IMG/VR virus record: IMGVR_UViG_3300025501_000001 | Origin: an uncultured virus (IMG/VR IMGVR_UViG_3300025501_000001) | Lineage: Duplodnaviria > Heunggongvirae > Uroviricota > Caudoviricetes | Direction: 5' to 3' (one strand) | Length of the DNA stretch: 64,000 nt | Part shown: positions 1 to 64,000 of the stretch, piece by piece | How positions within the stretch are numbered: position 1 is the stretch's first letter | How the letters are laid out: each line of letters opens with the position of its first letter | Position numbers and translations under genes: made by a program | The notes under the pieces: model-generated | Databases searched by the model: none | What the model saw: the letters and a program-made list of their open reading frames with translations, nothing else | Told to the model about the DNA's origin: nothing

Positions 1-300
1 ACTACGGGGGTATGGTGATGACCAACACCTTTGCATATGTCTCTACAGACCCCAATGCTCTCTTGGCTATACCGGACACGATAGGCTTGGAAAACAACAG
101 CTATCTGGCGAAGACGGCGAAAGAGGCGGGAATAATTGTCTGTGCCTGGGGGTACTTCCCGAGGCACATAGCTCGACAAACGGAGGTCCTTAATATGCTG
201 AGATCAATACACCCGGTTTATCATCTCGGATTGACAAAAGAAGGTTGGCCGAGGCATCCGCTTTATCTCAAAAAGGACGTCCAACCGCAAGAATGGAGGA
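1..300 (+). CDS. DUF1643-family protein, 3' part (starts before the window); reads through a repeat element into the next ORF
   Basis: VCAWG...LGLTKEGWPRHPLY motif in ORF 12..653. Confidence 0.7.
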
Positions 301-302
301 CC

Positions 303-411
303 GAGCAAGGGCAGCATGGAGCAAAGGACTGTTCAAGGTTCAAGGTTCGATGTTCAAGGTTCGGGAAAAAGGACGGTTTCAACGTTGAACATCGAACGTT
401 GAACTGCTCTC
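303..411 (+). repeat. Heptamer palindromic element (AGCA arm, GTTC arm, loop, GAAC arm)
   Basis: gttcaaggttcaaggttcgatgttcaagg...gttgaacatcgaacgttgaac, flanked by TGGAGGA at 294-300 and 412-418. Confidence 0.9.
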
Positions 412-421
412 TGGAGGAAAC

Positions 422-653
422 GATGGAAGACCTCATGCGGAAGGTAGACGAGTTGATAGCCGAGTGCAAAAGCGAAACTGAGGACCCTGAACCTTTAATC
501 CTTGGCGCCCTTCTCTGTCTTTTTAGGGGGGCATTCAAGAACGGGCAGCTCGACAGCCTCCTTCGCAAAATACAGATCACCGAATTGGCCCTGAAAATAG
601 AACTGCGTCTTGAGACCGCCCGCCGCGCCAGGGAAGCGGCAGGGAGAAACTGA
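422..653 (+). CDS. Hypothetical protein
   Basis: GGAGGA followed by ATG at 422. Confidence 0.55.
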
Positions 654-658
654 GAAAG

Positions 659-1048
659 ATGATAAGCCCTTTCGCCGGCCACCTCAATCCCCGCGTCTGC
701 CGTACCTGCCACGGCGAGATAGGCATGCTCGGGGTGCTCGGCTGCAAGTGCGCAGGCAACGTGCAGGCGGTCCTGGAACGGGAGAAGGCGGAAAAGCAAA
801 GGAAGGCTCACCGCGACTGGCGGAAGTCCCACCCGAGGGTGCCGAAGACCATCCCCTGCGGGAAGTGCGGAAAGCCGTTCGAGAAGCGCACCAGGAGCAA
901 CCTGTGCGCGCCGTGCAGGAAGGCCGGCGCGGCGGAGTACCTACGGGACTGGGCGACCAAGGCGTACCAGAAGAAGGTTGCGGCCGCGGGCAGGCAGTAC
1001 CGGCCCTACGGCCCCCGGAAGCAAAAGGAGGCAGAGCAAGCCGAATGA
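659..1048 (+). CDS. Hypothetical Cys-rich (Zn-finger) protein
   Basis: CxxC pairs; stop overlaps next ATG. Confidence 0.55.
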   Translation: MISPFAGHLNPRVCRTCHGEIGMLGVLGCKCAGNVQAVLEREKAEKQRKAHRDWRKSHPRVPKTIPCGKCGKPFEKRTRSNLCAPCRKAGAAEYLRDWATKAYQKKVAAAGRQYRPYGPRKQKEAEQAE

Positions 1049-1773
1049 AAACCACCGACGTAGATCAGGACGTTCTTTCCATTCTGGACCGCCAGGTCGA
1101 GATAGGCTGTGTTTCCGGGCACAACTTTGTAAAGCTCACCAGCGGTCAGCTCGATCGGAAAATGTACTTGAAGGTCGATGCGGTCCTGGAAGCGATAGGC
1201 GGCAGATGGGACCGCAAGGCGGCAGCGCACCTTTTTCCGGAAGATCCCGCTCCGCTCATCGAGAATGTTCTTCTCACCGGGACGGTTGCCCGGCCGTCCA
1301 AGAACGGCTATTTCCCGACGCCTAAGCACATCGTCATGAAGCTGATAGAACTGGCGGAAATAAAGCCCTTTATGCTTTGCCTGGAGCCCTCCGCCGGACA
1401 GGGGGCAATCTCAGACGTACTATACGCTATTATGCATTGCAATGTGCATATGGTAGAGCTGCTTCCCGCGAATAGGGAGATTTTGGTGAGGACACACTAT
1501 GGAGTGCTTATGGATGAGCCGGATTTTATGCAATTCAACCGGGACCGAGATCGGCTTTATGATCGCGTGGTAATGAACCCCCCATTCGAGAACCAACAGG
1601 ATATTGACCACGTGAGGCATGCCTTTGAGATGCTGCGACCCGGCGGCATCCTTGTCTCCGTTATGTCGAAGGGCATAACATTCCGGCAGAGGAAGAAGAC
1701 AAGAGGCCGCCCGCGGGACCGCGAAACACGCCTCGGAGGAGTGTCGACCCGAGGTTGTAAACGCCATGTATGA
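1045..1773 (+). CDS. N6-adenine DNA methyltransferase, C-terminus possibly truncated
   Basis: YFPTP, LEPSAGQG (motif I), MNPPF (motif IV). Confidence 0.85.
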   Translation: MKTTDVDQDVLSILDRQVEIGCVSGHNFVKLTSGQLDRKMYLKVDAVLEAIGGRWDRKAAAHLFPEDPAPLIENVLLTGTVARPSKNGYFPTPKHIVMKLIELAEIKPFMLCLEPSAGQGAISDVLYAIMHCNVHMVELLPANREILVRTHYGVLMDEPDFMQFNRDRDRLYDRVVMNPPFENQQDIDHVRHAFEMLRPGGILVSVMSKGITFRQRKKTRGRPRDRETRLGGVSTRGCKRHV

Positions 1774-2686
1774 CTACTGGCCAAAGGGCATCGTAAGCTG
1801 GTCCGTCGGCAAGGTCCAATACCTCTCTGTCGTTTTTACCTGGGACCTCCCGGAGGCGAAGGCTGTCGCCGAGGCCTCGAAGAAGAAGGTCGTCGCCGGC
1901 GGACCGGCCGTGGCGCTCATGGACGGATACCTCGCGGGGGTCGCGAAGATCGGCGAGGATCTGCCGTATCCCGTCCTGCCCTTTCACAACCCCGCCGCCG
2001 TCTTCACGTCGCGCGGCTGCCCTAACGCCTGCGAGTTCTGCGCCGTCCCGAGGACGGAAGGGCCTTTCAGGGAGCTGGCCGCCTGGGAGCCTAAGCCCCT
2101 CGTCTGCGACAACAATATCCTCGCATCGAGCAAGAGGCACTTCGGGAAGGTCATCGACAGCCTGAAACCGCTTCCCTTCGTCGACTTTAACCAGGGCCTC
2201 GACGCGCGTCTCTTCCGGCCCCGGCACGCATCGCGGCTCGCCGAGCTGAAAGCCGTCAAGGTGCGGTTCGCCTTCGACCATCGCGCCGGCGAAACGGTCC
2301 TCGTCGACGCCGTCCGCCTCGCGAGGAGCCGCGGCCTCAAGGACATAAGCGTCTACGTCCTTGTCGGCTATAAGGACACGCCGGCGGACGCCCGCGCACG
2401 GCTGGAGCTCGTCAAGTCGCTCGGCATCCGCCCCTGGCCCATGCGCTACAGGCCCCTCGATTGCCTCCACAAGAACGAGCACGTCCCCGAGGGATGGGAG
2501 AAAAAAGAGCTTCAGGACCTGGTGGCCTACAATTCGAGGCTGCAGTACATGGAGCATATCCCGTACGAACGCTACAGGCAGCTAAGACACGGCAGAAATC
2601 TGACCATTCGCCAGGGAGATTTTGTATGGGCCGATGAGGCCGGACGCTTGAAGAGTACGAGCATCGCCTTGGGAGAGACTGAATAA
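1766..2686 (+). CDS. Radical SAM protein
   Basis: TSRGCPNACEFC (CxxxCxxC), DNN, DFNQGLDARL. Confidence 0.85.
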   Translation: MYDYWPKGIVSWSVGKVQYLSVVFTWDLPEAKAVAEASKKKVVAGGPAVALMDGYLAGVAKIGEDLPYPVLPFHNPAAVFTSRGCPNACEFCAVPRTEGPFRELAAWEPKPLVCDNNILASSKRHFGKVIDSLKPLPFVDFNQGLDARLFRPRHASRLAELKAVKVRFAFDHRAGETVLVDAVRLARSRGLKDISVYVLVGYKDTPADARARLELVKSLGIRPWPMRYRPLDCLHKNEHVPEGWEKKELQDLVAYNSRLQYMEHIPYERYRQLRHGRNLTIRQGDFVWADEAGRLKSTSIALGETE

Positions 2687-2846
2687 TGATGGAGATCGCG
2701 GCCGGAGAAAATTTCGATGGATTTCGCGTTGCTTTTCGAAGGGGCTCACCGGAGCGTACTCTTTGTGTACGTGAGGACGTAGCCCCGAGGAAACGACGTG
2801 AAAGGCGCGAAATTAACCCGGCCGCACCCCGCGCGGGAGGCGCCCG

Positions 2847-5800
2847 TTGACCGACTACGAACAGATCAAGGAGCGCCTCGACATCGTGCAGGTCATCTGC
2901 GGCCAAACGGGCCTGAAGATGAAAAAGCACCATCTGGAGGAATGCCCCTTTTGCCATGGCCACGATTGCTTCAGCATCGACGCCGCGAAGGGCGTCTACA
3001 AGTGCTTCCAGTGCCCGGCCGAGGGCGATGTCTTCACGTTTCTGGAGGCGTACCACGGCACGGACAAGGCGGAGGCCCTGAAAATGGCGGCCGGGCTTGC
3101 CGGCGTCTCCCTCCCGGAGAGGCGCCCGCGCGAGCTGCGCCTGACCGCCAGGGAGCGCATTTTCCTCGAGGCGGCCGACTTCTATGCAAGCCGGGCGTTC
3201 GAGGACGGCGGCATGGATTACCTGGTGCGCGCCCGTGGCCACAAAGAAGACGTCCTGCGCCGCATGAGGGTCGGCTGGACGGGAGACGGGGGCCTCGTAG
3301 ACCACCTGCGGGCCAAGGGGTTCAGCGAGGGCGATATCAAGCTGTCCGGCCTGGCAAAGGAGCGGACCGACAACGGCATGCCCCACCTGGTCGATTTCTT
3401 CGTCAAGGGCCTGGCCGTCTTCCCGCATTTCGACGACGCCCGCGTGCTCCACTTCACCATCAAGGACCCCGCGAAGCGCTACAAGTACCAGCTCCCGAAC
3501 GAGGCGCGCCTGAAGGACTGGAGGTTCTACAACCAGGGCGCCCTTTCGAAGTTCAACGAGGTGATAGTCGTCGAGGGCGAAAACGACCTTTTGAGCGTGC
3601 TCGATTCCGGCGCCCAGCACGTCATCGGCCTGATAGGGCAGCCCGCCGAGTACCAGTTGAAGGCCCTGAAGGCGAAAGGCGCCGGCAAGCACCTTTACCT
3701 CTGGCTCGACAACGACGAGGGCGGCCGGGGCTTCGTCCGCAAGATCTGCACGGAGCTGAAGGACGCGAAATACAACGTGCGGGTCTTCGTCTATCCCACG
3801 GAGGCGAAAGACCCGGACTCCTATCTTCAGAACCACTTCGAGGGCGACCGCCGCCGCGAGATAAAGCGCCTCCAGGAAGGGGCCGTCGACTACCTCACGT
3901 GGGAAATATCGGAGATCCGCAGGGAGGAGACGCTCGAGGTACGACTAAAGGCACTGAAAGACCGGGGAATATTTCGCGCCGTGGCGGGCATGGTGGAAGC
4001 CGAGAAGCTCGTCTACACGGAAAAGATCGAGGCGCTGGGCTTCACGGAAAAGGCGATCGAGGAGCAGCTCGAGCTCGACCGCGAGCTCCTGATGGAACTG
4101 ACCCAGTACCAGGAAGGCCTCCAGAACAAGAAAGACGCGGACCCGAACCGCATCGTGGACATCATCTTCAAGCACCTAAATGCGGCCGGCCGCTTTTTCC
4201 GGGACCGCGAGGGCAAGGTCTACCTGCTCTACCAGCACCACATATACGATATCGGTAATAACAGGCCTTTCAACGCGCTCATGAAGCGGTCGACGCGCCT
4301 CCTGCCGACGAAGGAGCCTGGCCGGTCCGTCTGGGAGTCGCTTGCGAGCGAGGCGTACAACTCGGGCAAGCGGATAGACCTCGCCAGTTGGCTCTACACC
4401 GACCGGGGCACGGACACGATCTACATCAACCTCAATTCGGCCAATAACGTCATCCTGAAGATATCGAAGGGCCCTGCGATCGAGGAGATACCGAACGGCC
4501 TCAACGAAGAGGGCGTGTTGCTGCGGTCCTCCAGGAAGATCCTGCCGATGAACTACCTGCCCGACGCGGACGTCCGGGAGGGGATGCGGTACCTCAAGGA
4601 GTTGGTCTTCGACAACCTGACGTGCGAGAAAGAGCAGCGGTACCTGATCCTGTGCTGGCTCATGGCGGCGTTCCTGATCGACTTCGCGCCGTACCAGGCG
4701 AATATGAAATTTTCGGGAGCCACCGCCAGCGGTAAGACGACGGCGGCGAAGTTCCTGAGCCTGCTCATTTATGGGAAAGAGCACCTCGTAGACCCGACGG
4801 CTTCCGCCGCTTACTCGACGGCCAGCCAAAACCCCCTATTAATCATGGAGAACCTGGAGACCCAGGACTTAACGAAGAACAAGCAGCAGTTCCTACTGCA
4901 TAGCGCGACGAGGGGCGGCAAGGAGAAGAGGACTCAGGGGACGGAGACGGACACGACGGAAGAACAGCCCAAGTCGCTCGTTCTGATCACGGCCATCGAC
5001 CCATTGGAACGTGCCGAACTGATCAATCGGACCTATGACATCGAGTTCAGCGCCAAGTTTAAAACCGATGACTTTGTCGAGGACGAGGTCATCCGGGAGC
5101 TCGTGAAGAAGCGCGACCTTATCCTGTCCGCGATCCTGAAGTTCCTGCAGAAAAAGGTACTGGATCGTCTCGCGCGGCGCAAGGACTATATCACCGTGCT
5201 CAAGAAGGAATACCGGGGGCACGCGAAGGACCGCACCGACGAGTTCCTGGCGCTCCTGATGCTGATGGTGGAACGCCTGGTGAGGCATATTCCCTATTAC
5301 GGCGAGGACCATCCCTATTACGGGATGGAGGACGAGTACGGATGGGGCGACGGCGAGATCCGGAAGGCCTGGATAGAGTACCAGAACGCCAAGGCCAGGG
5401 ACACGGAGATCTCGAGCAACAACATCATCAAGATGCTCGACGGCCTGGTGAGGGAATATCTCCAGAAGGCGGCAGGCGACAGGGCCAAGGACGGCGGAGG
5501 CGCGGGCGACTACGGAGCGGGCCCCGGAAGCGTGATCGAGCCGACCTACCCGATCATCCTCTACCACTCCGATTACGGCCTCGAGCTGGAGAAGAGCAAG
5601 CCGGAGGTCCAGGCGGACGAGGCCAACGGCGAATCGTATGTGAGGACGTACATCGAGTTTACCGCGAGCCCCGGCGAGATAGTGGCCGCCTTCGACCGCT
5701 TCTGCAAGAACAACGGCCTGCGGAACCCTTACGGGACCGCGAGCGTCTTCGGGGAGCGCCTCAAGAACGACAGGAACCACCTGGCCCAGGGGGGCTGGGA

Positions 5801-5888
5801 GATAGTGAGCAAGCCGAGTGTCGAGCCGTATTACAAGGTGGTAAAAGGCGTGCGGTTCTGGAAGTTCAAGAAGACGCTGGTGAGGTAA
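2847..5888 (+). CDS. Primase-helicase (CHC2 zinc finger, TOPRIM, P-loop NTPase, C-terminal winged-helix-like region)
   Basis: CPFCHGHD..CFQC, VVEGEND, WLDNDEGG, KDPD, GATASGKT. Confidence 0.9.
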   Translation: MTDYEQIKERLDIVQVICGQTGLKMKKHHLEECPFCHGHDCFSIDAAKGVYKCFQCPAEGDVFTFLEAYHGTDKAEALKMAAGLAGVSLPERRPRELRLTARERIFLEAADFYASRAFEDGGMDYLVRARGHKEDVLRRMRVGWTGDGGLVDHLRAKGFSEGDIKLSGLAKERTDNGMPHLVDFFVKGLAVFPHFDDARVLHFTIKDPAKRYKYQLPNEARLKDWRFYNQGALSKFNEVIVVEGENDLLSVLDSGAQHVIGLIGQPAEYQLKALKAKGAGKHLYLWLDNDEGGRGFVRKICTELKDAKYNVRVFVYPTEAKDPDSYLQNHFEGDRRREIKRLQEGAVDYLTWEISEIRREETLEVRLKALKDRGIFRAVAGMVEAEKLVYTEKIEALGFTEKAIEEQLELDRELLMELTQYQEGLQNKKDADPNRIVDIIFKHLNAAGRFFRDREGKVYLLYQHHIYDIGNNRPFNALMKRSTRLLPTKEPGRSVWESLASEAYNSGKRIDLASWLYTDRGTDTIYINLNSANNVILKISKGPAIEEIPNGLNEEGVLLRSSRKILPMNYLPDADVREGMRYLKELVFDNLTCEKEQRYLILCWLMAAFLIDFAPYQANMKFSGATASGKTTAAKFLSLLIYGKEHLVDPTASAAYSTASQNPLLIMENLETQDLTKNKQQFLLHSATRGGKEKRTQGTETDTTEEQPKSLVLITAIDPLERAELINRTYDIEFSAKFKTDDFVEDEVIRELVKKRDLILSAILKFLQKKVLDRLARRKDYITVLKKEYRGHAKDRTDEFLALLMLMVERLVRHIPYYGEDHPYYGMEDEYGWGDGEIRKAWIEYQNAKARDTEISSNNIIKMLDGLVREYLQKAAGDRAKDGGGAGDYGAGPGSVIEPTYPIILYHSDYGLELEKSKPEVQADEANGESYVRTYIEFTASPGEIVAAFDRFCKNNGLRNPYGTASVFGERLKNDRNHLAQGGWEIVSKPSVEPYYKVVKGVRFWKFKKTLVR

Positions 5889-5902
5889 GGAGGGGGGTAA
5901 CG

Positions 5903-6292
5903 ATGGGAATGTTTGACCGCCTTACTTGCAGATATCCGTTGCCGGTGAAAGGTGCAAACGATCTGATCTATGCGACAAAGGACACCCCGGCCCAATATCT
6001 CGATAATTACGAGATCAGAGAAGACGGAAGCCTCTGGCATCAGGAATATGACATAGAAGACCATAGCGACCCGAAGGCCAAGGGAATTATGGCCCTGGCA
6101 GGGTGCATGACAAAGGTGGCCAGGGGGTGGGTGCCCGAGTTAATGACGGGAGAAATCGTGTTTTACCACCTTATCGGAGACAAGGGATGGATAGAGTTTT
6201 CCGCATATTTCGAGGCGGGCAAAATAGTCAGGCTGAATCTACTGGAACATGTCCCGGAAACAGAACCGGCAGGGAAGGCTGGTGGCTCTTAA
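5903..6292 (+). CDS. Hypothetical phage protein
   Basis: Strong SD upstream; MGMFDRLTC start. Confidence 0.65.
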   Translation: MGMFDRLTCRYPLPVKGANDLIYATKDTPAQYLDNYEIREDGSLWHQEYDIEDHSDPKAKGIMALAGCMTKVARGWVPELMTGEIVFYHLIGDKGWIEFSAYFEAGKIVRLNLLEHVPETEPAGKAGGS

Positions 6293-6521
6293 GGGGCGAG
6301 AGGGTAATACGAAAACCATCAAACTCAACGGCGGTCTTGTAGTGTCAAAAGAACGGCTTCTCAAATTCCACGACCGGCACGGCCTAGCCACAATCACTAA
6401 GGATGGCCGCATTGTCGTGTGGTTGCCAAGGTCCCGGAGGGGGCGAGACGTTGAAATAGGCAGAATAGTACAACTGTGAGCGCATGACAGGGCAGAGCAA
6501 CTTCATATAAGGAGGTCAATC

Positions 6522-6755
6522 ATGAAGCGTGCGATGGCCGAAAAGATTGCGAAGGCAATTGGTGGCAGAGCGATCAACACCCATGAGTATCAGGAGATAT
6601 ACATCGTCCTTGCTGATGACGACCATGGCTATCATACCATCATCAGCAGCGTTTTGGTTTCTGGAAAAGACCGATCTACAGAATGGGAAAGATTATACAA
6701 TGCCGCCGAAGAACTAAATGCGAAGAAGAAAGAACCGGCTGAGGCCAAAAAGTGA
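6522..6755 (+). CDS. Hypothetical protein
   Basis: AAGGAGGT SD and ATG. Confidence 0.65.
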   Translation: MKRAMAEKIAKAIGGRAINTHEYQEIYIVLADDDHGYHTIISSVLVSGKDRSTEWERLYNAAEELNAKKKEPAEAKK

Positions 6756-7038
6756 TCGCGCAGGAGGGTCCATGATTGCGAGCATAATGTTCATTACGCC
6801 CAAAGGGAAGAGTTCTCAGTATATCCAGGAGATCATTGCCGTTCCTGATGTGGGGGAACAAGTAAAGCTCGACGGCGGGGTCATACCAGGCGCTGGGGGT
6901 GGGCATTACGTCGTAGCGGAAAGGCGCTGGGCGTTTACGCGGGAGTTTGATCGTGTAGCGACGCACCTCACCCTCGATCTCGCCTACAGAGAGACGGCGT
7001 ATGATGTCGCAGGTACCAAAAAGTGATCGCGCAGGAGG
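6745..7038 (+). repeat. 23-bp perfect direct repeats flanking one gene
   Basis: CCAAAAAGTGATCGCGCAGGAGG at 6745-6767 and 7016-7038. Confidence 0.9.
6772..7026 (+). CDS. Hypothetical protein
   Basis: AGGAGG SD and ATG 6772. Confidence 0.6.
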   Translation: MIASIMFITPKGKSSQYIQEIIAVPDVGEQVKLDGGVIPGAGGGHYVVAERRWAFTREFDRVATHLTLDLAYRETAYDVAGTKK

Positions 7039-7118
7039 CCCGTAGAGCCGTTTTTTCGAGGGGGCACGACCTGTAACCCTCGCGATTACCGCAGTTTTGG
7101 GAGAGAGCAGGAGAGCGT

Positions 7119-7535
7119 GTGTTATTGCCTTTCGGTGATGTGATCAGGACACACGACGGCGATCCGGAGCTCCGTCAGCTCGCCGATCGCCATTACTCCC
7201 GGAAGTCGCCGGGGGCCTTGCTCTTTGTCGGTCCGGGCTTCAAGATCGTCCTTCGGAACCCCGAGGGGACCTGGGTCTTTGCCTGGCGAAACGCCGCGAA
7301 AAGAGAGGACGGGCAGACGGGCTGGGAATGCTCTATCTTCCACAATGAGTCTGGGCTGCTATCCTCCGGTATTATACTGGCCTGTGAGGAGCACGTGGAG
7401 GGGCGCAAGTTCACCTATATCGATCCCAAGAAGGTGAAGTCAACCAACCCGGGCTATTGTTTTCTCTGTGCCGGCTGGAAGCACGCAGGTAGAAGCAAGG
7501 ACAGAAACCTGGTATTGCTGGTGAAAGATGAGTAG
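7119..7535 (+). CDS. Phage protein, possibly Mom-like (GNAT) DNA-modification enzyme
   Basis: RHYS and TYIDP...NPGYCFLCAGW resemble Mom-like motifs. Confidence 0.45.
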   Translation: MLLPFGDVIRTHDGDPELRQLADRHYSRKSPGALLFVGPGFKIVLRNPEGTWVFAWRNAAKREDGQTGWECSIFHNESGLLSSGIILACEEHVEGRKFTYIDPKKVKSTNPGYCFLCAGWKHAGRSKDRNLVLLVKDE

Positions 7536-7889
7536 TTCAGCCATCCTTCGACCCACTAAAGGAATCCCTGAAAATCGGTCAAGACCGATTTTCGCGCCTG
7601 CGGCCTATAAACGATTAGGGCGAGAAAAGCCCGCGATAGAGGGTCGAGCGCCGCTCCTGGCCGCCGGCCGGTCCCTCGATCGTTTTGTCTTGGCTCCGAC
7701 CTTGCCGGGTTCGAGCTCCAGCTCCAGCCTCATTATCGTCATGGGTGTCCTCATGGCCCGCCTCGGGGTGCAACGGTCCTTCGGGGAGCGGGGCCTCTCC
7801 CCCACAAATGTGTGCGCTTTCGCTCACTTTTTAAATTTTGTTAGCTTTTTACCCGTCAGGAAAAAGTTTTTGACAATCTTTCCAAAAGC

Positions 7890-8080
7890 GTTGCACCAGT
7901 GCACCCCAGAGACCTTTTTCTTAATGTTTTCAATGTTATTAGTGGGGTGCAGCGCGGGGTGCACTGGGGTGCAACGGGGTGCAACGGTGGTGCAACGGGC
8001 GGGGGTTTTTGAGCGTTGCACCCCGTGTTTTATCAAGCGCCTATCTATCTTTTTTAGCGATTGGTGCAAGGGTGCAACGG
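7890..8080. promoter_or_regulatory. Iteron-like cluster, candidate replication origin
   Basis: About ten GGTGCA/TGCACC copies in both orientations beside T-rich tracts, downstream of the primase operon. Confidence 0.6.
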
Positions 8081-8637
8081 TTTTGATGTCCTCAAATATT
8101 TCCCGAGGGTGACAGGGGAGGGATCAGGATGGCGCTTCGGTTGGTCAGCCGCAAAAAAAAGTTCTTGTTTTCTGTTAGTTTTCTAACCTTTTGTTTTACC
8201 TTTTCTTATAGGTGTGTCATGGGGTTAGTTGTCTCTGTGCTCGGCCTCTATTGGAGGGAGGTAGTCACGTGGTGTCCAGAACGGACGGAAGGACGGAATG
8301 GGGGATCTGGCTGTACTGCACATAATGATAAATTGTGCGGTAGGGGTGGTATATGGGTACCTGTTATCAAGGCTTTCTGTTTCTCTCTTGTTTGCAATAG
8401 TGCGGTATGGTTTGGACCAGGATGTTTTTCTCGGTCCCCGAGGCGGCCTCCCCCCCATCGAAAACTTCCCGATCCCTGCCTTCCCCCTCCCCCATTACCA
8501 TCTTTATATTGTAGACAATGGGAAAACCTTTTTTCAGGTGGGATACGGGGCCTTACTCGTGTTCTCGGCGGTTCCAGCCTCGCCACGTCTTTAGCTTGCG
8601 GCCTTGCCTTTAAGGGGGGTCCGGGGGGGGTTCCCGC

Positions 8638-9639
8638 ATGATCGAGCAGCTCCTCCCCGGTTTCGAACGCCATCTGAGGATCCTCCAGGGCCTCACCGCC
8701 GCCAGCGTCAAAAGTTACTCAGCGAAGGCCACCGAGTTCGCCGCCTGGCTGCACGACGCCCAAAAGAAAGACGACGTCGCCCTCACGACCCGCCAGGACG
8801 TCGAGGCCTATCTTGAAAACTGCTTCTACCTTGGCAATTCCAACGACACGCGCCTGACGAAGCTCGTTGCCCTTACGCGCTTTTTCCGTTACCTCTGCTA
8901 CGAGCGGCGCATCCCCGAGGATCCAACCGCCCAGGTGCCCAAGCCCCGCCGCAAGCGCATGTTCGTCCAGAAATTTACCAAGGCAGAGGTCCTCCGCATC
9001 TTCGCCGCGATCGATATCACCCGCGAAAAGGGCCTCCGTGACGCCGTCATTATCATGCTCGGCGCCTTCTGCGGGCTCCGCGACTCCGAGATCGTCCGCC
9101 TTGCCCTCCACGACATCATCGACGAGGAAGGCCGCTCCCTCGATGTCCACATCACCGGCAAATTTGCCACCGAGCGCCAGGTCTACCTTTGGAAGGTCCC
9201 TTCGGACATCCTCCGCGCCTGGCTCTCGGTCCGCCTATCTCACAACGCCCGCTCCCCTGACCCCCTGGTGGTCTCTTACCGCCGTGGTTCCCGGGTCAAA
9301 GGCCGCCGTCTCTCTATTTCCATGCTCGACGGTGTAATCAAGTCCTACGCCGCTGCCGCCGGCGTCCGCAAGCCGAAGGTCACCATGCACATGCTTCGGG
9401 CCACGCACGCCTCCGACCTGCGCCATATCCAGGGTTACGACACCCCGGCCATCGCGGAGCGCCTCGGCCACAGATCCATCGCCACTACCGACCGCTATTT
9501 TCCGACGCGCGGCCGCATCCACCGCACGTACCCAAGCCTCGCCGCCTACTGGCGAGAATTTGCCACGATATGGAGCCCGAAACATGATAGCGATCGCAGC
9601 AGTCCCAACCCCAGTCCAGGAGGTGATCCCGGTGCCTAA
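8638..9639 (+). CDS. XerC/XerD-like tyrosine recombinase
   Basis: GLRDSE, TGK, HMLR, LGH, TTDRY catalytic set; N-terminal SAM-like domain. Confidence 0.9.
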   Translation: MIEQLLPGFERHLRILQGLTAASVKSYSAKATEFAAWLHDAQKKDDVALTTRQDVEAYLENCFYLGNSNDTRLTKLVALTRFFRYLCYERRIPEDPTAQVPKPRRKRMFVQKFTKAEVLRIFAAIDITREKGLRDAVIIMLGAFCGLRDSEIVRLALHDIIDEEGRSLDVHITGKFATERQVYLWKVPSDILRAWLSVRLSHNARSPDPLVVSYRRGSRVKGRRLSISMLDGVIKSYAAAAGVRKPKVTMHMLRATHASDLRHIQGYDTPAIAERLGHRSIATTDRYFPTRGRIHRTYPSLAAYWREFATIWSPKHDSDRSSPNPSPGGDPGA

Positions 9640-9940
9640 GTCCGAAAATCGCGTCGCTCTCGACAAGCTCTTTCACCGCCTCTGCAAAGACTTCGGGCAG
9701 GCATCGGGTGAATCCATCATAAAAGTCATCATTGAGGAGCTGGGCAGCCTCCGCGTAACGGTCCCCGACATGCGCCAGCTCGAGCGCGAGGAGAGAGACA
9801 GGAGGATCTTCCTTGCCTTCAGAGGCGACTACTCCGAGCTGGAGGGCAGGTTTCGCCTGACGACCCGGCAGTTGCGCAACATAGTGGAAAAGCAGCGCAA
9901 CGACGCCCGCATGGACGGCCGCCCGCCCGAGGACCGGTGA
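9632..9940 (+). CDS. Mor/C-family transcription activator (probable late activator)
   Basis: AGGAGGTG SD and GTG; ELGSLRVTVP...RDRRI...GDYSELEGRFRLTTRQLRNIV. Confidence 0.75.
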   Translation: MPKSENRVALDKLFHRLCKDFGQASGESIIKVIIEELGSLRVTVPDMRQLEREERDRRIFLAFRGDYSELEGRFRLTTRQLRNIVEKQRNDARMDGRPPEDR

Positions 9941-9977
9941 TACGTGTTAAATTGTAAGTAAAAAAAAGGGGAAAACT

Positions 9978-10247
9978 ATGCCAAATGACCCGATCTTTAA
10001 GGCCACAATCAAGAGCACCGGGGAAGTAATTTGGATCGATGACCTTTACTGGTTTGAGGAAAACGGGATCCATGATATGTCCGGCGACGAAGAGGCGGAG
10101 GCTTACATGGATGCTAATTTTATGAGCAGGGACTGGTATCCCGTAGAGCCCCTGGTCGACGCCGAAGGCCGGCGCCTCCGCCCGAGGCTGGAGCTTGTCG
10201 GGTCACCCTCCATTATGGAGGGGCAAGGCACGCTACACCGGTCATGA
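9978..10247 (+). CDS. Hypothetical protein
   Basis: ORF with SD-like sequence. Confidence 0.55.
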   Translation: MPNDPIFKATIKSTGEVIWIDDLYWFEENGIHDMSGDEEAEAYMDANFMSRDWYPVEPLVDAEGRRLRPRLELVGSPSIMEGQGTLHRS

Positions 10248-10299
10248 TGTCCTCGGTTGACGGCAAAACGAGTCAAAAACAGGCTCAGTTGCCTCCATC

Positions 10300-11331
10300 A
10301 TGGCAGTAATTGACCACAAAAAGGAGAAGAAGATGAAAGAGAAAGACGGCAACGTGATCAATTTTCCGAAGGAAGGCGCGGACCAGCTCCCCGCCCAGGT
10401 TGTGCAGAGGATCCTCGGCGGCAAAACGGATGTCCGGATCGCCATCGCCAAGCACCCCCTGATGGGCGAATTTGCACCCTGTGTGCCCTACAGGGATTAT
10501 GCGGAGGTCTTTTCTTATGACGACCAATCTATTTTTAAGATCATCCAGCGCACGAAGTGGCTCAAAAAGTATTCAACTACTTCCATCATGGAAGCGGTTG
10601 ACGGCAAAATGCGACCCCAACTCTGCATTTTCGAAGAGGCCATGCTTGGTATATTTATGAAACTACTGCCTCAGAAATGTAAGGACAAGGAAGTCGCAGC
10701 CCGCATCGACCAGCTTCAGGAGGAAATGATCCTCACCCTCCGGGACGTGCTCCGGGGCTATAAGACCCAGACCGCCGGTTACCCCTTCGGCGAGCGCCAG
10801 GGGCTCCTTCCCCGTCCCGGCCTCTCCATGGACGCCATAGCCACGCTCTGTAAAGAGGCCGACAAGTATCTTCGCGGCAAGGCGTCCCTCAAGGCCCTCA
10901 ACTTCTATGGCGGTATGCCCGTAGACGACCTCCTGGAGGAACTGGAGGCGACGGAGGCTGTCAATTCCACACTCGGGGGCACGATAGCCCAGTACTTCGA
11001 CGCCCTCCGGGAGGTCGATGCGGGTAAATTCGAGATACGCGCAGGGGTCAGCGATGCAGGCGACCCTTATCTCGAAGGCGCGGGCCGTTCCTTTCATAAA
11101 GCTTTCGTCTTTCTGCAGCACGCGCGGAAACTGCCCAAGTTTTTCGGTACGGCCGCAGGGCTGAGTTATCTCCTGGGCCGCGAGGCCCCGGCCCTAGAAT
11201 ACATGGGCATCCGGCGCATAAAGAATAACCGTATTCTCAACGGACGGCGCTTTCACCGCTTCGAGTTCACGAGAGAGAAAGGCCCGCCGAATGAAAGATA
11301 TAACAAAACAAATAAACGAGGTGGACAATGA
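10300..11331 (+). CDS. Antirepressor-like DNA-binding protein (start possibly 10333)
   Basis: C-terminus resembles those of 49493..50509 and the primase. Confidence 0.55.
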   Translation: MAVIDHKKEKKMKEKDGNVINFPKEGADQLPAQVVQRILGGKTDVRIAIAKHPLMGEFAPCVPYRDYAEVFSYDDQSIFKIIQRTKWLKKYSTTSIMEAVDGKMRPQLCIFEEAMLGIFMKLLPQKCKDKEVAARIDQLQEEMILTLRDVLRGYKTQTAGYPFGERQGLLPRPGLSMDAIATLCKEADKYLRGKASLKALNFYGGMPVDDLLEELEATEAVNSTLGGTIAQYFDALREVDAGKFEIRAGVSDAGDPYLEGAGRSFHKAFVFLQHARKLPKFFGTAAGLSYLLGREAPALEYMGIRRIKNNRILNGRRFHRFEFTREKGPPNERYNKTNKRGGQ

Positions 11332-12605
11332 TAGATCAGAATAAAATCTTTATGGCGCTTTGTGCAGCAACCGGAAAAAGGTTGCCAAAAATGCGCACTG
11401 TAGTAAGCATGGTCATCCGAAACCTCCCCGAGGAACTCCACAGGCAGCTTAAATCAGAGGCGGCCCTTAAAGGGATCAGCCTTCAGAACCTTATACTCGC
11501 CTTACTTAAAGAAAATCTAGCACAGACGAGCAAAAGAGAATTTATGATAGAAAAGGGTGGGGCCGGTCAAATGTTTATAGATGCGCTCGGTCATGAGGGG
11601 GCTGAACGCTTAGCGAAAGCAGTGGGCGGAAAGCGAGTCACAATTCCAACTCTCAAGAATTCGGATCGTCAAAGGCGAAACGAAGAGATTCGTGCTCAGT
11701 TCACCGACGGTAATTATGACGATCTCGCTCTGCGTTTTAATATATCCGCCCGCCAAATACGCAACATTATTGGGTCGGTACCAAGGTCCCTACTTTACCG
11801 CAAAACAATGAAAACATTCGAAAATCGCGAGAAAGCAACTACGTCCAACTCGCCTAAAAATACTCCCGCCAAAAAAGAACAACAAGAAAAAGAGGTTGTT
11901 CCCACGGATAAACTAGTGGCACGGGCGCTATCTGCAGGGTATCAATCTTCCGCAAAAGAAGGTATATTAGAGAACATCTGGGGAAAGGTATGCCGTCTAC
12001 CGCGTCAAGCCGATGAAATGCTTAAACGGCTCAAGAAATGGCCGATTGAATTAGAGAAGACAGTATTACCCCTAACGACACACCTACCAGGTGCCGGCAT
12101 TGATTCTACCGTGGTACCGTCCGGTTTTAAGGAGAAGCCCGCGAAAGACCAGTTGCGGTTTAGAATTCCCCAGGACGTGCTCCAGAAAGTTGACGATTAC
12201 CGCTTTCAGAATCACATTCCATCCCGAGCTAAAGCTATCCGTGAGCTGCTGAAAAAGGTGCTGAAGACGCCGCAGAAAGAAAAAAGTACGCCAGGAAGCA
12301 GACCAATAAATAGAACACTTTTAGACGCCGGGGATGTGCAGAAACTGTTTAAGTTCAAAAATCGGAGAACCATTTATGCGCTGACGGCAAGGGGCTTATT
12401 GCCAGCGGTGCGAGTCGGCAGACTTCTGCGATTTGAACCTTCCGCGATCGAGACCTTTGTTCGCGGTTCCCGGTATAAGTAATTCTTTACTAAGTAACCC
12501 CGCAAAAAGGGGCTCATCTATATAATTCCCCATAGAATAACCGTATCGTGAACGGACGGCGCTTTCACCGCTTCGAGTTCACGAGCGAGAAAAGCACCGC
12601 CGAAT
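11222..12605 (+). repeat. ~70-bp imperfect direct repeats (11222-11292, 12534-12605)
   Basis: Shared AACGGACGGCGCTTTCACCGCTTCGAGTTCACGAG core. Confidence 0.9.
11328..12482 (+). CDS. Multi-domain DNA-binding protein (RHH, Mor, RHH, excisionase-like HTH)
   Basis: IRNLPEELHRQLK; GGKRVTIP..RNEEIRAQF..LALRFNISARQI; LRFRIP..SRAKAIRELL; RTIY..LPAVRVGRLLRF. Confidence 0.7.
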   Translation: MIDQNKIFMALCAATGKRLPKMRTVVSMVIRNLPEELHRQLKSEAALKGISLQNLILALLKENLAQTSKREFMIEKGGAGQMFIDALGHEGAERLAKAVGGKRVTIPTLKNSDRQRRNEEIRAQFTDGNYDDLALRFNISARQIRNIIGSVPRSLLYRKTMKTFENREKATTSNSPKNTPAKKEQQEKEVVPTDKLVARALSAGYQSSAKEGILENIWGKVCRLPRQADEMLKRLKKWPIELEKTVLPLTTHLPGAGIDSTVVPSGFKEKPAKDQLRFRIPQDVLQKVDDYRFQNHIPSRAKAIRELLKKVLKTPQKEKSTPGSRPINRTLLDAGDVQKLFKFKNRRTIYALTARGLLPAVRVGRLLRFEPSAIETFVRGSRYK

Positions 12606-12796
12606 AACCGGCCACATGTCACGAGAGGCGGTCCTCGGCCGCCCCTGACTTCCAAAATCCGGCAGCCATATTTTTCACGCTGCACCGCAGCACCCTTTCC
12701 AAGATATCGTTGTCACAGTAATCAAAACCCCAGGTGCAGCGCTCGCAGCATCCTTTCCGTTGCACCAGAAAACCGCCAAAAGGGGTGCAACGGTTT

Positions 12797-12841
12797 TTTT
12801 GCAACCCCCTGCCGTACGGTTTCACATATTTCTGCTATAAC
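12797..12841 (+). promoter_or_regulatory. Putative late promoter, copy 1
   Basis: TTTTGCAA-N4-CTGCCGTAC-N15-TGCTATAAC. Confidence 0.7.
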
Positions 12842-12884
12842 GCCCTTAGAGCGAGTTTAATCCGCATCCCTGGAGGGCTACCTA

Positions 12885-13622
12885 TTGGCAAAGACCCGTA
12901 AAAGGGCTAAACCCCAAGCCCCCGCCGATCTCAATAAGGAGAACACCGCCCCCGCCTCGCCCGAGACTGAGGAAGTCGGCATCCCTTCCGCCCTCCGTGT
13001 CCGCCGGCGGTATACCCTTACACCCGAGGCCCTCGCCCAGCGCCGGGCGGCCTCCCACTCCCCCGCAAAATCGGCCGCGTCCGCCGGCAACCGCAACGCC
13101 TGGCGCCACGGCTCCTACGCAGCGAGCTTCATCAACAAGATGCGGCCCTGTCTATCGACCTGCCCCCATTACCCCTGCGAGCTCGTGGAAGAGGGCGAGA
13201 CGGCCCCGGGCGAGGACTGCCTCGACAAGGCGGAAGTCCTCAGGTTTTACCGGGCGGTCCATGATGCGATCGCCGAAAAGAAGTACGATGCCTTCAACGA
13301 GCTTGCGGCCCTCCAGATCGGCAACGCCATCAAAGTGATAGACATGCTCATGGAAGACCTGCTCCGCGACGGCACCGTAGTCAAGCGCGAGAAGCACGAC
13401 GCCAAAGACAACCTGGTCATCGAGTACGTCACGCACCCGTCCCTTCTCGCCCTGCCGAAACTGCTCGCCGATCTCGGCCTCTCCGCCGCCGAGTTCCTCA
13501 TCACCCCGCGCTCCCTGAAAAAAGCGAACGCGGAAGAGGAGCTGCCTAAGACGCTCGCCGATATGATGAGCCGGGCCGGCAGGGTCTTCAAGAAACCCTC
13601 CGGCGAGGGTGACGACGAATGA
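12885..13622 (+). CDS. Putative terminase small subunit
   Basis: GNRNAWRHG motif, HPSL..LGLS; lies just before TerL. Confidence 0.7.
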   Translation: MAKTRKRAKPQAPADLNKENTAPASPETEEVGIPSALRVRRRYTLTPEALAQRRAASHSPAKSAASAGNRNAWRHGSYAASFINKMRPCLSTCPHYPCELVEEGETAPGEDCLDKAEVLRFYRAVHDAIAEKKYDAFNELAALQIGNAIKVIDMLMEDLLRDGTVVKREKHDAKDNLVIEYVTHPSLLALPKLLADLGLSAAEFLITPRSLKKANAEEELPKTLADMMSRAGRVFKKPSGEGDDE

Positions 13623-13627
13623 AGAGC

Positions 13628-13828
13628 GAGCAAAGGAAGCATGGAGCATGGAGCCCGCTCGCTACGCTCGCTCTGGAGCATAGAGCAGAGGAAGCATGGA
13701 GATGTTTCTAACGTTGAACATTGAACATAGAACTTTGAACAGTTCTCTGCTCCGGAGCGCCGCAGGCGCGGGCTCCATGCTCCATGCTGCACTTGCTCCA
13801 TGCTCCATGCTCCATGCTGCTTTTGCTC
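13628..13828 (+). repeat. Heptamer palindromic element at TerS/TerL junction
   Basis: agcatgg arm, ttgaac arm, ccatgct arm. Confidence 0.9.
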
Positions 13829-13841
13829 CGCCGTGGGCGCC

Positions 13842-15935
13842 GTGATGGCCGGTTCCGTCGCCTATGCCCATCACGCCGCGGACGATGCCATAGAGCCCCT
13901 GGCGCTTCGCGACCTGCACCGCTCTATCATGGTCCCCCGCTCCGATTTCGAGGCGTGGCTCGCCCGCCACGACTGGACGTATCACCAGCTCGCCCGCGCC
14001 GAATTCCCTGCCCCCTATTCCTCCCTCGAGGAGTTCCAGCTCGGCTGCATCTGCGCGGACCCCTATCTCTGGTGCACCATGTTCCTGCGCGAGCCTGAGG
14101 ACCCCGACCATGACGAGCCGTACAACTTCTGGACCTTTCAGATCGAATCGCTCCGCTGGCGCGGCAGTGTCGTCCACAAGGACGCGGCCGAGATAGGCAA
14201 GACGCGCGAGATCGTCGCCCTGTCCCTCTATTACGCCTTTATCACGGCCAACGGCTCGGGTCTTGGAGGCGCTCCGCTCCAGACGCACCTGGACGAGATC
14301 ATCGAGGGCATGTACGACCAGATGCTTTGGAACCCGGACCTCAAGAAATCCCTCGTCCGCTGGAAGAAGCACCCGCACCACGCCTTTTATTTCTCTAATC
14401 ATTTTAAGATGGACTTCCGCCCCTCGGGCCACGACGGTGTAGCCTACAGGGGCGTCCACGTCCGCACGCTGGCATGGCGAGACGAGGCTGCCAAGGACAA
14501 GCACAAGCGCCAGTGGTCGGAATTCTGGAGGGCGCTCAAGCCCGGCTGCGCCGCCCGCATCTACTCCGTGCCGGACGGAGACCGCTCCTGCGAGTTCTAC
14601 AAGCTCGCCGAACGTGCCGCCCGTCAGCAACCGGCAAGCCCACGGAAGGTTCAAGGTTCAGGGTTTACGGATGTTCAAGGTTCAGAGTTCAAGGTTCAGG
14701 GTTCCGAAAGAGAGGATCGTATTAACGTTGAACATCGAACATCGAACATTGAACAGCCCTATGGCACCGCAGTCGATAATGGCTGGGGCGACACCCCTCC
14801 GAAGACAAGAGTGCGAGAGGAGTGTTGTCCATCAAATCTTGATGAGGAGGTCAAAGTTGAATCCTTCGAGGGCGTTTCAAAACATATTAAATCGCTCAAA
14901 TTTCGACTTTTTCAGTGGGGAAAAAGCCTTATGCCGAGTCCTTTCTGGACCCCGGAGCGAAAGAGATTTTACATCGAGCAATTCGGTGGCGAGGATTCTC
15001 CGGAATACAAGCACAACGTGCTCGGACTCGACGGCGATCCGGAGGATACTGTCTTTCCGTGGCACCTCTTCAGAGCATGTATAAAAGAGGTCCCCGATTA
15101 CCACTGCCTCAAGATCACCGTCGACTCCGCCAACAATGAGGTGATGGCCACCGGGTACCGGTGCGAGATTGTCTCCTCTGCCGAGGATATAGTACCTAAA
15201 CAGATATTCCTTCTGGAGACCGTCTACCGCAAATCGACCTTCTTCAACCTTGGCGATGATGGCGAGTCCGAGTTCCGCCGCCTCATCAAGGGCTTCTTCC
15301 TCTATGTCCCCGGCCTCAAGCGCGGCGGGGCAGACCTCGGCTTCTCGGGCGACCCCTCAGAGATCACCGTCACTCTCGTCCTCGGCCGCCGCGAGCGCAA
15401 GGTAGCGCGCCTCTACCTCAAGCACGTCACCTACGACCAGCAGTGCCAGGCTTTAGACGCGCTCGACGACCTCTACGGCGCCCCTTCCGTCTCCCCCGCG
15501 CCCCCCCAGGCCGCCTCCGACATCATCTGGGGCACGGACTTCGGCAACGCCGGCTCCGCCGTCGCCCACGACCTGCAGGGCCTCCCCCAGTATGCCCACA
15601 AGCACTACGAGGACCGCCTGCGCGGCTTCATGTTCGAATCGACCTCCGACAACGTAGACGAGGACGGCAACCCCATCATCGACGCGAAGACGAACAAGCC
15701 CGTCAAGATCACCCTCAAAGAGCTGGCGACGGACCTCCTCGTCAAGAAGATGCAGCGCCAGGAGCTCGAGTATCCTCCGGACCCCGACTACGTCTTCATG
15801 TATCCGAACCATACATGCCACGCGGGCGAGAAGCACAGGATCTACAAAAAAACGGACGACCACCTGATCGACAGCGACCGCGTCCAGAAACTGGCCGGGC
15901 TTTTATCTATGGAGACAGAGGACCTCTTCGCATGA
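13842..15935 (+). CDS. terL: Terminase large subunit with in-frame repeat insertions
   Basis: AAEIGKT Walker A-like, RDEAA Walker B, GADLG and DDHLIDS nuclease motifs. Confidence 0.85.
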   Translation: MMAGSVAYAHHAADDAIEPLALRDLHRSIMVPRSDFEAWLARHDWTYHQLARAEFPAPYSSLEEFQLGCICADPYLWCTMFLREPEDPDHDEPYNFWTFQIESLRWRGSVVHKDAAEIGKTREIVALSLYYAFITANGSGLGGAPLQTHLDEIIEGMYDQMLWNPDLKKSLVRWKKHPHHAFYFSNHFKMDFRPSGHDGVAYRGVHVRTLAWRDEAAKDKHKRQWSEFWRALKPGCAARIYSVPDGDRSCEFYKLAERAARQQPASPRKVQGSGFTDVQGSEFKVQGSEREDRINVEHRTSNIEQPYGTAVDNGWGDTPPKTRVREECCPSNLDEEVKVESFEGVSKHIKSLKFRLFQWGKSLMPSPFWTPERKRFYIEQFGGEDSPEYKHNVLGLDGDPEDTVFPWHLFRACIKEVPDYHCLKITVDSANNEVMATGYRCEIVSSAEDIVPKQIFLLETVYRKSTFFNLGDDGESEFRRLIKGFFLYVPGLKRGGADLGFSGDPSEITVTLVLGRRERKVARLYLKHVTYDQQCQALDALDDLYGAPSVSPAPPQAASDIIWGTDFGNAGSAVAHDLQGLPQYAHKHYEDRLRGFMFESTSDNVDEDGNPIIDAKTNKPVKITLKELATDLLVKKMQRQELEYPPDPDYVFMYPNHTCHAGEKHRIYKKTDDHLIDSDRVQKLAGLLSMETEDLFA
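14646..14755 (+). repeat. Heptamer element in-frame inside TerL
   Basis: Encodes KVQGSGFTDVQGSEFKVQG...NVEHRTSNIEQ. Confidence 0.9.
14784..14831 (+). repeat. CCTCCGAAG..GCGAGAGG hairpin, copy 1 (in TerL)
   Basis: Shared core with 21565-21616 and 55572-55613. Confidence 0.75.
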
Positions 15936-15944
15936 TGCAACAAT

Positions 15945-16074
15945 TGTTCAAGGTTCAAGGTTCAGGGTTCAAGGTTGAAGATCGAACATTGAACAGTCCC
16001 TTCAGGGTTCAAGGTTCAAGGTTCGGGGAAAAAGGGGGGTTTCAACGTTGAACATTGAACGTCGAACCTTGAAC
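15945..16074 (+). repeat. Heptamer element at TerL/portal junction
   Basis: GTTCAAG and TTGAAC arms. Confidence 0.9.
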
Positions 16075-18354
16075 GGTTTCGTCCGCCGCGTCCTCCGCGC
16101 CCTTGGCAAGGCACTCCCTGTCTTCCCCGGCGACGTGATGCCGGTAATACCGGCCGGGGCGCTCTCTCCCCAGGGCGGCTGGCAGCTCCGGCCCAACGAC
16201 GGCCAGGGCCTCCTCACCCCCTATTTCGCCAACTATATTGCCCGGAAGGTCGAGCCCTGGTTCTATGAATTCCTTCGCGAGGCAATTCCTGTTATCGACG
16301 CGGCGATCAGGCGGCTCGTCAGCCTCGACGGCCACCTCGTCGTCAAGGGGAACAATGCCGCCCTCGTCGAGGAGATCCGGGAATGGATGCACAACGTCAA
16401 GGTGAACGACATCCAGACGGGCCTCCAGGCGTTCCACCAGAGCCTCACGAACGAGGCTTTCGAGCAGGGCTTCGCCCTCGGAGAATGGGTGGTCAACGAG
16501 GAGCGCGATGACATAACCGGCCTGCGCACCGGCGACTCGAAATTCGTCAGGTTCCAGCGCACCCCCAAAGGCGTCAACATCTTCCAGCGGTCCGACACGG
16601 ACGTCAGCTTCCGCGAGTTGCGCCGGGAGCAGCTCATCTATTTCTCGATCGATAACGAAAACCAAAACCCCTACGGCTGTCCCCTTTTCCGGTCCTGCGA
16701 GTTCGTCGCGAAGATCCTCGCCACCATGCAGAACGCCCTCGGGAACCAGTGGGAAAGGTTCGGGGACCCTTCATTCTCGGTGATCTACAAGACCTCGAAG
16801 AAGGACGGCATGGACCTGGAGGCCCGCCGCAAGACGCTCGAGACCGACCTCAATACGGCGGTCAGGGCGAAGCGCGAGGGCCGCTCCGCCGATTTCGTCC
16901 GCGCCATCGACACCAATTCAGAAATCGAGATAGATGTCATCGGCGCCAAGGGCGAGATCATGTCGGTCGAAGAGCCGGCCCGCCACGTCCTCGAGCAGAT
17001 CATCGCAAAGTCCGGCCTGCCTCCCTGGATGCTCGGCATGCACTGGAGCTCCACCCAGGCCCTCGCCGGCGTCGAGGTAGAAGTACTCAAGTCGGACATC
17101 GCCACGCGCCAGGCGGCGAAGATGCCGCACTTCCACAACCTCGTCCGAAACTTGCTTCTCCTCCGGGGCCGCACCTGGAAGAGGGGCGACTGGTGGCTGG
17201 AGTGGGCGCAGGTCAATCTGGTCGACATCGAAAAACAGGCCCGCGCGCGTTTCCTGAATGCACAGGCGGACATGATGTCGCCCGCGAGCGCGCCCGCAAG
17301 CAAAAGCAGCAAAGGCAGCATAGAGCATAGAGCAAAAGCAGCAGAGAGCATGGAGCAAGGGAAGCATGGAGCAAAGGGCTCTAAAACTCTATGCTCTCTG
17401 CTCTCTGCTCAATGCTCTCACGCGAAGGAACTTCGCCGCTCCGTTGCCTGGCCGGCCCTGGACAAGGTCGAGAACGCCTATGCCGATCGCCTCGCCTCCG
17501 ACTGGTCCGACCTGCACAAGCAGGTCCTCACAATCCTTGAGCTTCCCGCTTCCAAGTCTCCCCATGGAAATGGCCGCGCGGTGGGCGTCATGGGCGAGGC
17601 GGAGACTGAGGCCGTCCTGCCGCTCACCCGCACGTCCTCGGGCGATCTGGCTGTCCGGGCGCAAGGCGCGGGTTCAGGGTTCAACCTTGAACATCGAACC
17701 TTGAACCTTGAACAGTCCTTTGCTCCATGCTCCATGCTCCATGCTTCCTCGGCTAAAGCAGACGACGACCTCTTCTCCTTCACCGAGGAGCAGCGCTCGG
17801 CCATCATGCAGGCCATGAGACAATTCATCGGCCGCTACGATAGCGACGATGCCGACTCGCCGGTGCGCAAATACTACGGCCAGGCATACTCGCTCGGGCT
17901 CATCCAGGCGGCGACGCTTGCCGGCAAGGAGCGCCCGATCCTCGATCTCATCAAGAACAGCCAGGTCTACGATCAACTCTGCACCGACGGCTTTGCCCTC
18001 GTCAAGGACGACGCGACGAAATCCATCGTCCAGAGGATCCTCCCCGAGATGGAAGCCCAGACCCTGGCCGGCACGAACCCTCGCCACGTCGCCACCAGGC
18101 TCGAATCCCTTTTCGGCTCCGCCAACTCCGATTGGGAGCGCCTCGCCCGCACGGAAATGACCTCCGCGGCGGAAGGCGCCAAGCTCGACGAATGGGGCGA
18201 GGAAGGCACGAAGAGGGTTGACTTCGTCCCCTCGCCCGACGCCTGCGAAGAATGTCAGGCCCTCGCCGGAGAGTACGACATCGACTCCTGCCCGATACCC
18301 GGCATTGGCACGCATCCCCGCTGTCGCTGCAGCACCGCCCCGGTGGCGGAATGA
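16048..18354 (+). CDS. Portal protein fused to MuF (gp30-like) head morphogenesis domain; true start uncertain
   Basis: Follows TerL; NPYGCPLF portal-like motif; ERLARTEM...ACEEC..HPRCRC MuF motif. Confidence 0.85.
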   Translation: MNIERRTLNGFVRRVLRALGKALPVFPGDVMPVIPAGALSPQGGWQLRPNDGQGLLTPYFANYIARKVEPWFYEFLREAIPVIDAAIRRLVSLDGHLVVKGNNAALVEEIREWMHNVKVNDIQTGLQAFHQSLTNEAFEQGFALGEWVVNEERDDITGLRTGDSKFVRFQRTPKGVNIFQRSDTDVSFRELRREQLIYFSIDNENQNPYGCPLFRSCEFVAKILATMQNALGNQWERFGDPSFSVIYKTSKKDGMDLEARRKTLETDLNTAVRAKREGRSADFVRAIDTNSEIEIDVIGAKGEIMSVEEPARHVLEQIIAKSGLPPWMLGMHWSSTQALAGVEVEVLKSDIATRQAAKMPHFHNLVRNLLLLRGRTWKRGDWWLEWAQVNLVDIEKQARARFLNAQADMMSPASAPASKSSKGSIEHRAKAAESMEQGKHGAKGSKTLCSLLSAQCSHAKELRRSVAWPALDKVENAYADRLASDWSDLHKQVLTILELPASKSPHGNGRAVGVMGEAETEAVLPLTRTSSGDLAVRAQGAGSGFNLEHRTLNLEQSFAPCSMLHASSAKADDDLFSFTEEQRSAIMQAMRQFIGRYDSDDADSPVRKYYGQAYSLGLIQAATLAGKERPILDLIKNSQVYDQLCTDGFALVKDDATKSIVQRILPEMEAQTLAGTNPRHVATRLESLFGSANSDWERLARTEMTSAAEGAKLDEWGEEGTKRVDFVPSPDACEECQALAGEYDIDSCPIPGIGTHPRCRCSTAPVAE
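17299..17419 (+). repeat. AGCA/TGCT heptamer element in-frame in the portal-MuF linker
   Basis: agcatagagcatag...ctatgctctctgctctctgct. Confidence 0.9.
17671..17746 (+). repeat. Heptamer element in-frame in portal-MuF
   Basis: Encodes GSGFNLEHRTLNLEQSFAPCSMLHA. Confidence 0.85.
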
Positions 18355-18357
18355 ACG

Positions 18358-18474
18358 GCAGCATGGAGCATGGAGCAAAAGCAGCATGGAGCATGGAGAT
18401 GTTCAAGGTTCGAGGTTCAGGGTTCAACGTTGAACATCGAACATTGAACAGCCCTTTGCTCTCTGCTCTCTGCT
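18358..18474 (+). repeat. Nested heptamer element
   Basis: AGCA, GTTC, GAAC, TGCT arms in order. Confidence 0.9.
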
Positions 18475-18492
18475 TCCCACCGGAGACATAAC

Positions 18493-19857
18493 ATGAAAAG
18501 CATACTCTTCATCGACAACAACCTCGCCCTCGACCACGCCGTCAAGCTCGCCGAGGATTACAAGGTCTTCCACTGCCCCGGCGGCTCCGGCGCTTACCCA
18601 TACCTCCAGGACCAGATATCGGGCGACGGCTTCCCGCTCACCTACGTGGAAGACTTCGGCTCGGTCCTCTACGACGTCGACATGGTCTATATCGTCGACT
18701 GCTTCCTCGGGGGCCTCGCGGACAGCCTGCGCAAAAAGGGCATCGCGGTATTCGGACCCTCCGCCGAGTGGACGCGCATCGAGAACGACCGCGTTTACGG
18801 CTGGAAGGCCCTCAAGGGCATGGGCATAGGCGTGCCCGACGGCGAGGTCGTCACCGGGATGAAAGGCGTCCTCGACTTCATCGAAGCCCACGAGGACAAG
18901 GACGAGAAGGACCCTCTCAAGAAGCTCCGCTTTTTCCTCAAGGTCGGCAAATATCGCGGCAACTTCCCGACCAAGGACGTCTCAACCGTCCTCGAGGCCC
19001 AAACTGCCCTCACCCAGGCGAACTTCGGCCCGTATCTCGACTCTCTCTGGTTCCTCATCAACTTGATGTCCCCGGGGATCGAAGTAGGCTTCGACGCCTT
19101 TTTCAACGGCAGGGAATTCATCCGCCCCTTCGCCTACACGATCGAGATCAAGGGCTCCGGGACCACGGCCCACTGGATCGACACGAACGGCATCGAGACA
19201 GAGTTTTTTCAGAAGATGCAGAAGTCCCTCGCCGATTCCGGCTATCGCGGCAACATCTCGATGGAGTTCCTCTGGGACGGCGAGCGCGTCTACGCCATCG
19301 ACCCGACGGCGCGCCTCCCCTTCCCCTGCTCGAGCCTGCAGGCGCACTACATCTCGAATTACAACGAGCTCGTCTGGAAGGTCGCGCACGGTGAGGACGT
19401 GGAGGTCCAGATCTCAGGCGGCTATGATTATGCCAGCCAGATCACGGTAGCGACCGACGACGATAAGCTCTTCCGCGCCATCCGCTTCCCGAAGGAACTG
19501 AAGCCCCAGGTCGGCTTCCGCCGCTGCGCTTTCAAGGAAGATGATTACTGGTTCGTCCCGGGGGATACGGTCGTGGCGACGGCCCTCGGCCAGGGCGACA
19601 CGTACCAAGCCTCCCTCGACTCGGCCGGCCGGGTGGCCCGGGAGATCCAGTGCAACAACATTTATTTCGACGGCGATTTTATTCGGGAGATGAACAAAAC
19701 CGTCGAGAAGCTCAACACGCTCGGAAAGGACTTTGCTTTCGGCGGACCGTCGACGGCGCCGCCGGCGAAGAACGCCTCCGACCTCTTGAACTTCGGCCCG
19801 CGCCACCAGAGATCCCGGATGTTCAAGGTTCAAAGTTCAAGGTTCAAGGTTCGGTAA
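18493..19857 (+). CDS. ATP-grasp ligase (PurD/GARS-like)
   Basis: GLADSLRKKGIAVFGPS..IENDR; GYRGNISME; DPTARLPFP. Confidence 0.8.
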   Translation: MKSILFIDNNLALDHAVKLAEDYKVFHCPGGSGAYPYLQDQISGDGFPLTYVEDFGSVLYDVDMVYIVDCFLGGLADSLRKKGIAVFGPSAEWTRIENDRVYGWKALKGMGIGVPDGEVVTGMKGVLDFIEAHEDKDEKDPLKKLRFFLKVGKYRGNFPTKDVSTVLEAQTALTQANFGPYLDSLWFLINLMSPGIEVGFDAFFNGREFIRPFAYTIEIKGSGTTAHWIDTNGIETEFFQKMQKSLADSGYRGNISMEFLWDGERVYAIDPTARLPFPCSSLQAHYISNYNELVWKVAHGEDVEVQISGGYDYASQITVATDDDKLFRAIRFPKELKPQVGFRRCAFKEDDYWFVPGDTVVATALGQGDTYQASLDSAGRVAREIQCNNIYFDGDFIREMNKTVEKLNTLGKDFAFGGPSTAPPAKNASDLLNFGPRHQRSRMFKVQSSRFKVR

Positions 19858-19925
19858 AGAGAAAGGGGTCAAGGCTTACGGATGTTCAAGGTTCAAAGTT
19901 CAAGGTTCAAGGTTCGGTAAAGAGG
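19816..19925 (+). repeat. Two tandem left (GTTC) arms without right arms
   Basis: cggatgttcaaggttcaaagttcaaggttcaaggttcggtaaagag twice. Confidence 0.9.
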
Positions 19926-20255
19926 ATGAGAGTCATCATCACCGAGGAAAACCTTCATCTCGTCGACCAGTACCAGAATTTATGGTTGGCAGAGCAGACC
20001 GCCGCGTGGATGCCCGACGGTACGATTTATCTCTACGCGCCGGCTCCCGAGAACCGGCTGGCACTTCAACGGGCCGGAGCGATCACGCACGAAGCCGTCG
20101 AATACGTCCTCATCCACAAAATAGGTCGTTGCATTTGGTCCGTCTGCTGCAATCTCTCCCATTATTTCTGCAACCTGGTGGAGATTGTGGTTTCGCTCGG
20201 GACGACCTTGACGCTCCGATCAAAGGAGTTTTGGAGCTGGCAAAAATGGACTTAA
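19926..20255 (+). CDS. Hypothetical protein lying between separated element arms
   Basis: MRVIITEEN...ITHEAVEY (HExxE, metallopeptidase-like). Confidence 0.6.
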   Translation: MRVIITEENLHLVDQYQNLWLAEQTAAWMPDGTIYLYAPAPENRLALQRAGAITHEAVEYVLIHKIGRCIWSVCCNLSHYFCNLVEIVVSLGTTLTLRSKEFWSWQKWT

Positions 20256-20260
20256 TGCGA

Positions 20261-20400
20261 GGCGTCCAACCTTGAACATTGAACATAGAACCTTGAACGC
20301 CCCCAAGGCGTCCAACCTTGAACATTGAACATAGAACCTTGAACGCCCCCAAGGGAGGCAACCTTGAACATCGAACATAGAACCGCCCCGCGAAGGGGCA
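20261..20400 (+). repeat. Three right (GAAC) arms without left arms
   Basis: caaccttgaacattgaacatagaaccttgaacgcccccaagg twice plus a variant. Confidence 0.9.
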
Positions 20401-20460
20401 AAAATATTGCAACGATTTACCAGCCCATTTCACTCTTCCGCGCTACAGTGATTTTTAACA

Positions 20461-20522
20461 TAGCTTAAGGTTTGGTAAAGAGGGGGGTTTTAACGTTGAA
20501 CATTGAACATCGAACATTGAAC
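20461..20522 (+). repeat. Partial heptamer element
   Basis: Loop plus ttgaac arm. Confidence 0.8.
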
Positions 20523-20535
20523 GGAGCGTTGATAG

Positions 20536-20661
20536 ATGGCGACTAAGGCCAAGGGTAAAACGGAGAAAATCGGGAAGGTGACCACCGGCAAGAAGAAACA
20601 GTTTGCCGGTCTCGCCGTAGAAGGCGAGAAGGCAGCCACCGCCGCGAAAACGGAGGGTTGA
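20536..20661 (+). CDS. Small basic protein with N-terminus similar to the next gene
   Basis: MATKAKGKT vs MATKAKDKT. Confidence 0.5.
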   Translation: MATKAKGKTEKIGKVTTGKKKQFAGLAVEGEKAATAAKTEG

Positions 20662-20664
20662 CAG

Positions 20665-20946
20665 ATGGCGACCAAAGCGAAGGACAAGACAGGGAAGTTT
20701 ACCAGGGCAACTGCTGCAGCCCCTCCCCGCTCCCCCGCCGCTCCTCGCTCCGGCGCCGTCAGCGGCTCGGACATCGTGGCCGCCATTGACGCGGAAGACC
20801 GGAAAAAACAGGACGCCCGGGACCTCGCGGCCCTGGAGGCCAAGGAGGCCGCGAAGAAGGAAGTGCCCCTCCCCGCCGCCAGCTCCGGCGCCGTCCGCGG
20901 CCAGGACGTCATTAAAACACTGCGGCAAAAAGGGATGAAGATATGA
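20665..20946 (+). CDS. Hypothetical protein
   Basis: GGAGG SD; stop overlaps next ATG. Confidence 0.6.
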   Translation: MATKAKDKTGKFTRATAAAPPRSPAAPRSGAVSGSDIVAAIDAEDRKKQDARDLAALEAKEAAKKEVPLPAASSGAVRGQDVIKTLRQKGMKI

Positions 20947-22562
20947 AAACCGGGATAAAGACCTTTCGCTTTATGGGGTCGAAGCAGGACAGCGCCGCCG
21001 GCGCCGATACCACCCCCACCGCCGAGCAGCTCGCGAAGATCAACCTGCTCACCAAGCGCGCCTTCGCGGCAGACGAGCTTTACGTGCGCCAGATGCGCCT
21101 CGCCCACAACGCCATAGACAGGGACGAGGAGCGGTTTACCGAGGGGATGATCGCGAACTTTGCGGCGACCGCCGTTAGAAAGACGCTCCTCATGGACCAC
21201 GACAAGTACGATACCTCCCGGAGCGCCCTGGGCAAGTTCTTTGACGTCGAGATCGAGAAAATGTCTCCTGCGGAAGCCGAAAAGGCGACCGGGGAGACCT
21301 TCAGGCTCCCCCCTACCGTCGACCAGGTCATGTTCCTCAGCCCGTGGTATTACATCCCCAGGGCCGCCGTCGACAAGCAGACGATCGTGAAGATCGACGC
21401 GGGCGTCTTCGATTTTACCTCCATCGGCTTCCGCGCGGAGACGCTCGTGCCCGTATGCGACGACATGGGCAACCACCTCTATTGCGAGTACCGGGGCAGG
21501 GGCGAGATGACCGAAGGGTCCTACGTCTACCTCGGGGCCCAGCAGGGCGCATCGTCCAAGGAATTGGGGGGGGGAAACCCCTCCGAAGGACAAGAGGCGA
21601 GAGGCGTGTCCCCCCATCCGCTTTACGAGAAAAGGGTCGTCGCCTTTCACACGACGCCAATGGCGGACCCCCGCACTGCATGGGACGGCGCGGCCTCCCG
21701 GGCAGCGGTCGCGAAGTGGGCATCTTCCGACGGCTCCGGCGACAAAGACAAGGTCGACTGGACGAAGTATGCGAAGGCCTTCGCCTGGTTCGACGACCAG
21801 AACCCTCACGCCTTCGGCTCTTACAAGCTCCCCCATCACGACGTCGTCAGCGGGGAGCTCCGGGTCGTCTGGAACGGCGTCCACGGCGCCATGGCCGCCC
21901 TTCACGGCGGCAGGGGAGGCGTCGACATCCCGGCCGCCGACCAGGACGGCGTCTACAATCACCTGTCCAAAGAATATGCGCTGTTCAAACAGACCCCTCC
22001 TCCAAAGGGACTCGATTTTGAGGATTGGGGCGAAGAATACAAAAATCCCGACAAAGGAGGGACCGGAACCATGAAGAACCTGGTCGCAAAACTAGCGGCA
22101 GCTTTCGGCAAGGCATTCACCGAAGACGAGGAAAAACTCTTTGGCGAAATAAAGGCGCTCGTTGAAGCGAAGGACACCGAGGTAGGCACGCAGAAAACGA
22201 GAATCGCCGAGTTCGAGGCGCGCATCGCGGCGCTTACCCCGCTGGCCGATGACGGCAAGGCCTACCGCGACGGCCTCGTCACGTCGTACGTGATGTATAA
22301 GGCGAAGCTCGGAGAATGCGCGGAGACGCCGGAGGCCCAGAAGGTCGTCAAGGACGTGATCGTCGCTTACCCCGTCGATTTCCTGAAATCCGAGGTCGCC
22401 CACCTCCAGGCCCGGGTAAACGAGAAATTCCCGAAGACCAAGGGCGAGCTGAACGGCGACATGCGGCAGGACAAGACCGGGGAGGGCGGCGAGGCCAAGA
22501 GCTGGAAGGAAGACAACCCGCTCGTCCCGAAAGAGACGAAAGAAGCGGTGACGACCGCGTAA
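20943..22562 (+). CDS. Prohead protease/scaffold protein
   Basis: IDRDEERF, LMDHD, TSIGF, EGSYVYLGAQ; coiled-coil C-terminus. Confidence 0.8.
   Translation: MKTGIKTFRFMGSKQDSAAGADTTPTAEQLAKINLLTKRAFAADELYVRQMRLAHNAIDRDEERFTEGMIANFAATAVRKTLLMDHDKYDTSRSALGKFFDVEIEKMSPAEAEKATGETFRLPPTVDQVMFLSPWYYIPRAAVDKQTIVKIDAGVFDFTSIGFRAETLVPVCDDMGNHLYCEYRGRGEMTEGSYVYLGAQQGASSKELGGGNPSEGQEARGVSPHPLYEKRVVAFHTTPMADPRTAWDGAASRAAVAKWASSDGSGDKDKVDWTKYAKAFAWFDDQNPHAFGSYKLPHHDVVSGELRVVWNGVHGAMAALHGGRGGVDIPAADQDGVYNHLSKEYALFKQTPPPKGLDFEDWGEEYKNPDKGGTGTMKNLVAKLAAAFGKAFTEDEEKLFGEIKALVEAKDTEVGTQKTRIAEFEARIAALTPLADDGKAYRDGLVTSYVMYKAKLGECAETPEAQKVVKDVIVAYPVDFLKSEVAHLQARVNEKFPKTKGELNGDMRQDKTGEGGEAKSWKEDNPLVPKETKEAVTTA
21565..21616 (+). 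repeat. CCTCCGAAG..GCGAGAGG hairpin, copy 2 (in protease)
   Basis: gggggaaacccctccgaaggacaagaggcgagaggcgtgtccccc. Confidence 0.75.
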
Positions 22563-22587
22563 CAAAGAAAATAAAGGAGGATAGAAC

Positions 22588-23346
22588 ATGAGCCTTGCGA
22601 TAATAAAAGATGAAATGCGGAACGTGCGGACCCTGGCCCTGGCTAATGGATCGGCCGTAGTCGCCAACCAGATCGTCCTCCAGAACGCAATTGTCCTGGT
22701 CGCCCTGCTCGCCGCCGGCGCAGGCGTGGAGATCGGCTACATGTACTTCGGGAAAGTAGGGTTCCCGAAGGCGACCGGCGTTTCTTTCGCCCCCGGCGAC
22801 GATTGCTACTGGGACAACAACGCGAGCAACATAACGACCACGCCCGCCGGCAACACGCTCTGCGGCATATGCCTGCTGCAGAACCAGAACGCGGACACCG
22901 AGATCGTGATGATGCTTTACCCCTACGCCGTGTTCGGCACCGACGCCGTCGCCCAGTCCAAGGCGACAAGCGCCGCCGCCCTCGTCTCCACGGCCGAGAG
23001 CCAGGCCGTATCCGTCGCGACGACCGAGTCGACGAACAAGAGCATCGCGGACAGCAAGGCGGCCTCTCTGGCAACTCAGGTCTCAAGCGGGAACTCCGCC
23101 GCGCTCTCGGAAGCCGCATCCGTGGCAACTCAGGTCTCAAGCGGAAACTCTGCCGCGCTATCCGAGGCGGCCTCCGTCGTGGCCCAGGATTCCGCCGGCA
23201 ATTCTGCCAACGCAAGCGCCGCCGCGTCGGCAGCCGCCTCGCTGGCGGCACAGGTGTCCGCAGCCATATCGACGGCCCTCGTTGCCTCCGCTGCCATGAG
23301 CAAGCTGGACAGCGCGGCCAAGTCCGCCACATGGAGCGGGTTTTAA
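22588..23346 (+). CDS. DUF2190-like capsid cement protein with Ser/Ala-rich repeat tail
   Basis: FPKATGVSFAPGDDCYWDN..TTTPAGNTLCG; ATQVSSGNSAALSEAASV repeats. Confidence 0.7.
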   Translation: MSLAIIKDEMRNVRTLALANGSAVVANQIVLQNAIVLVALLAAGAGVEIGYMYFGKVGFPKATGVSFAPGDDCYWDNNASNITTTPAGNTLCGICLLQNQNADTEIVMMLYPYAVFGTDAVAQSKATSAAALVSTAESQAVSVATTESTNKSIADSKAASLATQVSSGNSAALSEAASVATQVSSGNSAALSEAASVVAQDSAGNSANASAAASAAASLAAQVSAAISTALVASAAMSKLDSAAKSATWSGF

Positions 23347-23347
23347 A

Positions 23348-23475
23348 AGCAGCATAGAGCAAGAGCAGCATGGAGCATAGAGCATAGAGATGTTCAAGGT
23401 TCAGAGTTCAAAGTTCAGGGTTCAGGAAAGGGAGGATGGTTTTAACGTTGAACATCGAACATTGAACCTTGAACA
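23348..23475 (+). repeat. Heptamer element
   Basis: AGCA, GTTC and GAAC arms. Confidence 0.9.
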
Positions 23476-23493
23476 GCCTTTTGGAGCGCAGCG

Positions 23494-24471
23494 GTGAAGA
23501 TAGCCCACTGGACGATTACGAACAACTCAGGGATGCATCACGTAGCCGCATCCCTGATGAAGGCGGAGCTCCTGGCCGGCATGCACTCGTGCCTTGTCGA
23601 TCCCCAGGGCCCCCAGTCCGGCTACGACATCGCCGAAGACGCGGACGTCCACGTGATCCACACGCATTTCCCGGACGCGATGAGGAAGAGGATCTCGAAG
23701 CCCCTCAGGCTGGTATGGGTCGCCCACGGCTCCGTGGAGCATTCCTTCCAGTCCTCCGTCGAGGCCACGAGCAACAAAGGCTACGGCGCCGGCGACGGCT
23801 GGATGCTCAACCAATACTGGCTGCAGCACGCGGACGCGGCAGTGACGTTCTGGGACCGCCAGGCGGCGATATGGCAGTCCCTCTGCGACAAAAATATGAC
23901 GGTGCGCCTCATCCCCATGGGCGTGGAAAAGACGTTCTGGAAGCCCGTCGAGAGCCGCGGCAAATACCTCGGGGACGTGAGCCTCTTCACGGCGGAGAAT
24001 TGCCACTACATGAAGTGGCCCCTCGACCTCTTTATCGCGTGGCCGTGGGTATGGCCCGAGGTACCCGGCAGCTTCCTCCACGTCGCCTATCTTCCCAACA
24101 ATCTGCACCGTTGGTTCTTTCCCCTCATCAACCGCAACGGTGCGGCTTTCCATTCCGTGGTGAGCGGCATCTATTTCAGCCCGGAAGAGCTGCGCAACGC
24201 CTTCTGCTCGACCGATTATTTCATCGGCCTCGTCAGGTACGGCGATTTCAACCGCCTCTGCCTGGAGGCGAACGCCTCGGGCGCAAAGACGATCTCCTAC
24301 CGCGGCAATCCCTATTCCGATTATTGGATCTCCGAAGGCGACCAGCGGGAGATGGCCAAAGAGCTCGTTGCGATACTCAAAGGCGATGTCGAGCCCAGGC
24401 AGAAAGAGACGGTCCCCGACATCGGCGCGACGGCCACGGCAATGATCCAGGTGTATCAGGAGATCCTATGA
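23494..24471 (+). CDS. Glycosyltransferase (GT-B/GT4-like)
   Basis: MKIAH..SGM, IPMGVE, LEANASGAKTI. Confidence 0.75.
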   Translation: MKIAHWTITNNSGMHHVAASLMKAELLAGMHSCLVDPQGPQSGYDIAEDADVHVIHTHFPDAMRKRISKPLRLVWVAHGSVEHSFQSSVEATSNKGYGAGDGWMLNQYWLQHADAAVTFWDRQAAIWQSLCDKNMTVRLIPMGVEKTFWKPVESRGKYLGDVSLFTAENCHYMKWPLDLFIAWPWVWPEVPGSFLHVAYLPNNLHRWFFPLINRNGAAFHSVVSGIYFSPEELRNAFCSTDYFIGLVRYGDFNRLCLEANASGAKTISYRGNPYSDYWISEGDQREMAKELVAILKGDVEPRQKETVPDIGATATAMIQVYQEIL

Positions 24472-24472
24472 G

Positions 24473-24560
24473 AAGGTTCAAGGTTCAGAGTTCAAAGTTC
24501 AAGGTTCGGGAGAGAGGATGAGGGTCTTAACATTGAACGTTGAACATCGAACATTGAACA
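24473..24560 (+). repeat. Heptamer element overlapping the acetyltransferase start
   Basis: GTTC arm, loop containing ATG, GAAC arm. Confidence 0.9.
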
Positions 24561-25183
24561 GTCCTTTGAAGGTGCTGAATGAAAAACTCAAGGTTATCTT
24601 CGGGGGCCGACCCGAATCTCATGGGACGCCCGCCGGTAATTCTGGTAACGTCGAATCCGCACACAACCGTTATCGGCCCGCAAAGATCGGCCGGGGGACG
24701 CGCATCGAGCCCACGGCCGTCATCCAGGAAGGCTGCGAAATAGGCGAAGACTGCTTCATCGGCCATTACGTCGTGATGCGGCCGGGGACGAAGATCGGCA
24801 ACAGGACCGTCATCGGCCACCTGACCGTCTTCGAGGGAGAATGCTCGGTCGGGGACGATTGCCTCATCCACGCCCAGTGCCACATCACGAAAGGCGCGAC
24901 CATCGGGGACAAGGTTTTCATCGCCCCGGGCTTCATCGGCGCGAACGACCCCGACATGCTCCACCAGCGGCGCCACCTCAAAGAGTTCGTGCCGAAAGGC
25001 TACACGATCAAAAGGGGCGCCAGGATCGCGATAGGGGTCCTCGTACTGCCGGGCGTGACCATAGGGGAAAATGCGGTGGTCGGCGCCGGCGCGATCGTGA
25101 CGAAAAACGTGCCGCCCTTCGCGGTCGTCTATGGCGCTCCAGGGCGGGTCAGGGGACTCGTGAACGAAGAGGAGATCATATGA
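24518..25183 (+). CDS. Hexapeptide-repeat acyltransferase
   Basis: IGEDCFIG, IGDKVFIAPG, GENAVVGAGAIVTKNVP. Confidence 0.9.
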   Translation: MRVLTLNVEHRTLNSPLKVLNEKLKVIFGGRPESHGTPAGNSGNVESAHNRYRPAKIGRGTRIEPTAVIQEGCEIGEDCFIGHYVVMRPGTKIGNRTVIGHLTVFEGECSVGDDCLIHAQCHITKGATIGDKVFIAPGFIGANDPDMLHQRRHLKEFVPKGYTIKRGARIAIGVLVLPGVTIGENAVVGAGAIVTKNVPPFAVVYGAPGRVRGLVNEEEII

Positions 25184-25237
25184 GGACCTAGAAGAAAACC
25201 GGGCCATCTGAAGGTCTGATCAACCCGAGGATAAATC

Positions 25238-25283
25238 AAGGAAGGCTGTTGGGAGCCCAACCTCTCGCAGCCTTCCTTTTTTT
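25238..25283 (+). terminator. Terminator-like hairpin inside a larger structure
   Basis: AAGGAAGGCTG...CAGCCTTCCTT followed by a T run. Confidence 0.55.
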
Positions 25284-25346
25284 GGCCCTGACATAAACGG
25301 CAAGCCGGGAACGGAGCCACACCTCTTCGAGGAATGGCACCGCAAC

Positions 25347-25478
25347 ATGTTTAAGGTTCAGGGTTCAGGGATGTTCAAAGTTCAAGGTTCAAAGTTCAAG
25401 GTTTTAAAAAAGATCGAGGTTCAACATTGAACGTTGAACATAGAACCTTGAACAGCCCCGAAGGGGCAACATTGAACA
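25347..25478 (+). repeat. Heptamer element
   Basis: GTTC/GAAC arms with GCCCCGAAGGGGC spacer. Confidence 0.9.
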
Positions 25479-25520
25479 GCGCATAAACGCGAAATCGATC
25501 AAAGGAGGGCACAGAAGGCC

Positions 25521-26492
25521 ATGGAACTCTACGGAAAGAAAATTTTCGACTGGAAAAAGATTGACGGCATCCCGCAGACGGAGCGCAGGGACGCGATCGT
25601 CGCCGCGCTGAATACGTTCATCAAGGGGATTCAGGCCTCGAAGGTGCCCGGCCTGGCCTATCAGGGCCAGAAGATCTCCGCCGCCGACCCGAACTTGATG
25701 GGGCCGGTCCCTGTCATCCTCGTCATGAGCGATACGATCAAGTTCCCCGATCGCGGGTACGAGATGCTCTTCGACGAGGTCGACATGCGGGCGAGCCAGA
25801 TCGACAGCTTCGACATGCTCGACGTGACGGGCGGCGTGACCTTCTACCAGCGCCAGCCGGGCGAGGAAGCGAGCTTGTCGAACATCCCGACCTCCGCCCT
25901 CACGAACGTCGGCATGCTCCGGTTCATCGGGGGCTACAACCTGCTCGACGACTGGATCCGCTTCAATAAGTATTACCTCATCGACGACCTGGCCGCCGAT
26001 ACCGTCCGCAGGTGGTTCGACAAGAAGGCCGTGATCTTCTACGGGCTTTTGGCGGCCCTCGCCGCCGGCATCAACCAGGCTTACGTTACGGACGATGTCA
26101 CCACGATCAACACCGCCTGCGCCAACATCCTGGTCAACCTCCAGGCCGCCGGCTACCCGGTCGACGAGAACTCGATCTTCACGATCACCTGCAACCCGAC
26201 GCTGAGAGGCCGGGTCCTCCGGGCCATGGCATCGAGCTTTTCGATGCCGAATGTGAACGCCAACCAGGTCGTCTACAACATCGGCACGGTGATCACCACG
26301 ACGAAGATTGCGAACACGTCATACTACGTCTCCCTGCCCGGCGGGAAGAACAAGCGCGGCGAGTGGGAGGACCTGAACCTGAGGCCCCCGCAGCGGAACG
26401 AGCTGGTGCTGGGCGCCGCCTACGTCTGGACCGGCGCATACAACGGCATCATCGGAGAGGCGCTGCAGCACCAGAGGTGCGCGCTGGCGTAA
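25521..26492 (+). CDS. Major capsid protein (probable)
   Basis: Synteny, 323 aa, strong SD. Confidence 0.7.
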   Translation: MELYGKKIFDWKKIDGIPQTERRDAIVAALNTFIKGIQASKVPGLAYQGQKISAADPNLMGPVPVILVMSDTIKFPDRGYEMLFDEVDMRASQIDSFDMLDVTGGVTFYQRQPGEEASLSNIPTSALTNVGMLRFIGGYNLLDDWIRFNKYYLIDDLAADTVRRWFDKKAVIFYGLLAALAAGINQAYVTDDVTTINTACANILVNLQAAGYPVDENSIFTITCNPTLRGRVLRAMASSFSMPNVNANQVVYNIGTVITTTKIANTSYYVSLPGGKNKRGEWEDLNLRPPQRNELVLGAAYVWTGAYNGIIGEALQHQRCALA

Positions 26493-26631
26493 GCAGAAGC
26501 AGCATGGAGCATGGAGCACGCTCGCTGTGCTCGCTCTGGAGCATGGAGATGTTCAAGGTTCAAGGTTCAGGGTTCAAGGTTTGCAAAGAGAAAGGTTCTA
26601 ACGTTGAACTTTGAACTTTGAACATTGAACA
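26493..26631 (+). repeat. Heptamer element
   Basis: AGCA, GTTC and GAAC arms. Confidence 0.9.
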
Positions 26632-26648
26632 GCCCTTAAGGAGGGATT

Positions 26649-26822
26649 ATGGAAGGCGAGAGAACTGATATCGACGGCTATGGCGATGGGGCCCCCGGAA
26701 CGGTCGACTATCCTAACGTGACGGACGGCAACATGGACGAAGGCGACGGCACGGACCCCGAGGACAACGGCGGGGATAACGGCGGAGACGACGGGACGGA
26801 CGACGGCACCGACGACGAATAG
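26649..26822 (+). CDS. 57-aa highly acidic Asp/Gly-rich peptide
   Basis: AAGGAGG SD; MEGERTDIDG...DDGTDDGTDDE. Confidence 0.6.
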   Translation: MEGERTDIDGYGDGAPGTVDYPNVTDGNMDEGDGTDPEDNGGDNGGDDGTDDGTDDE

Positions 26823-26825
26823 AGA

Positions 26826-26942
26826 CGTTCAAAGTTCAAGGTTCCAGGTTCAAAGTTTGGGAAAGAGGGCGGTTTCAACCTTGAACCCTGAACATTGAAC
26901 CTTGAACATTGTCCGCGCCGCAGGCGCGGGTGAGCGAAGCGA
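26826..26942 (+). repeat. Heptamer element with CGCCGCAGGCG hairpin
   Basis: GTTC/GAAC arms. Confidence 0.9.
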
Positions 26943-27401
26943 ATGATTAACGCATCCGACATCATCGGCCCGAGCGGTATGGGCTTCACCAAGGAGATAT
27001 TCGATATCCCCGACGACGACGGTTTTACCACGTTCGTCCTCGGGGTCATTACCGAACAGTCCACCCTGCTCGAAGGCAGGGTCGGGGACCTGGTCTATAA
27101 CTCGACGGTCGCTCCGACGCCCACGCAGGTCGCGCGGGTGGAAAAATGCCTTACCGCCGCCGAGCTGCTCGACAGGCGCATCAACAAGCGCCTGGTGAAC
27201 GTCCTCGCCGCCGGCCAGGAGTTCGATGTCAAATCCGAAACGAAGCAGCGGGACGACTACCGGGCCGAGGCGGAGAGGATCATCAACCAGAACCTGCTCG
27301 TGCTGACCACCAGCAGGGGCACCGAATCGGGCGACTTCGCCTCCGGCGTGCTCGTGACGACGCACTTCCGCCGGCGTGAAGGGTTTTTATGGGGACGATG
27401 A
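26943..27401 (+). CDS. Putative head-tail adaptor
   Basis: Synteny after capsid. Confidence 0.55.
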   Translation: MINASDIIGPSGMGFTKEIFDIPDDDGFTTFVLGVITEQSTLLEGRVGDLVYNSTVAPTPTQVARVEKCLTAAELLDRRINKRLVNVLAAGQEFDVKSETKQRDDYRAEAERIINQNLLVLTTSRGTESGDFASGVLVTTHFRRREGFLWGR

Positions 27402-27403
27402 GG

Positions 27404-27527
27404 CGTTCAATGTTCAAGGTTCAAGGTTCAAGGTTAGAAACTTTGAACATTGAACGGCTTTATGAAACAGGGGGTTTTCAACTTTGAACGTTGAACATCG
27501 AACCTTGAACGGTTTTGAGCGCAGCGA
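27404..27527 (+). repeat. Heptamer element
   Basis: GTTC/GAAC arms. Confidence 0.9.
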
Positions 27528-27536
27528 GGAACCCTG

Positions 27537-28061
27537 ATGCTCGACATAAGCGTGACCGTCGAAGGCGACAAGGTAGTGATCGAGAACCTCGATGCCCACG
27601 CCGCGAGGATCCCCGCCGCCATAGACCGCGCCCTCACGCGCGTAGGCACCGGCGTCTTCGAAAACGCCCAGTATTGGCTCAGCGGGGCAGGCGGCGCATC
27701 GAAAGACCAGCGCACGGACTATGTCGGCTTCACTAAGAAATCCGGCGATAAGGTCATGTTCCGAAGTTACGAAGGCGCGGGCGCCTACCCTGTCCCTGCC
27801 CGGACAGGCTTCCTGAGGCAGCTCCTCGATTGGCTCCATCCGGGTGAAGCGAAATCCGGTCCTGCCGGCTCGTTCACCGCCGGGCCTTTCGAGACCGTCA
27901 TCTTCGATTCCGCCCTCTATGCCCGCGTCATCCGCGAGGGCACCGGCTCGTCCCGCAAGTACGGTCCCAGGGATTACCTCACGGACGGCCTCACGCGCTT
28001 CGACTCAGGCGGCGCGATAAAGGCGATTTTTGAGGAAGAGATCGAAAAGGAGACGAAATGA
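27537..28061 (+). CDS. HK97 gp10-like neck/tail completion protein
   Basis: PVPARTGFLRQ; YARVIREGT..PRDYL. Confidence 0.7.
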   Translation: MLDISVTVEGDKVVIENLDAHAARIPAAIDRALTRVGTGVFENAQYWLSGAGGASKDQRTDYVGFTKKSGDKVMFRSYEGAGAYPVPARTGFLRQLLDWLHPGEAKSGPAGSFTAGPFETVIFDSALYARVIREGTGSSRKYGPRDYLTDGLTRFDSGGAIKAIFEEEIEKETK

Positions 28062-28549
28062 GAAGGTCAGGGGATGTTCAAGGTTCAAGGTTCAAAGTTC
28101 AAAGTTGGGAAAAGAGCGGTTTTAACCTTGAACGTCGAACGTTGAACATTGAACAGGCTTTTGCTCCCTGCTCCATGCTGCTTTTGCTGCTCTTGGCTCT
28201 CTGCCCCGCCCTCGCCGGCAACGTCTCCATGACCGAGGTCCAGCGGCACGACACGTACTCTTACTCCTGGGTGCTGGCCACGAACCAGACGTCATCCGGG
28301 GCGAGTGAGACCGCCGTCAACGTCCAGTACTGCAAGGGGTCGAAGGTCCTGGAGATCGATACCGCCGGCTCGCCGGTCAATATCGCGGTCACCGTCAACG
28401 AGGACGCGAACGGCGCGGCAACGAAGAACCTGACGATAACGAGCGCCGGAGCCACCAAGCTGGCGACGATGCACCACATCACGTCGCTCTACGTGACGAG
28501 CGCGATCACCTCCGGCTCGATAACGTCCATCCAGTTGAGCTGCGAATGA
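28058..28549 (+). CDS. Hypothetical virion protein with in-frame element at N-terminus (28074-28203)
   Basis: ATGA coupling at both ends. Confidence 0.65.
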   Translation: MRRSGDVQGSRFKVQSWEKSGFNLERRTLNIEQAFAPCSMLLLLLLALCPALAGNVSMTEVQRHDTYSYSWVLATNQTSSGASETAVNVQYCKGSKVLEIDTAGSPVNIAVTVNEDANGAATKNLTITSAGATKLATMHHITSLYVTSAITSGSITSIQLSCE

Positions 28550-31347
28550 AAGCTAAAAGGAATGTTCAAAGTTCAAGGTTCAAAGTTCAAAGTTCCCAAG
28601 AACTGTTCAAGGTTCAAGGTTCGGGGTTCAGGGTTGGGAAAAAGACGAGGGTTTCAACATTGAACGTTGAACATAGAACCTTGAACAGCCCCGAAGGGGC
28701 AACATTGAACGTTGAACATCGAACATTGAACAGCCGTTTGCTCCGGAGCGCCAAAGGCGCGAGCTCCATGCTACTTTTATTCTCTCTGCTCTTTTTGTTC
28801 CCCGCCGCTGTTGTCGCCGATCCGGACTGGATAGGGGCCGATTGGGAGGTCCTTGACGGGAATTGGGCCGGCTCAGCGGGACAGGTGCTTACTTCGAACG
28901 GCCCTGCCGCACCCCCCACGTGGGAGTCCCAGGTGACGCCCGCCCAGGGCGGGATTGGCGTAGATTCCTCCGCGCTCTCCGGCTATCCTTCCCTCTCCGC
29001 CGGCACCTGGTCATTCCTCAACGCCGCCCAGCTCAAGGCCGCCCTCGGGTATTTCACCTCGGCCGATTTTCCTGTCTCTGCCTCTGTCGGCGGCTGGTCA
29101 AACGGGCAGCCGGTGAACAATTCGGCAAATGTCGCCATCACTGGAGGGACGATAAGCGGGACAACGGTTAGCGGTCTTACTTTGACATCCAACGCCGATG
29201 GCTTTTCCCTTGCCGGTGGCACGACACCAAGGACGTTTACTTTTCTTGGCGGGGCGCTTACCCTGACGGCACCATCAGGCGGTGCAACACTTGATTTAGC
29301 GACGGGCGCAGGCACAGGAAAAGTTCAGACGTCCGATAGCAACGGAAACTCGTCTTGGCAAGCTCCCCCTTCCGGCACGGTCCCCGATTCAGGGACCACG
29401 GCGGGCCGCCCCCTTCAGTCTACCGGCTCCCATACTTGGGGCGTCGGCGGCTACAGTCTTTTGCAGGTCCAGCCTTCCGATGATAGCAACGGTGGTATCG
29501 TCCTCCAGTCCCTCAGCGGCAACACAGCGCAGATATACCGCAAGGCGACAAGTTCCGGAGCATTGACCTTCAGAAATAACGCGACAGAAACCCTTTACAT
29601 CCTCAACGGGCAGGTGGGCGTAGGCATAATCCCGAGTGCTTCTGCTGGCCAATTACTTATTCAGCAAGGCTCAAATGACGGCGGGGGCGGTCTGACCTTC
29701 TATTCGACTGACAGCTTTACGAGCCAAATATACCGTGAAGGCACATCGACGGGTGGCCTCGCTTTTCGGAACAACGCCACTGTGACGGCTTGGATCGGGG
29801 GCGGCTATTTCTTCGTCGGCACGGAAGCCATGGGCTATGACGTGCAGCCTCTCATGGATCGCAAAACCCTTACCTCCCGGTACAACTATGTCGGCCAGCA
29901 AATCTATCAGGAAACCTTTTCCTCTACGGGTGGCTGGACGGCTGCCACGACGACCCTTGCGGCAGACGCGACCAATTATAAGGTCGGCACACAGGCATTA
30001 GAGGCAACGCCTGACGGGACGGCGACTAACAACCATTTTTACAAGACCATCTCGGCAACAAATCTTAGCGGCTGCCAGGGAATGCTCCGCTTTTACATCT
30101 GGCCGGGCACTACAGGGCAGACTACAGATTTTTTGAGGATCACGGGAATTAAAGTCATTCTGACGGACGGCGGAGCAAAGACCGCGACGTACATTCTCTG
30201 GGACTCGACTCACACGCCGGGTGTTTCCTGGTACGAAGCGCCTATTGTTTTCGATGATCCAGACTCTCAGGATTCGGGGTTTACACTTACAACCGTCTCA
30301 AAGATAGACTACTATCTCACCGTCAACGCGATAGGCGACATACCATCGGTCACGTTCGATGAATTACTTGCCTTCAAAAGCCGCAACTCTACCGGGTACG
30401 TCCTTGCCTATACGGACGGCACGTATTCTCAACAATATGCATTCGCGGCCTATCTGCGCTCCCTGCCGCTTACGGCATCCGGCGCTCACGGCAAGGCGTC
30501 CGTAACGTTCAACACCTGCCCGCTGGAAGTGGGTGTGGCGAGCCATCTGACGCTCGCGCAGTTTCAAGACCTCATTGCATCGGGTCACAGCCTTGGCCTC
30601 TACACGGCGCAGCCAAGCTCGACAAACTGGATAAGCCTCACGGCCTCGCAAAAACTTGCGGCCATAGCTTATGCACAGAACTATTTTGCCGCAAATAACC
30701 TGCCGAGAGCGCGGGTGATGAGCCTTGTGGGTGACTACGGGTGGACCTCCTATGACCATTATACCTTCCTCGGCCAGTATGCCGATATAGTTGTGGGCCA
30801 TCAGAACTTCGGCGGGTCTACTCACATAACGTCTCTCTGGGACCAGCGGTATGCCCCTTTCGCTTCATGGGTCTATTCCGCTGCCGGTCTCCAAACCTTA
30901 ACGGCGACGGTCAACACATCAACGAATGTCGTCACCCTCGGCTCTACCGTTACATGGACAATCGGCTATCCGAAGCCCGTCAAATTCAGCGGGGATGTGA
31001 TGCCTACGGGGATTACGGCAGGCGCGATATACTGGGCCGAAATGCTCACCAACCAGACCTGTAATATCTACCCTACGGCGCATGACGCGGTAGCCGGCAC
31101 GAACATGATGACGTTTGCCAGCGCGGGCACAAATGTTTCGGTTACTTCGACACCCGACCCGGCATGGGGGCAGAGGGTCTATGCATTGATTAAGAGCAGG
31201 GGCTTGTGGTCCTGGGGCGGGCATGTCAACTCAACTAACTCATTAGCAAACGGCATGTTCGACGCCGATGCTTTCGCCTCGATGGTCAACAGTGGGGACG
31301 CGCAGTTTGTGACCCCGGATGAACTGATAGCAGGGACGGCAGGATAA
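28546..31347 (+). CDS. Large fibre/spike-like protein with possible deacetylase-like domain; in-frame element at 28562-28790
   Basis: Gly/Thr/Ser-rich; YTDG...LTLAQFQDLIASGHSLG. Confidence 0.65.
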   Translation: MKAKRNVQSSRFKVQSSQELFKVQGSGFRVGKKTRVSTLNVEHRTLNSPEGATLNVEHRTLNSRLLRSAKGASSMLLLFSLLFLFPAAVVADPDWIGADWEVLDGNWAGSAGQVLTSNGPAAPPTWESQVTPAQGGIGVDSSALSGYPSLSAGTWSFLNAAQLKAALGYFTSADFPVSASVGGWSNGQPVNNSANVAITGGTISGTTVSGLTLTSNADGFSLAGGTTPRTFTFLGGALTLTAPSGGATLDLATGAGTGKVQTSDSNGNSSWQAPPSGTVPDSGTTAGRPLQSTGSHTWGVGGYSLLQVQPSDDSNGGIVLQSLSGNTAQIYRKATSSGALTFRNNATETLYILNGQVGVGIIPSASAGQLLIQQGSNDGGGGLTFYSTDSFTSQIYREGTSTGGLAFRNNATVTAWIGGGYFFVGTEAMGYDVQPLMDRKTLTSRYNYVGQQIYQETFSSTGGWTAATTTLAADATNYKVGTQALEATPDGTATNNHFYKTISATNLSGCQGMLRFYIWPGTTGQTTDFLRITGIKVILTDGGAKTATYILWDSTHTPGVSWYEAPIVFDDPDSQDSGFTLTTVSKIDYYLTVNAIGDIPSVTFDELLAFKSRNSTGYVLAYTDGTYSQQYAFAAYLRSLPLTASGAHGKASVTFNTCPLEVGVASHLTLAQFQDLIASGHSLGLYTAQPSSTNWISLTASQKLAAIAYAQNYFAANNLPRARVMSLVGDYGWTSYDHYTFLGQYADIVVGHQNFGGSTHITSLWDQRYAPFASWVYSAAGLQTLTATVNTSTNVVTLGSTVTWTIGYPKPVKFSGDVMPTGITAGAIYWAEMLTNQTCNIYPTAHDAVAGTNMMTFASAGTNVSVTSTPDPAWGQRVYALIKSRGLWSWGGHVNSTNSLANGMFDADAFASMVNSGDAQFVTPDELIAGTAG

Positions 31348-31388
31348 GGCCCCCATGACCACCCTTGAAGCGGCACGCGGAGGATGAG

Positions 31389-31667
31389 ATGGCAACGGTG
31401 ATCGTAGAAATAGCGGTTGGTTTTCTCGTAGCAATCTTTGGCGGGGCAATAGGATCTCTGATCACCATTAACATCCTCAAGGTTAAGGTCGAGGCCCTGG
31501 AGGAGTGGAAAGAGAAAATGGAAGCTAAGGTCGTGTTTAAGGACACTTGCACAGAATGTAAGGGTAATTGGGTCGGCCAGGTAGGGGAACTGAGAAAGGA
31601 TATGAAAGACGGCCTGGAGAAGCTCGACGGCAAGATAGACAAGGTACTGCAGAGGTTAACGAAATGA
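31389..31667 (+). CDS. Membrane protein, holin/antiholin-like
   Basis: N-terminal TM and coiled coil, before endolysin. Confidence 0.55.
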   Translation: MATVIVEIAVGFLVAIFGGAIGSLITINILKVKVEALEEWKEKMEAKVVFKDTCTECKGNWVGQVGELRKDMKDGLEKLDGKIDKVLQRLTK

Positions 31668-31683
31668 AACCCTCCGACGCGAG

Positions 31684-31815
31684 AAGCAGCAGAGACAGCA
31701 GAGACAGCATAGAGCATGGAGCCCGCGCCAAAGGCGCAGCAAAGAGCAAAGAAAGCATAGGGCATAGAGTTTTTAAAGCTCCACGCTCTCTGCTCCATGC
31801 TCTCTGCTCCATGCT
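31684..31815 (+). repeat. AGCA/TGCT heptamer element
   Basis: agcatagagcatgg...ctctgctccatgct. Confidence 0.9.
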
Positions 31816-31830
31816 AACGCCGGAGGCGTT

Positions 31831-32337
31831 ATGAGACCGGAAGATATGAAATACTTCCATGCGCTTTCTGCGGACCGAATCGGCGGGGAGACGGTCTTCC
31901 TCGAGGCCGGCGGGGAGAGCACGGAAGGCAAAGTCGCCGTGGCCTGGGTAGTCAAGAACCGCGTCGACCATCCGAGCTTTCAGGGCAACGACGTGGCTAC
32001 GGTCTGCTTTCACCAGGCGGCCTTCAGCTGCTACCTCTCGGTCGACAACCCCGAGTATCTCAAGGCCCGGGCCATCGCCCAGAACTTCGACGCCTTTGCC
32101 GACCCGAAGACGCACGTCCTCACGCCGTTCAAGTGGGGCCCCGCAGACGCCGGCGCACTCTTTCAGTGTCTCGCGGTTTTCCGGGATGTCTGGGCCGGCA
32201 GGATCCCGAGCCCCTTCTCGACCGGCGACGTTTTCATGTACTACGCCCAGGGCAGCCCGAAGCCTTCCTGGGCGGACAAGTTGCAGCCGGCATCGCCGGC
32301 GCAGATCGGCAAGCATTTGTTCTATCGCGGGCGATAG
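31831..32337 (+). CDS. SleB/Hydrolase_2 endolysin
   Basis: EAGGESTEGKVAVAWVVKNRV, AFSC, PSWA, IGKHLFY. Confidence 0.9.
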   Translation: MRPEDMKYFHALSADRIGGETVFLEAGGESTEGKVAVAWVVKNRVDHPSFQGNDVATVCFHQAAFSCYLSVDNPEYLKARAIAQNFDAFADPKTHVLTPFKWGPADAGALFQCLAVFRDVWAGRIPSPFSTGDVFMYYAQGSPKPSWADKLQPASPAQIGKHLFYRGR

Positions 32338-32340
32338 AAC

Positions 32341-32515
32341 AGCAAAGGCAGCATGGAGCATAGAGATGTTCAAGGTTCAGGGTTCAAGGTTTAAAAACAG
32401 ACGGGGTTTTAACATTGAACACCGAACCTTGAACGGCCTTTTGCTCTCTGCTCTATGCTCTATGCTCCAGAGCGAGCACAGCGAGCGTGCTCCATGCTGC
32501 TTCGAGCGTAGCGAG
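32341..32515 (+). repeat. Fully nested heptamer element
   Basis: AGCA, GTTC, loop, GAAC, TGCT. Confidence 0.9.
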
Positions 32516-32520
32516 GAGAA

Positions 32521-33015
32521 GTGATGGACCTTACAACCTTCAACCGCATTAAATCCACCCTTCGGGCTGGCGATTGCCTTCTCTACAGCGGCAAAGACCT
32601 CTTGTCCGAAGCAATAGAAAAGCTCTCGCACAGCGAGTATTGTCATGCCGGGATGGTGATGGTCTTTTCGGAATACCCTGACATTGTTCTCACCGTGGAG
32701 GCCGAAGCAACGGGCGTTGTGATGTATGACCTCGCCGGGAAGCTGGCCAGGGAGACGAAGAAGTGTACGGTCTTTCCGCTGAAGCCCGAATACGAAGCCA
32801 AGCGACACGAGATAGGGCTTTGTGCCCTGAAATTCCTCGGCATGAGTTACGACTACACGGACCTTTTCAAGCTGGCCGTGGAGCGGGTAAAAATTAATCC
32901 CAAGAATACCGTATGCTCGGAAATGCTTCAAAGATGTTACGGAATCCAGGGGGATATTCTGACACCGGGCGACCTTTCAAAATTGGCGATCTTCGGGCCG
33001 CCCATCAAACTATAG
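32521..33015 (+). CDS. Permuted papain-like (YiiX/YebB) protein
   Basis: GDCLL, YCHAG, YDY, VCSE, TPGDL. Confidence 0.8.
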   Translation: MMDLTTFNRIKSTLRAGDCLLYSGKDLLSEAIEKLSHSEYCHAGMVMVFSEYPDIVLTVEAEATGVVMYDLAGKLARETKKCTVFPLKPEYEAKRHEIGLCALKFLGMSYDYTDLFKLAVERVKINPKNTVCSEMLQRCYGIQGDILTPGDLSKLAIFGPPIKL

Positions 33016-33023
33016 GAGGATTT

Positions 33024-33407
33024 ATGAGACTATTTAGATTTTGTGCAGTGTTCGTGCTCATCGTTTTTAGCATGGCTTTTCTCTCGGCGTGCGCGACGAC
33101 CCAGCAGACGGAGAGCGTAGCCGTCACTTCCTACCAGGCGACGGGCTCCGTGCTCTCCCAGGTCCATGCAAGCGCCGTGGCACTGAAGGCGGCAGGGAAG
33201 CTCAGCGCGGCGCAGGAGGCGCAGTTCAACACGATCTACGCCCAGGCGGTGACGGCCTACAAGGCCCTCGGCGACGCGCTCATACTCGCCATCGAGACGA
33301 CCGACGCGGCGAAGCAGGGCCAGATTCAGGCCAACATCGGGACACTGACTATGCAACTCGCGGCGCTCGTGACCCAGGTAGCAACGTTTATTCAAGGGGT
33401 GAAGTGA
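33024..33407 (+). CDS. Lipoprotein, possibly spanin-like
   Basis: Lipobox LSAC; AGGAGG SD. Confidence 0.65.
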   Translation: MRLFRFCAVFVLIVFSMAFLSACATTQQTESVAVTSYQATGSVLSQVHASAVALKAAGKLSAAQEAQFNTIYAQAVTAYKALGDALILAIETTDAAKQGQIQANIGTLTMQLAALVTQVATFIQGVK

Positions 33408-33608
33408 ATGGACGGAGCGGCGGTGATGAAGTACAGCGATGCGCTAAACGCCTTGGCGAGAATGGTGATCCTCTCTCCCGAATTGAAGGCGCTCGTCCAG
33501 GCTCTTAAGGAAGCGGAGGTAGGAGAGGACCAGCGCACGCAATTCATTACCATCAAGCTCGACATCATCAACAATACGGCATCGTCGAGCATGGACTATG
33601 CGTTTTAA
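33408..33608 (+). CDS. Hypothetical protein
   Basis: Starts immediately after previous stop. Confidence 0.45.
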   Translation: MDGAAVMKYSDALNALARMVILSPELKALVQALKEAEVGEDQRTQFITIKLDIINNTASSSMDYAF

Positions 33609-33641
33609 GCCCTTCGGGGCACTTTAAAGGAGGACCGTATT

Positions 33642-33806
33642 ATGGATCCGGCAACCTTAGCAATCGCAGTGGGAGGGCTTGTGCAGTTGACACAGGCCAT
33701 AGTAACGGAGATCCAGAACAACAAGAACCTGACCGCCGAGACGCAGGCCCAGCTCATCGCGCAGATACAGCAAGCCCAGGCCGCCGTGCCGACGGACCCG
33801 GTGTAG
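33642..33806 (+). CDS. Small hypothetical protein
   Basis: AAGGAGG SD; MDPATLAIAV... Confidence 0.6.
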   Translation: MDPATLAIAVGGLVQLTQAIVTEIQNNKNLTAETQAQLIAQIQQAQAAVPTDPV

Positions 33807-33810
33807 TCCC

Positions 33811-34086
33811 ATGCCACCCGTAGCGGCCTTACCGGCCCTCTTTACAAACCAGTGGATGGGCTACGTGGCAGCCAACTATTCGTTGTTCATGGCGGCAATC
33901 CCCGGCGCCGTCCTTTTCATCCTCAAGATCATCGCGATCTATCACCCGAGCGTGAAGACGGACAAGGTCCGGGATCTCATCGAGATGTGGGCGCAGCCTA
34001 AGCAGCCGGCCATACCGGCCGCTCCCGCCGCTCCCGCCGACCAGGCGATGAAAGCGCTTACGGACGCAGTAAACCAAACCCAATAG
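33811..34086 (+). CDS. Membrane protein, holin-like
   Basis: Hydrophobic segment; lysis cluster. Confidence 0.5.
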   Translation: MPPVAALPALFTNQWMGYVAANYSLFMAAIPGAVLFILKIIAIYHPSVKTDKVRDLIEMWAQPKQPAIPAAPAAPADQAMKALTDAVNQTQ

Positions 34087-34099
34087 GAGGGCATATATC

Positions 34100-34249
34100 A
34101 TGGACGAATTAACTCAGGCAGTACAGGGCTTGATCGCAAGGTTCAACGCGCTCAAGGCCGAAAACCAGACGTTGAAAGACCAGCTTGCGGCAGCCCCTAC
34201 GGCGGATGCGCTCAAGGCAATCACCGATCAGGCGAACGCCGCGCAGTAA
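34100..34249 (+). CDS. Small coiled-coil protein
   Basis: AGGAGG SD; MDELTQAVQGL... Confidence 0.6.
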   Translation: MDELTQAVQGLIARFNALKAENQTLKDQLAAAPTADALKAITDQANAAQ

Positions 34250-34250
34250 T

Positions 34251-34460
34251 GATGTTCAAGGTTCAGGGTTCAAGGTTCAAGGCTTACGGATGTTCAAGGT
34301 TCAAGGTTCAAAGTTGGGGAAAGAGAGGAATTTAACATTGAACCTTGAACCTCGAACCTTGAACGCCCCAAGGGGGCAACATTGAACATTGAACATAGAA
34401 CCTTGAACATCTCCATGCTCCAGAGCGCCGGAGGCGCGGGCTCCATGCTTCCTTGCTCGC
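34251..34460 (+). repeat. Heptamer element
   Basis: GTTC, GAAC, TGCT arms and GC hairpins. Confidence 0.9.
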
Positions 34461-34473
34461 TGCCGGGGCAGCG

Positions 34474-34938
34474 ATGACCAGCATCAACCCGGCGCTTGAC
34501 GCCGTAGTTACGGCCCTCGGGTCGGACGCCCCCCTTTCCGCCTTTTGCCAGGCCGCGTGGGGGAAGGCCCTCACTGTCCTGCGCACCTTCCGCCGCAGGG
34601 TGGAGATATCGACGGCCGATCTGCCGATCTGCCTGCTCACCTGCCCGAAGAAGGTGCCGGGGCGCTACATGGATTTTCAAATCGAGGAAGCGTACACGGC
34701 CATGCTCTACGCGGGCTTCCAGCAGAAGGACCCGTACGCCGCGCAGTCGCAGTTGATGGCCTTCGAGGAGCTGATCGAGAACGCCCTCCTTTCTTTCCGC
34801 ATCTCGGGGGTATTCCCGGACGGCGTCCAGGACATAAGACCGGCAGATGCGATCAACGACGAGGGCACGCAGGCCCCCGTCTATTTTCTCGTTAAGAGCG
34901 TCGAGATAGACGCCCTGCGGGACATTCCGGGAGGATAG
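34474..34938 (+). CDS. Putative tail terminator
   Basis: Synteny before tail tube; size. Confidence 0.55.
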   Translation: MTSINPALDAVVTALGSDAPLSAFCQAAWGKALTVLRTFRRRVEISTADLPICLLTCPKKVPGRYMDFQIEEAYTAMLYAGFQQKDPYAAQSQLMAFEELIENALLSFRISGVFPDGVQDIRPADAINDEGTQAPVYFLVKSVEIDALRDIPGG

Positions 34939-34941
34939 CAG

Positions 34942-35271
34942 ATGGAGACGCGCTACAGGCTCAAAGCCAACGAGGAGAACTTCCGGGTCGTCGACGGACC
35001 TTTCGCCAACAGGCAGTACCATCTCGACCGGACATACGCGCCGGCCGATATCCCGCCCGAAGAGGCCCGCCGCTTCGAGCAGGTGCCCGATCCCCCTGAC
35101 GGAAGCATGGAGCATGGAGCAGAGAGCAAGGAGCAGGGGCAGCAAAAGCAGCAGGGAGCACGGAGCATGGAGCAGGGAGCGGGGGCAGCCCCGGAGCCTC
35201 CTCCGCCGCCTCCTACGCCCGAGACGAAAGCGACGGGTCAGGAAGCGCCGGGTGCCGAGCAAGGAGCATAG
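34942..35271 (+). CDS. Hypothetical protein with in-frame AGCA array (35104-35181)
   Basis: GGAGG SD; SMEHGAESKEQG insert; stop lies inside the next element. Confidence 0.6.
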   Translation: METRYRLKANEENFRVVDGPFANRQYHLDRTYAPADIPPEEARRFEQVPDPPDGSMEHGAESKEQGQQKQQGARSMEQGAGAAPEPPPPPPTPETKATGQEAPGAEQGA

Positions 35272-35404
35272 AGATGTTCAAGGTTCAAGTTTCAAAGTTG
35301 AGGAAAGAGAGGAATTTAACATTGAACGTTGAACATGGAACCTTGAATGGTTTTAACGCCCCCAAAGGGGGCAACTTTGAACCTTGAACATTGAACCTTG
35401 AACA
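35257..35404 (+). repeat. Heptamer element
   Basis: GTTC/GAAC arms. Confidence 0.9.
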
Positions 35405-35421
35405 AAAAAGAGAGGTGACCC

Positions 35422-36705
35422 ATGAGCTATGACACCCAGCGCATCTACAAGCCCGATTTTAACCTCCTCGCCGTCTCCCTGCTTTTGCAGGAGACGGCCC
35501 TTAACACGGAGCAGGCCCTTTCCCACACCATGATGGTCGACCAGGGCGACCTGATGGTCCTGACGCCCAAGCGCGAGACAGACGCGGGCGAGTTGACGGG
35601 GATGGAAGAGCCCGACATCGTCTACAACCTCGGCGCAGAGTCTTCCATGAACCTCACCTTCAACAAGGCGAAGGCCCAGGACTTTCTCCTCTCCTACGCC
35701 TACGGCCTTGGGATAGACACGCCCGCCGCCTGGGGCGGAGGCTACCAGCACGCCATCATGCCTACCGCCCAGATGAACCTGCCCTCCATGACCGTCGCCC
35801 AGCGCATGGGCAAGACGATCTGGAAGTGGCGCATGGCCTCCATGTTCGTCGACTCGATCACCTCCACCTTCACCAAGGACTCCTGGGCCAAGTGCGTCAC
35901 CGCCCTCAAGGGCACCGGGAAATATACCGCGAACATGACGGAGGAGACAATCACGGCCGCTTACGACGCGGCGACCCTGACCCTCGCGGCCAACGGGGTC
36001 CAGGGCGCCGACGCGCCCACCAGGCTCCAGAACGTCCACCGCATAAGGGTGGTAAACCCGTCAGCGCCGAACGAGTGGGACGAAGTCTCCTTCTCGGTAG
36101 TCTCCGGCGCGGTCCCGGCCGTCATCACCATCACCCCCCCCGGCGTTCCCGCGACAAGCACCACCTACCAGGTCCTTTACACGCCCGTCGAGCCTGCCTG
36201 GTGCTCATTCCCCGTCTACGTCGTCGAACCGCCGCTCCGCGTCACCGACCTCGTCGTGACGCTCGGCGGCATGTGGAGCGGCAGTGCCTTCGTCGGCGGC
36301 CGTACGATCGACAGCGAGATCACCACCATCGAGCACAGTTTCAAGAACCAGGTGGACGTGGAGTACCGCCCCGGGGGCACCGGCACTTACGCCAACTTCG
36401 CCCAGCGCCAGGGCAGGCAGCAGAGCCTCAAGCTCGACCGGCAGGCCCGCGAGTACATCCTGCAGCAGGCCATCGCGGACAACGAGTACTTCGGCGTCCA
36501 CATCAAGGCTACCGGTTCGACCTTCGAGGCCGGCAAGAGCTACTACGTCGAGCTGATCTTCCCCCGCTGCAACATCCTGAAGGCGCCTGTCAAGATAGAC
36601 AACAAGTTCCTGGGCGAGGAAGGCGACATCCAGGTGCTCCAGGACTCGACGTATGGCAGCATTATGGTCAATATAGGGAACAAGATAGCCACGGCGGCAG
36701 GATAA
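35422..36705 (+). CDS. Major tail tube protein (probable)
   Basis: Synteny; GAGGTG SD. Confidence 0.7.
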   Translation: MSYDTQRIYKPDFNLLAVSLLLQETALNTEQALSHTMMVDQGDLMVLTPKRETDAGELTGMEEPDIVYNLGAESSMNLTFNKAKAQDFLLSYAYGLGIDTPAAWGGGYQHAIMPTAQMNLPSMTVAQRMGKTIWKWRMASMFVDSITSTFTKDSWAKCVTALKGTGKYTANMTEETITAAYDAATLTLAANGVQGADAPTRLQNVHRIRVVNPSAPNEWDEVSFSVVSGAVPAVITITPPGVPATSTTYQVLYTPVEPAWCSFPVYVVEPPLRVTDLVVTLGGMWSGSAFVGGRTIDSEITTIEHSFKNQVDVEYRPGGTGTYANFAQRQGRQQSLKLDRQAREYILQQAIADNEYFGVHIKATGSTFEAGKSYYVELIFPRCNILKAPVKIDNKFLGEEGDIQVLQDSTYGSIMVNIGNKIATAAG

Positions 36706-36710
36706 GCGGG

Positions 36711-36919
36711 GAGCAGGGAGCATAGAGGATGTTCAAGGTTCAACAAAGGGCTGTTCAAGGTTCAAGGTTCAGGGTTCAGGGCTTGGGAGGTTTTCAACAT
36801 TGAACTTTGAACTTTGAACATTGAACGCCCCCAAAGGGGGCAACATTGAACATTGAACATAGAACCTTGAACGCCCCCAAAGGGGGCAACATTGAACCTT
36901 GAACATTGAACGTTGAACA
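36711..36919 (+). repeat. Heptamer element with three right arms
   Basis: GAAC arms separated by GCCCCCAAAGGGGGC. Confidence 0.9.
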
Positions 36920-36934
36920 ACAAAAGGAGCGAAT

Positions 36935-37336
36935 ATGCTTGTATTCCGCGACATTAATGTGGAGACGCCGCCGGACGGCGAGTGGTACGAGCGCCAGATA
37001 TGGGGCGCGAAGGTGCGCTTCAGGATCAGGGCCCGCACGCAGGCCCTCGTCGAGAAGATCCGCAACGCGCACAAGAAGAAGATCAATGGCCGTGATGTCT
37101 ACGACGAAGAGAAGATCTCCGACGACGTGCTGGACACCATCCTCCAGGACTTCGAAGGCTTCGGCGAGGAGCTGCCCGACAAATCCGTCCAGCCCTTCGA
37201 TGTCAATCTCGAGACCAAGAAGAAGATCCTCTTCATGGAGGTCCCCTTCGGCGAGCAGTCGAACTTCGTCTGGGTCTTCGACCGCGCCAACCAGGCAGCC
37301 TTCATCGTCCAGGAGGAAGAAACAAAAAACTCCTAG
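36935..37336 (+). CDS. Tail assembly chaperone (gpG-like)
   Basis: Follows tail tube; ends A AAA AAC TCC TAG. Confidence 0.75.
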   Translation: MLVFRDINVETPPDGEWYERQIWGAKVRFRIRARTQALVEKIRNAHKKKINGRDVYDEEKISDDVLDTILQDFEGFGEELPDKSVQPFDVNLETKKKILFMEVPFGEQSNFVWVFDRANQAAFIVQEEETKNS

Positions 37337-37743
37337 CCCTCGCCGCAGGTTTTTGCGGTGAGGGAGAGCCGGTCGAAGTCCTCCCGGGCAACGCGGAAGT
37401 CTGGTCCGTCATCGAGATCTGCGCCGGCCAGTGGAGGACCGCAGTCCAGGCCGTCGCCGGGCAGGGCTTTGTCGAGGTCCGCACGAGCTATCTCGGCTTC
37501 GATCTGCCCGCCGCGCTCGCCGCCGCCCGCTCCCTGGGCATCGTTGCCGGCCCTGCATTCCTCCGCAACCTCCGGACGTTCGAGGCCGAGGTCGTCTCCA
37601 TCCTCGCCGACGGCGGCACGAAGCGCTGCACGCCGGCAAAGCGCAAGGCCTGCGCCTTTCAATACGGCAGTTATTTGGACTGGACATGCGAGCACTGCGA
37701 AGAAAACCCGGCGCGAAGGCGGCCGGCTGAGCATAGAGCGTAG
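37330..37743 (+). CDS. -1 frameshift extension of the chaperone (gpGT-like)
   Basis: Open -1 frame lacking an early start: PGNAEVWSVI..QWR..GFDLPAA. Confidence 0.75.
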   Translation, partial: LLALAAGFCGEGEPVEVLPGNAEVWSVIEICAGQWRTAVQAVAGQGFVEVRTSYLGFDLPAALAAARSLGIVAGPAFLRNLRTFEAEVVSILADGGTKRCTPAKRKACAFQYGSYLDWTCEHCEENPARRRPAEHRA

Positions 37744-37930
37744 AGCATGGAGCAAGGGCAGGATATCCGCTATTTTACGTTGTGGTAATATACCCTGAAG
37801 TAATATACCCTGAAGTAATATATCTGAAAGGATATACTTGACATACCTTACTGTTTTACCGGCAACGTAGGTGCCTATCATCGGAATTTCCTCCAGCCGC
37901 ACTTTCTTTCTAAAAACCAAAAAATAATTC

Positions 37931-37960
37931 TTGACAATGCGTAACTGTTAGGCATACACT
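37931..37960 (+). promoter_or_regulatory. Sigma70-like promoter
   Basis: TTGACA-N18-TACACT. Confidence 0.6.
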
Positions 37961-38011
37961 ATATACAGATACAAAATACAGGCCGCCTTGGCCTCAGACA
38001 AGGAGAAAATC

Positions 38012-38683
38012 ATGGGTTCACTCGACAGACTTCCAAAACACGAGAGCAATGACGGATATCTGCACAGGGTCTGCATCCCCTGCGTCTACAACAGCGGTCG
38101 AAGAGCGACGGTACGGGTGACAATAGGCCATCCCGAGGTAATCGACATCGGCATCGATACCGACCGGCAGCGCCCGTACCAGTCCGTTGTGGACGGGTAC
38201 CTGCACATCGACACGGAATCAATTGTCCGCGACTTAGAGACCGATCCTCACGCCCCCATAGTCGGTTACCGACACAAAGAGGCCCTGGAAATGGTGGAGA
38301 TGATAAAAGGCGTCAACACGCATTACTTCGCCGGCGACCTCCAGGTATTGAGCGATGACAAGATGATAGCCGATAGCCGCTGCCGGCGAGAAAGGGGCAT
38401 GCGGGATGTTCTCAGAGACGTCGGGGACGCATGGAACGACTATTCCAGGACGTTGGATTTCGCATGGTGTCTTTCGGAATACAAGAAGCCCGCATGGTGG
38501 CGCGGCCTCACCGGACGGGCAGGATATGCCCTGTCCAAACTGAGGAAACAGCATGAGAGGGTAGAGCGGCTTGTCCCCCTCTCGGATGCACACCTTGGAG
38601 GTACCTGGCAGCGCTTTTACATGGATAATTCATGGCTCGATCAGGCCGCGGCTATCAAGGGCGGCAGGATATACCTCGCGTAG
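38012..38683 (+). CDS. Hypothetical protein
   Basis: AAGGAG SD and ATG. Confidence 0.65.
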   Translation: MGSLDRLPKHESNDGYLHRVCIPCVYNSGRRATVRVTIGHPEVIDIGIDTDRQRPYQSVVDGYLHIDTESIVRDLETDPHAPIVGYRHKEALEMVEMIKGVNTHYFAGDLQVLSDDKMIADSRCRRERGMRDVLRDVGDAWNDYSRTLDFAWCLSEYKKPAWWRGLTGRAGYALSKLRKQHERVERLVPLSDAHLGGTWQRFYMDNSWLDQAAAIKGGRIYLA

Positions 38684-38692
38684 GGGTGCGCC

Positions 38693-39838
38693 ATGGCTAA
38701 ATACACCGTCACCTGCCCCCGATGTGAAACAGATTACCGGGTAGATCTCATCGGCCCTTCCCGCGACCGTGAATGGAAGCTCGACAATTTCGATTGGACC
38801 TGCGACGAATGCCGCGAGAAAGCCCAGGCCGAGGAGAACGCTGCAGCAAGCGCGGCAAACGCCGCTTCCGGCCTTCCCGCGCTCACCGGTTCGGAAAAAA
38901 TGATCGCCTGGGCGGAGACCATCCGGAAGCAGAAAATCATCACCATCGATGATTACATCGAGCGATACACCGGACATCATCCCCTGGATGAGCGGCTGCA
39001 AGCCGCTATTGGCGGCCTGAAAAACCGCACATCCGCCCGCTGGTGGATTGACAACCGTGACCGCCACGTCGAACAGCTCCTCCGGGAAGAATATGCCGTC
39101 ACGGAAAAGCCCCTTCCGCCCGAGGATAAGAAGGCCGCAGAGGAAGCAAAGGCCGAGGCCCTGGCAGAGGCCACGGTCCGGCCGCCGAAACCTGTCACCG
39201 AGACCGTCGCGGAGATCCGCATCTCCGGCCCCGTCGTGGAGATCCTTTTTTCTGAGAAGCGCGAAGATTTTCGCCAGATCGTGCGTTTTCAGCTCGGCTA
39301 CACATGGGCAGAGACGCGCTGGCGCCGTCAGATCGAGCTCATCAACGGTACTCCCGAGGACCGTGCGGCCGAGGCCGGCAACCGCCTCCTGGCGGGAGGT
39401 TTTTCCATCCGCATCTTCGATGACAGCCTTCGTGTCCGTGCCGTCTACGGCACCTACGAGCCCGAGGCGAAGCGCTGGGTGATGGCGCTTACATCCGGCT
39501 CGCATGTCGGCTGGTTTATAATCAAGTGGCCCAGGGAGGAGGACTTCTACAAGGCCGCCAAGCGCATCCACGGCGCCCGCTATGCAAAACCCTCCATCAT
39601 CGTCCCGCCCGAGCAGTTCGCGGAAGTCCTTGATTTCGCGGAGATGTACAAATTCGGGATAAGCGCCGGTGCTCAAAGAGTTATCGCTGCGGCCCGCCAG
39701 GTCCGCGAGAAGGCGCTCACGGCCTCTCCCTCCGTCCCTTCCGCCCGCCGCCTACCCGCGCCCGGGGAGGTCCCGTCCGAGCTCGCCGTGCCCGCCGACG
39801 TCGGTATAGCCGATGAATTTATGGAGGAGGAGCCGTGA
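38693..39838 (+). CDS. Hypothetical protein with N-terminal Zn ribbon
   Basis: CPRC..CDEC, LPALTGSEKMIAWA. Confidence 0.7.
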   Translation: MAKYTVTCPRCETDYRVDLIGPSRDREWKLDNFDWTCDECREKAQAEENAAASAANAASGLPALTGSEKMIAWAETIRKQKIITIDDYIERYTGHHPLDERLQAAIGGLKNRTSARWWIDNRDRHVEQLLREEYAVTEKPLPPEDKKAAEEAKAEALAEATVRPPKPVTETVAEIRISGPVVEILFSEKREDFRQIVRFQLGYTWAETRWRRQIELINGTPEDRAAEAGNRLLAGGFSIRIFDDSLRVRAVYGTYEPEAKRWVMALTSGSHVGWFIIKWPREEDFYKAAKRIHGARYAKPSIIVPPEQFAEVLDFAEMYKFGISAGAQRVIAAARQVREKALTASPSVPSARRLPAPGEVPSELAVPADVGIADEFMEEEP

Positions 39839-41250
39839 CCGTTCTCACGCCCCTCCTGCCCCACCAGGCCGCCGCGGTCTCCCGCCTCTTGCCCGCCCGC
39901 ATAGGCGCTGCCTTCATGGAGATGGGCACCGGCAAGAGCCTCACGGCCATAGAGTTGATCTCCCGCCGCCAGGGCCGCATCTCGTGCGTCATCTGGTTTT
40001 GCCCGGTATCCCTCAAGGAGACCATCCGCCACGAGATCCTGAAGCACACGGACGCGCCCCCCGATAAAATCCACGTCTTTACCGACAAGACAAACGAGCG
40101 CACCGTCCCGCGCGTATTCTGGTACATCGTCGGGATAGAATCTATGAGCGCCTCGCGCCGCGTGATCCTGACGGTGAACGCGATCGTTGACGAGGCTTCC
40201 ATGGTCATAGTCGACGAATCGAGCTACATCAAGGGCCACCGGTCGGCCCGTACGGACTGGATAACGCGCATCGCCGAGCGCGCCCGCTACCGGCTCATCC
40301 TGACTGGTACGCCCCTCTCCCAGGGCGTGGTCGATCTGTTCGCGCAGATGCGCTTCCTCTCTCCAAAGATACTCGGCTACAGCTCCTTTTATTCTTTCGC
40401 GGCGAACCACCTGGAATATTCCGAGAAATTCCCCGGCCTGATCGTCCGCAGTCACAACACGGCCTATCTCGCCGCAAAGATCAAGCCCTATGTCTACCAG
40501 GTCACCAAGAAAGAATGCCTGGACCTGCCGGACAAGCTCTATTCCTCGCGCTATTTCTCGATGACCTGGGAGCAGCGCGACGCGTACGAGCGGGCGAAGG
40601 ACGAGATCCTTGCTTCCATCTCCGAGGACGACTGGAATTCGTATACGATCTTCCGCCTGTTCACCGCCCTGCAGCAGATCGTCTGCGGCTTCCTCAACCA
40701 TATCGACCCGAAGACCCGCGCCGTGACGACTGAGGAATTTAGCCATTGCCGCATCGATATGCTCATGGATCTGATAGGCCGCGTCCCGGAGGGCGAGAAG
40801 ATCATTATCTGGGCGAAGTACCGGCACGACATAGAGGAGATCGCCCGCGAGCTTACCGCCCGCTTCGGCCAAGGCTGCGCCGCGCTTTTCTACGGCGACA
40901 TCCCGGAGGCGAAGCGTCCCGCCCAAGTTGCCCTTTTCCGCGCCTCCGCCCGCTTCTTCCTCGCCACGCAGAGCTGCGGCGGCCATGGCCTCACGCTGAA
41001 CGAGGCGCACCAGGTGATCTTCTACAATAACGGCTTCAAATACTCGGAGCGCCTCCAGGCCGAGGACCGCTGTCACCGCATCGGCCAGGCCGCGCCGGTC
41101 ACCTACATCGATATCATCTGCTCGGACTCGATTGACACGCGCATCGACGACGCCCTTGCATCCAAGGGCAATATCGTGCAACAATTCAAGGCGGAGATCG
41201 ACCGGGTGAAGGGCAAGGGCAAGCTAAAGGACCTCATAAAAAGCCTATGA
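39835..41250 (+). CDS. SNF2-family helicase
   Basis: MEMGTGKS, VDESSYIK, LTGTP, QAEDRCHRIGQ. Confidence 0.9.
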   Translation: MTVLTPLLPHQAAAVSRLLPARIGAAFMEMGTGKSLTAIELISRRQGRISCVIWFCPVSLKETIRHEILKHTDAPPDKIHVFTDKTNERTVPRVFWYIVGIESMSASRRVILTVNAIVDEASMVIVDESSYIKGHRSARTDWITRIAERARYRLILTGTPLSQGVVDLFAQMRFLSPKILGYSSFYSFAANHLEYSEKFPGLIVRSHNTAYLAAKIKPYVYQVTKKECLDLPDKLYSSRYFSMTWEQRDAYERAKDEILASISEDDWNSYTIFRLFTALQQIVCGFLNHIDPKTRAVTTEEFSHCRIDMLMDLIGRVPEGEKIIIWAKYRHDIEEIARELTARFGQGCAALFYGDIPEAKRPAQVALFRASARFFLATQSCGGHGLTLNEAHQVIFYNNGFKYSERLQAEDRCHRIGQAAPVTYIDIICSDSIDTRIDDALASKGNIVQQFKAEIDRVKGKGKLKDLIKSL

Positions 41251-42455
41251 AACGGTACCTCACCAAAAACGTCTACGACGCGGCAATCGAGCGGCTGAAT
41301 CTCGTGTTCGATGAGTTCCCCCGCGTTTGCGTCGCCTTCTCCGGCGGCAAGGATTCGACCGTGCTGCTCCACCTCGCCCTCGAGGTCGCCCGCCGCCGCA
41401 ACATTGCACCCGTCTATGCGATGTTCCTCGACCTGGAGGGACAGTACAAAAGCACGATCGACCACATCAGGGAAATGTTCGCCCTGCCGGATCTCGTTTC
41501 TTACTGGATGTGCCTGCCTCTCAACCTGCGCAACGCCGTATCCGCGTACTTCCCCTATTGGTGCGCCTGGGAGCCCGGCCGCGAGGCGGATTGGGTGCGC
41601 GACATGCCCGACCACCCATCGGTCATCAGCGACCAGGGCTATTTCCCCTTTTACAAATACCGAATGGAATTTGAAGAGTTCGTGCCGGAATTCAACGAGT
41701 GGTTCGCAGGCGACGAGGGCGGCGCCACGGTGGTGGCCATCAGGGCGGATGAAAGCCTTAACAGGTTCAAGGCGGTCCGCAAATCCGCCGCCAAGAAGAA
41801 GTGCGCTTATAAGGACATCTACTGGTCTTCCATGCACAAGACAAAAAGCCGCGCGGTCACTTTCTATCCGATCTACGATTGGCGTTTTGAGGACATCTGG
41901 GCCTATATCGGCAAGCGCGGGCTGCCGTACAACAAGCTTTACGATTATATGTACCTCGCCGGCACGCCCCCGGCCGAGATGCGCATTTGCCAGCCCTACG
42001 GCGACGACCAGCGCAAAGGCCTCGATATGTTCCATAAAATCGAGCCCGATACGTGGTTCCGCATAGTCCAGCGCGTCGAGGGCGCAAACTGGGGCGCTCT
42101 TTACGCGCGGCAGAAATTCCTAGGTTATAAGGGGGGCCTCGGCCTGCCGCCGACATTCGCGACCTGGCAGCAATATGCAGAATTCCTGTTGCGCACCATG
42201 CCTCCCGACCTGGCGGCCGTGTTCCAGCGCCGCATCGATGTTTTCTTTGGCTGGTGGGCGGAGCACGGTTACCCCTTGAGCGCGGTCCCCGACGATGGCG
42301 ACCGCGAGCTGGAGGGAAAGAAGTTGCAGCCCTCATGGCGCCGGGTAGCAGTCTCGATCCTGAAGATGGATATGGGAAAAGGTCTCAGTTTCGGTTTTCA
42401 CCGGGGCGATACGAACCGCCTAATGGAGATAAAAGAGAGGTACGCGGACCTATGA
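41247..42455 (+). CDS. PAPS-reductase-like protein (IbrA/YbdN family)
   Basis: FSGGKDS PP-loop, IRADESLNR, YPIYDW, MRICQPYGDDQR. Confidence 0.85.
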   Translation: MKRYLTKNVYDAAIERLNLVFDEFPRVCVAFSGGKDSTVLLHLALEVARRRNIAPVYAMFLDLEGQYKSTIDHIREMFALPDLVSYWMCLPLNLRNAVSAYFPYWCAWEPGREADWVRDMPDHPSVISDQGYFPFYKYRMEFEEFVPEFNEWFAGDEGGATVVAIRADESLNRFKAVRKSAAKKKCAYKDIYWSSMHKTKSRAVTFYPIYDWRFEDIWAYIGKRGLPYNKLYDYMYLAGTPPAEMRICQPYGDDQRKGLDMFHKIEPDTWFRIVQRVEGANWGALYARQKFLGYKGGLGLPPTFATWQQYAEFLLRTMPPDLAAVFQRRIDVFFGWWAEHGYPLSAVPDDGDRELEGKKLQPSWRRVAVSILKMDMGKGLSFGFHRGDTNRLMEIKERYADL

Positions 42456-43096
42456 ACAATCTTTTCGAATCGGCCATCTCAGAGCACCTGGAGAAGATAT
42501 GCAGCCTGTTGGACCTGATGCCGCTGGAAGACCGCGTGGAGGCCCTGAACGCGATCAGGCAGAGGCTGCACGATGCCAGCCCTTTTGCCGATGAGCCCGT
42601 GGATTGCGTGCTCTGGGTCGAGGCGGACAGCGTCAGGGGCAACGACTACAACCCCAACCGCGTCGCGCCCCCGGAGATGCGCCTGCTGGAGCATTCAATG
42701 GTCGCGGATGGAATAACGCAACCTATTGTAGCCTACGCCGAGGCGGCCGCCGCCGGTTACACGGTGATCGACGGCTTCCACCGCACCCGCGTCTGCAAGG
42801 AATGCCGCAAGCTCCGGGAACGCCTTTACGACTACATCCCCGTGTCCACAATCAACGACCGGCGGCATGACATCAAGGACCGCATGGCGGCCACTATCCG
42901 CCACAACCGGGCGCGCGGCGTGCACGGCGTCATCCCCATGGTCGATATCGTCGCAATGCTCATTCGGCAAGGGTGGACCGACGGCGAGATAGCAAAAGAG
43001 CTTGGCATGGACGCCGACGAAGTGCTAAGATTCAAACAATCGAGTGGCCTTCCGGAATTGTTCAAAGATCACGAATATTCCCGGGCATGGGAGTGA
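42452..43096 (+). CDS. ParB-like protein (IbrB/YbdM family)
   Basis: NDYNPNRVAPPEM, DGFHR, ATIRHNRARG. Confidence 0.85.
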   Translation: MNNLFESAISEHLEKICSLLDLMPLEDRVEALNAIRQRLHDASPFADEPVDCVLWVEADSVRGNDYNPNRVAPPEMRLLEHSMVADGITQPIVAYAEAAAAGYTVIDGFHRTRVCKECRKLRERLYDYIPVSTINDRRHDIKDRMAATIRHNRARGVHGVIPMVDIVAMLIRQGWTDGEIAKELGMDADEVLRFKQSSGLPELFKDHEYSRAWE

Positions 43097-43100
43097 ACCG

Positions 43101-43277
43101 ATGAAATGTCCCCATTGCAGTAAAGACATCGCCGAGCACTTGATCATATCCGAGGCCGCCCGGATCCAGGGGCGCCGGTCAAAACGCACCCTTTCATCCG
43201 ATGAGGCGCGGAAAATGGCCTTCCGGATGCATGACCTGCATGCCAAGCCGCGGAAGGGCAAGGGGGAAGACAAATGA
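43101..43277 (+). CDS. Small hypothetical protein
   Basis: MKCPHC; coupled to next gene. Confidence 0.55.
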   Translation: MKCPHCSKDIAEHLIISEAARIQGRRSKRTLSSDEARKMAFRMHDLHAKPRKGKGEDK

Positions 43278-43714
43278 CACCCGCCTTTATCTCCATTGTC
43301 AATGACGCCGCCGACATCGTTTCTACCGACTACTGGGAGACAGAGAACGCGGCGAGGGGCGCCTATTACCTCTCCATTAATGCCGGGACGTTCCGTCTGC
43401 TCGTCCCTCCGGCGCTCGTCGGTGAGATCGAGGAATGGAGGACTGCCCGGGAGGTGATAGTCTCGCGCGGCCCGTGGCCGGAAAAAGGCCGGGCGGATGC
43501 GATAGAGATCCTGTTCGAGGACAGGAGCGACTCGCCGTATGTTGTCCACATCGGGACAGAGCAGGTCGACCGGCTCCCTACCGACGCGGACCAGGATCGT
43601 CCCGGCCGACCGCCCCGGTGGACCTTTACTGCCTGGGCACGGGGAGGCAAGGTCCTAACACTTCCTTGCAGGTACCGGAGAGTAAAACATATCCCCTGGC
43701 TAAAGCGGTTTTAG
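43274..43714 (+). CDS. Hypothetical protein
   Basis: Translationally coupled ORF. Confidence 0.65.
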   Translation: MTPAFISIVNDAADIVSTDYWETENAARGAYYLSINAGTFRLLVPPALVGEIEEWRTAREVIVSRGPWPEKGRADAIEILFEDRSDSPYVVHIGTEQVDRLPTDADQDRPGRPPRWTFTAWARGGKVLTLPCRYRRVKHIPWLKRF

Positions 43715-44387
43715 GCACGCCGATCGCCGCATAACTGGACGTGCGAGCACTGCAATAATTTCTGTTTTCTAACGTCCCGGCGTATGCTATAATTGAAAAT
43801 CATGGCAAAAGAGCTACCGATTCAATGGATTTGCCCTTACTGCAAGAGGAGGATAGGAATCTATATTCTTTTTGCCACATTTGACATGATCTTTTCCCCC
43901 GCGAAATATTTCAAGTGTCCCTGTCAAAATCAAACCTCGGTTGACCGTTTAATGAATTACTGCACAAATGGAGGTGTGCAAGTTCTCTCTGATAAGTTAC
44001 CATGAAAGGCGCACCATCCGGCCCCCGCCTTCACTTTATCTGTCATTCCCGCTCAAGCGCGGCAATCCGCTATCTTACCTTGTGGTAATATATCTGAAGT
44101 AATATATCTGAAAGTACATATTCGACAGCCCAAAGGGGCCTGTATGAATGCTAACCAGATTAGGAAACTGGCCGAATTAATGGACCCCACGATATGGAAA
44201 GACCGCAAATCGAGCATAAAGACCTGCATCAAGTTACTTAATACGATTATAACGACACATGCGACGCCAAGAAAAGGGACTGTTCGGCTACCAAGGCCCA
44301 TGACCGCAAAAGAAGTCGGCGCAAAGATGTGGGCCCATCGCGAAGACCATCTCACTTCCTCCGGTTTGGTCAACGAGTCCGCACAGG

Positions 44388-44684
44388 ATGAGGTACTTGC
44401 CTTACGGCCTTCAGTCCATTGAGATACATCTCGAGAGGAAGAACTGCTGGCCTGGCCCGTGGGTCAATGCGATGCTGTTTGTTCCGGCTCCGGATGCATG
44501 CCCGCTATGCATGGCCATGGCAAAGGAATATCCAATAGCCAAATGCCCCATCCCCGTATTGGATACGCATCTTGGCTGCCGTTGCTCGTACACACCGGCC
44601 CACTCGGAAACATACGGAGTTTCTGCCCAGCCGCGAAAAAGACGCACAGTCCTTGACATCATAAAGGGTTTCTTCAAGAAATAA
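44388..44684 (+). CDS. Stand-alone or degraded MuF C-terminal Cys domain
   Basis: FVPAPDACPLC..CPIP..THLGCRCS matches the portal-MuF C-terminus. Confidence 0.55.
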   Translation: MRYLPYGLQSIEIHLERKNCWPGPWVNAMLFVPAPDACPLCMAMAKEYPIAKCPIPVLDTHLGCRCSYTPAHSETYGVSAQPRKRRTVLDIIKGFFKK

Positions 44685-44692
44685 TCAATTTT

Positions 44693-45217
44693 CTACGGCG
44701 TTCCTGAGATCAGGCGGGCTATCTCAGCGGCAAACTGCTCCGTGCTTTCTTCTATGACGGGCCCTAACTTTTTCGCTTCCAGGTTGCCGGGCACCCGTTG
44801 CATCGTACTCACATTAAAAGGGCGCGCGTTGCCGTTGACAAGCATATAGCCGGAATATCCGAGCATGATGTCGAAGCCTGCCCACTTTCTCCCAAACTCA
44901 GGGTTGATTCCGGTTATGATGACGCGCAGACTGCCATTGTCCAGTTGCCGGGCTAAATTGCTGTCGCCGCATAATTTGTGGGCCACGATTGTCTCTATTG
45001 CCGGACTGATCTGGTAAAGCAGCTCGCCCGCGTAAGTTCTGAACAAAAGGCTCGTCTCGCCTCTGGCTGGGTATTCACTGGGACCGCATGATGGGGGTCT
45101 CTGGGTGTATTCGCTCATCACCACTCTATGAGAGGGAACGCAAGAGACCGCTAAAAAGATAAGACAGGCGGCAAGTAGCATCAAATTCGCGACAGGAACA
45201 CCACAAGAAGTTTTCAT
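44693..45217 (-). CDS. Putative lipoprotein (moron)
   Basis: Hydrophobic stretch ending LAVSC. Confidence 0.6.
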   Translation of the reverse strand: MKTSCGVPVANLMLLAACLIFLAVSCVPSHRVVMSEYTQRPPSCGPSEYPARGETSLLFRTYAGELLYQISPAIETIVAHKLCGDSNLARQLDNGSLRVIITGINPEFGRKWAGFDIMLGYSGYMLVNGNARPFNVSTMQRVPGNLEAKKLGPVIEESTEQFAAEIARLISGTP

Positions 45218-45279
45218 ATTCGATTTTATATCGTTGCACGGACAGCGATGAAAAGCAATCTCTGTTTTGAGGCGCCCTT

Positions 45280-45324
45280 TTTTGCAATCCCCTGCCGTAC
45301 GATTTCCTCTTTTTCTGCTATTTC
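45280..45324 (+). promoter_or_regulatory. Putative late promoter, copy 2
   Basis: TTTTGCAA-N4-CTGCCGTAC-N15-TGCTATTTC. Confidence 0.7.
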
Positions 45325-45371
45325 TGAAGCATGGCCGATAGTTCCGTAAAAATCATCAAAGGAGAATAACG

Positions 45372-45863
45372 ATGCTTGACCTTAACATTACTATTGATGG
45401 TGATAAGATAGTCATCAACAATCTGGAGCGTATCGCCGACGAACTACCCGAGGCCGTGAACAGGGGCCTCACTACAATTGGTGCCGGCATATTCGACCGG
45501 GCGCGAGCCTGGCTAAGCGGCACGGGGGCCAAAGGCACTACGAAAAACCGAAAGTGGACGCCCCAACAGATCGATCCAGGGGGCTACCCGGTCCCGGTAC
45601 GTACGGGATGGCTCCGCCAATCACTCAACTGGCTGCATCCGGGCGAATCAATGTCGGGCGACGCGGGTTCTTTCACAGCCGGCCCTTTCGAGACGGTGAT
45701 CTTCGACTCCGCGTTATATGCCCGCGTCATCCGCGAGGGCACCGGCTCATCGGCAAAGTACGGCGCGCGGGATTACCTGACGGACGGGTTTACGGCATTC
45801 AGCTCGGAGGTAGGCGTCACCACGCCGATCGAGCAGGAAATAGCGAAGTTGATAAACAAGTGA
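45372..45863 (+). CDS. Second gp10-like neck protein (paralogue of 27537..28061)
   Basis: Identical GSFTAGPFETVIFDSALYARVIREGTGSS block. Confidence 0.8.
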   Translation: MLDLNITIDGDKIVINNLERIADELPEAVNRGLTTIGAGIFDRARAWLSGTGAKGTTKNRKWTPQQIDPGGYPVPVRTGWLRQSLNWLHPGESMSGDAGSFTAGPFETVIFDSALYARVIREGTGSSAKYGARDYLTDGFTAFSSEVGVTTPIEQEIAKLINK

Positions 45864-46032
45864 GGTGCACGACCCATGCCTGGGCGTGGGTAGCCCAGTC
45901 GAAATTTCCTCCGGCCCCAATTCATTAATTGCACGATTCAATAATTCCGTCATTCCAAAAGGGACTTATTTTGTAATTCCCTCTTGAATGCGCTTCTGGT
46001 AGAATGTGAGAAAAGCAATAGAGGAGGACAAT

Positions 46033-46950
46033 ATGCGGCCAATCTCAAAAAAATCCTGGCTGGGTCTGGGTAGAGCAATTTTGGCTGGAAGCATCCTCAT
46101 AATATTAATCGGTTGCGGTGCAGGAACCTATGTACCTGACCCCGGTTCCGTAAAGCAGGTTATGCGTTATGATGGGGCCGGGCTCCTACTTGCTTGCAGA
46201 GCAGATGACTGCCCCGGCCGGTGGCTGTCGACCTTTGGGCTGCGGCCCGTGGATCAGGCAGCCGTAACGGGAATAGGCTGGTGGCCTCCAGGCGTAACAA
46301 TACAGGCTGTAGACCTAGACGCGCCCGTTTTCGTCAGGAAGGTCCGCGGGCCGGCGCAGACCGCCGGGGTAATGCTCGGGGATAGAATTATAGAAATAGG
46401 TGGCATACCAATTACCTCAATACGCGACATGGCCGCCTTGGCCCCCGCCGTGGCCGATCGGACGTATTCAATTAAGGTAGTAAGAGGCGAAGCGGAGATG
46501 ACATTTCAAATAACCGCGGCACCAATGTTAACGGTCTACTCTCTTGACGAGCTGAAGGTAGCAGCGGACAGGTTCGATGAGGCTAAAGTCTTTAGGTCCC
46601 TTGCAAAACTAGACAACAGGGTAGATCCTATATCAAAGGGGCCGCTGTACTTTTTTGACCTCAATGTGTGCAATAATTTAGGTGCGGCCGAGGGCCGCAG
46701 AGTGCTAGAGGAACAAGGCAGGCGCGCGGCGGTTGGCTCCTTGGTCGGCGCCGCGCTCGGCGCGGGCCTCGGATATTCAACGGGTCGCGCCGTCGGTCTG
46801 GGCAACTCGGCATCTGGCGGAATAGCCGCTGCAGGGGCCTCCAGCGGTGCTGCAGCGGGTGGTATAACGGGGGCCGCATCCGTGGTTAATCAGGTTGATA
46901 CTCTCCTGTACAATTGCATGATAAACCGAGGCTACAAGATGCTGTACTAG
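46033..46950 (+). CDS. Lipoprotein with PDZ domain and glycine zipper
   Basis: LIGC lipobox; GPAQTAGVMLGDRIIEIGG; GAALGAGLG..CMINRGY. Confidence 0.75.
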   Translation: MRPISKKSWLGLGRAILAGSILIILIGCGAGTYVPDPGSVKQVMRYDGAGLLLACRADDCPGRWLSTFGLRPVDQAAVTGIGWWPPGVTIQAVDLDAPVFVRKVRGPAQTAGVMLGDRIIEIGGIPITSIRDMAALAPAVADRTYSIKVVRGEAEMTFQITAAPMLTVYSLDELKVAADRFDEAKVFRSLAKLDNRVDPISKGPLYFFDLNVCNNLGAAEGRRVLEEQGRRAAVGSLVGAALGAGLGYSTGRAVGLGNSASGGIAAAGASSGAAAGGITGAASVVNQVDTLLYNCMINRGYKMLY

Positions 46951-46979
46951 GCCGGCGGCAGTTCGCGCTCATTATTTTC

Positions 46980-47008
46980 TTGACATAGCCTCTAAGCTGC
47001 CGTAGCCT
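46980..47008 (+). promoter_or_regulatory. Sigma70-like promoter
   Basis: TTGACA-N17-TAGCCT. Confidence 0.55.
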
Positions 47009-47080
47009 ATTATTGCTACGATCTATCGGGGCTGCCCTTGGCCTCACGAAAGGGATTTTCTATTTTAAGGGCTGAAGTGT

Positions 47081-47162
47081 CCCGAGTGCGCTCATAAAAC
47101 CGGTTTTTGACCGGGCCGCGAGGCATGGGCCGGCTTCCGATAGAGCCGTAGCAGCACTCGGG
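47081..47162 (+). ncRNA. C4/CI-like antisense RNA candidate 1
   Basis: CCCGAGTGC/GCACTCGGG closing stem; loop CCGATAG complementary to CTATCGG at 47023 and 47197. Confidence 0.65.
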
Positions 47163-47212
47163 CTTTTTGCGTGCCGGCTAAAACCGAGGCTAAAAACTAT
47201 CGGAGGTGCAGT

Positions 47213-47602
47213 ATGAGGCAACTGCAAGGAGTGGTAAAGGGGCGGTGCGAGCATATTCACCATTGCCCGCTCTGTGACAGGCTCAAGCGTATCGTCAGGG
47301 CCAACGCGAACAATCTTCGGCTCAATCTCTACGGCCTGGCCCGGCCGAATGGCTGGATAGTCTGGCCGAAGGAGATTCTATACGATGTCCTCGTCCCCCT
47401 CTTCAAGATCGAGGAGGCCGCCTCGGCCTTCCATGTCCGCAGGACACAAAGCATGACCGAAGACGAGGCCGATGCCTACGCCGCCGCACATCTCTTAGCG
47501 GAGCCCTGGAGGCCCGAGGGCGCCCCCGAGGCAGACCGGTTCCGGCCGGAGCTCACGCTGGTCATGGGCGGTCTGGCACCGAGGGGGCCTGGCGGCCGGT
47601 GA
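47213..47602 (+). CDS. Hypothetical protein
   Basis: GGAGGT SD and ATG. Confidence 0.6.
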   Translation: MRQLQGVVKGRCEHIHHCPLCDRLKRIVRANANNLRLNLYGLARPNGWIVWPKEILYDVLVPLFKIEEAASAFHVRRTQSMTEDEADAYAAAHLLAEPWRPEGAPEADRFRPELTLVMGGLAPRGPGGR

Positions 47603-47675
47603 CCGTACCGCATATTTGCGAAAAGTGCGGTATAAAATAATTAGCCCTTACCGCACTTTTCCGACAAATTACCCC

Positions 47676-47704
47676 TTGACATGGGGTTTTATGGAGGTTA
47701 GACT
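47676..47704 (+). promoter_or_regulatory. Sigma70-like promoter
   Basis: TTGACA-N17-TAGACT. Confidence 0.6.
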
Positions 47705-47746
47705 CTCTGCGGAATGAACCAGAACTGTACATTTACAAATACATGT

Positions 47747-47815
47747 TTTCCCCGAGTGCGCCCATGTGGTGAGGCCTGGGCCGGCTTGTCTGGGCCGATT
47801 CCACACTCGGGGAAA
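47747..47815 (+). ncRNA. C4/CI-like antisense RNA candidate 2
   Basis: TTTCCCCGAGTG/CACTCGGGGAAA stem; shares GAGGC.TGGGCCGGCTT with copy 1. Confidence 0.65.
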
Positions 47816-47852
47816 TCTTTTATTATCACAATTCAGCAAGTGACAGGCAAAG

Positions 47853-48584
47853 ATGCCCATAGCGGATGACGGCTACAAAAAGGCCATAGATCAAACAAGA
47901 ACCTGCACAAAATGCGGAAAGGAAAAGCCATTCACGGCTGAATATTGGTACATGAGGCGAGGAGGGCGGAAATGCAAAGAATGCTGCCGGGCTGGATATG
48001 ATGAATGGTACGCGAATAATAAAGAAAAGGTTAAGGAATGGAGAGCAAAGAATGCTGCAAAACTTAAGAAACACAGCCATACTTATTACCTTAAAAACCG
48101 CAGGAAACTCATTAAGCAGTCCATAGAAAGGCAAAAGGAATACAGAAAAAGCAATCCGGAATGGCGCGACAAAAAGCGCCGCATCCAAAAAGCCTGGTGC
48201 GCCGCGAACCCGGAAAGGCGCCGCGAGCACTGCCGCGCAACGCACGAGCGGCATCCAGAGACTACCCGCAGAGGCGACGCCAAATCGCGGGGCGAGCTCC
48301 GGGACTGTTACCTTAAGTTCGTTCTAAGGCGGCGGGGCATAGATCCAACTCCACAGACAATAGAGATTGAACGCGAGAAGCTGCAATTGAGACGGCTTAT
48401 AAAACAGATCAAGGAGGCTATGCATGGGTCTGATTCAGCAGGAAATAAAGGAACTGCGGCAGTTGTTGGCGGATGTGAAGGCCAAGCGCATAACCGGAGA
48501 GGAACTGGATGCTCAGATAAAGGTATACAGCCAGATCGAGAAAAGGACCAACCAGTTCCTACAGTCCGTCGCCTTGGCCGCTAA
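47853..48584 (+). CDS. Basic Cys-rich protein
   Basis: CTKCGKEK..CKEC; Lys/Arg-rich helix. Confidence 0.6.
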   Translation: MPIADDGYKKAIDQTRTCTKCGKEKPFTAEYWYMRRGGRKCKECCRAGYDEWYANNKEKVKEWRAKNAAKLKKHSHTYYLKNRRKLIKQSIERQKEYRKSNPEWRDKKRRIQKAWCAANPERRREHCRATHERHPETTRRGDAKSRGELRDCYLKFVLRRRGIDPTPQTIEIEREKLQLRRLIKQIKEAMHGSDSAGNKGTAAVVGGCEGQAHNRRGTGCSDKGIQPDREKDQPVPTVRRLGR

Positions 48585-48831
48585 GTATGCCGAGAAGGGG
48601 AATAACGCCTATAAGCGCCTCGTCGCGGCCAACCTGATAGGCGACGGGGAGGCGATAGAGATAACACCGACGCATGAGACGGAAAAGATACTGTGCCGTG
48701 CTCAGGATAACGTGCTGATCGAAAGGGGGGAGTGCCTTGATTATTCGGGCCAGGAAGAGCACCGCTTCGTCTGCAAGGGATGCGAAGCCGGGGAAGTTAC
48801 GAAGAAACTTTGCCTGCCCGACGGTGTATGA
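48424..48831 (+). CDS. Hypothetical protein
   Basis: AAGGAGG SD. Confidence 0.65.
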   Translation: MGLIQQEIKELRQLLADVKAKRITGEELDAQIKVYSQIEKRTNQFLQSVALAAKYAEKGNNAYKRLVAANLIGDGEAIEITPTHETEKILCRAQDNVLIERGECLDYSGQEEHRFVCKGCEAGEVTKKLCLPDGV

Positions 48832-48864
48832 CGCGCGGTCGGGGCAAACCAAGAGGAGAGAAGC

Positions 48865-49218
48865 ATGGAGGAGCAGAAGGAGATAAGGTACACCAGCAGA
48901 TCAAACGCGGTAGAGACGTTTTTCTTTAAGGGCGCGATGTACACGGTTCTCGATAATGCCGGCGCAGTGTTAATGCCTGACGCGGAGAACGATCATGGAC
49001 ACATAATCTACTCGATAAATATGATCATGCCCGCGCCAGGGGAATCCGGCGGGGCCGGTGAACCCATTGAAAGAGAAGTTCTAGGTCTCAAGGAACTTCA
49101 CATGGACGGGCGCATGGGCAGGGTCTCCGGGTTCTACGAGACAGAGAAAGAGGCATGGGACGCAGCAGCGGCCTTCTTGGAAGACGTCGCTAAAGCCATA
49201 AGAGCTCGGAGCCTATAG
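48865..49218 (+). CDS. Hypothetical protein
   Basis: GAGGAG SD. Confidence 0.6.
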   Translation: MEEQKEIRYTSRSNAVETFFFKGAMYTVLDNAGAVLMPDAENDHGHIIYSINMIMPAPGESGGAGEPIEREVLGLKELHMDGRMGRVSGFYETEKEAWDAAAAFLEDVAKAIRARSL

Positions 49219-49220
49219 CA

Positions 49221-49496
49221 ATGAACAAAAATAACATGCGAGACGGCGGCGGCAATCCCTTCAATGATGCAAGTGCGCAGGAAGTCGACGAGGCTTTTTT
49301 AAAACTTTGGCTTGAGGACCCTGGCTTTCGCGAAAGGTCGCTTGATCGCCTCGCGGACATGATAGCCGCCAAGCCGGGAGACGTGCTCGTCGGGATCACG
49401 GTGACGCAGGCGATGATAGACGAGGCCGTCAGGATGCAGAAGTTTCTTGTCTTCTTCGCACAGGCCATGGGAAACGGACCCATGCAATCCCAATGA
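49221..49496 (+). CDS. Hypothetical protein
   Basis: Adjacent coupled ORF. Confidence 0.55.
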   Translation: MNKNNMRDGGGNPFNDASAQEVDEAFLKLWLEDPGFRERSLDRLADMIAAKPGDVLVGITVTQAMIDEAVRMQKFLVFFAQAMGNGPMQSQ

Positions 49497-50509
49497 ACCA
49501 TCTAACACTAAATCAGGAAGGAGATATCACCATGGAAAAGAACACGGATTTTACGATCAGCAACATGACGGGCCTGGAAATAGCCCTAATGGAAGAAAAC
49601 AAAAGTGCGGTAGAAACCTATTTGGAGAGGATCGACCGGGAGACCTCGAACGAGATGTTTAGGGTCATAGGGCAGCACTTCGGGTTCCCGACAGTGGAAA
49701 TCCAGGGGGTCAGAAGGGCCTCCGCAGCCCATCTTGCCAAACTTTTGGGGTACAAAAACCCCCAAGGCCTCCTACATTTGCTCGATCGGTATGGTATTTC
49801 GGGGGTAATGGTGGGGGGATTTATACATTCTGTACGTATCCAAATAAAACAAGCACTTAGCCTCGACCCCGACGATAACCGCTCGATATTATTGGAGTAC
49901 AAAGCGCTCCTCATAGCGGCCATGCAGAGCACCAACGAAGAGGCAAAGCCCATTAAACTCTACCTCCTGCGGTGTGAGTACGTCGCGCGCGTCGGCGCCG
50001 TGGCCTTGCGGCCTGGAACGCAACCTGCCACTTCGATAGACAACCCCATGGACAGGATGACCATGCAAAAGCTTGCAAAGCAGGCAAACGGGGGCGACCA
50101 ATGGGCCATCTACGAGCTGAAGACGCATTATGGCTGGCCGGTGGAGCTCATAGCGGGCCTCACCGAGCCCGACGTCTCAGAGGTGGCCGCCACAATCTCC
50201 AGGCTGCTCAGAATAGCCTACGAAGAAAAGCTCACCGATTTCGGCCTCGAAGTTGGCGAGACATCTACCGGTTATTACGTCTATGGTAGAACCTACTGCC
50301 TCCACGAAACCTTTCTCAATATAATAGAGAAGCACCATCTGCAACGATTTTTCTCCCACCCTCAGAACCTTGGATGGATCATGGCGCGCGAGGCCGAGGC
50401 CCTTGCGGCCCTCGGGTGGGAACGTAAAAAGCACACAACATATCAAGGAGACCGCAGCAGGTACAGGTACGAGTATGCCCGGCCCAAGCCGGAACTGGCT
50501 AAAAAATAA
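49493..50509 (+). CDS. Antirepressor-like DNA-binding protein (start possibly 49532)
   Basis: HLAKLLGYKNP...LLIAAMQSTNEEAK Bro-like region. Confidence 0.6.
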   Translation: MNHLTLNQEGDITMEKNTDFTISNMTGLEIALMEENKSAVETYLERIDRETSNEMFRVIGQHFGFPTVEIQGVRRASAAHLAKLLGYKNPQGLLHLLDRYGISGVMVGGFIHSVRIQIKQALSLDPDDNRSILLEYKALLIAAMQSTNEEAKPIKLYLLRCEYVARVGAVALRPGTQPATSIDNPMDRMTMQKLAKQANGGDQWAIYELKTHYGWPVELIAGLTEPDVSEVAATISRLLRIAYEEKLTDFGLEVGETSTGYYVYGRTYCLHETFLNIIEKHHLQRFFSHPQNLGWIMAREAEALAALGWERKKHTTYQGDRSRYRYEYARPKPELAKK

Positions 50510-50521
50510 AGGGGGCCTCAA

Positions 50522-50737
50522 ATGCGATTAACCGTTTCCGATCTTTCAAGGGTGAACGTGACGTATAATGGGGACCTGGGTCATATCAGGCTCGAATGCC
50601 AGACCTGCAGTCATGTATGGTCCCCCAATCAGCCCCCAGGGGGCAGACGCTGGTACAACAACTGGTATCGCTGCCCGAATGGGTGTAATGCGGAACTCAT
50701 AGTAAATCTGAGAAAAGGAGCAACGCCGTCCCAATAG
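50522..50737 (+). CDS. Small Zn-ribbon protein
   Basis: CQTC..CPNGC. Confidence 0.55.
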   Translation: MRLTVSDLSRVNVTYNGDLGHIRLECQTCSHVWSPNQPPGGRRWYNNWYRCPNGCNAELIVNLRKGATPSQ

Positions 50738-50788
50738 CTAACCGATTTCAAAGGGCACCCCCTGAACCATGCGCCTTCGGGCGCAAGC

Positions 50789-50824
50789 GGGCCGTGGTCC
50801 TTCGGGGCTGCGGCCCTTCTTTTT
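50789..50824 (+). terminator. Intrinsic terminator
   Basis: GGGCCGTGGTCC-TTCG-GGGCTGCGGCCC-TTCTTTTT. Confidence 0.7.
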
Positions 50825-50865
50825 GCAATCGCCTGCCGTACAATTTCATCCTTTTCTGTTATTTC
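50821..50865 (+). promoter_or_regulatory. Putative late promoter, copy 3
   Basis: TTTTGCAA-N4-CTGCCGTAC-N15-TGTTATTTC. Confidence 0.7.
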
Positions 50866-50871
50866 ATATTC

Positions 50872-53496
50872 ATGGCAGATCAGAGCGTAAAGATCGTCAT
50901 TTCGGCCGACGGCTCCGGTGCGGTCGCGGTTAGTAAGGAAGTCGGCCAGGCTTATCGAACGTTAGGCACGCAGTCAATCGCAGCTCTGAACGAGCAAAAG
51001 GCCGCCGCTACAGCCGCGTATGAGACAATAAAAAACTCAGGCATCGCCTCGGCCCAGGAGATCCGGCAGGCCCAGGGCGCTATGCACAAGCAAATCGCCC
51101 AATTAAACGAGCAACTGGTAGGCAATTACGGCAGCACAACCTCACAGATCAAGGAACATTGGCTTAGCCTGAGCGCCGGGGCCGTGACCGCAATTATGGC
51201 TATTAACAAGGTCGTAGGCTACATGGAAATCGGCGCGAAGGCCATGCAGATCGACCAGGCTTTTCGCACGGTAGCCGATGCGTCGAAGTTCAATGCAGAT
51301 GCGTTTCTGGAGAACATGCACAGGCTGACCGCCGGGACCATGACCGATAGCGAGATTGCCCAGAAGTCCCTCAAGGGCATAACGCAGGGCCTGTCCGAGA
51401 CCGACATGGCGAAGATCGGGGAAATGGCCCGCCTCAGCGCCCGGACCCAGGGCATCGATGTCCAGGAAGCCTTTGACCGCCTCACGGATTCGATCGCAAA
51501 TAAGGTGCCCCGGGCGCTAAAGCAGTTCGGCCTGATCACGACCGAGCAAATGCGCCTCGTCACCCAGGGCATGGCCGCCGGCGTCGACGACATCAACCTG
51601 ATGCAAATTGCATACATAAATTTGCAGGAAAAAGAGGCATTGACCGGAAAGGCCACGGACAATGCGACGGAGGCCATCCAGCGCCATCGTGCCGAGATAC
51701 GTCAGCTCACGCAAGACATAGGGGTGGGCCTCGTCAATGCCCTCGGCGATGCCATTGAGGGGTTCAGCAAATTCAAGGACGTATATATGCCGGCCGTGCT
51801 GGGCGGGTTCTTGCCGCAGCCAGGGGCACAATTGCCCGTTGACCTTAGAGGGTACGCCAAGCAGCCAAAGGCAGAGCAGGGGCCGCCCGAATTGGCCTAC
51901 GAGGCCGGCACCAACCCCGATCAGGCAAAAGCATGGGCCGATCAGCAAAGGGCCGATTGGCTGAAAAAAACACAGACAGAAATCAATGCCCCCAAAATAA
52001 AAGAGTTGAGGCTCGAATTCGAGGCCTGGAAAGTCTCTATCGAGAATTTGAACCCGGCACTTGACGAGACCGCGCGGAAGATGAACGAGGTTAACAAAGA
52101 GGCCGCCAAATACATCGCGGGCAAGCCGGGCGCCGCGCCGGGGACGACGATAGGGATCCCGAAAGGCGAAGTCGAGCAGCAGCAGGCCAAGGCCGCAGGA
52201 TACCTGCAGCAGCAGGCGCTGCTCAAAAACGCCCAGATGAATGCCAAGATGCAGGAGGAAGGCGTCAAGCAGCAGGAGCAGTATTCGAAGGAATACGAGA
52301 CGCTCTTCAACCAGGTTGCCGGCTCCCGCGTCAATGCCGAGCAGGTAGCCCTCGCCAAGATCGACACCGAAGAGAGAAAACGTGTCGCCCAGGCCAGCGA
52401 GCTTGCGCTCAAGAGCACGTGGGACTATGTGAACGCGAAAAAGATAGATACCATCACCGCCGAAGAATCCGAAAAGCTCCTCACGCAGATCCACGAGGAC
52501 GCCGAGCGGCAGCGGCTGGCCTTGACCACAAAGAACCAAGCCGCGATGGCGACGGCCGAAAGCGAACAGCGTCTTGCGGCGATCGACTATCAGCAAAAAA
52601 TGGGCCTCATATCGCCGGCACAGGGGATCTCAGCGAAGCTCGGCGAAAACCAGTCTTTGCTCTCAAGCCTTGAGGGATGGAAAGCCGGTCTCGAGGCCGC
52701 CGGGCAAACCGGGGACCAGGTGTACCAATCGATACTGCAGAAAATAAAAGCCGTAGAGAAGGCGACAACCGACCTTACGGTCGCCAACCAGGTTTACGTC
52801 GGCTCGTTTGGGGAAGGCATGAAGATCGAGATCCTCAAGTACTCGGCCTCCGTCAACTCGGCATTCAACGCGGGCGCGTCGCTCGCGAATACGGCCAGCA
52901 AGGCCATGGAAAACAGCTTTACCTCCTTTTTCGACGCGACGAGCAAGAAGTTTTTGGATTTCAACTCCCTGGCCCTCAGTGTATTCGGCGACATCGAAAG
53001 ACAGGCAATTAAACTCGCGATCTCGCAGCCCCTCACAAACAGTATCATGGGCAGCCTTGGCGGCCTTTTCGGCGGAGGCACGCAGGTCGTTCCAGGCATC
53101 GCCGGAGGTCTGCCGGCCAATGCGCCCTACGTCCCCGGTTCTGCCCATGGGAACCTTTTCTCCGGCGGCCATCTCGTTCCCTTCGGCGCGGGAGGCATCG
53201 TCGACAGCCCGGTCATCTTCCCCATGGCCTCCGGCGCCGGCATTATGGGTGAAGGCGGCCGTCCCGAGGCCGTCATGCCGCTCACCCGCACGTCCTCGGG
53301 CGATCTGGGCGTGCGCGCCGCCGGCACGGGGGCGCCCAGCATGATGACGAACGTCACGATCAACACGCCGCCCGGCACAAAAGTGGCCAAGCAGACGGAA
53401 ACCAAGCGGTTCGACGGCCGCCAGTGGGTCAAGAACCTCTCCATCGACCTCGCGGCTACGGACCTGGAATACCAATCCGCCCACGGGCTGAGGTAG
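50872..53496 (+). CDS. Tail tape measure protein
   Basis: MADQSVKIVISAD start; helical; FGAGGIVDSP..MGE..PEAVMPL C-terminal motif. Confidence 0.9.
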   Translation: MADQSVKIVISADGSGAVAVSKEVGQAYRTLGTQSIAALNEQKAAATAAYETIKNSGIASAQEIRQAQGAMHKQIAQLNEQLVGNYGSTTSQIKEHWLSLSAGAVTAIMAINKVVGYMEIGAKAMQIDQAFRTVADASKFNADAFLENMHRLTAGTMTDSEIAQKSLKGITQGLSETDMAKIGEMARLSARTQGIDVQEAFDRLTDSIANKVPRALKQFGLITTEQMRLVTQGMAAGVDDINLMQIAYINLQEKEALTGKATDNATEAIQRHRAEIRQLTQDIGVGLVNALGDAIEGFSKFKDVYMPAVLGGFLPQPGAQLPVDLRGYAKQPKAEQGPPELAYEAGTNPDQAKAWADQQRADWLKKTQTEINAPKIKELRLEFEAWKVSIENLNPALDETARKMNEVNKEAAKYIAGKPGAAPGTTIGIPKGEVEQQQAKAAGYLQQQALLKNAQMNAKMQEEGVKQQEQYSKEYETLFNQVAGSRVNAEQVALAKIDTEERKRVAQASELALKSTWDYVNAKKIDTITAEESEKLLTQIHEDAERQRLALTTKNQAAMATAESEQRLAAIDYQQKMGLISPAQGISAKLGENQSLLSSLEGWKAGLEAAGQTGDQVYQSILQKIKAVEKATTDLTVANQVYVGSFGEGMKIEILKYSASVNSAFNAGASLANTASKAMENSFTSFFDATSKKFLDFNSLALSVFGDIERQAIKLAISQPLTNSIMGSLGGLFGGGTQVVPGIAGGLPANAPYVPGSAHGNLFSGGHLVPFGAGGIVDSPVIFPMASGAGIMGEGGRPEAVMPLTRTSSGDLGVRAAGTGAPSMMTNVTINTPPGTKVAKQTETKRFDGRQWVKNLSIDLAATDLEYQSAHGLR

Positions 53497-53502
53497 GCAA
53501 CA

Positions 53503-53712
53503 GATGTTCAAAGATGTTCAAGGTTCAAGGTTCAAGGTTCAGAAGAACGTTCAAGGTTCAAGGTTCAGGGTTCAAGGTTTAAAAAACGGGGTTTTAACAT
53601 TGAACGTTGAACATAGAACCTTGAACAGCCCCGAAGGGGCAACCTTGAACAGCCCCGAAGGGGCAACCTTGAACGCCCCCAAAGGGGGCAAGAACAGCCC
53701 CGAAGGGGCAAC
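53503..53712 (+). repeat. Heptamer element spanned by ORF 53504..53716
   Basis: GTTC/GAAC arms and four GC hairpins. Confidence 0.9.
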
Positions 53713-53715
53713 ATA

Positions 53716-54264
53716 GTGGATAACTTCCCTATCCTCTCCTGCCCACCCCGCAAGGACATCGAGATCAGCGGAGTACCCAACCTGATCATCGACGACAAGG
53801 ACGCTCTGTACCAGTCGAGCCGCCTCCGCTCGGCCCGCCCCCGCCGCCAGTTCAAAAACATCGTCCACGACAAGGCGAGCTACGCCGACTGGGCCCTGGT
53901 CGACGTGTTCGAGAGGGTTACCGTGGCCGGCGGCAGCCTTCCCTTTTACTGGCAGAACCTCGTATGGGCCAGGGTCTTCCCCCAGTGGCAGCCCTTGACC
54001 TCATACGGTGTCGGCGCTATTGTCAGACCCCCCGGCGCGATAAACGACCACTCCTATGTCGCCATAGTGGCCGGCACGAGCGGGGTCTCCCCCGGTCCCG
54101 TATTCCCGACCGGGCCCATGGCCACCGTCACGGACGGCTCCACCCTCGTCTGGCAGGAGATGACGGCCATCGTCCGCTTCAGCGACGACCCGCCGGTTAT
54201 CTACAAGGGCGATCCGGACAATCCCCTGATATGTTCTATATCTTACAATCTCCGGGAGATTTAG
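53716..54264 (+). CDS. Minor (distal) tail protein
   Basis: Follows TMP; GGSLPFYW. Confidence 0.65.
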   Translation: MDNFPILSCPPRKDIEISGVPNLIIDDKDALYQSSRLRSARPRRQFKNIVHDKASYADWALVDVFERVTVAGGSLPFYWQNLVWARVFPQWQPLTSYGVGAIVRPPGAINDHSYVAIVAGTSGVSPGPVFPTGPMATVTDGSTLVWQEMTAIVRFSDDPPVIYKGDPDNPLICSISYNLREI

Positions 54265-54278
54265 TTTGTCGCCCCCCT

Positions 54279-54381
54279 GCAGCAGCGGAAGCATGGAGCA
54301 TGGAGCAAGAGCAGCATGGAGCATGGAGCATGGAGCAAAGGGCTTTAAAGCTCTCTGCTCTCTGCTCTCTGCTGCTTTTGC
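54279..54381 (+). repeat. AGCA/TGCT heptamer element
   Basis: agcatgg array and ctctgct array. Confidence 0.9.
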
Positions 54382-54393
54382 CCCGGAGGAACG

Positions 54394-55005
54394 ATGAAAA
54401 CGCTCCCTCCCGAGATCGTCCAGGAGCTGCAGAAACTCCACCAGCCCTCGGCCCTCATAGAGCTCCTCGACATCGCGATCCCCGACGGCTCCCACCTGCG
54501 CCTCGCCAACTACACGGACGATGTCGTCTTCGGCGGCAACACCTACTACAAGTTCAACTTCGACTTTCCCGGCCTCACGGAGGACTCGAAGGGCTCCGTT
54601 GTCGGCATAGAGCTGAAGGTCTCGAACGTGGACGGCGTTATCCAGGGCTACATGCAGCAGTACCAGGGCGGCGTGGGCTTTGAGGTCGTCCTGTACCTCG
54701 TCAACTCAGCTTATCTTGAGTCCGATTATGCCGAGCTGACCTGGGAGTTCTCCATCACCGCCTCCGGCTTCGACGAGAAGTGGGCGACCTTTCAGATCGG
54801 TGCCCCCAACTTGCTGCGCCGCCAGTGCCCCCCGGACGAGTACACGGCGGACCACTGCCCTTTCATCTACGCCGACGTACGGTGCGGCCACGCTCAGGAC
54901 AATGTCCCCTGTGACTACACCCTCGCGGGCTGCCGCGGCAAAGGCAACAGCCCCCGCTACGGCGGCGAGATGGGCTTGTCCCAAATTAACTTCAGGCTCG
55001 TATGA
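54394..55005 (+). CDS. Lambda gpL-like minor tail protein
   Basis: LKVSNV; CPFIY..CG..CDYTLAGC. Confidence 0.8.
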   Translation: MKTLPPEIVQELQKLHQPSALIELLDIAIPDGSHLRLANYTDDVVFGGNTYYKFNFDFPGLTEDSKGSVVGIELKVSNVDGVIQGYMQQYQGGVGFEVVLYLVNSAYLESDYAELTWEFSITASGFDEKWATFQIGAPNLLRRQCPPDEYTADHCPFIYADVRCGHAQDNVPCDYTLAGCRGKGNSPRYGGEMGLSQINFRLV

Positions 55006-55164
55006 TGTTCAGGGTTCAGGGAGGTTCAAGGTTCAGGGTTCAAGGTTCAGGGTTCAAGGTTGAGGAAAGAGAGGAATTTAACATTGAACATTGAACATAG
55101 AACCTTGAACGCCCCCAAAGGGGGCCACGTTGAACATTGAACCTCGAACCTTGAACATTGAACA
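55005..55164 (+). repeat. Heptamer element between the coupled ATG (55002) and the NlpC body
   Basis: GTTC/GAAC arms. Confidence 0.9.
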
Positions 55165-55765
55165 GCTCTTTTATACGGATCTGCTGGACAAGCGATACGA
55201 GAAGGGCGCCCGCGGGCCCGATGCCTATGACTGCTACGGCCTGGTGATGGAGGTCTTCAAAAGGGCGGGCGTCGCCTTGCCCGACTACGGCTGCGCCGAA
55301 AGCCCCGAAGGCGTAGCGGAGCTCATCACGCGCTTCAGCACCGACTGGCGCGAAATATCTGGAGATGTTCAAGGTTCAAAGTTCAAGGTTCCAGGTTCGC
55401 AAAGAGAAGGGTTCCAAACATCGAACATTGAACATAGAACCTTGAACGGCCCCGAAGGGGCAACCTTGAACGTTGAACATCGAACCTTGAACAGCTCTAT
55501 CGAACAGCCCTTTCCCCCCATCCCCTGCGCCGTGATCTTCTGGATACGCCCGGTCAGGATAACCGTTGAGCGGGGACATTCCTCCGAAGACCATCGGCGA
55601 GAGGTGTGTCCCCCTTCCTTTGTTTACATAGCCTCGCACATCGGCGCCGTCGTCGCGCCCGACCGGTTCATCCATATCCTGGCGGGCACGAGAGTGTCGG
55701 CGGAGCGCCTGTCGGACCGCACCTGGGCAAAGCGTCTCATGGGGTATTATACGTGGCCGAAGTAA
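55130..55765 (+). CDS. NlpC/P60 (gpK-like) tail protein with two in-frame insertions; start uncertain
   Basis: GARGPDAYDCYGLV, HIG, FIH. Confidence 0.85.
   Translation: MNIEPRTLNIEQLFYTDLLDKRYEKGARGPDAYDCYGLVMEVFKRAGVALPDYGCAESPEGVAELITRFSTDWREISGDVQGSKFKVPGSQREGFQTSNIEHRTLNGPEGATLNVEHRTLNSSIEQPFPPIPCAVIFWIRPVRITVERGHSSEDHRREVCPPSFVYIASHIGAVVAPDRFIHILAGTRVSAERLSDRTWAKRLMGYYTWPK
55364..55493 (+). repeat. Heptamer element in-frame in NlpC/P60
   Basis: Encodes DVQGSKFKV...NVEHRTLN between WREI and EQP. Confidence 0.9.
55572..55613 (+). repeat. CCTCCGAAG..GCGAGAGG hairpin, copy 3 (in NlpC/P60)
   Basis: ggggacattcctccgaagaccatcggcgagaggtgtgtcccc. Confidence 0.75.
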
Positions 55766-58700
55766 AGATCATAGTCGTCAAGAACCCCCTCAAGCCGACC
55801 GATCGCGCGAGCCGCTACGAGGACGTGATAGAGCTCGACCGGCCCGCCATGACCCTTGCCGACTTCATGACGGACCTTTTTCACAACGTCGAGACTGAAT
55901 TCCTGGCCTCCGTCAACGGGCGCCCGCCGGTGCCCATGGAGAAGCGCGGCGACGTTTGGGTGAAGGCGGCCGATGAGCTGACCTTCGTCCCGGTCCTCGC
56001 GGGGGGCGGGGGCGACGGGAGCGGCAAGGAGGTCCTCAGGGCGATATCGATGCTTGCCATCGCCCTCGGGGCGTGGTACCTGGCGCCGTACCTGGTGGGG
56101 GCACAGGTCGGCGGTGAAGCTGCGTTCGGCTCCGCGGGCTGGGGTGCAATCTCCGGGTCCACGGCCTTCGCCGCGTCTGCCGTCGCCGCAGGGATCTCCA
56201 TAGTCGGCGGCATGCTTGTCAACGCCCTCCTTCCCCCGCCCACGAAGGACAACTCCAACGCCACCCCCTCCGTCTACACCTGGGGCGCCCCGCCCAACAC
56301 GCAGCAGCAGGGTCTGCCCATTCAATGGGTCTTCGGTACCCTGCGCTACGGCGGCAACATCGTCATGGCCTACCTGGGCCTGGACCCCTGGGGCGAAAAC
56401 CAGCGCTTCAACGTGATCGACTGCTTCGGGGAGGGACCGATAGCGGCCGTCTCGGACATCGAGATAAACGGCCAGCCCATCTCCACCATCGGCGCCTTCG
56501 ATACGGGCGGCAACTTCGTCGGGCTGAACGTGGGCGTGCGCCTGGGATATCTCAACCAGCCCTGCCTCGATTTCGAGGCCACGACCGTCTCCGAGAACCA
56601 GCAGAACATACCGATCACGCACGCGGCCGGTCCCGTCATTTTTACCACCGAAGACAACCAGTTCGTGGGGATCGTCGTTACCCTCACCTGGCCCCAGGGC
56701 TGCTATGCCATCGACAATAGCGACGGCTCGGTCATAGCCGGCGAGGCGGACTACGAGGTGGACTACGCCCCTGTCGGCTCGTCCGACTGGGTATCCGCCA
56801 CGGCCACGCCCGTCTCCACGATCGTTGCCAATTATCGATGGAGCCTTGGCCAGTGGACGGACTTTTCATGTGGTGCTGATAATCCTCAGGGTTGGGTAGA
56901 GGCTGCTGCCGGCTCGTCGAACGGTGCCGACCACTATGAAGGGGAACCCTCCGCTAACCCCTGGGTGGATGGAAACTGGTGGCATTGGTGTTGGGGCGAC
57001 ACCGTGGTGAACGGCGTGGTCCCCTACGCCCGGGCGGTCTGGGCCACCACCCAGGGCTTCTCCATCACTGTTGGTTTCAACGTCCCCGCCCCCAATTACT
57101 ACCAGGTGAGGGTCAGCCGGACAAGCCCCGATGATTCCGGCTATGGCCAGATGACGGCCTTTGTCTGGACCGATGTCCAGCTCAATTACGCGGACGGCTT
57201 CACCCGCCCCGGCCGGGCGCTCCTGGGCCTGAGGGGCCTCACATCGGCCCTTTCCTCCGGCTTCTCGGTCACCGCCCTCGTTAAGGGCAAGCTCGTCCAG
57301 GTCTGGAACGGCTCGGCCTTCGTCACGCAGTATTCCGCCAATAACGCCTGGGTCGCCTTCTTCATCCTGACCCAGCCTATATTCAACGACGATCTGACGG
57401 TCAACAGGTACCGCCTCAGAGACCGCTCGAGCCTTCCTATAGATTCCTGGTACGCCTTCGCCCAATGGTGCGACGACCAGGTCGATAACGGCGCCGGGGG
57501 GCTGCGCCCGCGCTACGAGTACGACGGCGTCATAGACACGCGCCAGTCCTCGTGGGAATGGGCCCTTGCGGTTTGCCAGGAGGCCCAGGGCACGCTTTAT
57601 TATGACGGCCTCGATATCAAGGTCGTCATCGACCAGCCCAAAACCCCCTGCAAGACCTACACCGTCGGCAGCACGACAAAATCGAGCTTCAAGGGGAGTT
57701 TCCTCGCCATAGACCAACGCGCGGGCCAGATCGACTGGCGCTTCCTCAACAGGAACAAGAACTACCAAATGGATACCTTTACGGTCAGGGACGAGACCCT
57801 CGCCCTCAACACGGACAACAAGGTCACCCTCACCCTGAAAGGCACTACGGACCCCGCCCAGGCCGCGGCCTACGGCAATTACCGCCTGCGGTGCAACAAT
57901 TACCTCATCCAGTCGGGGGAGATGGGCCTCGACGTGGAGGCCCTCGTCAATACGCCCGGGGACGTGATCAATATCCAGACGGACATCTCCCAATGGGGAT
58001 ACGGCGGCAGGCTCCTTGCGGCGGACGCGACCCACGTCACCCTCGACCGCACGGTGAATATGCTTCCCGGCGTCTCTTATGAAATTCAGGTCCAGGTCTG
58101 GGACGGCACGCTCGTCACCATGGCCGTTGTCAATAACCCCGGCAGCCAGACCGTCCTTACCATTGCCGGCGCCTTCGTCACGGTCCCCCACGGCATGGAG
58201 ACGGACCCCGAGGGCAACGGCGACGTGTACACCTTCGGTCCCGCAGGCATGAGCGCCAAGCCCTTCATCATCACGGCGATAAAGCCCGGCCAGGAGAACC
58301 GCCGCACGGTCAGCCTCGTCGAATACGTGCCGGACGTATATACCCTGAAGACGATCACGCCCATCAACTATTCGGCCCTGCCGGTGGGCGTCCCATCGGT
58401 CACGAACCTCGCTGCGGTGGAGCGTTTCTCAGGGAGCCCCCAGGGGGCTACTCCAACGATAGGCATTACCTTCGACATACCATCTTCGCGCACCTGGGAT
58501 CACGCGGAGATCTGGTGGCGCAGCAACAAGCAGCCCACCTGGCAGGACGCCGGGTCGACGCGCACCGGTTCCTTCAGCCTCATGAGCATGGTCGTTGGCG
58601 CGACCTATAACATAGCGGTCGTATCCGCGACTGTGAACCAGACCCAACCCTTCTCTGCAGCGCCCCAGGTGTCGATCTATATGGCGCCGCCATTGCCCCC

Positions 58701-59733
58701 CCCGAACGTCACGAACTTCGGCGTGAGCCAGAACGGGAGCATGGTCGTCGCCTCATGGGACGTTTTGGTCGGTTTTAACGTCGCGTCCTACGAGATTCGG
58801 TACAATCCTCGGGGCGACGCTACCTGGGCGGATGGGACGACTGTCACAACGGCCGAGGCGGGTTCGCACCTGGTGAGCGCCAAGGTCGGGCCGGGTGCGT
58901 GGACGTTTATGATCTGCGCCCGGGATATCTGGGGGAATTATAGCGCGATTCCCGCAGCCTGCGACCTTATCATAACCAATCCCAATGTCCTCATGGCCGG
59001 TGGCACGAGCGAAGCGGCGAAGGGATGGCCCGGCCTGTACGCGGATCTCGGGATAGGGGCGCAGTTCGAGCCCGGCACACAGCTTGAGGCGGGGAGCCAG
59101 CTTGAGGGTTTAGTTCCTTTAACCTACGGCTTCGTCCTGCACCCGACAGGCGTCCTGATCCCCAAATCTCAGGGGCTTGCGGTAAATGCCGGATGGGATG
59201 CTTTCAACCTTGCGGCCAACCCAGTCCCATTGTGTGTCTATACGACCCTGGAGTTAGACCTGCCGTTCGATGTCCTCTGCCGCGCCCACGGAGAGATATC
59301 GTCCGCCCTTGTTCCGGGGGCCACTGGAAGCGCCAACCCCCAGCTCCAGATCGAAACAAAGCTCTCGGGGGGTTCATACAAGGGCTTCATCCCTTGGGGC
59401 GTGGGGGACGTGACCTGTCAGGCGGCACTCATGCAGATCGTTTTGGACACCTCGAAGGGCGTGGCCTACATCAAGGATTTTACGCCGACCCTGGATGCGG
59501 AGTTAAGGACGATCCCCTTCATCAATCAAGCGATAGCCATCGGGGGAACCGCCATAACCTATGGCACGCCATTCGTGCTGATGCCCAATGTCCAGGCGAC
59601 CCCCACAGGGTCGGGGTCGGTCCTCGCCGTGATATCGAATGAAACGGAAAGCGGCTGTACCGTCACACTCTACAACCCGGCAACCGGCGCTTCCGTGGCC
59701 GGAAACGCTAACATTACGATCGAAGGAGTTTAA
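55753..59733 (+). CDS. Host-specificity/central fibre protein (lambda gpJ-like, with gpI-like N-terminus)
   Basis: GEGPI, NNAWV, WCDDQV, PGDVI; FN3-like domains. Confidence 0.9.
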   Translation: MAEVKIIVVKNPLKPTDRASRYEDVIELDRPAMTLADFMTDLFHNVETEFLASVNGRPPVPMEKRGDVWVKAADELTFVPVLAGGGGDGSGKEVLRAISMLAIALGAWYLAPYLVGAQVGGEAAFGSAGWGAISGSTAFAASAVAAGISIVGGMLVNALLPPPTKDNSNATPSVYTWGAPPNTQQQGLPIQWVFGTLRYGGNIVMAYLGLDPWGENQRFNVIDCFGEGPIAAVSDIEINGQPISTIGAFDTGGNFVGLNVGVRLGYLNQPCLDFEATTVSENQQNIPITHAAGPVIFTTEDNQFVGIVVTLTWPQGCYAIDNSDGSVIAGEADYEVDYAPVGSSDWVSATATPVSTIVANYRWSLGQWTDFSCGADNPQGWVEAAAGSSNGADHYEGEPSANPWVDGNWWHWCWGDTVVNGVVPYARAVWATTQGFSITVGFNVPAPNYYQVRVSRTSPDDSGYGQMTAFVWTDVQLNYADGFTRPGRALLGLRGLTSALSSGFSVTALVKGKLVQVWNGSAFVTQYSANNAWVAFFILTQPIFNDDLTVNRYRLRDRSSLPIDSWYAFAQWCDDQVDNGAGGLRPRYEYDGVIDTRQSSWEWALAVCQEAQGTLYYDGLDIKVVIDQPKTPCKTYTVGSTTKSSFKGSFLAIDQRAGQIDWRFLNRNKNYQMDTFTVRDETLALNTDNKVTLTLKGTTDPAQAAAYGNYRLRCNNYLIQSGEMGLDVEALVNTPGDVINIQTDISQWGYGGRLLAADATHVTLDRTVNMLPGVSYEIQVQVWDGTLVTMAVVNNPGSQTVLTIAGAFVTVPHGMETDPEGNGDVYTFGPAGMSAKPFIITAIKPGQENRRTVSLVEYVPDVYTLKTITPINYSALPVGVPSVTNLAAVERFSGSPQGATPTIGITFDIPSSRTWDHAEIWWRSNKQPTWQDAGSTRTGSFSLMSMVVGATYNIAVVSATVNQTQPFSAAPQVSIYMAPPLPPPNVTNFGVSQNGSMVVASWDVLVGFNVASYEIRYNPRGDATWADGTTVTTAEAGSHLVSAKVGPGAWTFMICARDIWGNYSAIPAACDLIITNPNVLMAGGTSEAAKGWPGLYADLGIGAQFEPGTQLEAGSQLEGLVPLTYGFVLHPTGVLIPKSQGLAVNAGWDAFNLAANPVPLCVYTTLELDLPFDVLCRAHGEISSALVPGATGSANPQLQIETKLSGGSYKGFIPWGVGDVTCQAALMQIVLDTSKGVAYIKDFTPTLDAELRTIPFINQAIAIGGTAITYGTPFVLMPNVQATPTGSGSVLAVISNETESGCTVTLYNPATGASVAGNANITIEGV

Positions 59734-59735
59734 CC

Positions 59736-61061
59736 ATGAAGATGTTCAAAGTTCAAGGTTCAAAGTTCAAAGTTCAAAGTTCAAGGTTGGGGAAAGAGAG
59801 CTCTATGCTCCATGCTCTATGCTCTATGCTTTTGTTGCTGCTTTTGCTCTCTGCTGCTCTTCCGGGAACCGCCGATGCGCGCGAGATATACTACCGGGCG
59901 GCCGCCACGGGCAACACCTCCAATTCCATGGACAACATAAGCACCACGACCCCCGGTGGTGATGGTCACCTTCTGGCGGACGGGGATGTCTGTAACATTC
60001 TTAACGGTCAGTTATACGTATACCTGATGGTTGCGGCCTCCGGTGCTACGCCCGATCCCCCTTACGTCGTAGAACCAGCCACATCACCCGGAAACATGCG
60101 GTGGATATGGCAGCTTCCGGCTGGGATTACCTACCCCGCTGCGGGGGTGGCCGTCAGCCCCGGCACAGGCGGTCCTTGGAGTGCGTCGCTCACGGTGGGC
60201 ATTGCGGCGAATAACCTCGTGCAGCTGGATGCCTATAACAGGCTCCCGGCCGTAAGCGGGGCCAACCTCACCGGCCTCAACTTCCAGGCAGCGTACAGCA
60301 TCCTCTCTACACTCGGCAACCTCGCTAACGGCGCGGGCTGGCTTTACAACAACGGATCGGGCGGCCTGTCATATTCGACGCCCAGCAGCGTTGCCTATGC
60401 AACCTCGGCGGGATCAGCCAGCTCTGCTTCATATGCAACCTCCACAGGCTCGGCAGGCTCGCTTAACGCCGCCTCCGCCCTCCCAAACGGGACCACGGCA
60501 ACAACCCCATGCTTTGGTCAGTCCGGTGCCCCATGTTATAACGGCGTCGATTTCTCAACTAAGATTGCAACAACATACTGGGTACAGCAGTGGACAGCGG
60601 CAACTTATCAAGCTCTAGGCGGCGGCGACGGAGACTATGCGGACTACCAACCCCTGGCAAAATCCGCAAACCAGGTGCCGAACATAGTTTATGGCAAAGT
60701 CTACTGCGATACCGACCAGGGCGCGCAAATCTGCACAAGCAGGGCGCAAATAGCCGTCATGGGGATAGCTTCGGACATCCACGGACAGGTCGTGGGGCTG
60801 GACCGGAAAGAAGGGGGTGTCCCTCTCGCGGTCGCGGGATGGGTGTTGGCTTACTGTGACCGGCAATATCCCATCGGAACGGTATTAACCAATGATGCGT
60901 CCGGCAATCTGACCGTGATGACCGACGCGGAGAAGGCGGCATATCCCGAAAGGATCGTCGCAACGTATCAAAGACCGGAGCCCCTGCAATATTCGTCAGT
61001 CAGGAACAAAGAGGGGGTCCACGTCCTGGTCGATGGACGAGCCTGGGTCAGGGTGAAATGA
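59736..61061 (+). CDS. Tail fibre-like protein; in-frame element at 59741-59860
   Basis: LVQLDAYNRLPAVSGANLT; GDYADY precedes a possible chaperone domain. Confidence 0.7.
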   Translation: MKMFKVQGSKFKVQSSRLGKESSMLHALCSMLLLLLLLSAALPGTADAREIYYRAAATGNTSNSMDNISTTTPGGDGHLLADGDVCNILNGQLYVYLMVAASGATPDPPYVVEPATSPGNMRWIWQLPAGITYPAAGVAVSPGTGGPWSASLTVGIAANNLVQLDAYNRLPAVSGANLTGLNFQAAYSILSTLGNLANGAGWLYNNGSGGLSYSTPSSVAYATSAGSASSASYATSTGSAGSLNAASALPNGTTATTPCFGQSGAPCYNGVDFSTKIATTYWVQQWTAATYQALGGGDGDYADYQPLAKSANQVPNIVYGKVYCDTDQGAQICTSRAQIAVMGIASDIHGQVVGLDRKEGGVPLAVAGWVLAYCDRQYPIGTVLTNDASGNLTVMTDAEKAAYPERIVATYQRPEPLQYSSVRNKEGVHVLVDGRAWVRVK

Positions 61062-61067
61062 TATGAA

Positions 61068-61180
61068 ATGTTCAAGGTTCAAGGTTCGAGGTTGCCCCTT
61101 TGGGGCGTTCAAGGTTCTATGTTCAATGTTCAAGGTTGAAATCCTCTCTTTCCCCAACCTTGAACCTTGAACCTTGAACA
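61068..61180 (-). repeat. Heptamer element in inverted orientation
   Basis: Pyrimidine loop cctctctttcccc and gttctat/gttcaat variants on the + strand. Confidence 0.85.
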
Positions 61181-61191
61181 AGGAGGTTAAC

Positions 61192-62277
61192 ATGAGCGTA
61201 GCGCAATACATCCAAAACGACTGCACCAAAATGTCTCCGGGAGCGGAGTATATGGCGGCCCTCGACGGCAACACGCAGGTTCTGGCCCAGATCGGCCGGG
61301 CCTTCGCGCCGCATCAGAACAGCCCGGCAGCGATGAATATTCAAGTCGATGCGGGGAGCCTCATCAATACTGCAACGGGGGCAGTCGTCAGCCAGGCGGT
61401 GCAGACATCGGGGACGATCACGGCACCATCGTCGCATCCGAGGATCGATCTCGCCGTGGTCAATGCGATTACAGGAGTCCTCTCAGTCGTCACAGGCACG
61501 GAGGCATCAAGCCCCGTGGCCCCTGCATGCCCGGTGGGTTCGATCCCCCTGGCGCAAATCGCCCTTGCCGTGGGGCAGACAAGCATCGTTAATACCAACC
61601 TGACGGACGTCCGGACCTTCCTCGCCGTCCCTCCGCCTTTCGCGCGGACCCGCCAGGTCTTCGGGAGCGGCAACGGCACATACACGGCGCCTGCCGGGGT
61701 CAAATACATCGTCGTCAGGATGATAGGCGGTGGGGGCGGCGGCGCAGGAAGCGGATCGGCGGGAGCCGGAAACGGAGGAACAGGTGGAAATACTACCTTT
61801 GGCACAACCCTTTTAGCCGCTAATGGGGGGAGCGGGGCGAATTCGGGCGGACCCGGCCATGGGGGAGCGGGCGGCTCGGCTTCCCTGGGAAGTGGGCCAA
61901 CAGGAATAGCATTGACTGGCGGGTATGGTTGCCCTGCGGTAATAACTATTAATTCCACCTCTGTTTCTGGCGGAAACGGTGCATCCACTCCTTTCGGGGG
62001 TTCGGGAGGGGGCGGGGGCTTTACGGCGAATGGGATTGCTGGAGTGTCCAATACAGGTGCTGGAGGAGGAGGAGGGGGAACGGGGAATGACAGCGCTGTG
62101 ATTTCCGGCGGTGGTGGGGGTGCAGGTGGCTTCATTGACGCCCTAATTACAGCACCAGCCGCCAGCTATTCTTATGCGGTCGGAGCAGCCGGGTCTGCGG
62201 GTTCAGCGGGCACAGCAGGAAATGCGGGCGGCGCAGGCGGATCGGGCATCATCATAGTGGATGAGTTCTACAACTGA
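61192..62277 (+). CDS. Glycine-rich tail fibre protein
   Basis: PRIDL; YTAPAGVKYIVVRMIGGGGGG; GGSGIIIVDE. Confidence 0.8.
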   Translation: MSVAQYIQNDCTKMSPGAEYMAALDGNTQVLAQIGRAFAPHQNSPAAMNIQVDAGSLINTATGAVVSQAVQTSGTITAPSSHPRIDLAVVNAITGVLSVVTGTEASSPVAPACPVGSIPLAQIALAVGQTSIVNTNLTDVRTFLAVPPPFARTRQVFGSGNGTYTAPAGVKYIVVRMIGGGGGGAGSGSAGAGNGGTGGNTTFGTTLLAANGGSGANSGGPGHGGAGGSASLGSGPTGIALTGGYGCPAVITINSTSVSGGNGASTPFGGSGGGGGFTANGIAGVSNTGAGGGGGGTGNDSAVISGGGGGAGGFIDALITAPAASYSYAVGAAGSAGSAGTAGNAGGAGGSGIIIVDEFYN

Positions 62278-62887
62278 AAGGGGATTTTCGGATATGAACG
62301 TAGAACCAGCGGGACCCATAATCGGGGAAATCGATGGGGGCGGAAACCCAGGCGATCCGGCCTTCCGCTTTCCGGACCGTCGCCTCTATCATTCCGAGAT
62401 TGCGGCATACGCCACCGCCCTGCTGGTGCTCAAGGCTTTCATTGTAGGCATCGTCGGTGACGCCATTGGGGTGGTCGGCAAATTGAAGCGCGAAAAGGCC
62501 GCCCTTCTTGAGGGAGCGAAGCACATGGCGAATCTGCCTTTCAAGGTCGGCATTGCTCATGTGCTGTGTGACAAGGTGGGAAATTGCAAGGTCAAAGCGG
62601 CCCGCAGGAAGGTCGGCAGGGTCGAGCCACCCCCGTTTGATCGATCCTTTTACCCTTTCCAAGGCTGCGCGTGTGATGTCCAGGGCGTAGACTCTGCATC
62701 CTATCTTTCTCAACTGCCGAACGTCCTCGCCGCCTCCAACGCCGATCTCCAAAATGCGTTTCCACCGGTGCACCCGATCTACAATATTCATGGCCTCCCA
62801 GAGAGAAGGGCCGCCGTAGTTGGAAACAAAGAAAGAGCCCGGCGTGTTGTGGCAGATCTCCCACCACTGTTCAATTGTCTGCACCAA
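62252..62887 (-). CDS. Class I SAM-dependent methyltransferase
   Basis: ILEIGVGGG, ALDI, LVTQH, LKKGG. Confidence 0.8.
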   Translation of the reverse strand: MVQTIEQWWEICHNTPGSFFVSNYGGPSLWEAMNIVDRVHRWKRILEIGVGGGEDVRQLRKIGCRVYALDITRAALERVKGSIKRGWLDPADLPAGRFDLAISHLVTQHMSNADLERQIRHVLRSLKKGGLFALQFADHPNGVTDDAYNESLEHQQGGGVCRNLGMIEATVRKAEGRIAWVSAPIDFPDYGSRWFYVHIRKSPFSCRTHPL

Positions 62888-63053
62888 TCCATTCTACCAT
62901 CGCATGGGGCGATGTCAAGATTGAGGCGATACGATGAGAAGGAAATAAGGACGCGCGGCCAGGCGGTGTGGATGCCGCTTTCGGGAACTACCCTAATGCC
63001 GCTCTTACAGAATGGAACGCCCGAGTAACAAAAAGTCAAGGAGATAAAACTTT

Positions 63054-63302
63054 TTAGCGCGGCAACTGGATGAAGCCTGCGCCGCCCTTCCATCGGGGCT
63101 CCTCTTTTGCGGGCTCCGGCTCGGTCTGCTCGGCCATTGGGGCGATCCGGCCGCCGATCCTCCGGAGCTCCTCGAGCATCGCCCTTTGAGTTTCGATCAG
63201 GACATTGACCTTCCAGTACCAGAGCATCACCGATCGCAGGACGAGGAAAATAAGCAGGGCTATCAAAAAGGTCAGGACCAGGTCACTAAGCATCGCCTTC
63301 AC
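63054..63302 (-). CDS. Small membrane protein
   Basis: LIFLVLRSVMLWYWKVN. Confidence 0.65.
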   Translation of the reverse strand: MKAMLSDLVLTFLIALLIFLVLRSVMLWYWKVNVLIETQRAMLEELRRIGGRIAPMAEQTEPEPAKEEPRWKGGAGFIQLPR

Positions 63303-63425
63303 CCCCTTTAACTCAACGACCCGCGTAGCGGGTGCCCCGAAACTTAAAACTCAACACTGTCTTTCTTCGTTATGTACTCCAATGCGCGATGAAATGCAAC
63401 AATATTCTGCGGCAATGCCGGAGGG

Positions 63426-63694
63426 GCAGAGAGCAGGGAGCAGGGAGCAGAGAACAGCAGAGAGCATGGAGCCCGCGCCTGCGGCGCTCCGGAGGATAGA
63501 GATGTTCAAGGTTCAAGGTTCGAAGTTCGAAGTTTTAAAAAGGCGGGGTTTTAACCTTGAACTTTGAACCCTGAACCTTGAACATCTCTGAACCCTGAAC
63601 CTTGAACATCCCTCATCCCTGAACCCTGAATCTTGAACTTTGAACATCCCTATAGTAAAATGAACCTTGAACTTTGAACATTGAACCTTGAACA
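63426..63694 (+). repeat. Heptamer element with expanded right arms
   Basis: AGCA arm, GTTC arm, many (c/t)tgaac units. Confidence 0.9.
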
Positions 63695-63718
63695 TTCTTC
63701 CGAACGGGGAGCAAGAGC

Positions 63719-64000
63719 ATGTCCGTCCACGTGGAGTGTCCCGGCTGCCGGCAAAAGAACAGCCTCAGGAATAAGCGGTGCACCTGCGGCAGGGACCTGG
63801 ACAGGGCGAAGAGGGCAGGGCGCATCAGGTATTGGATCCATTACCGGATACCGGTCGAACGCCCGGACGGCGCGATAGAGATGCGTCAGCGATGTGAGCT
63901 GGCGGCTCGTTCCCTGCCGGAGGCCCGCGACGTCGAGGCCGAGCGCCGGCTCCAGAAACGGGAAAATGGGGTCTTCAAGGTCCTCCCCTTCCTCCCCTCC
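63719..64000 (+). CDS. Probable tyrosine integrase N-terminus (runs off window)
   Basis: MSVHVECPGCRQKNSLRNKRCTCG..YWIHYR..EARDVEAERRLQKRE resembles Zn-ribbon/arm-binding integrase N-termini. Confidence 0.6.
   Translation, partial: MSVHVECPGCRQKNSLRNKRCTCGRDLDRAKRAGRIRYWIHYRIPVERPDGAIEMRQRCELAARSLPEARDVEAERRLQKRENGVFKVLPFLPS

Follow-up and report, generated by a model that had tools for sequence, protein, structure and literature searches.

Modular heptamer palindromes of a temperate phage and the PF05635 gene cassettes that share their words

Cyanobacterial STRR are bacterial heptamer tandem repeats, with 7-nt units in intergenic arrays that are mainly direct, and the Rickettsia palindromic elements (RPE) are selfish palindromes tolerated in frame in essential protein genes. 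Phage T7 has RNase III sites in its transcripts, and REP/BIME sequences may act as mRNA stabilisers. Avd is a protein that binds nucleic acid and reverse transcriptase (RT). It belongs to diversity-generating retroelements and is given as a homologue of family PF05635 (PMC10053308), the Avd-like "23S rRNA intervening-sequence protein" (23S rRNA IVS protein). TAACTGA repeats occur in Beggiatoaceae, Cyanobacteria and Bacteroidetes, with 169 direct sets and one indirect set in the published account (PMC4679880). In the literature searched, no description of heptamer hairpins linked to PF05635 was found.

The DNA considered here (the window, 64,000 nt in all) belongs to a siphovirus-like phage from peat and wetland metagenomes. 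The phage is temperate: integrase and repressor genes adjoin the window, lying just outside it. An initial annotation, made from the sequence alone, reported some 30 modular palindromic elements in the window and named REP/BIME, STRR and RPE as analogues; these have served well as functional comparisons, but the elements belong to none of the three.

Anatomy and distribution of the elements

The reported abundance was confirmed. Merging of arrays within 130 nt of one another gave 29 clusters; GTTCNNNGTTCNNNGTTC has 130 matches in the window, counting both strands, versus 0.02 expected from shuffles, and AGCANNNAGCANNNAGCA has 29 versus 0.00. The clusters (Table 1) cover 3,919 nt, or 6.1% of the window, with a GC content of 0.47 versus 0.58 for the window as a whole. 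They consist of period-7 arrays in inverted orientation, GTTCNNN or AGCANNN in type, together with loops rich in purines and small GC clamps. The modules (an outer hairpin of AGCATGG type, an inner one of GTTCAAG type, and the clamps) combine in variable number. A single nested order, claimed at first for every copy, holds for composite copies (e.g., 18360-18474, 32350-32498, 28564-28731), which run AGCA, GTTC, loop, GAAC, GC clamp, TGCT; however, other copies are GTTC-only, AGCA-only (17317-17416, 31706-31815, 54290-54373) or one-armed (59744-59855, 19821-19915), and one is flipped (61070-61179). Arms are mostly of 3-5 units, the number differing between copies, and TTYAAC ends 18 loops, directly before the GAAC arm. 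GCCCCGAAGGGGC is found six times in the window and GCCCCCAAAGGGGGC five times, the irregular string GAACATTGAACATAGAACCTTGAAC is repeated six times, and the loop GRGGAAAGAGAGGAATTT is present four times; such recurring irregular strings and loops point to copy-paste spread of the elements.

Folded as RNA, the elements score z = -2.3 to -7.2. At the third spacer base, + strand arms show G74/A20/T4, where the other arm shows T51/G34/C14/A8 (chi-square p = 6e-16), and the right arms of phage copies are systematically mismatched, a trait in which bacterial copies differ. The purine-rich loop is on the sense strand in 20/21 long-loop hairpins. Arm mismatch and loop orientation could mean that the copies are selected for some function in the phage and not just passively carried, and both are counted against the explanation preferred below.

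Stretches at 0.4-13.6 and 37.8-53.5 kb had been described as element-free, and these gaps are real, since arrays of at least three period-7 units number 0 in 405-13,600 and 0 in 37,800-53,500 (28.9 kb of window DNA), against 62 in 13.6-37.8 kb and 23 in 53.5-64 kb. Of the clusters, 28/29 lie in 13.6-37.8 kb and 53.5-63.7 kb, blocks of packaging/head and tail genes; by gene tallies from a crude ORF call, these blocks have 28 clusters for ~33 genes versus one for ~33 genes elsewhere (Fisher p = 4e-12). Confinement to two blocks is left without account by the preferred explanation, and is counted against it.

Table 1. Elements of the window and an ORF bracketed by their arms. A, AGCANNN units; F, GTTCNNN units; f, NNNGAAC units; a, NNNTGCT units; z, fold z-score.
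Position	Strand	Modules	Context
313..404	+	A2 F5 f3	Within ORF 3..653, whose frame alone is open; DUF1643 match upstream in same ORF
13638..13818	+	A2 A2 f4 a2 a4, GC clamp CGCCGCAGGCG	Between stop at 13622 and TerL
14649..14754	+	F2 F5 f4	In frame in TerL; core of ~74-aa insertion, residues 275-348
15946..16074	+	Double hairpin F4 f2 F3 f4	TerL/portal junction; portal TTG start (16048) is the TTG of the final CTTGAAC word
17317..17416	+	AGCA-only hairpin A3 A3 A2 a4	In frame, hypervariable portal linker
17672..17745	+	F2 f4 a4	In frame in portal, within ~46-aa segment
18360..18474	+	Full nested A3 A2 F4 f3 a3	Portal stop (18354) to ATG at 18493; z -5.5
19821..19915	+	Two left arms F5 F5, right arm absent nearby	First overlaps end of ORF 18493-19857
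19926..20255	+	109-aa ORF	Bracketed by arms at 19821-19915 and 20274-20383; ATG in loop-like sequence; not PF05635
20274..20522	+	Right arms f4 f4 f3, GC clamp after each; loop-like tract, then f4	
23351..23474	+	A2 A3 F5 f4	Follows stop at 23346; z -5.3
24476..24559	+	F5 f4	ATGA stop/start overlap 24518-24521 within loop
25356..25453	+	F2 F4 f4, then clamp GCCCCGAAGGGGC	
26501..26630	+	A3 F4 f4	Follows stop at 26492
26827..26907	+	F4 f4	z -2.8
27405..27510	+	F4 f2 f4	Follows stop at 27401; left edge retains ATGA overlap
28076..28179	+	F4 f4 a3	In frame after ATG at 28058, ORF 28058-28549
28564..28731	+	Nested double hairpin F5 F4 f4 clamp f4	In frame after ATG 28546, 933-aa ORF
31706..31815	+	AGCA-only hairpin, clamp CGCCAAAGGCG	Upstream of hydrolase gene
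32350..32498	+	Nested A2 F3 f3 a4 a2	Downstream of hydrolase gene
34254..34408	+	Nested double hairpin F4 F3 f4 clamp f4	
35104..35403	+	Composite A5 A4 A2 F2 f3 clamp f4	
36712..36918	+	Composite A2 F2 F4 f4 clamp f4 clamp f4	
37729..37754	+	Lone AGCA/GAGC-type array	Final one before element-free block
53516..53626	+	F4 F4 f4, then four GC clamps to ~53710	After tape-measure stop, 53496
54290..54373	+	AGCA-only hairpin A3 A4 a3	Single open frame is ORF 53724-54683
55007..55163	+	Nested F2 F5 f4 clamp f5	Immediately behind stop at 55005
55367..55492	+	F5 f4 clamp f4	Frame open within ORF 55109-55765
59744..59855	+	F6 a4 a2, GAAC arm absent and therefore stop-free	In frame after ATG at 59736
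61070..61179	-	Only clearly flipped copy	Loop pyrimidine-rich on + strand
63432..63693	+	Composite A3 A2 clamp F4 f4 f3 f2 f5	End of tail genes

Insertions relative to orthologues and their placement

Comparison with element-free orthologues, a check proposed at the outset, confirmed that the copies are insertions and secondary in the phage. TerL residues 275-348 are missing in 7/13 aligned relatives, and the remaining six have unrelated insertions at the site, some of them arrays of other words. The portal segment around 17672-17745 is absent from 9/9 aligned relatives, and the TerL/portal junction is a bare ATGA overlap in loci L264, L270 and L272 and holds own-word arrays in L250, L262, L258 and L273. 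Period-7 arrays occur in 13 of 29 TerL-related loci, where they are mostly built of other words, and are lacking in the remaining 16. The hydrolase gene is common to the window and phage G006 (91% amino acid identity); upstream of it G006 has a GTTC hairpin where the window has the AGCA-only hairpin at 31706..31815, and downstream G006 has the outer AGCA/TGCT arms without the inner GTTC hairpin of 32350..32498. The element family extends to other viral and metagenome contigs, in which loop, asymmetric arms and clamp are all the same. No target-site duplication was definable, and this is counted against the preferred explanation.

Copies had been assigned to gene junctions. Several are instead in frame inside genes, at least three of these within TerL and portal, and most of the others begin 2-20 nt past a stop codon; at about 15 junctions the element keeps strictly to the interval that separates the stop codon from the following ribosome-binding site. 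The GTTCAAG arm is stop-free in every frame, the CTTGAAC arm contains TGA, and in-frame copies either have stop-free spacers or omit the CTTGAAC arm. At three junctions (15932-16051, 18351-18491, 13696-13845) a mini-ORF bridges the upstream stop and the downstream start.

PF05635 cassettes and the proposed source of the elements

Both words of the phage are also the inverted arms of PF05635 gene cassettes in metagenome-assembled genomes (MAGs) and metagenome contigs. All five MAGs with GTTCAAG hairpins have PF05635 matches (4-13 each), versus 1/14 control genomes, and a 4-unit GTTC pattern has 67-370 matches in five MAGs versus 2-20 for a reversed control pattern. Of 20 PF05635 loci retrieved, 15 are flanked on either side by inverted arrays of one word, three have one array and two have none; GTTCAAG or GTTCAGG is the word in 3/20. 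Among 80 flanked metagenome loci, four contigs have PF05635 genes surrounded by AGCATGG arms; in metagenome loci L215 and L245 such genes lie between GTTCAAG arms. Similarity among the PF05635 proteins follows the arm word: the four with AGCATGG arms are mutual top three BLASTP matches (47-56% identity) and three with GTTCAAG arms are mutual top two (48-64%), with the loci having been retrieved by word and cassettes of common descent sharing both traits anyway. None of the five GTTCAAG-rich MAGs contains the AGCATGG word, and a search of 401 sampled genomes from a single phylum for the AGCA/GTTC composite junction specific to the phage gave only single 1-mismatch matches, in three of the genomes; both observations are counted against the preferred explanation.

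The initial annotation had noted no transposase or RT in the window, and none was found, although a tyrosine recombinase is present at 8638-9639. In the search for a co-occurring mobilising gene, Y1/HUH transposase and RT were each found in 0/5 phage records, and PF05635, linked to the arrays in bacteria, in 0/9 array-bearing phage records (both sets including the records that cover the window). The sole PF05635 match in the phage-record scan was G417, a provirus record retrieved by a PF05635 query and not by arrays.

The elements are best explained, with moderate confidence, as non-autonomous, MITE-like, gene-less relatives of the PF05635 cassette, acquired in trans and surviving where translation stays intact. 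The ~29 loci would be copies of one modular gene-less palindromic repeat whose arms are inverted arrays of 7-nt words. Repeats of the same kind enclose small PF05635 genes in uncultured bacteria, which also hold hundreds of gene-less copies. Acquisition in trans, probably during residence in a host with cognate cassettes, is suggested because PF05635, Y1 transposase and RT are missing from these phage records; the surviving copies would be those just past a stop codon or ATGA stop/start overlap, or those in frame and stop-free in inter-domain linkers. Anatomy, insertional status, the in-frame copies, the tie of both words to PF05635 cassettes and the clustering of the proteins by word are shown directly; we infer mobilisation in trans, a host origin, and selection as the cause of placement. 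Mobilisation in trans had been proposed from the start, and it fits the insertions, the missing mobilising genes and the words shared with PF05635 cassettes; the earlier interpretation is supported in part.

It is rather unlikely that the hairpins are RNA signals for which the phage has been selected in its long late transcripts. They might then serve as sites of RNase III processing, as in phage T7, or as 3'-end stabilisers, as with REP/BIME, and so set structural-protein ratios; alternatively, they might block or relay translational coupling. They may have originated as mobile DNA and been co-opted later. Such a role would suit the common orientation of the long-loop hairpins relative to genes, the strict stop-to-ribosome-binding-site placement, the restriction to packaging/head and tail blocks, the stable folds and the bridging mini-ORFs, and RNase III is described as cutting IVS stems around PF05635-type ORFs (PMC4990558). 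Cleavage of the in-frame copies in TerL and portal would, however, destroy the mRNA, and these copies, like the differing modules at both flanks of the hydrolase gene, argue against a role as regulatory signal alone. Half of the related phages are without elements, one copy is flipped, the periodic mismatches are uncompensated, and terminator-like sites are not in excess (19 found versus 21.3 expected), with none on the sense strand of any element.

Generation on site, in which replication slippage and hairpin-templated copying symmetrically expand a 7-nt seed at fragile junctions, is improbable. It needs neither transposition nor a protein of its own, and would accommodate the differing unit numbers as well as the private words of related phages at the same TerL, portal and junction hot spots; the portal start TTGAAC, moreover, resembles the word, and microhomology is possible. 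Yet many copies, and other phages too, have exactly the same irregular multi-word strings, loops and GC clamps; the words are common to distant PF05635 cassettes with proteins grouped by word; and unit number is not hypervariable, since the elements show no differences between contigs from several samples. Equally doubtful is that the arrays are putative protein-binding sites, whether for a host PF05635-type protein, with the phage copies as possible decoys or sponges, or for a phage protein that could condense or package DNA. Clustering of PF05635 proteins by arm word, the usual 3-5 units per arm and the homology to Avd (PMC10053308) speak for binding, whereas in-frame copies and turnover among close relatives are unexpected for packaging signals, and the element-free half of the genome would stay unbound.

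An assembly or chimera artefact from repeat-rich metagenome reads, raised in the initial annotation and encouraged by the facts that every element breaks short-read unitigs and that false joints between copies occur, is ruled out with near certainty by independent IMG/VR contigs from several samples that span the elements at 100% identity, Logan contigs from 4 runs with 0 differences to unique stretches, 20 runs containing at least 95% of sampled words, and TerL and portal reading frames that run on correctly through the elements. Across these identical contigs no presence/absence polymorphism of elements within the phage was seen, which is counted against the preferred explanation.

Comparison with described systems

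Toleration in frame in essential protein genes is common to RPE and the window elements, and RPE differ in sequence family and host and are not 7-nt arrays. The RNase III hairpins of phage T7 lie between cistrons of long transcripts, as do window elements; the T7 sites are few, conserved and functional, whereas the window elements are numerous and modular, change from one close relative to another and occur inside genes as well. TAACTGA repeats, as described in PMC4679880, share with the window elements 7-nt units in intergenic arrays of two to many copies, a word common to unrelated phyla, and a mechanism that is not known for either; they are mainly direct and upstream of start codons, whereas the window arrays are inverted, nested, hairpin-forming, phage-borne and linked to PF05635. 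Borg tandem repeats are likewise fast-evolving and also occur in frame, adding disordered protein segments, but in the account given they are direct and not hairpins (PMC9879509).

REP/BIME/REPIN sequences with their RAYT transposases (PMC3116915) are, like the window elements, multi-copy short intergenic palindromes and possible mRNA stabilisers, non-autonomous and with a single-copy gene-bearing partner located elsewhere. The window elements differ from those described there in lacking a REP consensus and in having arms of tandem heptamers; their associated gene is PF05635 rather than an HUH nuclease, and the phage records are without Y1/RAYT. The 23S rRNA IVS of Coxiella burnetii and Leptospira with an S23p/PF05635 ORF (PMC4990558) resembles the elements in its long stem from inverted terminal sequences, in the protein family found in the loop of the gene-bearing relatives identified here, and in a sporadic, apparently horizontal distribution. 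In that account the IVS stem is described as 28-bp and not as heptamer arrays, whereas the window stems are arrays of 7-nt words, and the window copies lack a PF05635 ORF, lie outside rRNA and reside in a phage.

Seven-nucleotide words and the hairpins they form

The initial annotation described GTTCNNN and AGCANNN repeats spread through the late genes of this phage, and the counts bear it out: the three-unit pattern occurs 130 times for GTTCNNN versus 0.02 expected, and 29 times for AGCANNN versus 0 expected. Merging of the arrays gave 29 clusters totalling 3,919 nt (GC 0.47), all of which fold into one or more imperfect hairpins (dG -14 to -113 kcal/mol), with z-scores against shuffled sequences of -2.3 to -7.2 for eight folds (seven elements, one of them on both strands). 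The two element-free gaps reported earlier were also recovered, with no array of at least three period-7 units in 405-13,600 or in 37,800-53,500, whereas 13.6-37.8 kb has 62 such arrays and 53.5-64 kb has 23; the sharp edges of the element-rich blocks may be marks of mosaic ancestry. The block 37800-53500 carries an SNF2 helicase, a PAPS-reductase/DUF3440 protein, a ParB-like ORF and a PDZ protein, and reaches through the tape-measure gene, inclusive. A direct repeat of about 164 nt (79% identity) joins ~27825-27988 (ORF 27537-28061) to 45624-45787 (ORF 45372-45863), and these ORFs, in an element-rich and an element-free block respectively, may be small paralogues.

The pattern is not an assembly artefact, since independent IMG/VR contigs of several samples agree with the window at 100% identity across elements, and contigs from four runs have zero differences to the unique stretches of the window. 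Logan contigs of four runs end at elements, where their joints reflect cross-mapping between copies; one joint, 19907->20268, for instance has a loop that belongs to the element at 34316, and these joints speak neither for nor against excision.

A single nested order of modules had been proposed for every copy. AGCA(GTTC)TGCT composites do exist, but the modules are separable and simpler forms occur alone, namely GTTC-only hairpins and AGCA-only hairpins with a TTTAAA-type tip, along with double hairpins in which a GC clamp separates two right arms, and one-armed copies. GTTC arms open with ATGTTC in 22 cases, loops close with TTYAAC in 18, and 11 exact GC clamps of two kinds stand behind GAAC arms. 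Each read on its own strand, the two arms are inequivalent, with spacers AAG/AAA/AGG on the left and AAT/GAT/TAT/AAC/AAG on the right, and a third spacer base of G74/A20/T4 versus T51/G34/C14/A8 (p = 6e-16). The purine-rich loop is on the + strand in 20 of the 21 hairpins whose loop exceeds 12 nt; the copy at 61070-61179 is flipped. Six exact occurrences of the irregular string GAACATTGAACATAGAACCTTGAAC and four of the loop GRGGAAAGAGAGGAATTT suggest that copies were drawn from shared templates and did not grow on the spot. Comparison between arms revealed no adenine-specific mutation signature of the kind left by diversity-generating retroelements (DGRs): differences fall on the spacer base opposite G and on the first A, whereas the middle A never varies. 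In a 4,430-bp viral contig (L043) the GTTC word takes a direct-repeat form: its five long GTTCNNN arrays are one-armed, comprise 8-14 units, mix several spacers (TAG, AAG, GAA, TAA, GAG) and have no inverted partner.

The window has a GC content of 58%, with long ORFs nearly all on the + strand. We infer that the ORF ahead of the portal gene, which had no match in the Pfam/PHROGs search, encodes TerL, from its size, its place and the relatives fetched with it. The end of the window is matched at full identity by a public contig, which runs on into an opposite-strand integrase and a repressor, and the phage is therefore temperate. A second tyrosine recombinase lies beside the repressor just outside the window (locus L305, 7872-9005, - strand), giving the phage two. 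No DNA match was found among deposited phages and its protease-like protein has distant matches only, and near-identical sequence is present in 20 metagenome runs (2014-2020) of soil, peat and wetland.

Principal genes of the window and the basis of their assignment
Feature	Coordinates	Basis	Remark
Primase	2847-5888	Pfam/PHROGs	
Tyrosine recombinase	8638-9639	Pfam/PHROGs	early region
Mor-family activator	11328-12482	Pfam/PHROGs	
TerL (putative)	13800/13845-15935	position, size, relatives fetched	
Mu-type portal and MuF-like part	16048-18354	Pfam/PHROGs	fused
Cement protein	22588-23346	Pfam/PHROGs	
Cell-wall hydrolase	31831-32337	Pfam/PHROGs	
SNF2 helicase	39835-41250	Pfam/PHROGs	
Tape-measure protein	50794-53496	Pfam/PHROGs	
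Tail proteins, L-like and J-like	54394-59733	Pfam/PHROGs	

Insertion among relatives and accommodation of reading frames

Alignment with element-free orthologues, which the initial annotation had called for, showed that the copies in TerL, in the portal and at the TerL/portal junction are insertions. Of 13 aligned relatives, seven lack TerL residues 275-348, whose core is the element at 14649-14754, and the remaining six have unrelated fillers at the identical point, some of them arrays of other words. A portal segment of about 46 amino acids that includes the element at 17672-17745 is absent in all nine aligned relatives, and the element at 17317-17416 lies within a portal linker where relatives hold repeat-derived peptides of their own. 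At the TerL/portal junction, three relatives (L264, L270, L272) have nothing but an ATGA overlap, and four (L250, L262, L258, L273) have arrays of other words; in the window, the portal starts at a TTG within the last CTTGAAC word. In L250 and L262 the fillers are flanked on both sides by ATGA(GA), only a hint that an ATGA-like sequence could be the target site; no clean target-site duplication of fixed length emerged from the junctions compared. Period-7 arrays are found in 13 of 29 TerL-related loci, mostly of other words (including GAAATTA, ACGAATT, CGATTCA, CACAGGG and AAATCCG), and 16 have none.

Turnover is also evident around a hydrolase gene common to the window and to a different phage (G006) at 91% amino acid identity; tblastx between the two gave mostly noise, and use was made of the hydrolase match and one match of ~150 nt. 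Upstream of the gene, G006 has a GTTC hairpin in opposite orientation and the window an AGCA-only hairpin; downstream, both have the outer AGCA/TGCT arms and the inner GTTC hairpin is missing in G006. Module turnover thus outpaces divergence of the adjoining gene.

At about 15 junctions the element starts 2-20 nt past the upstream stop, and the ribosome-binding site of the next gene is behind the right arm. At 7 of ~17 window junctions an ATGA stop/start overlap is retained on the element's left edge. From that ATG, the frame crosses the element into the gene at 28058-28549 and 28546-31347, as it does from ATG 59736, two bases beyond the stop at 59733, into 59736-61061; other frames starting at ATGA terminate inside the right arm. 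Three examples of a mini-ORF relay across elements were noted and are not relied upon. With 7 and 3 coprime, all frames of a uniform GTTCAAG array share seven codons, and none of them has a stop; a CTTGAAC array includes TGA. The + frames are all closed in the 18 clearly intergenic clusters, and intragenic clusters have one or two open frames, the gene's own included, kept open by ATC spacers, by AGCA/TGCT-only modules or by absence of the GAAC arm (59744-59855). This argument is circular for ORFs without homologues but not for TerL and the portal, since homology extends on both sides of their elements.

Arrays of TGCT type read in frame give hydrophobic stretches rich in Leu, Cys and Ser (28175-28230, 13800-13845, 28770-28800), such as MLLLLLLALCPALAG at the possible start of ORF 28058/28175-28549; they resemble signal peptides, so hydrophobic N-terminal segments may arise from the repeats. 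The conserved purine-rich loop (…GAGAGGATGAG…) combines a Shine-Dalgarno-like tract with an ATG, and appears to provide the start of the next gene at 24508-24521 (24518) and 19915-19929 (19926); an ATGA stop/start overlap, 24518-24521, lies inside the element loop.

PF05635 genes between arrays of the same words

Absence of a transposase or reverse transcriptase, reported earlier for the window, extends to the phage records searched, with reverse transcriptase in 0 of 5 and the RAYT/Y1 HUH transposase (PF01797) in 0 of 5, versus 6 of 14 control genomes, a search that on the array-bearing side concerned phage records only. PF05635, the family of 23S rRNA intervening-sequence (IVS) proteins, was found in none of nine array-bearing phage records, including four that cover 5-64000 and beyond and one that is 98% complete, and G006 likewise gave no match. 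The sole match in the phage-record search was G417, a provirus fetched by a PF05635 query and not for arrays, and a viral scan with a single PF05635 protein gave one distant viral match. The arm-enclosed ORF 19926-20255 was rejected as the element's own gene; it has no Pfam family, its database match is itself alone, and the Atlas offered weak M78-like leads under threshold.

Outside phages, GTTCAAG hairpins are found in contigs of many phyla. Five Acidobacteriota-labelled metagenome-assembled genomes (MAGs) have 67-370 matches of the four-unit pattern versus 2-20 for the control, and each of these five MAGs has 4-13 PF05635 matches, whereas PF05635 occurs in 1 of 14 control genomes. Twenty PF05635 loci were fetched: 15 have one word upstream of the gene and its reverse complement downstream, the words being locus-specific, and the other five have a single array (three loci) or no array (two); GTTCAAG or GTTCAGG is used by three. 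PF05635 genes between GTTCAAG/GTTCAGG arms occur in L290, L295, L296, L215 and L245, and in GTTCAAG cassettes the right arm provides the TGA stop of the gene. AGCATGG arrays are also widespread, and surround PF05635 in four contigs (L393, L375, L365, L387; Pfam E 1e-22 to 1e-25) among 80 loci retrieved along with their flanks. Each of the four AGCATGG-armed proteins has the other three as its best matches (47-56% identity), three GTTCAAG-armed proteins have one another as their two best (48-64%), and same-genome PF05635 proteins with other words share 37-53% mutual identity. Judged from these identities, PF05635 proteins cluster by arm word, a grouping to be read with the loci having been fetched by word and with common descent of cassettes sharing both traits anyway. 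In one MAG locus (L311, G007:C61:2800-4500), GTTCAAG arms at 594-1090 surround a repeat tract of ~400 nt with a 21-nt period and not a gene; L312, considered as arms with other cargo, was rejected as two separate hairpins on either side of an ordinary gene.

One study considers PF05635 homologous to Avd of DGRs (PMC10053308), and another has RNase III cutting the IVS stems that surround PF05635-type ORFs (PMC4990558). Searches of the full-text literature, subscription-only papers aside, turned up no account of heptamer-armed PF05635 cassettes or of phage elements of this kind; the closest match is a paper on a TAACTGA heptamer (PMC4679880).

The composite junction pattern gave three single 1-mismatch matches only in 401 genomes of one phylum, and in G412 a phage-type element is restricted to one contig. 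A complete phage-type composite was seen at 1501-1652 of a 154.6-kb metagenome contig (L383), with AGCA arrays, eight GTTC units, the loop GGAAAAGAGGGGGTTTTAAC and a mismatched right arm; the contig could be host chromosome or a large phage. A sub-threshold Rfam match to Acido-Lenti-1 RNA falls on a GC clamp at 25454-25491 (- strand; 24.4 bits versus a gathering threshold of 37, E = 0.09); chance is the probable cause, and any pointer to an Acidobacteriota setting is faint at best.

Origin of the elements and comparison with known systems

The best-supported reading is that the elements are non-autonomous, MITE-like relatives of the PF05635 cassette. They would be acquired in trans, with lysogeny as a plausible occasion, and selection would filter copies to sites where translation survives. 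A phage-level RNA function is kept in play, as a rival or an addition, by the element-free blocks, the asymmetry of the arms and the strong orientation bias of the phage-borne family; no Rfam family matched, with nothing in the window at gathering thresholds and sub-threshold matches only in an E-value search. In the particular form of intrinsic (Rho-independent) terminators, this function was rejected, as 13.5-33.4 kb holds 19 terminator-like sites (GC-rich stem and T run) versus 21.3 expected, none of them on the + strand inside elements.

A more specific proposal, which we consider unlikely, is that the word is an address for a cognate Avd-like PF05635 protein, which with a host polymerase, reverse transcriptase or nuclease would copy gene-less hairpins into sites that include prophages, leaving the phage elements as footprints or decoys. 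Each PF05635 clade would then read arrays of its own word, and the nested two-word phage elements would be traces of two host systems, or decoys against them. If so, heptamer hairpins of many phyla, including the puzzle of the cyanobacterial heptamer repeats (STRR), would be the non-autonomous offspring of a single, as yet undescribed type of protein-guided mobile element.

If the MITE-like reading holds, small palindromic selfish DNA can saturate a phage genome, essential terminase and portal included, with its own transposase absent. Tandem heptamers, unexplained bacterial repeats, are tied to a concrete gene family, the DGR Avd relatives of PF05635, and both the proteins and the arrays are amenable to expression and in vitro testing. 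Shared repeat words are a possible marker linking uncultured phages to hosts, and in-frame copies form a natural insertion set charting permissive linkers of phage structural proteins.

REP sequences are a conserved palindrome consensus of about 20-40 nt, and STRR are specific heptamer words of heterocystous cyanobacteria. The analogy to REP/BIME drawn initially holds only in part, since no RAYT partner was found in the phage records searched and, compared by description only, REP/BIME/REPIN are conserved palindromes, whereas the window has arrays of degenerate 7-nt words in variable unit number. STRR words are carried by heterocystous cyanobacteria, in contrast to an uncultured phage of 58% GC from peat and wetland. 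Relative to IVS-type cassettes, the window phage lacks a PF05635 ORF in the loop and the location in 23S rRNA helix 25/45, the window being without rRNA or other Rfam families; its elements do have the 7-nt words found in the arms of gene-bearing copies, and inverted ends that make a long stem in all 29 clusters. With MITEs they share terminal inverted repeats, absence of a transposase and presence in many copies.

Follow-up and report, generated by a model that had tools for sequence, protein, structure and literature searches.

Inverted heptamer arrays in the late operons of an uncultured tailed phage often keep a translatable route between neighbouring genes

Results

Repeat elements of the late genes

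The DNA analysed here, a 64,000-nt window from an uncultured virus (IMGVR_UViG_3300025501_000001, Caudoviricetes), comes from a tailed phage with short inverted repeats in its late genes. Thirty clusters of inverted 7-nt arrays lie in the late genes of the window, both between genes and, in frame, within them (the terminase, portal and NlpC genes among these), and late operons hold 81 of the 83 arm matches. Two families can be distinguished: family 1 has a GTTCAAG left arm and a TTGAAC right arm, and family 2 is built of AGCATGG and TGCTCCA units. Four tandem units make up 27 of the 35 right arms. The elements occupy start codons, positions directly 3' of them, or variable loops of proteins. 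All intragenic copies found within conserved genes are in frame, and these must be translated if their host genes are. The elements and the genes that they adjoin are listed below.

331–404, + strand: family-1 element, in frame within ORF 12–653
12885–13622: putative small terminase gene (from its position)
13619–13845, + strand: nested element separating gene 12885–13622 from terL; mini-ORFs 13619–13711 (ATGA entry) and 13702/13714–13845 (TGA overlapping the terL start)
13845–15935: large terminase gene (assigned from weak fold similarity to T4 gp17 and HK97 TerL)
14646–14754, + strand: in-frame family-1 element, located in a variable large-terminase loop
15932–16074, + strand: terL–portal element; mini-ORF opened by an ATG overlapping the terL TGA and closed by TGA 16049, which overlaps TTG 16048 of the portal frame
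17299–17419, + strand: family-2 element (AGCATGG / TGCTCCA), in frame in the portal–minor head fusion
17670–17745, + strand: right arms of both families, in frame in the same fusion; stop-breaking unit at position 2
18351–18491, + strand: repeat-made 46-aa mini-ORF with an ATG overlapping the portal TGA and an end 1 nt 5' of ATG 18493
19821–20522, + strand: two left and four right arms flanking a small ORF (19926–20255 or 19982–20275); the first arm is the predicted translated C-terminus of gene 18493–19857
23347–23497, + strand: nested element; mini-ORF 23390–23497, terminal TGA overlapping GTG 23494; upstream stop without a nearby entry start
24468–24559, + strand: element with mini-ORF 24468–24521 (ATGA at both ends); ATG 24518, in the hairpin loop, is the start of the next gene, whose frame continues across the right arm
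25373–25453, + strand: uncoupled element before SD-led gene 25521, the putative major capsid gene (from its position)
26493–26648, + strand: element whose right arm (26603) is fully stopped; SD-led gene next
26827–26946, + strand: element with a fully stopped right arm; the frame from its last TTG ends on ATGA 26943
27398–27537, + strand: two-step relay running from ATGA through 29 aa, a TTGA restart (27484) and 17 aa to a closing TGATG that leads onto ATG 27537
28058–28179, + strand: element with ATGA overlap, in frame into the N-terminus of gene 28058–28549; stop-breaking unit at position 2
28546–28770, + strand: double element with ATGA overlap, in frame into the N-terminus of gene 28546–31347
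31664–31834, + strand: 56-aa family-2 mini-ORF with an ATGA at each end, preceding the endolysin gene
32338–32524, + strand: nested element; mini-ORF 32366–32524, terminal TGA overlapping GTG 32521 / ATG 32524
34249–34477, + strand: three mini-ORFs (34249–34335, 34338–34385, 34382–34477), ending on ATGA 34474
35104–35421, + strand: family-2 arms, in frame within gene 34942–35271, followed by a family-1 element with a fully stopped last arm (35376); SD-led gene next
36706–36934, + strand: element in which arms 36799 and 36891 are fully stopped; SD-led gene next
53504–53716, + strand: repeat-made mini-ORF of 70 aa starting 7 nt past the tape-measure stop; TAG overlaps GTG 53716
54266–54397, + strand: family-2 element with a 43-aa frame that opens on TTG and closes on ATGA 54394
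55002–55163, + strand: element before the NlpC/P60 tail gene
55367–55492, + strand: family-1 element, in frame within the NlpC/P60 domain
59736–59830, + strand: left arm and family-2 right arm forming the in-frame N-terminus of gene 59736–61061
61070–61179, − strand: the sole reversed element; three unbroken TGA units upstream of SD-led ATG 61192
63432–63693, + strand: uncoupled element with many unbroken TGA units

The initial annotation had described 18351–18491, 31664–31834 and 53504–53716 as repeat-made mini-ORFs, and their coordinates and stop/start overlaps proved correct on rechecking. Right-arm frames stopping on the next start were likewise recovered at 13843, 23495, 27535, 32522 and 34475; at 26944 the frame does stop on the start, with the proviso that the arm there is fully stopped and the frame runs from its last unit alone. 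The unbroken arms reported at 26604, 26881, 35377 and 36800 are real, and those at 36891 and 63556 had been missed.

Contigs from independent DNA runs bridge several elements without differences (e.g., 17702–19845 and 20325–24558); the bridged elements are thus not assembly artefacts. No RNA run containing the sequence was listed among 22 runs, a result that speaks neither for nor against expression. We also rejected DNA excision or inversion: the joints listed (15 of 63) run from repeat to repeat, are short-sided and were read as assembly-graph effects, and none of them is a clean single-element removal. A known structured RNA family was excluded by an Rfam scan of the window (no match at gathering score), and a scan for promoters and terminators gave a chance-level result. 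An IVS-like cargo bracketed by the arms was rejected as well, since the four-helix bundle PF05635 occurs in 0 of 34 small proteins neighbouring or bracketed by arms (at loci ascertained on short-loop pairs); profile scans of the window gave no PF05635 either. No flanking repeat of at least 12 nt is present at the three junctions inspected, and ATGA stands at both ends of elements 31664 and 24468. The relatives, at 55–75% protein identity, are too distant for a comparison of filled and empty insertion sites.

Frames and routes across the elements

Because the window was chosen after the pattern was noticed, the P values below are inflated, and the null is somewhat lenient, given that array-free control junctions likewise lie above it (22 of 122 against 13.4). 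In a chance test of frame outcome, the open frame of the right arm was in frame with, or stopped on, the next start at 12 of 14 junctions (6.0 expected, P = 9e-5), six of the 20 junctions being left out as their arms have no open frame. Repetition with blind gene calls gave 11 of 17 (6.0 expected, P = 0.003). Ten of 20 junctions have a stop-to-start route that takes no more than two initiations (3.15 expected, P = 3e-5), as do 9 of 18 in an automated version (3.56 expected, P = 5e-4); at 5 of the 20 the upstream stop has no nearby entry start. In about a third of these "junction" cases the element is inserted in frame at an N-terminus or contains the start of the gene, so that the frame has to be kept. 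The excess is weaker among strictly intergenic junctions, where the route is present at 5 of 14 (1.8 expected, P = 0.011), rising to 9 of 14 with up to four initiations (4.4 expected, P = 3e-4). Route-keeping by the elements is thus statistically supported for this phage, and from the sequence we infer that the junction mini-ORFs are probably translated. Several routes rely on TTG restarts or on three to five initiations.

Since 7 equals 1 modulo 3 and TTGAAC contains a TTG overlapping a TGA, an arm would block every frame or, with one unit changed, let exactly one frame pass. In the 27 four-unit right arms, the stop-breaking unit is at position 3 only in 16 and at position 2 only in three; two arms have two such units and six are unbroken. 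The initial annotation had every third TTGAAC changed to TCGAAC or TAGAAC in many right arms, with loss of the stop from one frame; the TAG variant does not delete a stop and instead shifts it into a frame already blocked. The order of units holds the required frame open in 11 of 11 informative arms (3.53 expected, P = 2e-6; 8 of 19 arms were left out as uninformative), and the uncommon position-2 unit opens the needed frame in each of the arms that have it (14727, 17686, 23447 and 28127). Position 3 is the commonest variant position in other genomes as well. An open frame is present in 27 of 35 right arms (sense) versus 6 of 26 left arms (antisense; p = 3e-5), a comparison confounded by element orientation.

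SD match lengths are greater behind closed arms (8, 5, 7, 6, 8, 4) than behind open arms (3, 4, 4, 4, 6, 4, 5, 0, 4; p = 0.007), and a strong SD accompanies 5 of 18 element junctions in the window versus 40 of 69 other viral loci (p = 0.03). Folding of seven elements on both strands gave z-scores of −3.8 to −7.5. Predicted hairpin strengths range from about −33 to −113 kcal/mol across elements, the nested hairpin of 18351–18491 being at −55 kcal/mol. An internal loop recurs at the variant unit in five of seven sense-strand folds, and the hairpin loops are purine-rich directly 5' of the first TTG.

The same junctions in relatives

In element-free relatives, stop and start frequently overlap at the junctions that bear elements in the window. 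Gaps of at most 6 nt occur in 17/22, 10/24 and 8/13 relatives at three junctions that are kept linked in the window, with 17/22 at the small terminase–terL junction and 8/13 at the junction of 27398–27537; the terL and portal genes overlap by 4 nt in 8 of 24. After the putative capsid gene, where the window has closed arms, such a gap is found in 1 of 13. The portal start is a TTGA overlap in the element-free relatives L191 and L372, other heptamer-like arrays make stop-to-start mini-ORFs at terL–portal in L200 and L196, and in L039, too, the right arm leaves the NlpC frame open. Of the inserts at orthologous junctions of relatives, 4 of 17 keep a route (3.5 expected), and of those at terL–portal alone, 4 of 9 (2.3 expected, P = 0.14).

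Repeats outside the window phage

The GTTCAAG-type unit occurs in at least 131 stretches across bacterial genomes, including Acidobacteriota, Geobacter and Syntrophobacterales. The exit test gave 4 of 13 at other viral loci and 3 of 20 in genomes (5.0 expected in each), and 8 of 29 for arms picked for a TCGAAC/TAGAAC-type unit (7.3 expected). The route test was at chance in a second phage with the same repeats (2/16 versus 2.3), in other phages (2/53 versus 2.9) and in cellular genomes (5/97 versus 6.3); a further set outside the window gave 2/20 versus 1.4. The claim that the elements keep a translatable route is statistically supported for the window phage and does not replicate in other phages and genomes with the same repeats, and we reject family-wide coupling. 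The variant unit is present elsewhere without coupling; among 109 metagenome arms, it stands before sense genes in 30 and at antisense gene ends in 21. TTGA chains feeding genes behind closed arms were also rejected, as only 11 of 38 genome cases have a last TTG in frame with the gene, a chance-level share. The absence of the pattern from the repeat family elsewhere, together with the uncoupled variant unit there, points to a selective filter rather than a function built into the element.

Discussion

We consider it probable that the repeat insertions are tolerated and filtered by selection for frame or coupling, in the manner of mycobacterial interspersed repetitive units (MIRUs). Inverted 7-nt hairpin repeats widespread in bacteria would have colonised the late operons of the phage. 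Their hairpins (about −33 to −113 kcal/mol) may block ribosomes that scan after termination, while an elongating ribosome would melt them. At an ancestrally coupled junction with a weak SD downstream, the surviving copies would be those with a stop-free frame, arising from one TTGAAC unit changed at the position required, or with a TTGA restart. The ribosome would terminate, restart on the overlapping ATG, make a junk peptide from the repeat and restart on the next gene; a strong SD on that gene would allow fully stopped arms to be tolerated. Translating through would matter and the encoded peptide would not, so that coupling acts as a survival filter for insertions, as has been proposed for MIRUs.

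A rather unlikely reading confines the constraint to intragenic and N-terminal copies: intergenic mini-ORFs would be by-products of a consensus with a variant third unit and of frequent ATGA words, and downstream genes would initiate de novo, through their own SD or with the purine-rich loop serving as SD for a right-arm TTG. The lack of replication elsewhere, a variant unit common without coupling, controls above the null, the purine-rich loops 5' of the first TTG and the post hoc choice of window all speak for it. However, the intergenic subset exceeds expectation (5/14 versus 1.8; 9/14 versus 4.4), SD strength follows the closed or open state of the arm, and de novo starts would fall beside or within strong hairpins. 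It seems quite improbable that the 7-nt period is a frame adapter, with copies tuned as relay or insulator and with portal and NlpC starting on repeat TTG codons to set virion protein ratios. We give similarly little credence to an evolved translational rheostat, in which open arms would relay and closed arms insulate, tuning virion protein stoichiometry, with the 7-nt period and TTGA letting any incoming frame stop and restart. The concentration of arms in late operons (81/83), closed arms before strong-SD genes, copy-specific unit order and the TTGA portal starts of L191 and L372 would suit such tuning, but many close relatives have no elements and simply overlap their genes, other heptamer families without TTGA take the same sites, and in genomes the last TTG of closed arms is not in phase with the next gene beyond chance (11/38).

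That the arrays are primarily nucleic-acid sites (DNA bound by a nucleoid or repeat-binding protein, or RNA that is processed or from which the element is removed), with frame secondary and the variant unit marking a 3x3 internal loop or a binding phase, we regard as very improbable as a full account, although it is compatible with filtering for frame or coupling and both could hold. The paired arrays of G. metallireducens have been proposed as IHF/HU-type sites in the cited section of PMC2700814, the internal loop falls at the variant unit in 5/7 sense folds, and the variant lies before 30 sense genes and at 21 antisense gene ends among the 109 metagenome arms. Such sites do not predict the frame statistics of the window, and PF05635 was found in 0 of 34 neighbouring small proteins. 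Excised copies would need no frame, yet all those in conserved genes keep it, and no DNA joint among those listed (15 of 63) removes a single element cleanly.

A repeat carrying a linking ORF is already known from mycobacterial MIRUs, and the phage case is not family-wide. In the cited sections of PMC12548453 and PMC3184786, which summarise Supply et al. 1997, MIRUs are repeats at operon start codons with ORF ends overlapping the flanking genes (−4 spacing), and their insertion is thought to disturb expression little; similarly, the phage ORFs at 31664, 24468 and 18351 overlap the upstream stop and downstream start. MIRUs as described there are 40–100 bp units with 4-nt flanking repeats, whereas the phage element consists of two 7-nt arrays that face each other; its consensus right arm contains stops, its families are nested, TTG starts lie within the repeat, and coupling is not family-wide. 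None of the 80 titled genome loci with the repeat is from Mycobacterium, and MIRUs and phage elements were set apart by description.

Heptamer repeat pairs are described for Xanthomonas (GGGAATC) and Nostoc (PMC4692102) and for Beggiatoaceae (TAACTGA; PMC4679880), and paired 7–8-nt arrays for G. metallireducens (PMC2700814). As far as the cited sections extend, the phage elements share with them 7-nt units, a four-unit preference, inverted pairing and a location between co-directional genes, sometimes intragenic and near start codons. They differ in their GTTCAAG and AGCATGG units, in having no G-quadruplex motif (the GGG tract per unit that is the Xanthomonas/Nostoc G4 criterion is absent from both) and in lying very densely in a phage late operon. 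The roles proposed in those sections are G4, DNA-binding and post-transcriptional, with no frame relay among them, and no heptamer-array relay is described in the titles or opening lines of the papers listed in literature searches. At integron attC sites the hairpin blocks ribosome movement, and downstream translation is recovered through termination–reinitiation when a short ORF crosses the hairpin (cited section of PMC8876359). The phage elements share the intergenic hairpin with a short ORF through it; the attC effect is experimental and the phage relay is read from sequence, and attC is a recombination site with its own integrase. Rickettsia palindromic elements and ORF-fused MITEs/REPs, as outlined in part of PMC3184786, are also palindromic and in frame within or at the ends of genes, whereas the phage elements are tandem heptamers.

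Heptamer hairpin arrays abound in many bacteria, and there is no agreement on their function. A phage with about 20 junction copies and known ancestral overlaps shows how such repeats can build up harmlessly in essential operons, and its junctions allow a direct reporter test of ribosome read-through.

Annotation of such DNA calls for caution, as the repeats supply part of the gene starts, N-termini and apparent signal peptides in this phage. The predicted terminase structure has low confidence (pLDDT 54), so the low score over its insert carries no evidential weight. The portal gene does have a GTG (16135) and an ATG (16138), but homology to the relative L189 continues upstream as far as TTG 16069, which lines up with the GTG start of L189. 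A programmed −1 frameshift at this junction was rejected on inspection by eye, which found no slippery heptamer in the required frame. A homolog search with protein 28058 returned itself alone, and one with NlpC returned four distant relatives. The only in-frame starts 5' of the conserved motif of the NlpC/P60 tail gene are TTG 55130 and TTG 55151, both within the right arm.

Phage and repeat elements

The window (58% GC) derives from a tailed phage or prophage. PHROGs and Pfam matches include primase, integrase, Mor-like activators, head decoration, endolysin, tape measure, minor tail, NlpC/P60 and tail J genes, together with the following fusion:

16048-18354, portal-minor head fusion (PHROGs/Pfam)

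The gene at 13845-15935 has a weak fold match to large terminases (best E 8e-4, low-confidence model), and "small terminase" and "major capsid" are putative labels inferred from gene position. Interspersed among the head genes at 18493-25183 are an ATP-grasp/PurD-like gene, a weak glycosyltransferase match and a hexapeptide transferase. At 25245-25284, upstream of an element and the putative capsid gene, a GC hairpin with a T run behind it resembles a terminator by eye; it is absent from the plus-strand output of a terminator scan.

The elements are inverted arrays of 7-nt units, in which a left arm, loop and right arm form a hairpin. Of 83 arm matches in 30 clusters, 81 fall in late regions and none at 37.4-50.8 kb. 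This ~13-kb block (37400-50800), with tail genes on one side and the tape-measure gene on the other, contains helicase, PAPS-reductase-like and ParB-like genes as well as near-identical repeats of 21-34 nt (37765-37843, 44065-44127), and may be a separate insertion. In family 1, GTTCAAG units make up the left arm and NNTGAAC units the right arm, on either side of a loop rich in purines. Family 2, whose arms are built from AGCATGG and TGCTCCA, often encloses family 1. Where arms are repeated, small GC palindromes lie between them; one element, at 61070, is reversed. Folding z-scores for seven elements range from -3.8 to -7.5 on both strands, and folding energies are -33 to -113 kcal/mol for 18 of the 19 inserts at junctions (-14 for the other). 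Rfam gave no match in the window.

The left-arm consensus is stop-free in all frames. Each unit of the consensus right arm contains TGA and 7 = 1 mod 3, so three units stop every frame; in every TTGA, a possible TTG start also overlaps the TGA stop. Elements lie in frame inside the terminase, portal (two), NlpC and 34942 genes, in segments that are variable or missing in relatives. Right-arm and GC-palindrome units are tandemly duplicated with periods of 46 and 24 nt (20260-20384, 36795-36918, 53617-53712), and the 24-nt copies preserve the frame of the 53504 mini-ORF. In family-2 left arms (e.g., 18360, 26501, 54290), AGCATGG arrays place GGAG 7-8 nt upstream of ATG in successive frames, a spacing through which these arms may supply internal initiation sites; they frequently finish in GGAG-ATG where the family-1 left arm begins.

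Frame keeping at gene junctions

The initial annotation proposed that junction elements keep a reading frame from the upstream stop to the downstream start, and noted that in many right arms a change in every third unit removes the stop from one frame. All of its coordinates agree with the sequence. Among the 27 right arms with four units, the stop is broken in unit 3 alone in 16, in unit 2 alone in 3 and in two units in 2, leaving 6 unbroken. In an exit test, the sequence after the arm was held fixed and success was an open frame either in frame with the next start or stopping at -4 to +1. Success occurred at 12 of 14 junctions versus 6.0 expected (P = 9e-5; six closed arms, stopped in all frames, excluded), although P values for the window are inflated because it was selected after the pattern was noticed. 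A blind gene caller chose nearly identical starts, giving 11/17 versus 6.0 (P = 0.003).

In a route test against 27 frame-shifted versions per junction, the path from stop to start required at most two initiations at 10 of 20 junctions versus 3.15 expected (P = 3e-5). Restriction to ATG/GTG starts gave 7/20 versus 1.6, and an automated version 9/18 versus 3.56. Six of the 20 are N-terminal insertions or genes whose start falls within the element; the remaining 14 gave 5 versus 1.8 with at most two initiations (P = 0.011) and 9 versus 4.4 with at most four (P = 3e-4). The order of units within the arm leaves the needed frame open in 11/11 informative arms versus 3.53 expected (P = 2e-6). Right arms were sense-open in 27/35 cases versus 6/26 antisense-open left arms, a difference that is smaller per unit when all units are counted (30/136 versus 15/112, p = 0.10). 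Shine-Dalgarno (SD) matches are longer downstream of closed arms (p = 0.007).

The repeat family outside the window

Frame keeping is real and non-random in this phage, but the same repeat family, which is widespread, behaves as expected by chance elsewhere: the exit test gave 4/13 versus 5.0 at other viral loci and 3/20 versus 5.0 in genomes, where 73 of 95 sense arms are stopped in all frames. Wider test windows left other loci at chance. Arms picked for the same variant unit were coupled in 8/29 cases versus 7.3 expected; among 109 metagenome arms with this unit, 30 precede sense genes and 21 precede antisense gene ends. The route test was near expectation in a second phage (2/16), other phages (2/53), cellular genomes (5/97) and a further set (2/20). 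Array-free control junctions surpass the route null (22/122 versus 13.4; 21/127 versus 14.2). Orthologous junction inserts in relatives gave 4/17 versus 3.5. Of the genes downstream of elements, 12/16 have a strong SD in the second phage, which has the same repeats, versus 5/18 in the window. Frame keeping does not characterise the element in general; the variant unit already existed in the family, and this phage makes use of it rather than having invented it.

Ancestral junctions and proposed mechanism

Related phages, some of them close kin, were retrieved using the terminase. Gaps of at most 6 nt occur upstream of terL in 17/22 relatives, at terL-portal in 10/24 (eight being 4-nt overlaps, two with TTG), at junctions matching 26943-27537 in 8/13 and after the putative capsid gene in 1/13. 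The window retains the ancestral ATGA at the end of terL, and its portal N-terminus aligns with that of the compared locus L189 starting at TTG 16069. In NlpC, TTG is the only start type ahead of the conserved motif and lies within an arm. Relatives carry different heptamer arrays at the same junctions and protein loops, and two (L200, L196) have stop-to-start mini-ORFs at terL-portal.

Element location, hairpins, frames and ancestral overlaps are observed; the following mechanism is proposed. Hairpins would stop ribosomes scanning after termination, and elongating ribosomes would melt them. Copies that disrupt a gene or a coupled, weak-SD junction would be purged; survivors would either relay ribosomes, which terminate and reinitiate along junk mini-ORFs, or lengthen a protein by unstructured residues.

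Known principles account for the window pattern. Mycobacterial interspersed repetitive units (MIRUs) are described as inserting at start codons, so that their ORF is coupled to the gene with a spacing of -4 (PMC12548453), and the ORF ends as overlapping adjacent genes (PMC3184786). The window elements would work alike, as a stop-to-start ORF linking neighbouring genes, but differ in sequence as compared by description. Relief of attC hairpins by a short ORF (PMC8876359) would be similar, and coupling by gene overlap is treated generally in PMC6728339. By build, the elements group with convergent heptamer arrays (PMC4692102, PMC2700814, PMC4679880). Heptamer arrays acting as relays were not found in the literature searched, whose coverage leaves out most subscription papers.

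Further observations

Left and right arms flank small genes, cargo-like in the hairpin loop, at 19884-20522 and in two compared loci (L009 8282-8783, L010 12342-12840); a family search with these genes gave no match above the cut-off. Leu-rich, signal-peptide-like N-termini follow in-frame repeats in genes 28058, 28546 and 59736 and in L010:12414-12875. In the three window genes the hydrophobic stretch is coded partly by family-2 right-arm-like DNA, and, judging from sequence, export signals may be generated or lengthened by repeats.

Related and unrelated phages (L191-L214, L024, L043, L044, L049) have at least six further heptamer units, placed at junctions and in the loops of terminase and portal that hold elements in the window. 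Upstream of lysin, where the window has a family-2 element, locus L039 has a reversed family-1 element (2431-2555), followed by a lysin ~91% identical to that of the window; an ATGA-led frame stays open across this element and stops ~16 nt beyond the lysin start.

Follow-up and report, generated by a model that had tools for sequence, protein, structure and literature searches.

The 109-aa HExxE gene that lies inside a split heptamer-repeat hairpin of a tailed phage is most probably a long-standing resident partner of the ATP-grasp gene upstream of it, so that the arms would have come to the gene and not the gene with the arms. The same gene pair exists without arms in other phages, the start codon of the HExxE gene is the one usual for its family, and the arms are able to pair around the gene. 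A preliminary description of this DNA had proposed that the hairpin elements captured the gene as cargo. This proposal was not upheld, since the gene is linked to the ATP-grasp gene in arm-less phages, the trees of the two proteins agree and the start is family-typical. Location within a heptamer hairpin does not by itself make a gene cargo. Coordinates given without a record name refer to the window, the whole stretch of 64,000 nt that was analyzed; the parts of the split hairpin and of the comparison copy described below, with their genes, lie on the + strand.

Layout of the split hairpin

The window is a section of a tailed phage with a GC content of 58%, carrying primase, integrase, portal, head-decoration, tape-measure, and tail genes. 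The 20 source runs listed as containing its sequence are all of peat, wetland, or soil DNA, with no RNA run among them. Hairpins made of 7-nt repeats are scattered through the phage, their arm words forming two families. When arms not more than 90 nt apart were merged, 31 arm clusters were obtained in the 64-kb window, 27 of them two-sided. The four one-sided clusters are the left pair and the right trio at the HExxE gene, a right arm at 20492 and a cluster at 37730, which belongs to the second repeat family. Most of the 31 clusters have an ORF end within 40 nt and thus lie at gene junctions; a few are in frame within genes, in variable linkers of terminase and portal (14648-14755, 17317-17409, and 17671-17745). 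In two relatives, L173 and L175, the portal linker carries heptamer runs of different words at roughly the same place.

Two left and three right arms bracket the HExxE ORF as originally described, and this split arrangement is unique among the 31 clusters. Upstream lies a PurD-like ATP-grasp gene (18493..19857, 454 aa), the last 14 codons of which are read from the first left arm (19820..19854, five 7-nt units). The following interval (19855..19882) consists of a loop-like purine tract and a linker whose end recurs in other copies; within it fall the ATP-grasp stop codon and the start (ATG) of a mini-ORF of 11 codons, which is read from the second left arm. This arm (19883..19917) is identical to the first, both lying within an exact 46-nt direct repeat (19816-19861 = 19879-19924, 100%). 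The purine tract adjoining the ATG (19918..19925) corresponds, on comparison with the list of element loops, to the 5′ half of a loop, and is followed by the HExxE gene (19926..20255). Downstream of it, a G-rich stretch (20259..20267), compared by eye with the same list, would represent the 3′ half. Three right arms (20268-20299, 20314-20345, and 20360-20384) then form a tandem array (20268..20384) with a spacing of 46 nt and short GC-rich linkers, and a short GC hairpin (20385..20400) is of the type that joins right arms in other copies. A separate element copy (20455..20523) has an intact loop and right arm and a decayed left arm, and its fold was no better than that of shuffled sequences (z +1.2).

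When the region was folded as RNA, the first and second right arms paired with the inner and the outer left arm, respectively, giving a nested stem around the gene (z -6.8; 0 of 100 shuffles were equally good). The left pair and the right trio are neighbors and stand in the correct order. Overlapping contigs tile 19400-20900 in four of four runs, and the read depth of the HExxE gene is near that of its two flanks (110 versus 117/115, 70 versus 79/75, 33 versus 28/29, and 38 versus 30/31), so an assembly artefact is excluded. An excised or closed form of the site was not seen in these four runs. Read joints were considered as candidates for such a form and rejected: in all of those listed the short side measured 42 nt or less, and the inner letters of these joints fit the loops of other copies. 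The borders of the gene share the same four bases on both sides (a 4-nt repeat) and show no 8-nt direct repeat; inverted ends of its own were not found either, the best being 5 nt. No Rfam match was obtained in 18000-26000, the split hairpin not being in an rRNA gene, and its neighbors are phage head genes.

The ATP-grasp gene, the HExxE family, and their arm-less relatives

The ATP-grasp protein gave a weak match to TIGR00877 (purD, E 1e-7), far under the cut-off, and a weak one to GARS_N; no solved structure matched its sequence. Its profile matched in 8 of 22 genomes of the candidate host family (E 1e-43 to 1e-31), far more weakly than phage homologues, and these eight were taken as host PurD on the basis of their match scores.

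The HExxE protein carries the motif H55-E56-x-x-E59. Single-sequence searches returned only the phage itself, or nothing in GenBank phages, and profile searches were needed to find homologues: a full HMMER search gave 10, at 31-44% identity, and a profile search 25 matches, query counted. In an alignment of 16 sequences, no variation was seen at H55, E56, E59, H79, N83, and E86. No family of Pfam, PHROG, or NCBIfam matched. The structure model (pLDDT 90.5) is alpha/beta. Its top Foldseek rows are zincins, weakly matched (best E 0.33, 4jiu), a VIA fold search gave a best Z of 4.8 with zincins at 4.0-4.6, not above background, and the Atlas structure rows include M78 and Zn_peptidase clusters, below the naming bar; neither Foldseek nor VIA gave a fold match above background. 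The model resembles minimal zincins and minigluzincins (Pyrococcus abylysin 4jiu, IrrE/PprI) in size and in its strands, HE helix, and second helix with conserved H and E, but differs in having HExxE, invariant in the 16 sequences, instead of HExxH, and in the weakness of the fold matches. The protein is therefore described as a putative minimal zincin-like metalloprotein of a small phage family, 'zincin-like' being a lead. Judged from fold class and gene linkage, one member of the pair would probably be a ligase and the other its metal-dependent partner, a hydrolase or a binding protein, the two working on a substrate of the virion or of the host. ATP-grasp and HExxE protein together make up a small phage module that has no name as yet and is open to testing.

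Eight distinct loci with a HExxE homologue were distinguished (L015, L016 (= L023 = L177), L017, L176, L178, L179, L180, and L181), and period-7 arms were present at none of them. The homologue directly follows the ATP-grasp gene in L176 (9-nt gap) and L178 (overlapping stop and start), and one small unrelated gene lies between the two in L015 and L016. These four phages, found by searching for the HExxE family (that of L016 also by the ATP-grasp search), have a GC content of 37-48% and no heptamer arms. The preliminary description had named conservation of the gene at this position in relatives without arms as the finding that would refute cargo, and in four arm-less phages homologues do follow the same ATP-grasp gene. 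The remaining four loci have no ATP-grasp gene in the available DNA. Within the closer ATP-grasp clade the HExxE gene was found in five of six phages; within 4 kb of the distant ATP-grasp loci there was no HExxE match at L024-L026 and only a faint one at L027. In the candidate host phylum, the HExxE profile matched in 2 of 151 genomes, without arms and with no ATP-grasp gene within 1.5 kb.

In the ATP-grasp tree the window protein and that of L003 group with L015 (98/96), and in the HExxE tree the window protein also groups with L015, with modest support (92/83). L016 and L176 are sisters in both trees (87/69 for HExxE). The HExxE tree is weakly supported overall, the window protein being in no starred clade, and pairwise identities of the two proteins are not significantly correlated (rho 0.42, p 0.23).

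The closest arm-less relative is the 16.6-kb record L003/L020, which shares nucleotide blocks of 65-83% with the window and an ATP-grasp protein 84% identical in amino acids, and in which no heptamer arms were found. The HExxE gene is absent from L003. The slot after its ATP-grasp gene (L003:948-2736) holds two unrelated and unassigned genes of 159 and 442 aa, and this slot is a variable accessory-gene position. The L003 ATP-grasp protein matches that of the window as far as the first arm and then has a different tail of similar length. Its stop codon overlaps seven bases identical to the first seven of the window HExxE gene, a match that is suggestive only, sitting in a local 10-nt duplication where it could be due to chance. 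In L175 (64-73% nucleotide identity) both the ATP-grasp and the HExxE gene are absent between portal and protease. A relative carrying a closed element at the site in place of the gene, which the cargo proposal had led one to look for, was thus not found among these: in L003, which is without arms, two other genes occupy the site, and from L175 both genes of the pair are missing.

It had also been proposed that the element loop supplies the start codon of the HExxE gene, its start context matching the loop of a copy thought to be empty. The match is real (13 of 14 bases between 19921 and 24513), and at up to two mismatches the 14-mer occurs at these two places only in the window. The copy concerned (24475..24560, fold z -5.7) is, however, not empty but a closed hairpin straddling a gene start: the ATG in its loop opens a left-handed beta-helix acyltransferase gene (24518..25183, 221 aa; Hexapep E 2.5e-35). 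This protein is 36% identical over 119 columns to its syntenic counterpart in the arm-less L020, the start of which has nine bases identical to the 24518 loop. Similarly, 22 of 38 HExxE family proteins (query included) begin in the register of the window protein, and 34 of the 38 carry the N-terminal motif, the second residue being K (20) or R (9) and the third F, V, or I. The loop therefore need not have supplied the start codon, the HExxE ATG being family-typical and the nine bases at 24518 being present without arms. Among the 23 element loops listed, AGAGG occurs in six and GAGGAT in three, one of the latter without an ATG. From these loop counts and the family-typical starts it follows that the 14-nt match is made up of the purine tract of the element and two native Met-Arg-Val starts.

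Two further observations were made around this copy. One is a mini-ORF of 17 codons encoded by the left arm (24468-24521), which opens within the stop codon upstream and closes within the start codon downstream; translational coupling could be relayed across the hairpin in this way, and other junctions look much the same. At the 5′ end of the acyltransferase gene (24579-24650), another frame resembles, by eye, the N-terminal part of the 25521-26492 protein and is possibly a remnant duplicate.

Proposed placement of the arms around the gene

In a phage whose gene junctions have been colonized by the heptamer hairpin element, the pair would be a resident accessory module, consisting of a PurD-like ATP-grasp ligase and a small HExxE zincin-like protein. 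A left half-element, an arm plus purine tract, would have replaced the last 14 ATP-grasp codons up to the HExxE start. Over the second left arm, half loop, and start, 46 of 51 nt agree with the 24476 copy, more than at any other place in the window. The two gene starts (19926 and 24518) share eight of nine bases; such similar starts could have guided copying, and in the simplest view ectopic recombination would have copied the left half between this site and 24476, in one direction or the other. A right half-element would have settled after the HExxE stop, and both sides would then have been expanded by tandem duplication. This half-element route in particular is put forward tentatively, at slightly less than an even chance; as an equal alternative, two whole elements could have landed on either side of the gene and lost their inner arms. 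The HExxE gene would now be looped out of a long RNA stem, as in an ORF-bearing intervening sequence (IVS), and this stem may be an RNase III-type cut site.

Several findings count against a resident gene. The closest relative, L003, lacks it, and the state before the arms was not directly seen in this lineage. The third-position GC of the HExxE gene is below phage core usage (z -3.3; 11 of 21 other window genes tested were equally low or lower), whereas that of the ATP-grasp gene is above it (z +3.4). The same four bases stand at both borders, so that a closed loop without the gene can be pictured, and two other split copies, described below, arose by insertion into a closed hairpin. Counting for it is the lack of inverted ends of its own, at best 5 nt here as against 16 nt (L183) and 11 nt (L165) in those two copies.

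The same findings can be turned into an account by capture, in which the HExxE gene was inserted into the loop of a closed element that stood downstream of the ATP-grasp gene. The insertion would have occurred by recombination at the 4-base microhomology, and the first codons would have been provided or rewritten by the loop. Besides the absence from L003, the GC lower than that of the neighboring gene, and the loop-like halves with the same four bases, this account can draw on a closed copy at 36730-36919, whose arms also number two on the left and three on the right, and on the other genes inside such hairpins, the first in-frame ATG of the L165 passenger ORF lying in an arm. It is nevertheless unlikely: there are about 27 elements, and insertion must have struck exactly the one behind the usual partner of the gene, the trees suggest that the pair was co-inherited, the start is that of the family, arms are present at none of the eight homologue loci, and the excised or closed form was not seen in the four runs, the listed joints having not more than 42 nt on the short side and fitting the loops of other copies. 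That the gene is an old IS1595-type passenger cassette with decayed ends has in its favor that hairpins of this kind contain two such cassettes of about 440 nt, one of them in the window phage itself, and that the end motif common to both was met in the genome G008 at the 3′ end of a gene for an IS1595 transposase. This is largely excluded by the lack of inverted ends (best 5 nt) and of an 8-nt direct repeat, by the absence of the end motif from the HExxE locus, and by a linkage to the ATP-grasp gene that is older than the arms. Hardly credible, finally, is a juxtaposition of unrelated half-repeats by chance, or a mis-assembly. One-sided arms are indeed common elsewhere, 35 of the 77 loci that, among the matches listed, extend 900 nt or more downstream having no right arm, but 27 of the 31 window clusters are two-sided, the arms pair in a nested stem, and contigs of even depth tile the region in all four runs.

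Other genes within heptamer hairpins and known systems compared

A genome scan with the arm word gave at least 123 stretches. Among the matches listed, 77 had at least 900 nt downstream, of which 37 were closed, 35 were without a right arm, and 5 were open; in three of these five open cases the same arm word encloses a four-helix-bundle ORF (TIGR02436). In viral records, two more split copies with passengers of about 440 nt were found. The part of the earlier proposal that foresaw further arm-bracketed genes was thus borne out, and genes do sit in these hairpins; as to their being carried by the element, the two passengers have inverted ends of their own.

One of the two split copies is in another phage (L165:12344-12874), where its neighbors are a DUF6148 gene and a portal gene of the lambda type. 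Its insert (441 nt, GC 48%) has perfect 11-nt inverted ends and an exact 8-nt direct repeat, and the passenger is an orphan 153-aa ORF with a signal-peptide-like N-terminus and its first in-frame ATG in the arm. The other (L183:546-1096; G183:13184-13734) is the second split hairpin of the window phage, about 7 kb past the window end, the first 6,022 nt of this record being the end of the window. Here the insert (about 440 nt, GC 50%) has inverted ends of 16/17 nt, and the passenger is a 135-aa ORF with its own ribosome-binding site and a weak TYW3 match below the cut-off. Both inserts share an end motif that occurs once in 96 genomes, in G008, about 115-130 nt beyond the end of an IS1595-family transposase gene (L205:467-1517); the left end of that element was not found in G008. 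The inserts are best read as IS-type passenger cassettes that would have landed in an A/T-rich hairpin, IS1595-like by the one end matched in the one genome. As both carry their own inverted ends, the arms look like the landing site of these passengers and not their vehicle. Three routes would thus exist side by side: the four-helix-bundle cassette as the usual one, IS1595-like-ended passengers landed in the hairpin, and arms grown around a resident gene. As the two arms can apparently be placed separately, the last of these routes, taken with the 24518 copy and the native start codon in its loop, limits the ways in which the repeats, themselves unexplained, may spread.

Passenger-bearing ISs are linked to IS1595, and IS1595-type target duplications are of about 8 nt. 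The L165 and L183 inserts resemble the mobile insertion cassettes and transporter ISs named in the part of PMC3129680 available in having one passenger gene, short inverted ends, the IS1595-shared end motif, and, in L165, an 8-nt direct repeat. The window HExxE gene differs from such a cassette, being without inverted ends (best 5 nt) and having only a 4-nt flanking repeat.

With the ORF-bearing IVS the split hairpin has in common that its arms pair around a single ORF and that the same arm word encloses the four-helix-bundle ORFs mentioned above. According to the text available for PMC4990558, the 444-nt IVS with S23p in the 23S rRNA of Coxiella burnetii is a gene looped out by complementary terminal arms, and RNase III cutting was shown for it; about 350 nt lie between the arms here. 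Unlike the IVS, the hairpin lies outside rRNA, its arms are heptamer arrays, its ORF is not of the PF05635/TIGR02436 kind (no Pfam or NCBIfam match, alpha/beta model), and gene and arms are not a travelling unit, arms being found at none of the eight homologue loci. PF05635 was not found in the five genomes or records searched, all incomplete. A PHROG scan of 71 window ORFs, which does not bear on PF05635 as such, showed no four-helix-bundle gene.

The arms are to be classed with the paired heptamer repeats known from bacteria, here in a phage variant, with the cargo claim not upheld for the HExxE gene. In the parts of the two reports available, the GGGAATC repeats of Xanthomonas have a 7-nt period and form convergent or inverted pairs (PMC4692102), and the TAACTGA repeats of Beggiatoaceae lie close to start codons (PMC4679880). 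The phage arms share the 7-nt period, the location mostly at gene junctions, the often inverted array pairs, and the frequent proximity to start codons. They differ in their word and in occurring in a phage, as 31 clusters in 64 kb, some of them in frame within linkers of terminase and portal; neither report, in the text available, describes paired arrays that flank a whole gene. A literature search, light on subscription journals and with supplements outside its scope, found nothing on genes inside heptamer hairpins of phages, and a term search of a coevolutionary-mining preprint (10.64898/2026.09.22.753630) gave no heptamer or four-helix terms. The element recurs, loop type included, at junctions between chromosomal genes of one Syntrophorhabdales MAG (L060 / L164:209-341 and 1234-1315). 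These copies are a lead on the host group only, the right-arm pattern having matched in only 1 of 22 genomes of the family of this MAG.

A wider reading would have the element laid as two separate half-arms around intervening host DNA (nine bases at 24518, a whole gene at 19926), making resident genes into IVS-like units that nucleases could excise and the four-helix-bundle cassette machinery could move. If true, the hairpins would be a general gene-shuffling system in phages. This is distinctly improbable, and is hinted at by a 90.7% identical endolysin-like gene between elements and by a displaced small acidic gene. The endolysin-like gene (31831-32365) shows this identity over 535 nt in L165/L167, an otherwise unmatched arm-bearing phage, and has elements on both sides in the window phage and in L165/L167 alike; the flanking arms may be crossover points. 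The small acidic gene (26649-26822) lies between the genes 25521-26492 and 26943-27401 with closed elements on both sides, and in the arm-less G026 its homologue is located two genes further downstream.

Follow-up and report, generated by a model that had tools for sequence, protein, structure and literature searches.

Two tandem, divergent C4-type antisense RNA cassettes in a probable immI-like control block of a temperate tailed phage

Introduction

Two tandem cassettes, each encoding a putative antisense RNA of a divergent C4 type, lie side by side in a temperate tailed phage, and the region that they form is very probably an immI-like control block. The window, by which we mean the whole stretch of 64,000 nucleotides that was analysed, encodes a primase, an integrase (8638), a Mu-like portal (16048), a tape measure (50794) and a tail J protein (55606). 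The twin cassettes lie inside an accessory block at 37.9-50.8 kb, ahead of the tape-measure gene. Near-identical copies of this phage (99.97-100%) are found on 4 viral and 3 metagenome contigs, and the elements studied here are invariant among all of them. The longest copy has 80,810 bases and begins about 21.5 kb ahead of the window. The anatomy of the cassettes, their paralogy and the covariation of their recognition segments are laid out in the following sections. From these we infer that the RNAs are expressed, processed and repressive.

Table 1. Features of the two cassettes and of the distant 38012 leader and operon (window coordinates)
Feature	Position	Strand	Basis or remark
Promoter of the 38012 operon, TTGACA-N18-TACACT	37931..37960	+	Predicted; consensus scan 10/12
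RNA-less paralog of the cassette leader; hairpin A 37980-37994, hairpin B 37986-38003	37980..38005	+	Alignment and folds
Candidate trans target of RNA2 b', over SD	37994..38002	+	9 pairs, one G-U
Operon: 223-aa ORF, 381-aa ORF, SNF2 helicase, DUF3440/PAPS-reductase-like, ParB-like	38012..43096	+	Domain searches
Promoter 1, TTGACA-N17-TAGCCT	46980..47008	+	Predicted; by eye, -10 below consensus-scan threshold
RNA1 upstream targets; a1 47013-47018, b1 47022-47031	47013..47031	+	At predicted 5' end
Leader switch; hairpin A 47028-47045 (3' strand GGCCTC) versus hairpin B 47035-47054, then U-rich tract	47028..47066	+	Predicted attenuator
RNA1, three-way junction; b' 47134-47144, a' 47149-47154	47081..47162	+	Fold and model R2
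RNA1 downstream target over SD of ORF 47213; a2 47189-47192, b2 47197-47206	47189..47206	+	Pairing
129-aa ORF, icd position	47213..47602	+	Without family match; no homologue found
Promoter 2, TTGACA-N17-TAGACT	47676..47704	+	Predicted; consensus scan 10/12
RNA2 a1 47711-47715, partial b1 47719-47723	47711..47723	+	Short leader without hairpin A/B switch
RNA2, junction as in RNA1; b' 47785-47793, a' 47798-47803	47748..47814	+	Fold and model
Degenerate RNA2 local b2 candidate, before ATG 47853	47844..47850	+	7 pairs, one G-U
Gene run 47853, 48424, 48865, 49221, 49532, 50522	47853..50737	+	Downstream of RNA2

Architecture of the Two Cassettes

A sequence-only reading of the window had proposed two related C4- or CI-like antisense RNAs, here RNA1 and RNA2. 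All of its motifs are present where it placed them, namely CCGATAG (47137), CTATCGG (47023 and 47197), TGAGGCC (47770), TTGTCTG (47786), GGCCTCA (37990), CAGACAA (37995) and GGCCTCAC (47040). Their membership in one family is supported. The two RNAs share CCCGAGTGCGC at 47081 and 47751, the sole two copies, have the same junction, and form folds that exceed those of shuffled sequences (z -2.7 for RNA1 and z -3.6 for RNA2). A TTGACA-N17 promoter had been placed ahead of each RNA. Promoter 2 passes a consensus scan that accepts 13 sites in the window against 7.9 +/- 2.9 in shuffles, whereas promoter 1 falls below its threshold and is recognized by eye only.

Judged from its sequence and pairing, RNA1 is very likely a canonical local C4-type switch. 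Its P2 stem carries a 19-nt extra hairpin and its P3 stem forms with a probability of 0.94. The proposal that it pairs with one target upstream and with another that overlaps the SD of the next gene is upheld by covariation across eight cassettes (see below). The a1b1 pairing score of 14.5 is exceeded in the window only by the antisense strand of RNA1 itself, and the a2b2 region is the best match of RNA1 among 298 candidate start regions, with a computed net binding of b' at b2 of -6.0 kcal/mol. The + strand of the 64 kb contains no copies of CTATCGG other than those two. When sites throughout the window were ranked simply by duplex, the ranking did not discriminate between them. A protein-led search with ORF 47213, which follows RNA1, returned identical copies only. 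A further match of RNA1 is seen upstream of the integrase at 8233-8257 (+), where 4 + 11 pairs cover a GGAGG that precedes a short GTG frame and score 14.0. This site equals the cognate sites, and one chance-looking minus-strand site reaches 13.5.

The leader of cassette 1 carries hairpin A behind b1, followed by a purine run and a U tract. The same arrangement, with GGCCTC or a near variant as the 3' strand, recurs in five of the six homologues described below; the leader of L218 has no hairpin A. When b1 was blocked in silico in those five homologues, the loop of hairpin A paired with the purine run and a terminator-like helix resulted. For the leader of cassette 1, hairpin B did not form when b1 was blocked in a 75-nt stretch; it does form in a shorter fragment, with a z of -0.18 that is not above shuffles. 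GGCCTC is thus a conserved leader-hairpin strand, and GGCCTCAC at 47040 is therefore part of that hairpin. GAGGC in P2 is common to 6 of the 8 RNAs and is ancestral.

These shared letters bear on the pairing of TGAGGCC with GGCCTCA, which had been offered as evidence for the targeting of RNA2. As such it largely fails, being mostly inherited family sequence at a site that ranks 296th among the 400 sites kept for the segment. Pairing through the P2 loop (TGAGGCC) was rejected as independent evidence given the conserved GGCCTC, the ancestral GAGGC and the 16 copies of GGCCTCA. The 7-mer matches alone are not rare, since the + strand holds GGCCTCA 16 times, GGCCTCAC 9 times and CAGACAA 3 times. 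The paired sites of RNA1, on the other hand, are far above chance because ordered a and b pairs occur at the +1 region and again at the SD, and because these pairs covary among the relatives.

RNA2 has an a1b1 of its own at 47711-47723, which the sequence-only reading had missed. It scores 10, the top of its row among the eight leaders, with a b1 of only 5 pairs. The distal P2 stem of RNA2 is broken, its family fold of -36.6 kcal/mol competes with an alternative at -36.8 kcal/mol, and its P3 probability is 0.32 versus 0.94-1.00 in the other seven RNAs. A proper a2b2 over the SD of the next gene is absent for RNA2 locally. The degenerate candidate at 47844 has neither GGAG nor an in-register a2, the net binding of RNA2 b' there is +3.1 kcal/mol, and the local a2b2 score of 9.5 is the lowest of the eight cognate scores (the others are 11.5-15.5). 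Recognition by two segments had been proposed for RNA2. The part of this that holds is b', in the P3 loop; the second element is a', in the linker between P3 and P1, and not the P2 loop.

Among the genes downstream of RNA2, the product of 49532-50509 shows in its model a Bro-N/antirepressor-like fold (Foldseek best E 4.8e-4, many Bro-N rows, low TM). This ORF has no Pfam or PHROG match, and a PDB fold search gave no match at E<=0.001. Its homologue in L217 (43%) lies two genes behind a cassette. Another GGCCTCA, one of the 16 copies, is located at 50514-50520 between the SD and the ATG of ORF 50522.

A Family of Homologous Cassettes

Through the homologue of ORF 49532 a homologous cassette came to light in another phage, L217. 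Cassettes were also collected with a pattern built from the P1 core plus the P3 3' arm, which leaves a', b' and the targets outside it. Fourteen stretches matched: four copies of the window phage, L219 (the same as L217), L218 and its duplicate L227, L220, L225, L228 and L231 (one contig with two cassettes), and three chance loci. The latter (L222, L226 and L230) were rejected, as L222 and L230 reach about 18 bits with model R2 and have no promoter or targets, and L226 is identical to L222 there. This leaves six homologous cassettes in five other phage records, or eight cassettes with the two of the window. Model R2, which was built without RNA1, recovers RNA1 at 40.5 bits; it finds no third RNA copy within the window, and 142 loci taken from failed pattern scans gave no match at E<=0.01. 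Patterns that require GGCCGG returned only window-phage copies and chance matches from viral sequences. From genomes such a pattern gave 47 stretches, none homologous by eye, of which 42 were scanned with R2 without a match, and from metagenomes it gave 24 stretches, three of them the window phage and the others chance. A pattern run against 401 genomes from a single phylum gave two matches, and by eye neither resembles the family.

Across the eight cassettes, a' (linker) and b' (loop) change together with a1b1 and with the SD-overlapping a2b2. Covariation of recognition segments with targets in relatives had been suggested as a check, and it was found: the cognate RNA has the top a+b score, alone or tied, in 7 of 8 leader rows and in 7 of 8 rows of downstream regions. 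The leader of the second L228 cassette (L228b) and the downstream region of L220 score higher with a non-cognate RNA. The structure placed on seven RNAs has 86.2% of its cells paired, against 30-51% in slid controls, and five of its pairs are changed on both sides. Its covariation, computed from these few sequences with the P1 core and GCCG fixed by the search pattern, is 0.231 and was reached by 0 of 500 shuffles.

A TTGACA stands 101-146 nt ahead of P1 in seven family cassettes and 75 nt ahead in that of RNA2. The downstream genes are mostly Rha/antirepressor-like, with a Rha family match in L220 and a weak match to the anti-repressor Ant in L228. The two cassettes of L228 (8216-8393 and 9890-10061) are in tandem, 1.67 kb apart, and have a common a' core with differing b' and local targets. 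Each of them precedes its own small ORF and a DNA-binding or antirepressor-like gene. On account of its anatomy and covariation, the family probably works like C4. The related phage L218 additionally contains a type II hammerhead ribozyme above the Rfam threshold at 5393-5469.

Relation to Known Antisense RNA Systems

By score the RNAs are not members of Rfam C4; they are a divergent variant of the C4 kind. An Infernal search against C4-type Rfam models, as the sequence-only reading had suggested, came back empty. The window has no match to the C4 clan (CL00128; RF01695, RF03163) at gathering and none at E<=10, while the P1 control locus (AF234172.1 48255-48691) matches RF01695 and RF03163 with 68.8 and 51 bits. 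The clan has no match in L217, L218, L225 and L228 and none at E<=10 in L232, L235, L236 and L217.

In the annotated P1 record, the single strand that joins P3 to the 3' arm of P1 serves as a', and the P3 loop as b' (PMC5320573). The targets are ordered a then b, upstream and downstream, with b2 over the SD (PMC5320573). The family resembles C4 of P1 and P7 in its three-way junction, where P2 abuts P3, and in the placing of b' within the P3 loop and of a' within the linker before the P1 3' strand; in an upstream a1b1 and a downstream a2b2 whose b2 covers the SD; in a two-state hairpin behind b1, the P1 leader having a similar hairpin pair; and in a small ORF that is followed by an antirepressor-like gene. 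It differs in its shorter P1 (9-12 bp) with a CCCGAGTG core, in a GNRA-capped P2 and in an a-b spacer of about 3-5 nt, versus 7 and 22 nt in P1. It ends in a U-rich tract, without a CCA-like 3' end, and has no GGW start, both of which are features of P1 C4, where RNase P releases the stable small RNA. Two cassettes in tandem and an RNA-less leader copy before another operon are further differences.

Among the features that define a C4-type switch, three stems (P1, P2 and P3) with exposed a' and b' are found in both RNAs, the fold of RNA2 competing with its alternative. Both have an a1b1 upstream on their own transcript. A b2 over the next SD is present for RNA1 and not for RNA2, and the specificity segments covary with their targets between phages. 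Against the immI-like C4 reading it can be held that the antirepressor call for ORF 49532 rests on weak fold matches, and that the RNAs match no Rfam C4-clan model and have no CCA-like 3' end.

The RNAs are also similar to P4 CI (seqA/seqB/seqC) and to IsrK of Gifsy-1, in which, according to PMC4825925, an RNA from the leader of the controlled operon pairs up- and downstream and is linked to premature termination. This likeness is by description, and no match to an Rfam isrK or CI-type model was obtained in the window or in the relatives scanned. For the Group 1 C4-like sRNAs of Acinetobacter baumannii, several copies with varied recognition loops are reported in one genome, and the authors propose, without having tested it there, that these sRNAs act on other transcripts (PMC5320573). 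The Acinetobacter RNAs match Rfam C4 and are chromosomal, whereas here a concrete candidate site lies in a paralogous leader of the same phage.

Control of antirepressors by C4 is established (PMC12197685, PMC4825925, PMC2864571). The present family extends C4-type immunity RNAs to members that Rfam misses, although the c4 motifs of PMC2864571 may bear on the extent to which C4 variants were known before. Its eight natural specificity variants read out the pairing code, and model R2 can be used to annotate further members. In the literature searched, which lies outside the primary P1 and P4 papers, there was no paper with a C4-type RNA that acts on an unlinked operon via a duplicated leader.

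Proposed Mechanism

RNA1 would be cut from the leader transcript or end within it. It could then bind its own operon twice, through a' in the linker before the P1 3' strand and through b' in the P3 loop and adjoining stem bases. Binding at a2b2 would cover the SD of ORF 47213 and block translation. At a1b1, binding would remove the 5' arm of hairpin A, so that hairpin B and the U tract would end transcription. The genes leading to the Bro-N-like antirepressor would in this way be off in the lysogen, and the immunity would be sequence-specific. Cassette 2 appears to be a second copy in which a' and b' have changed. It has kept the promoter and a partial a1b1, and the leader switch has presumably been lost, as has a proper local a2b2. 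At the head of the 38012 operon, in turn, there seems to be a displaced, RNA-less copy of the cassette leader.

The 38012 Operon and the Role of RNA2

The leader of the 38012 operon aligns locally with that of cassette 1 at a score of 28, which 0 of 5110 other 51-nt windows reach; the next best among the other 23 TTGACA sites scores 16. It is the only promoter with hairpin A and without an RNA in six records scanned. As computed, its hairpin B would bury the SD AAGGAG (38000-38005), the purine run here being the SD itself. CAGACAA at 37995 overlaps GGCCTCA at 37990 by 2 nt and runs into AAGGAG ahead of the ATG at 38012. The genes of the operon are probably co-transcribed, judging by their spacing. 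The sequence-only reading had given them the label 'IbrAB'; the domain matches themselves are to SNF2 helicase, DUF3440/PAPS reductase and a ParB-like protein. The 38012 protein has six homologues (38-63%), and a protein-led search for records with ORF 38012 gave identical copies only. Two sets of repeats each have one member nearby. Repeats of 14-15 nt that share a GTAATATA core are arrayed at 37765-37843 and again at 44065-44127, each time before a promoter-like site, and may form an operator or iteron array. A 24-nt repeat (83%) is found at 37881-37904 and 45899-45922, shortly upstream of two promoter-like sites.

What RNA2 does can be read in three ways. The first, to which we give a little under an even chance, is that RNA2 is a decaying or purely local copy, which would control ORF 47853 weakly or act on its own leader alone. 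The leader at 38012 would then be a reused promoter-leader fragment and its match to RNA2, with about the same likelihood, a coincidence aided by shared family letters. Consistent with this, RNA2 alone of the eight has a P3 probability below 0.9 and a broken distal P2 stem, b1 has only its five pairs and the leader has no switch. CTT in b' and AAG and GGCCTC in the leader are family letters, and L228b is a precedent for a second copy with a poor b1. Decay sits less well with a promoter 2 that is strong by consensus and with a P1 that is intact and longer than that of RNA1. Moreover, a1 continues to fit the altered a', and this suggests that selection acted after the copies had diverged.

The second reading revisits the earlier claim of a duplicated RNA with changed loops that controls a distant module. 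The paralogy and the changed a' and b' stand; the distant control of 38012 is uncertain. RNA2 would have been retargeted and would repress the helicase/PAPS-reductase/ParB operon in trans via b' at 37994-38002, a proposal that we hold only tentatively. In the same tentative spirit, the pairing of b' would extend over the 3' strand of hairpin A and into the SD, of which it would cover the first half, and the loosened P2 loop or P3 3' arm may add pairs with the adjacent GGCC(TCA). The site is the best of RNA2 among the 298 candidate start regions and is in the family register, with the end of the b site inside the SD and 9 nt ahead of the ATG. It lies inside the only RNA-less family leader found in the six records. 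Net b' binding of -2.1 kcal/mol is within the range of the seven cognate sites (-7.0 to +1.2), while the local site has +3.1, and the local a2b2 of RNA2 is the weakest of the eight. At the b1 position of the 38012 leader, 5 nt in a row pair with b' of RNA2; among the eight RNAs this is the longest such run.

Chance weighs on this match from several sides. For that single leader the chance is 6/4096, a figure that applies to a leader first picked out by the match itself. An equal match at any start arises by chance in 122/1500 (145 long-frame starts) to 237/1500 (298 starts), that is, 8-16%, and 3 of 38 unrelated RNA-record pairs reach an equal score at some start. Four other non-self sites of the window score equally, none of them at a start, and with a+b scoring 11 further non-self sites reach or exceed its 11.5. 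An a-type partner is missing: just 3 pairs are possible, where six of the seven other cognate downstream sites have 4-5. CAAG can also be accounted for as the partner of the leader's own hairpin B, the P3 probability of RNA2 is low, and no diverged relative was found with both RNA2 and the 38012 operon. Control of 38012 in trans is accordingly rated as plausible but less likely than not, because the b' match is in the family register and in a paralogous leader, yet comes without an a-type partner or a relative with both elements. An apparent double match at start 6187 was rejected since it is inside a real ORF (5904-6292).

The third reading, an unlikely one, places the true a2b2 of RNA2, or a third RNA fitting the a1b1 position of the 38012 leader, outside the window, in the rest of the phage or in another host element. 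It agrees with the sequence that the 80,810-base contig adds ahead of the window and with an 8-mer at the b1 position of the 38012 leader that has no complement on the window's + strand, and blocking that position in silico buries the SD (the unpaired probability of 38000-38003 falls to about 0); against it, all seven other family RNAs have local targets, and a scan of the window with model R2 gives no third RNA.

Were control in trans to be real, which is less than an even prospect, a C4-type switch would have been taken apart here, with an RNA2 that lacks a local target and a leader switch, and an RNA-less leader 9.7 kb off under its control. The phage would then couple a putative DNA-modifying module to an immunity RNA. 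A C4-type RNA on an unlinked operon with a defined target would also be a testable case of a cis-acting phage switch that becomes a trans regulator.

Other Repeats in the Window

Several repeats are found apart from the cassettes. Related intergenic stretches at 45268-45358, 50809-50899 and 12795-12838 each have a terminator-like tract and then a promoter-like sequence, and may represent a late promoter motif; they stand before the neck gene and the tape-measure gene. The segments 45624-45787 and 27825-27988, in two neck/tail-completion-like genes, are 79% identical in DNA and form an internal duplication. A family of short-period tandem repeats occupies many intergenic sites (e.g., 28562-28772, 34249-34449, 36727-36872 and 55002-55171), some of which are read through as coding.
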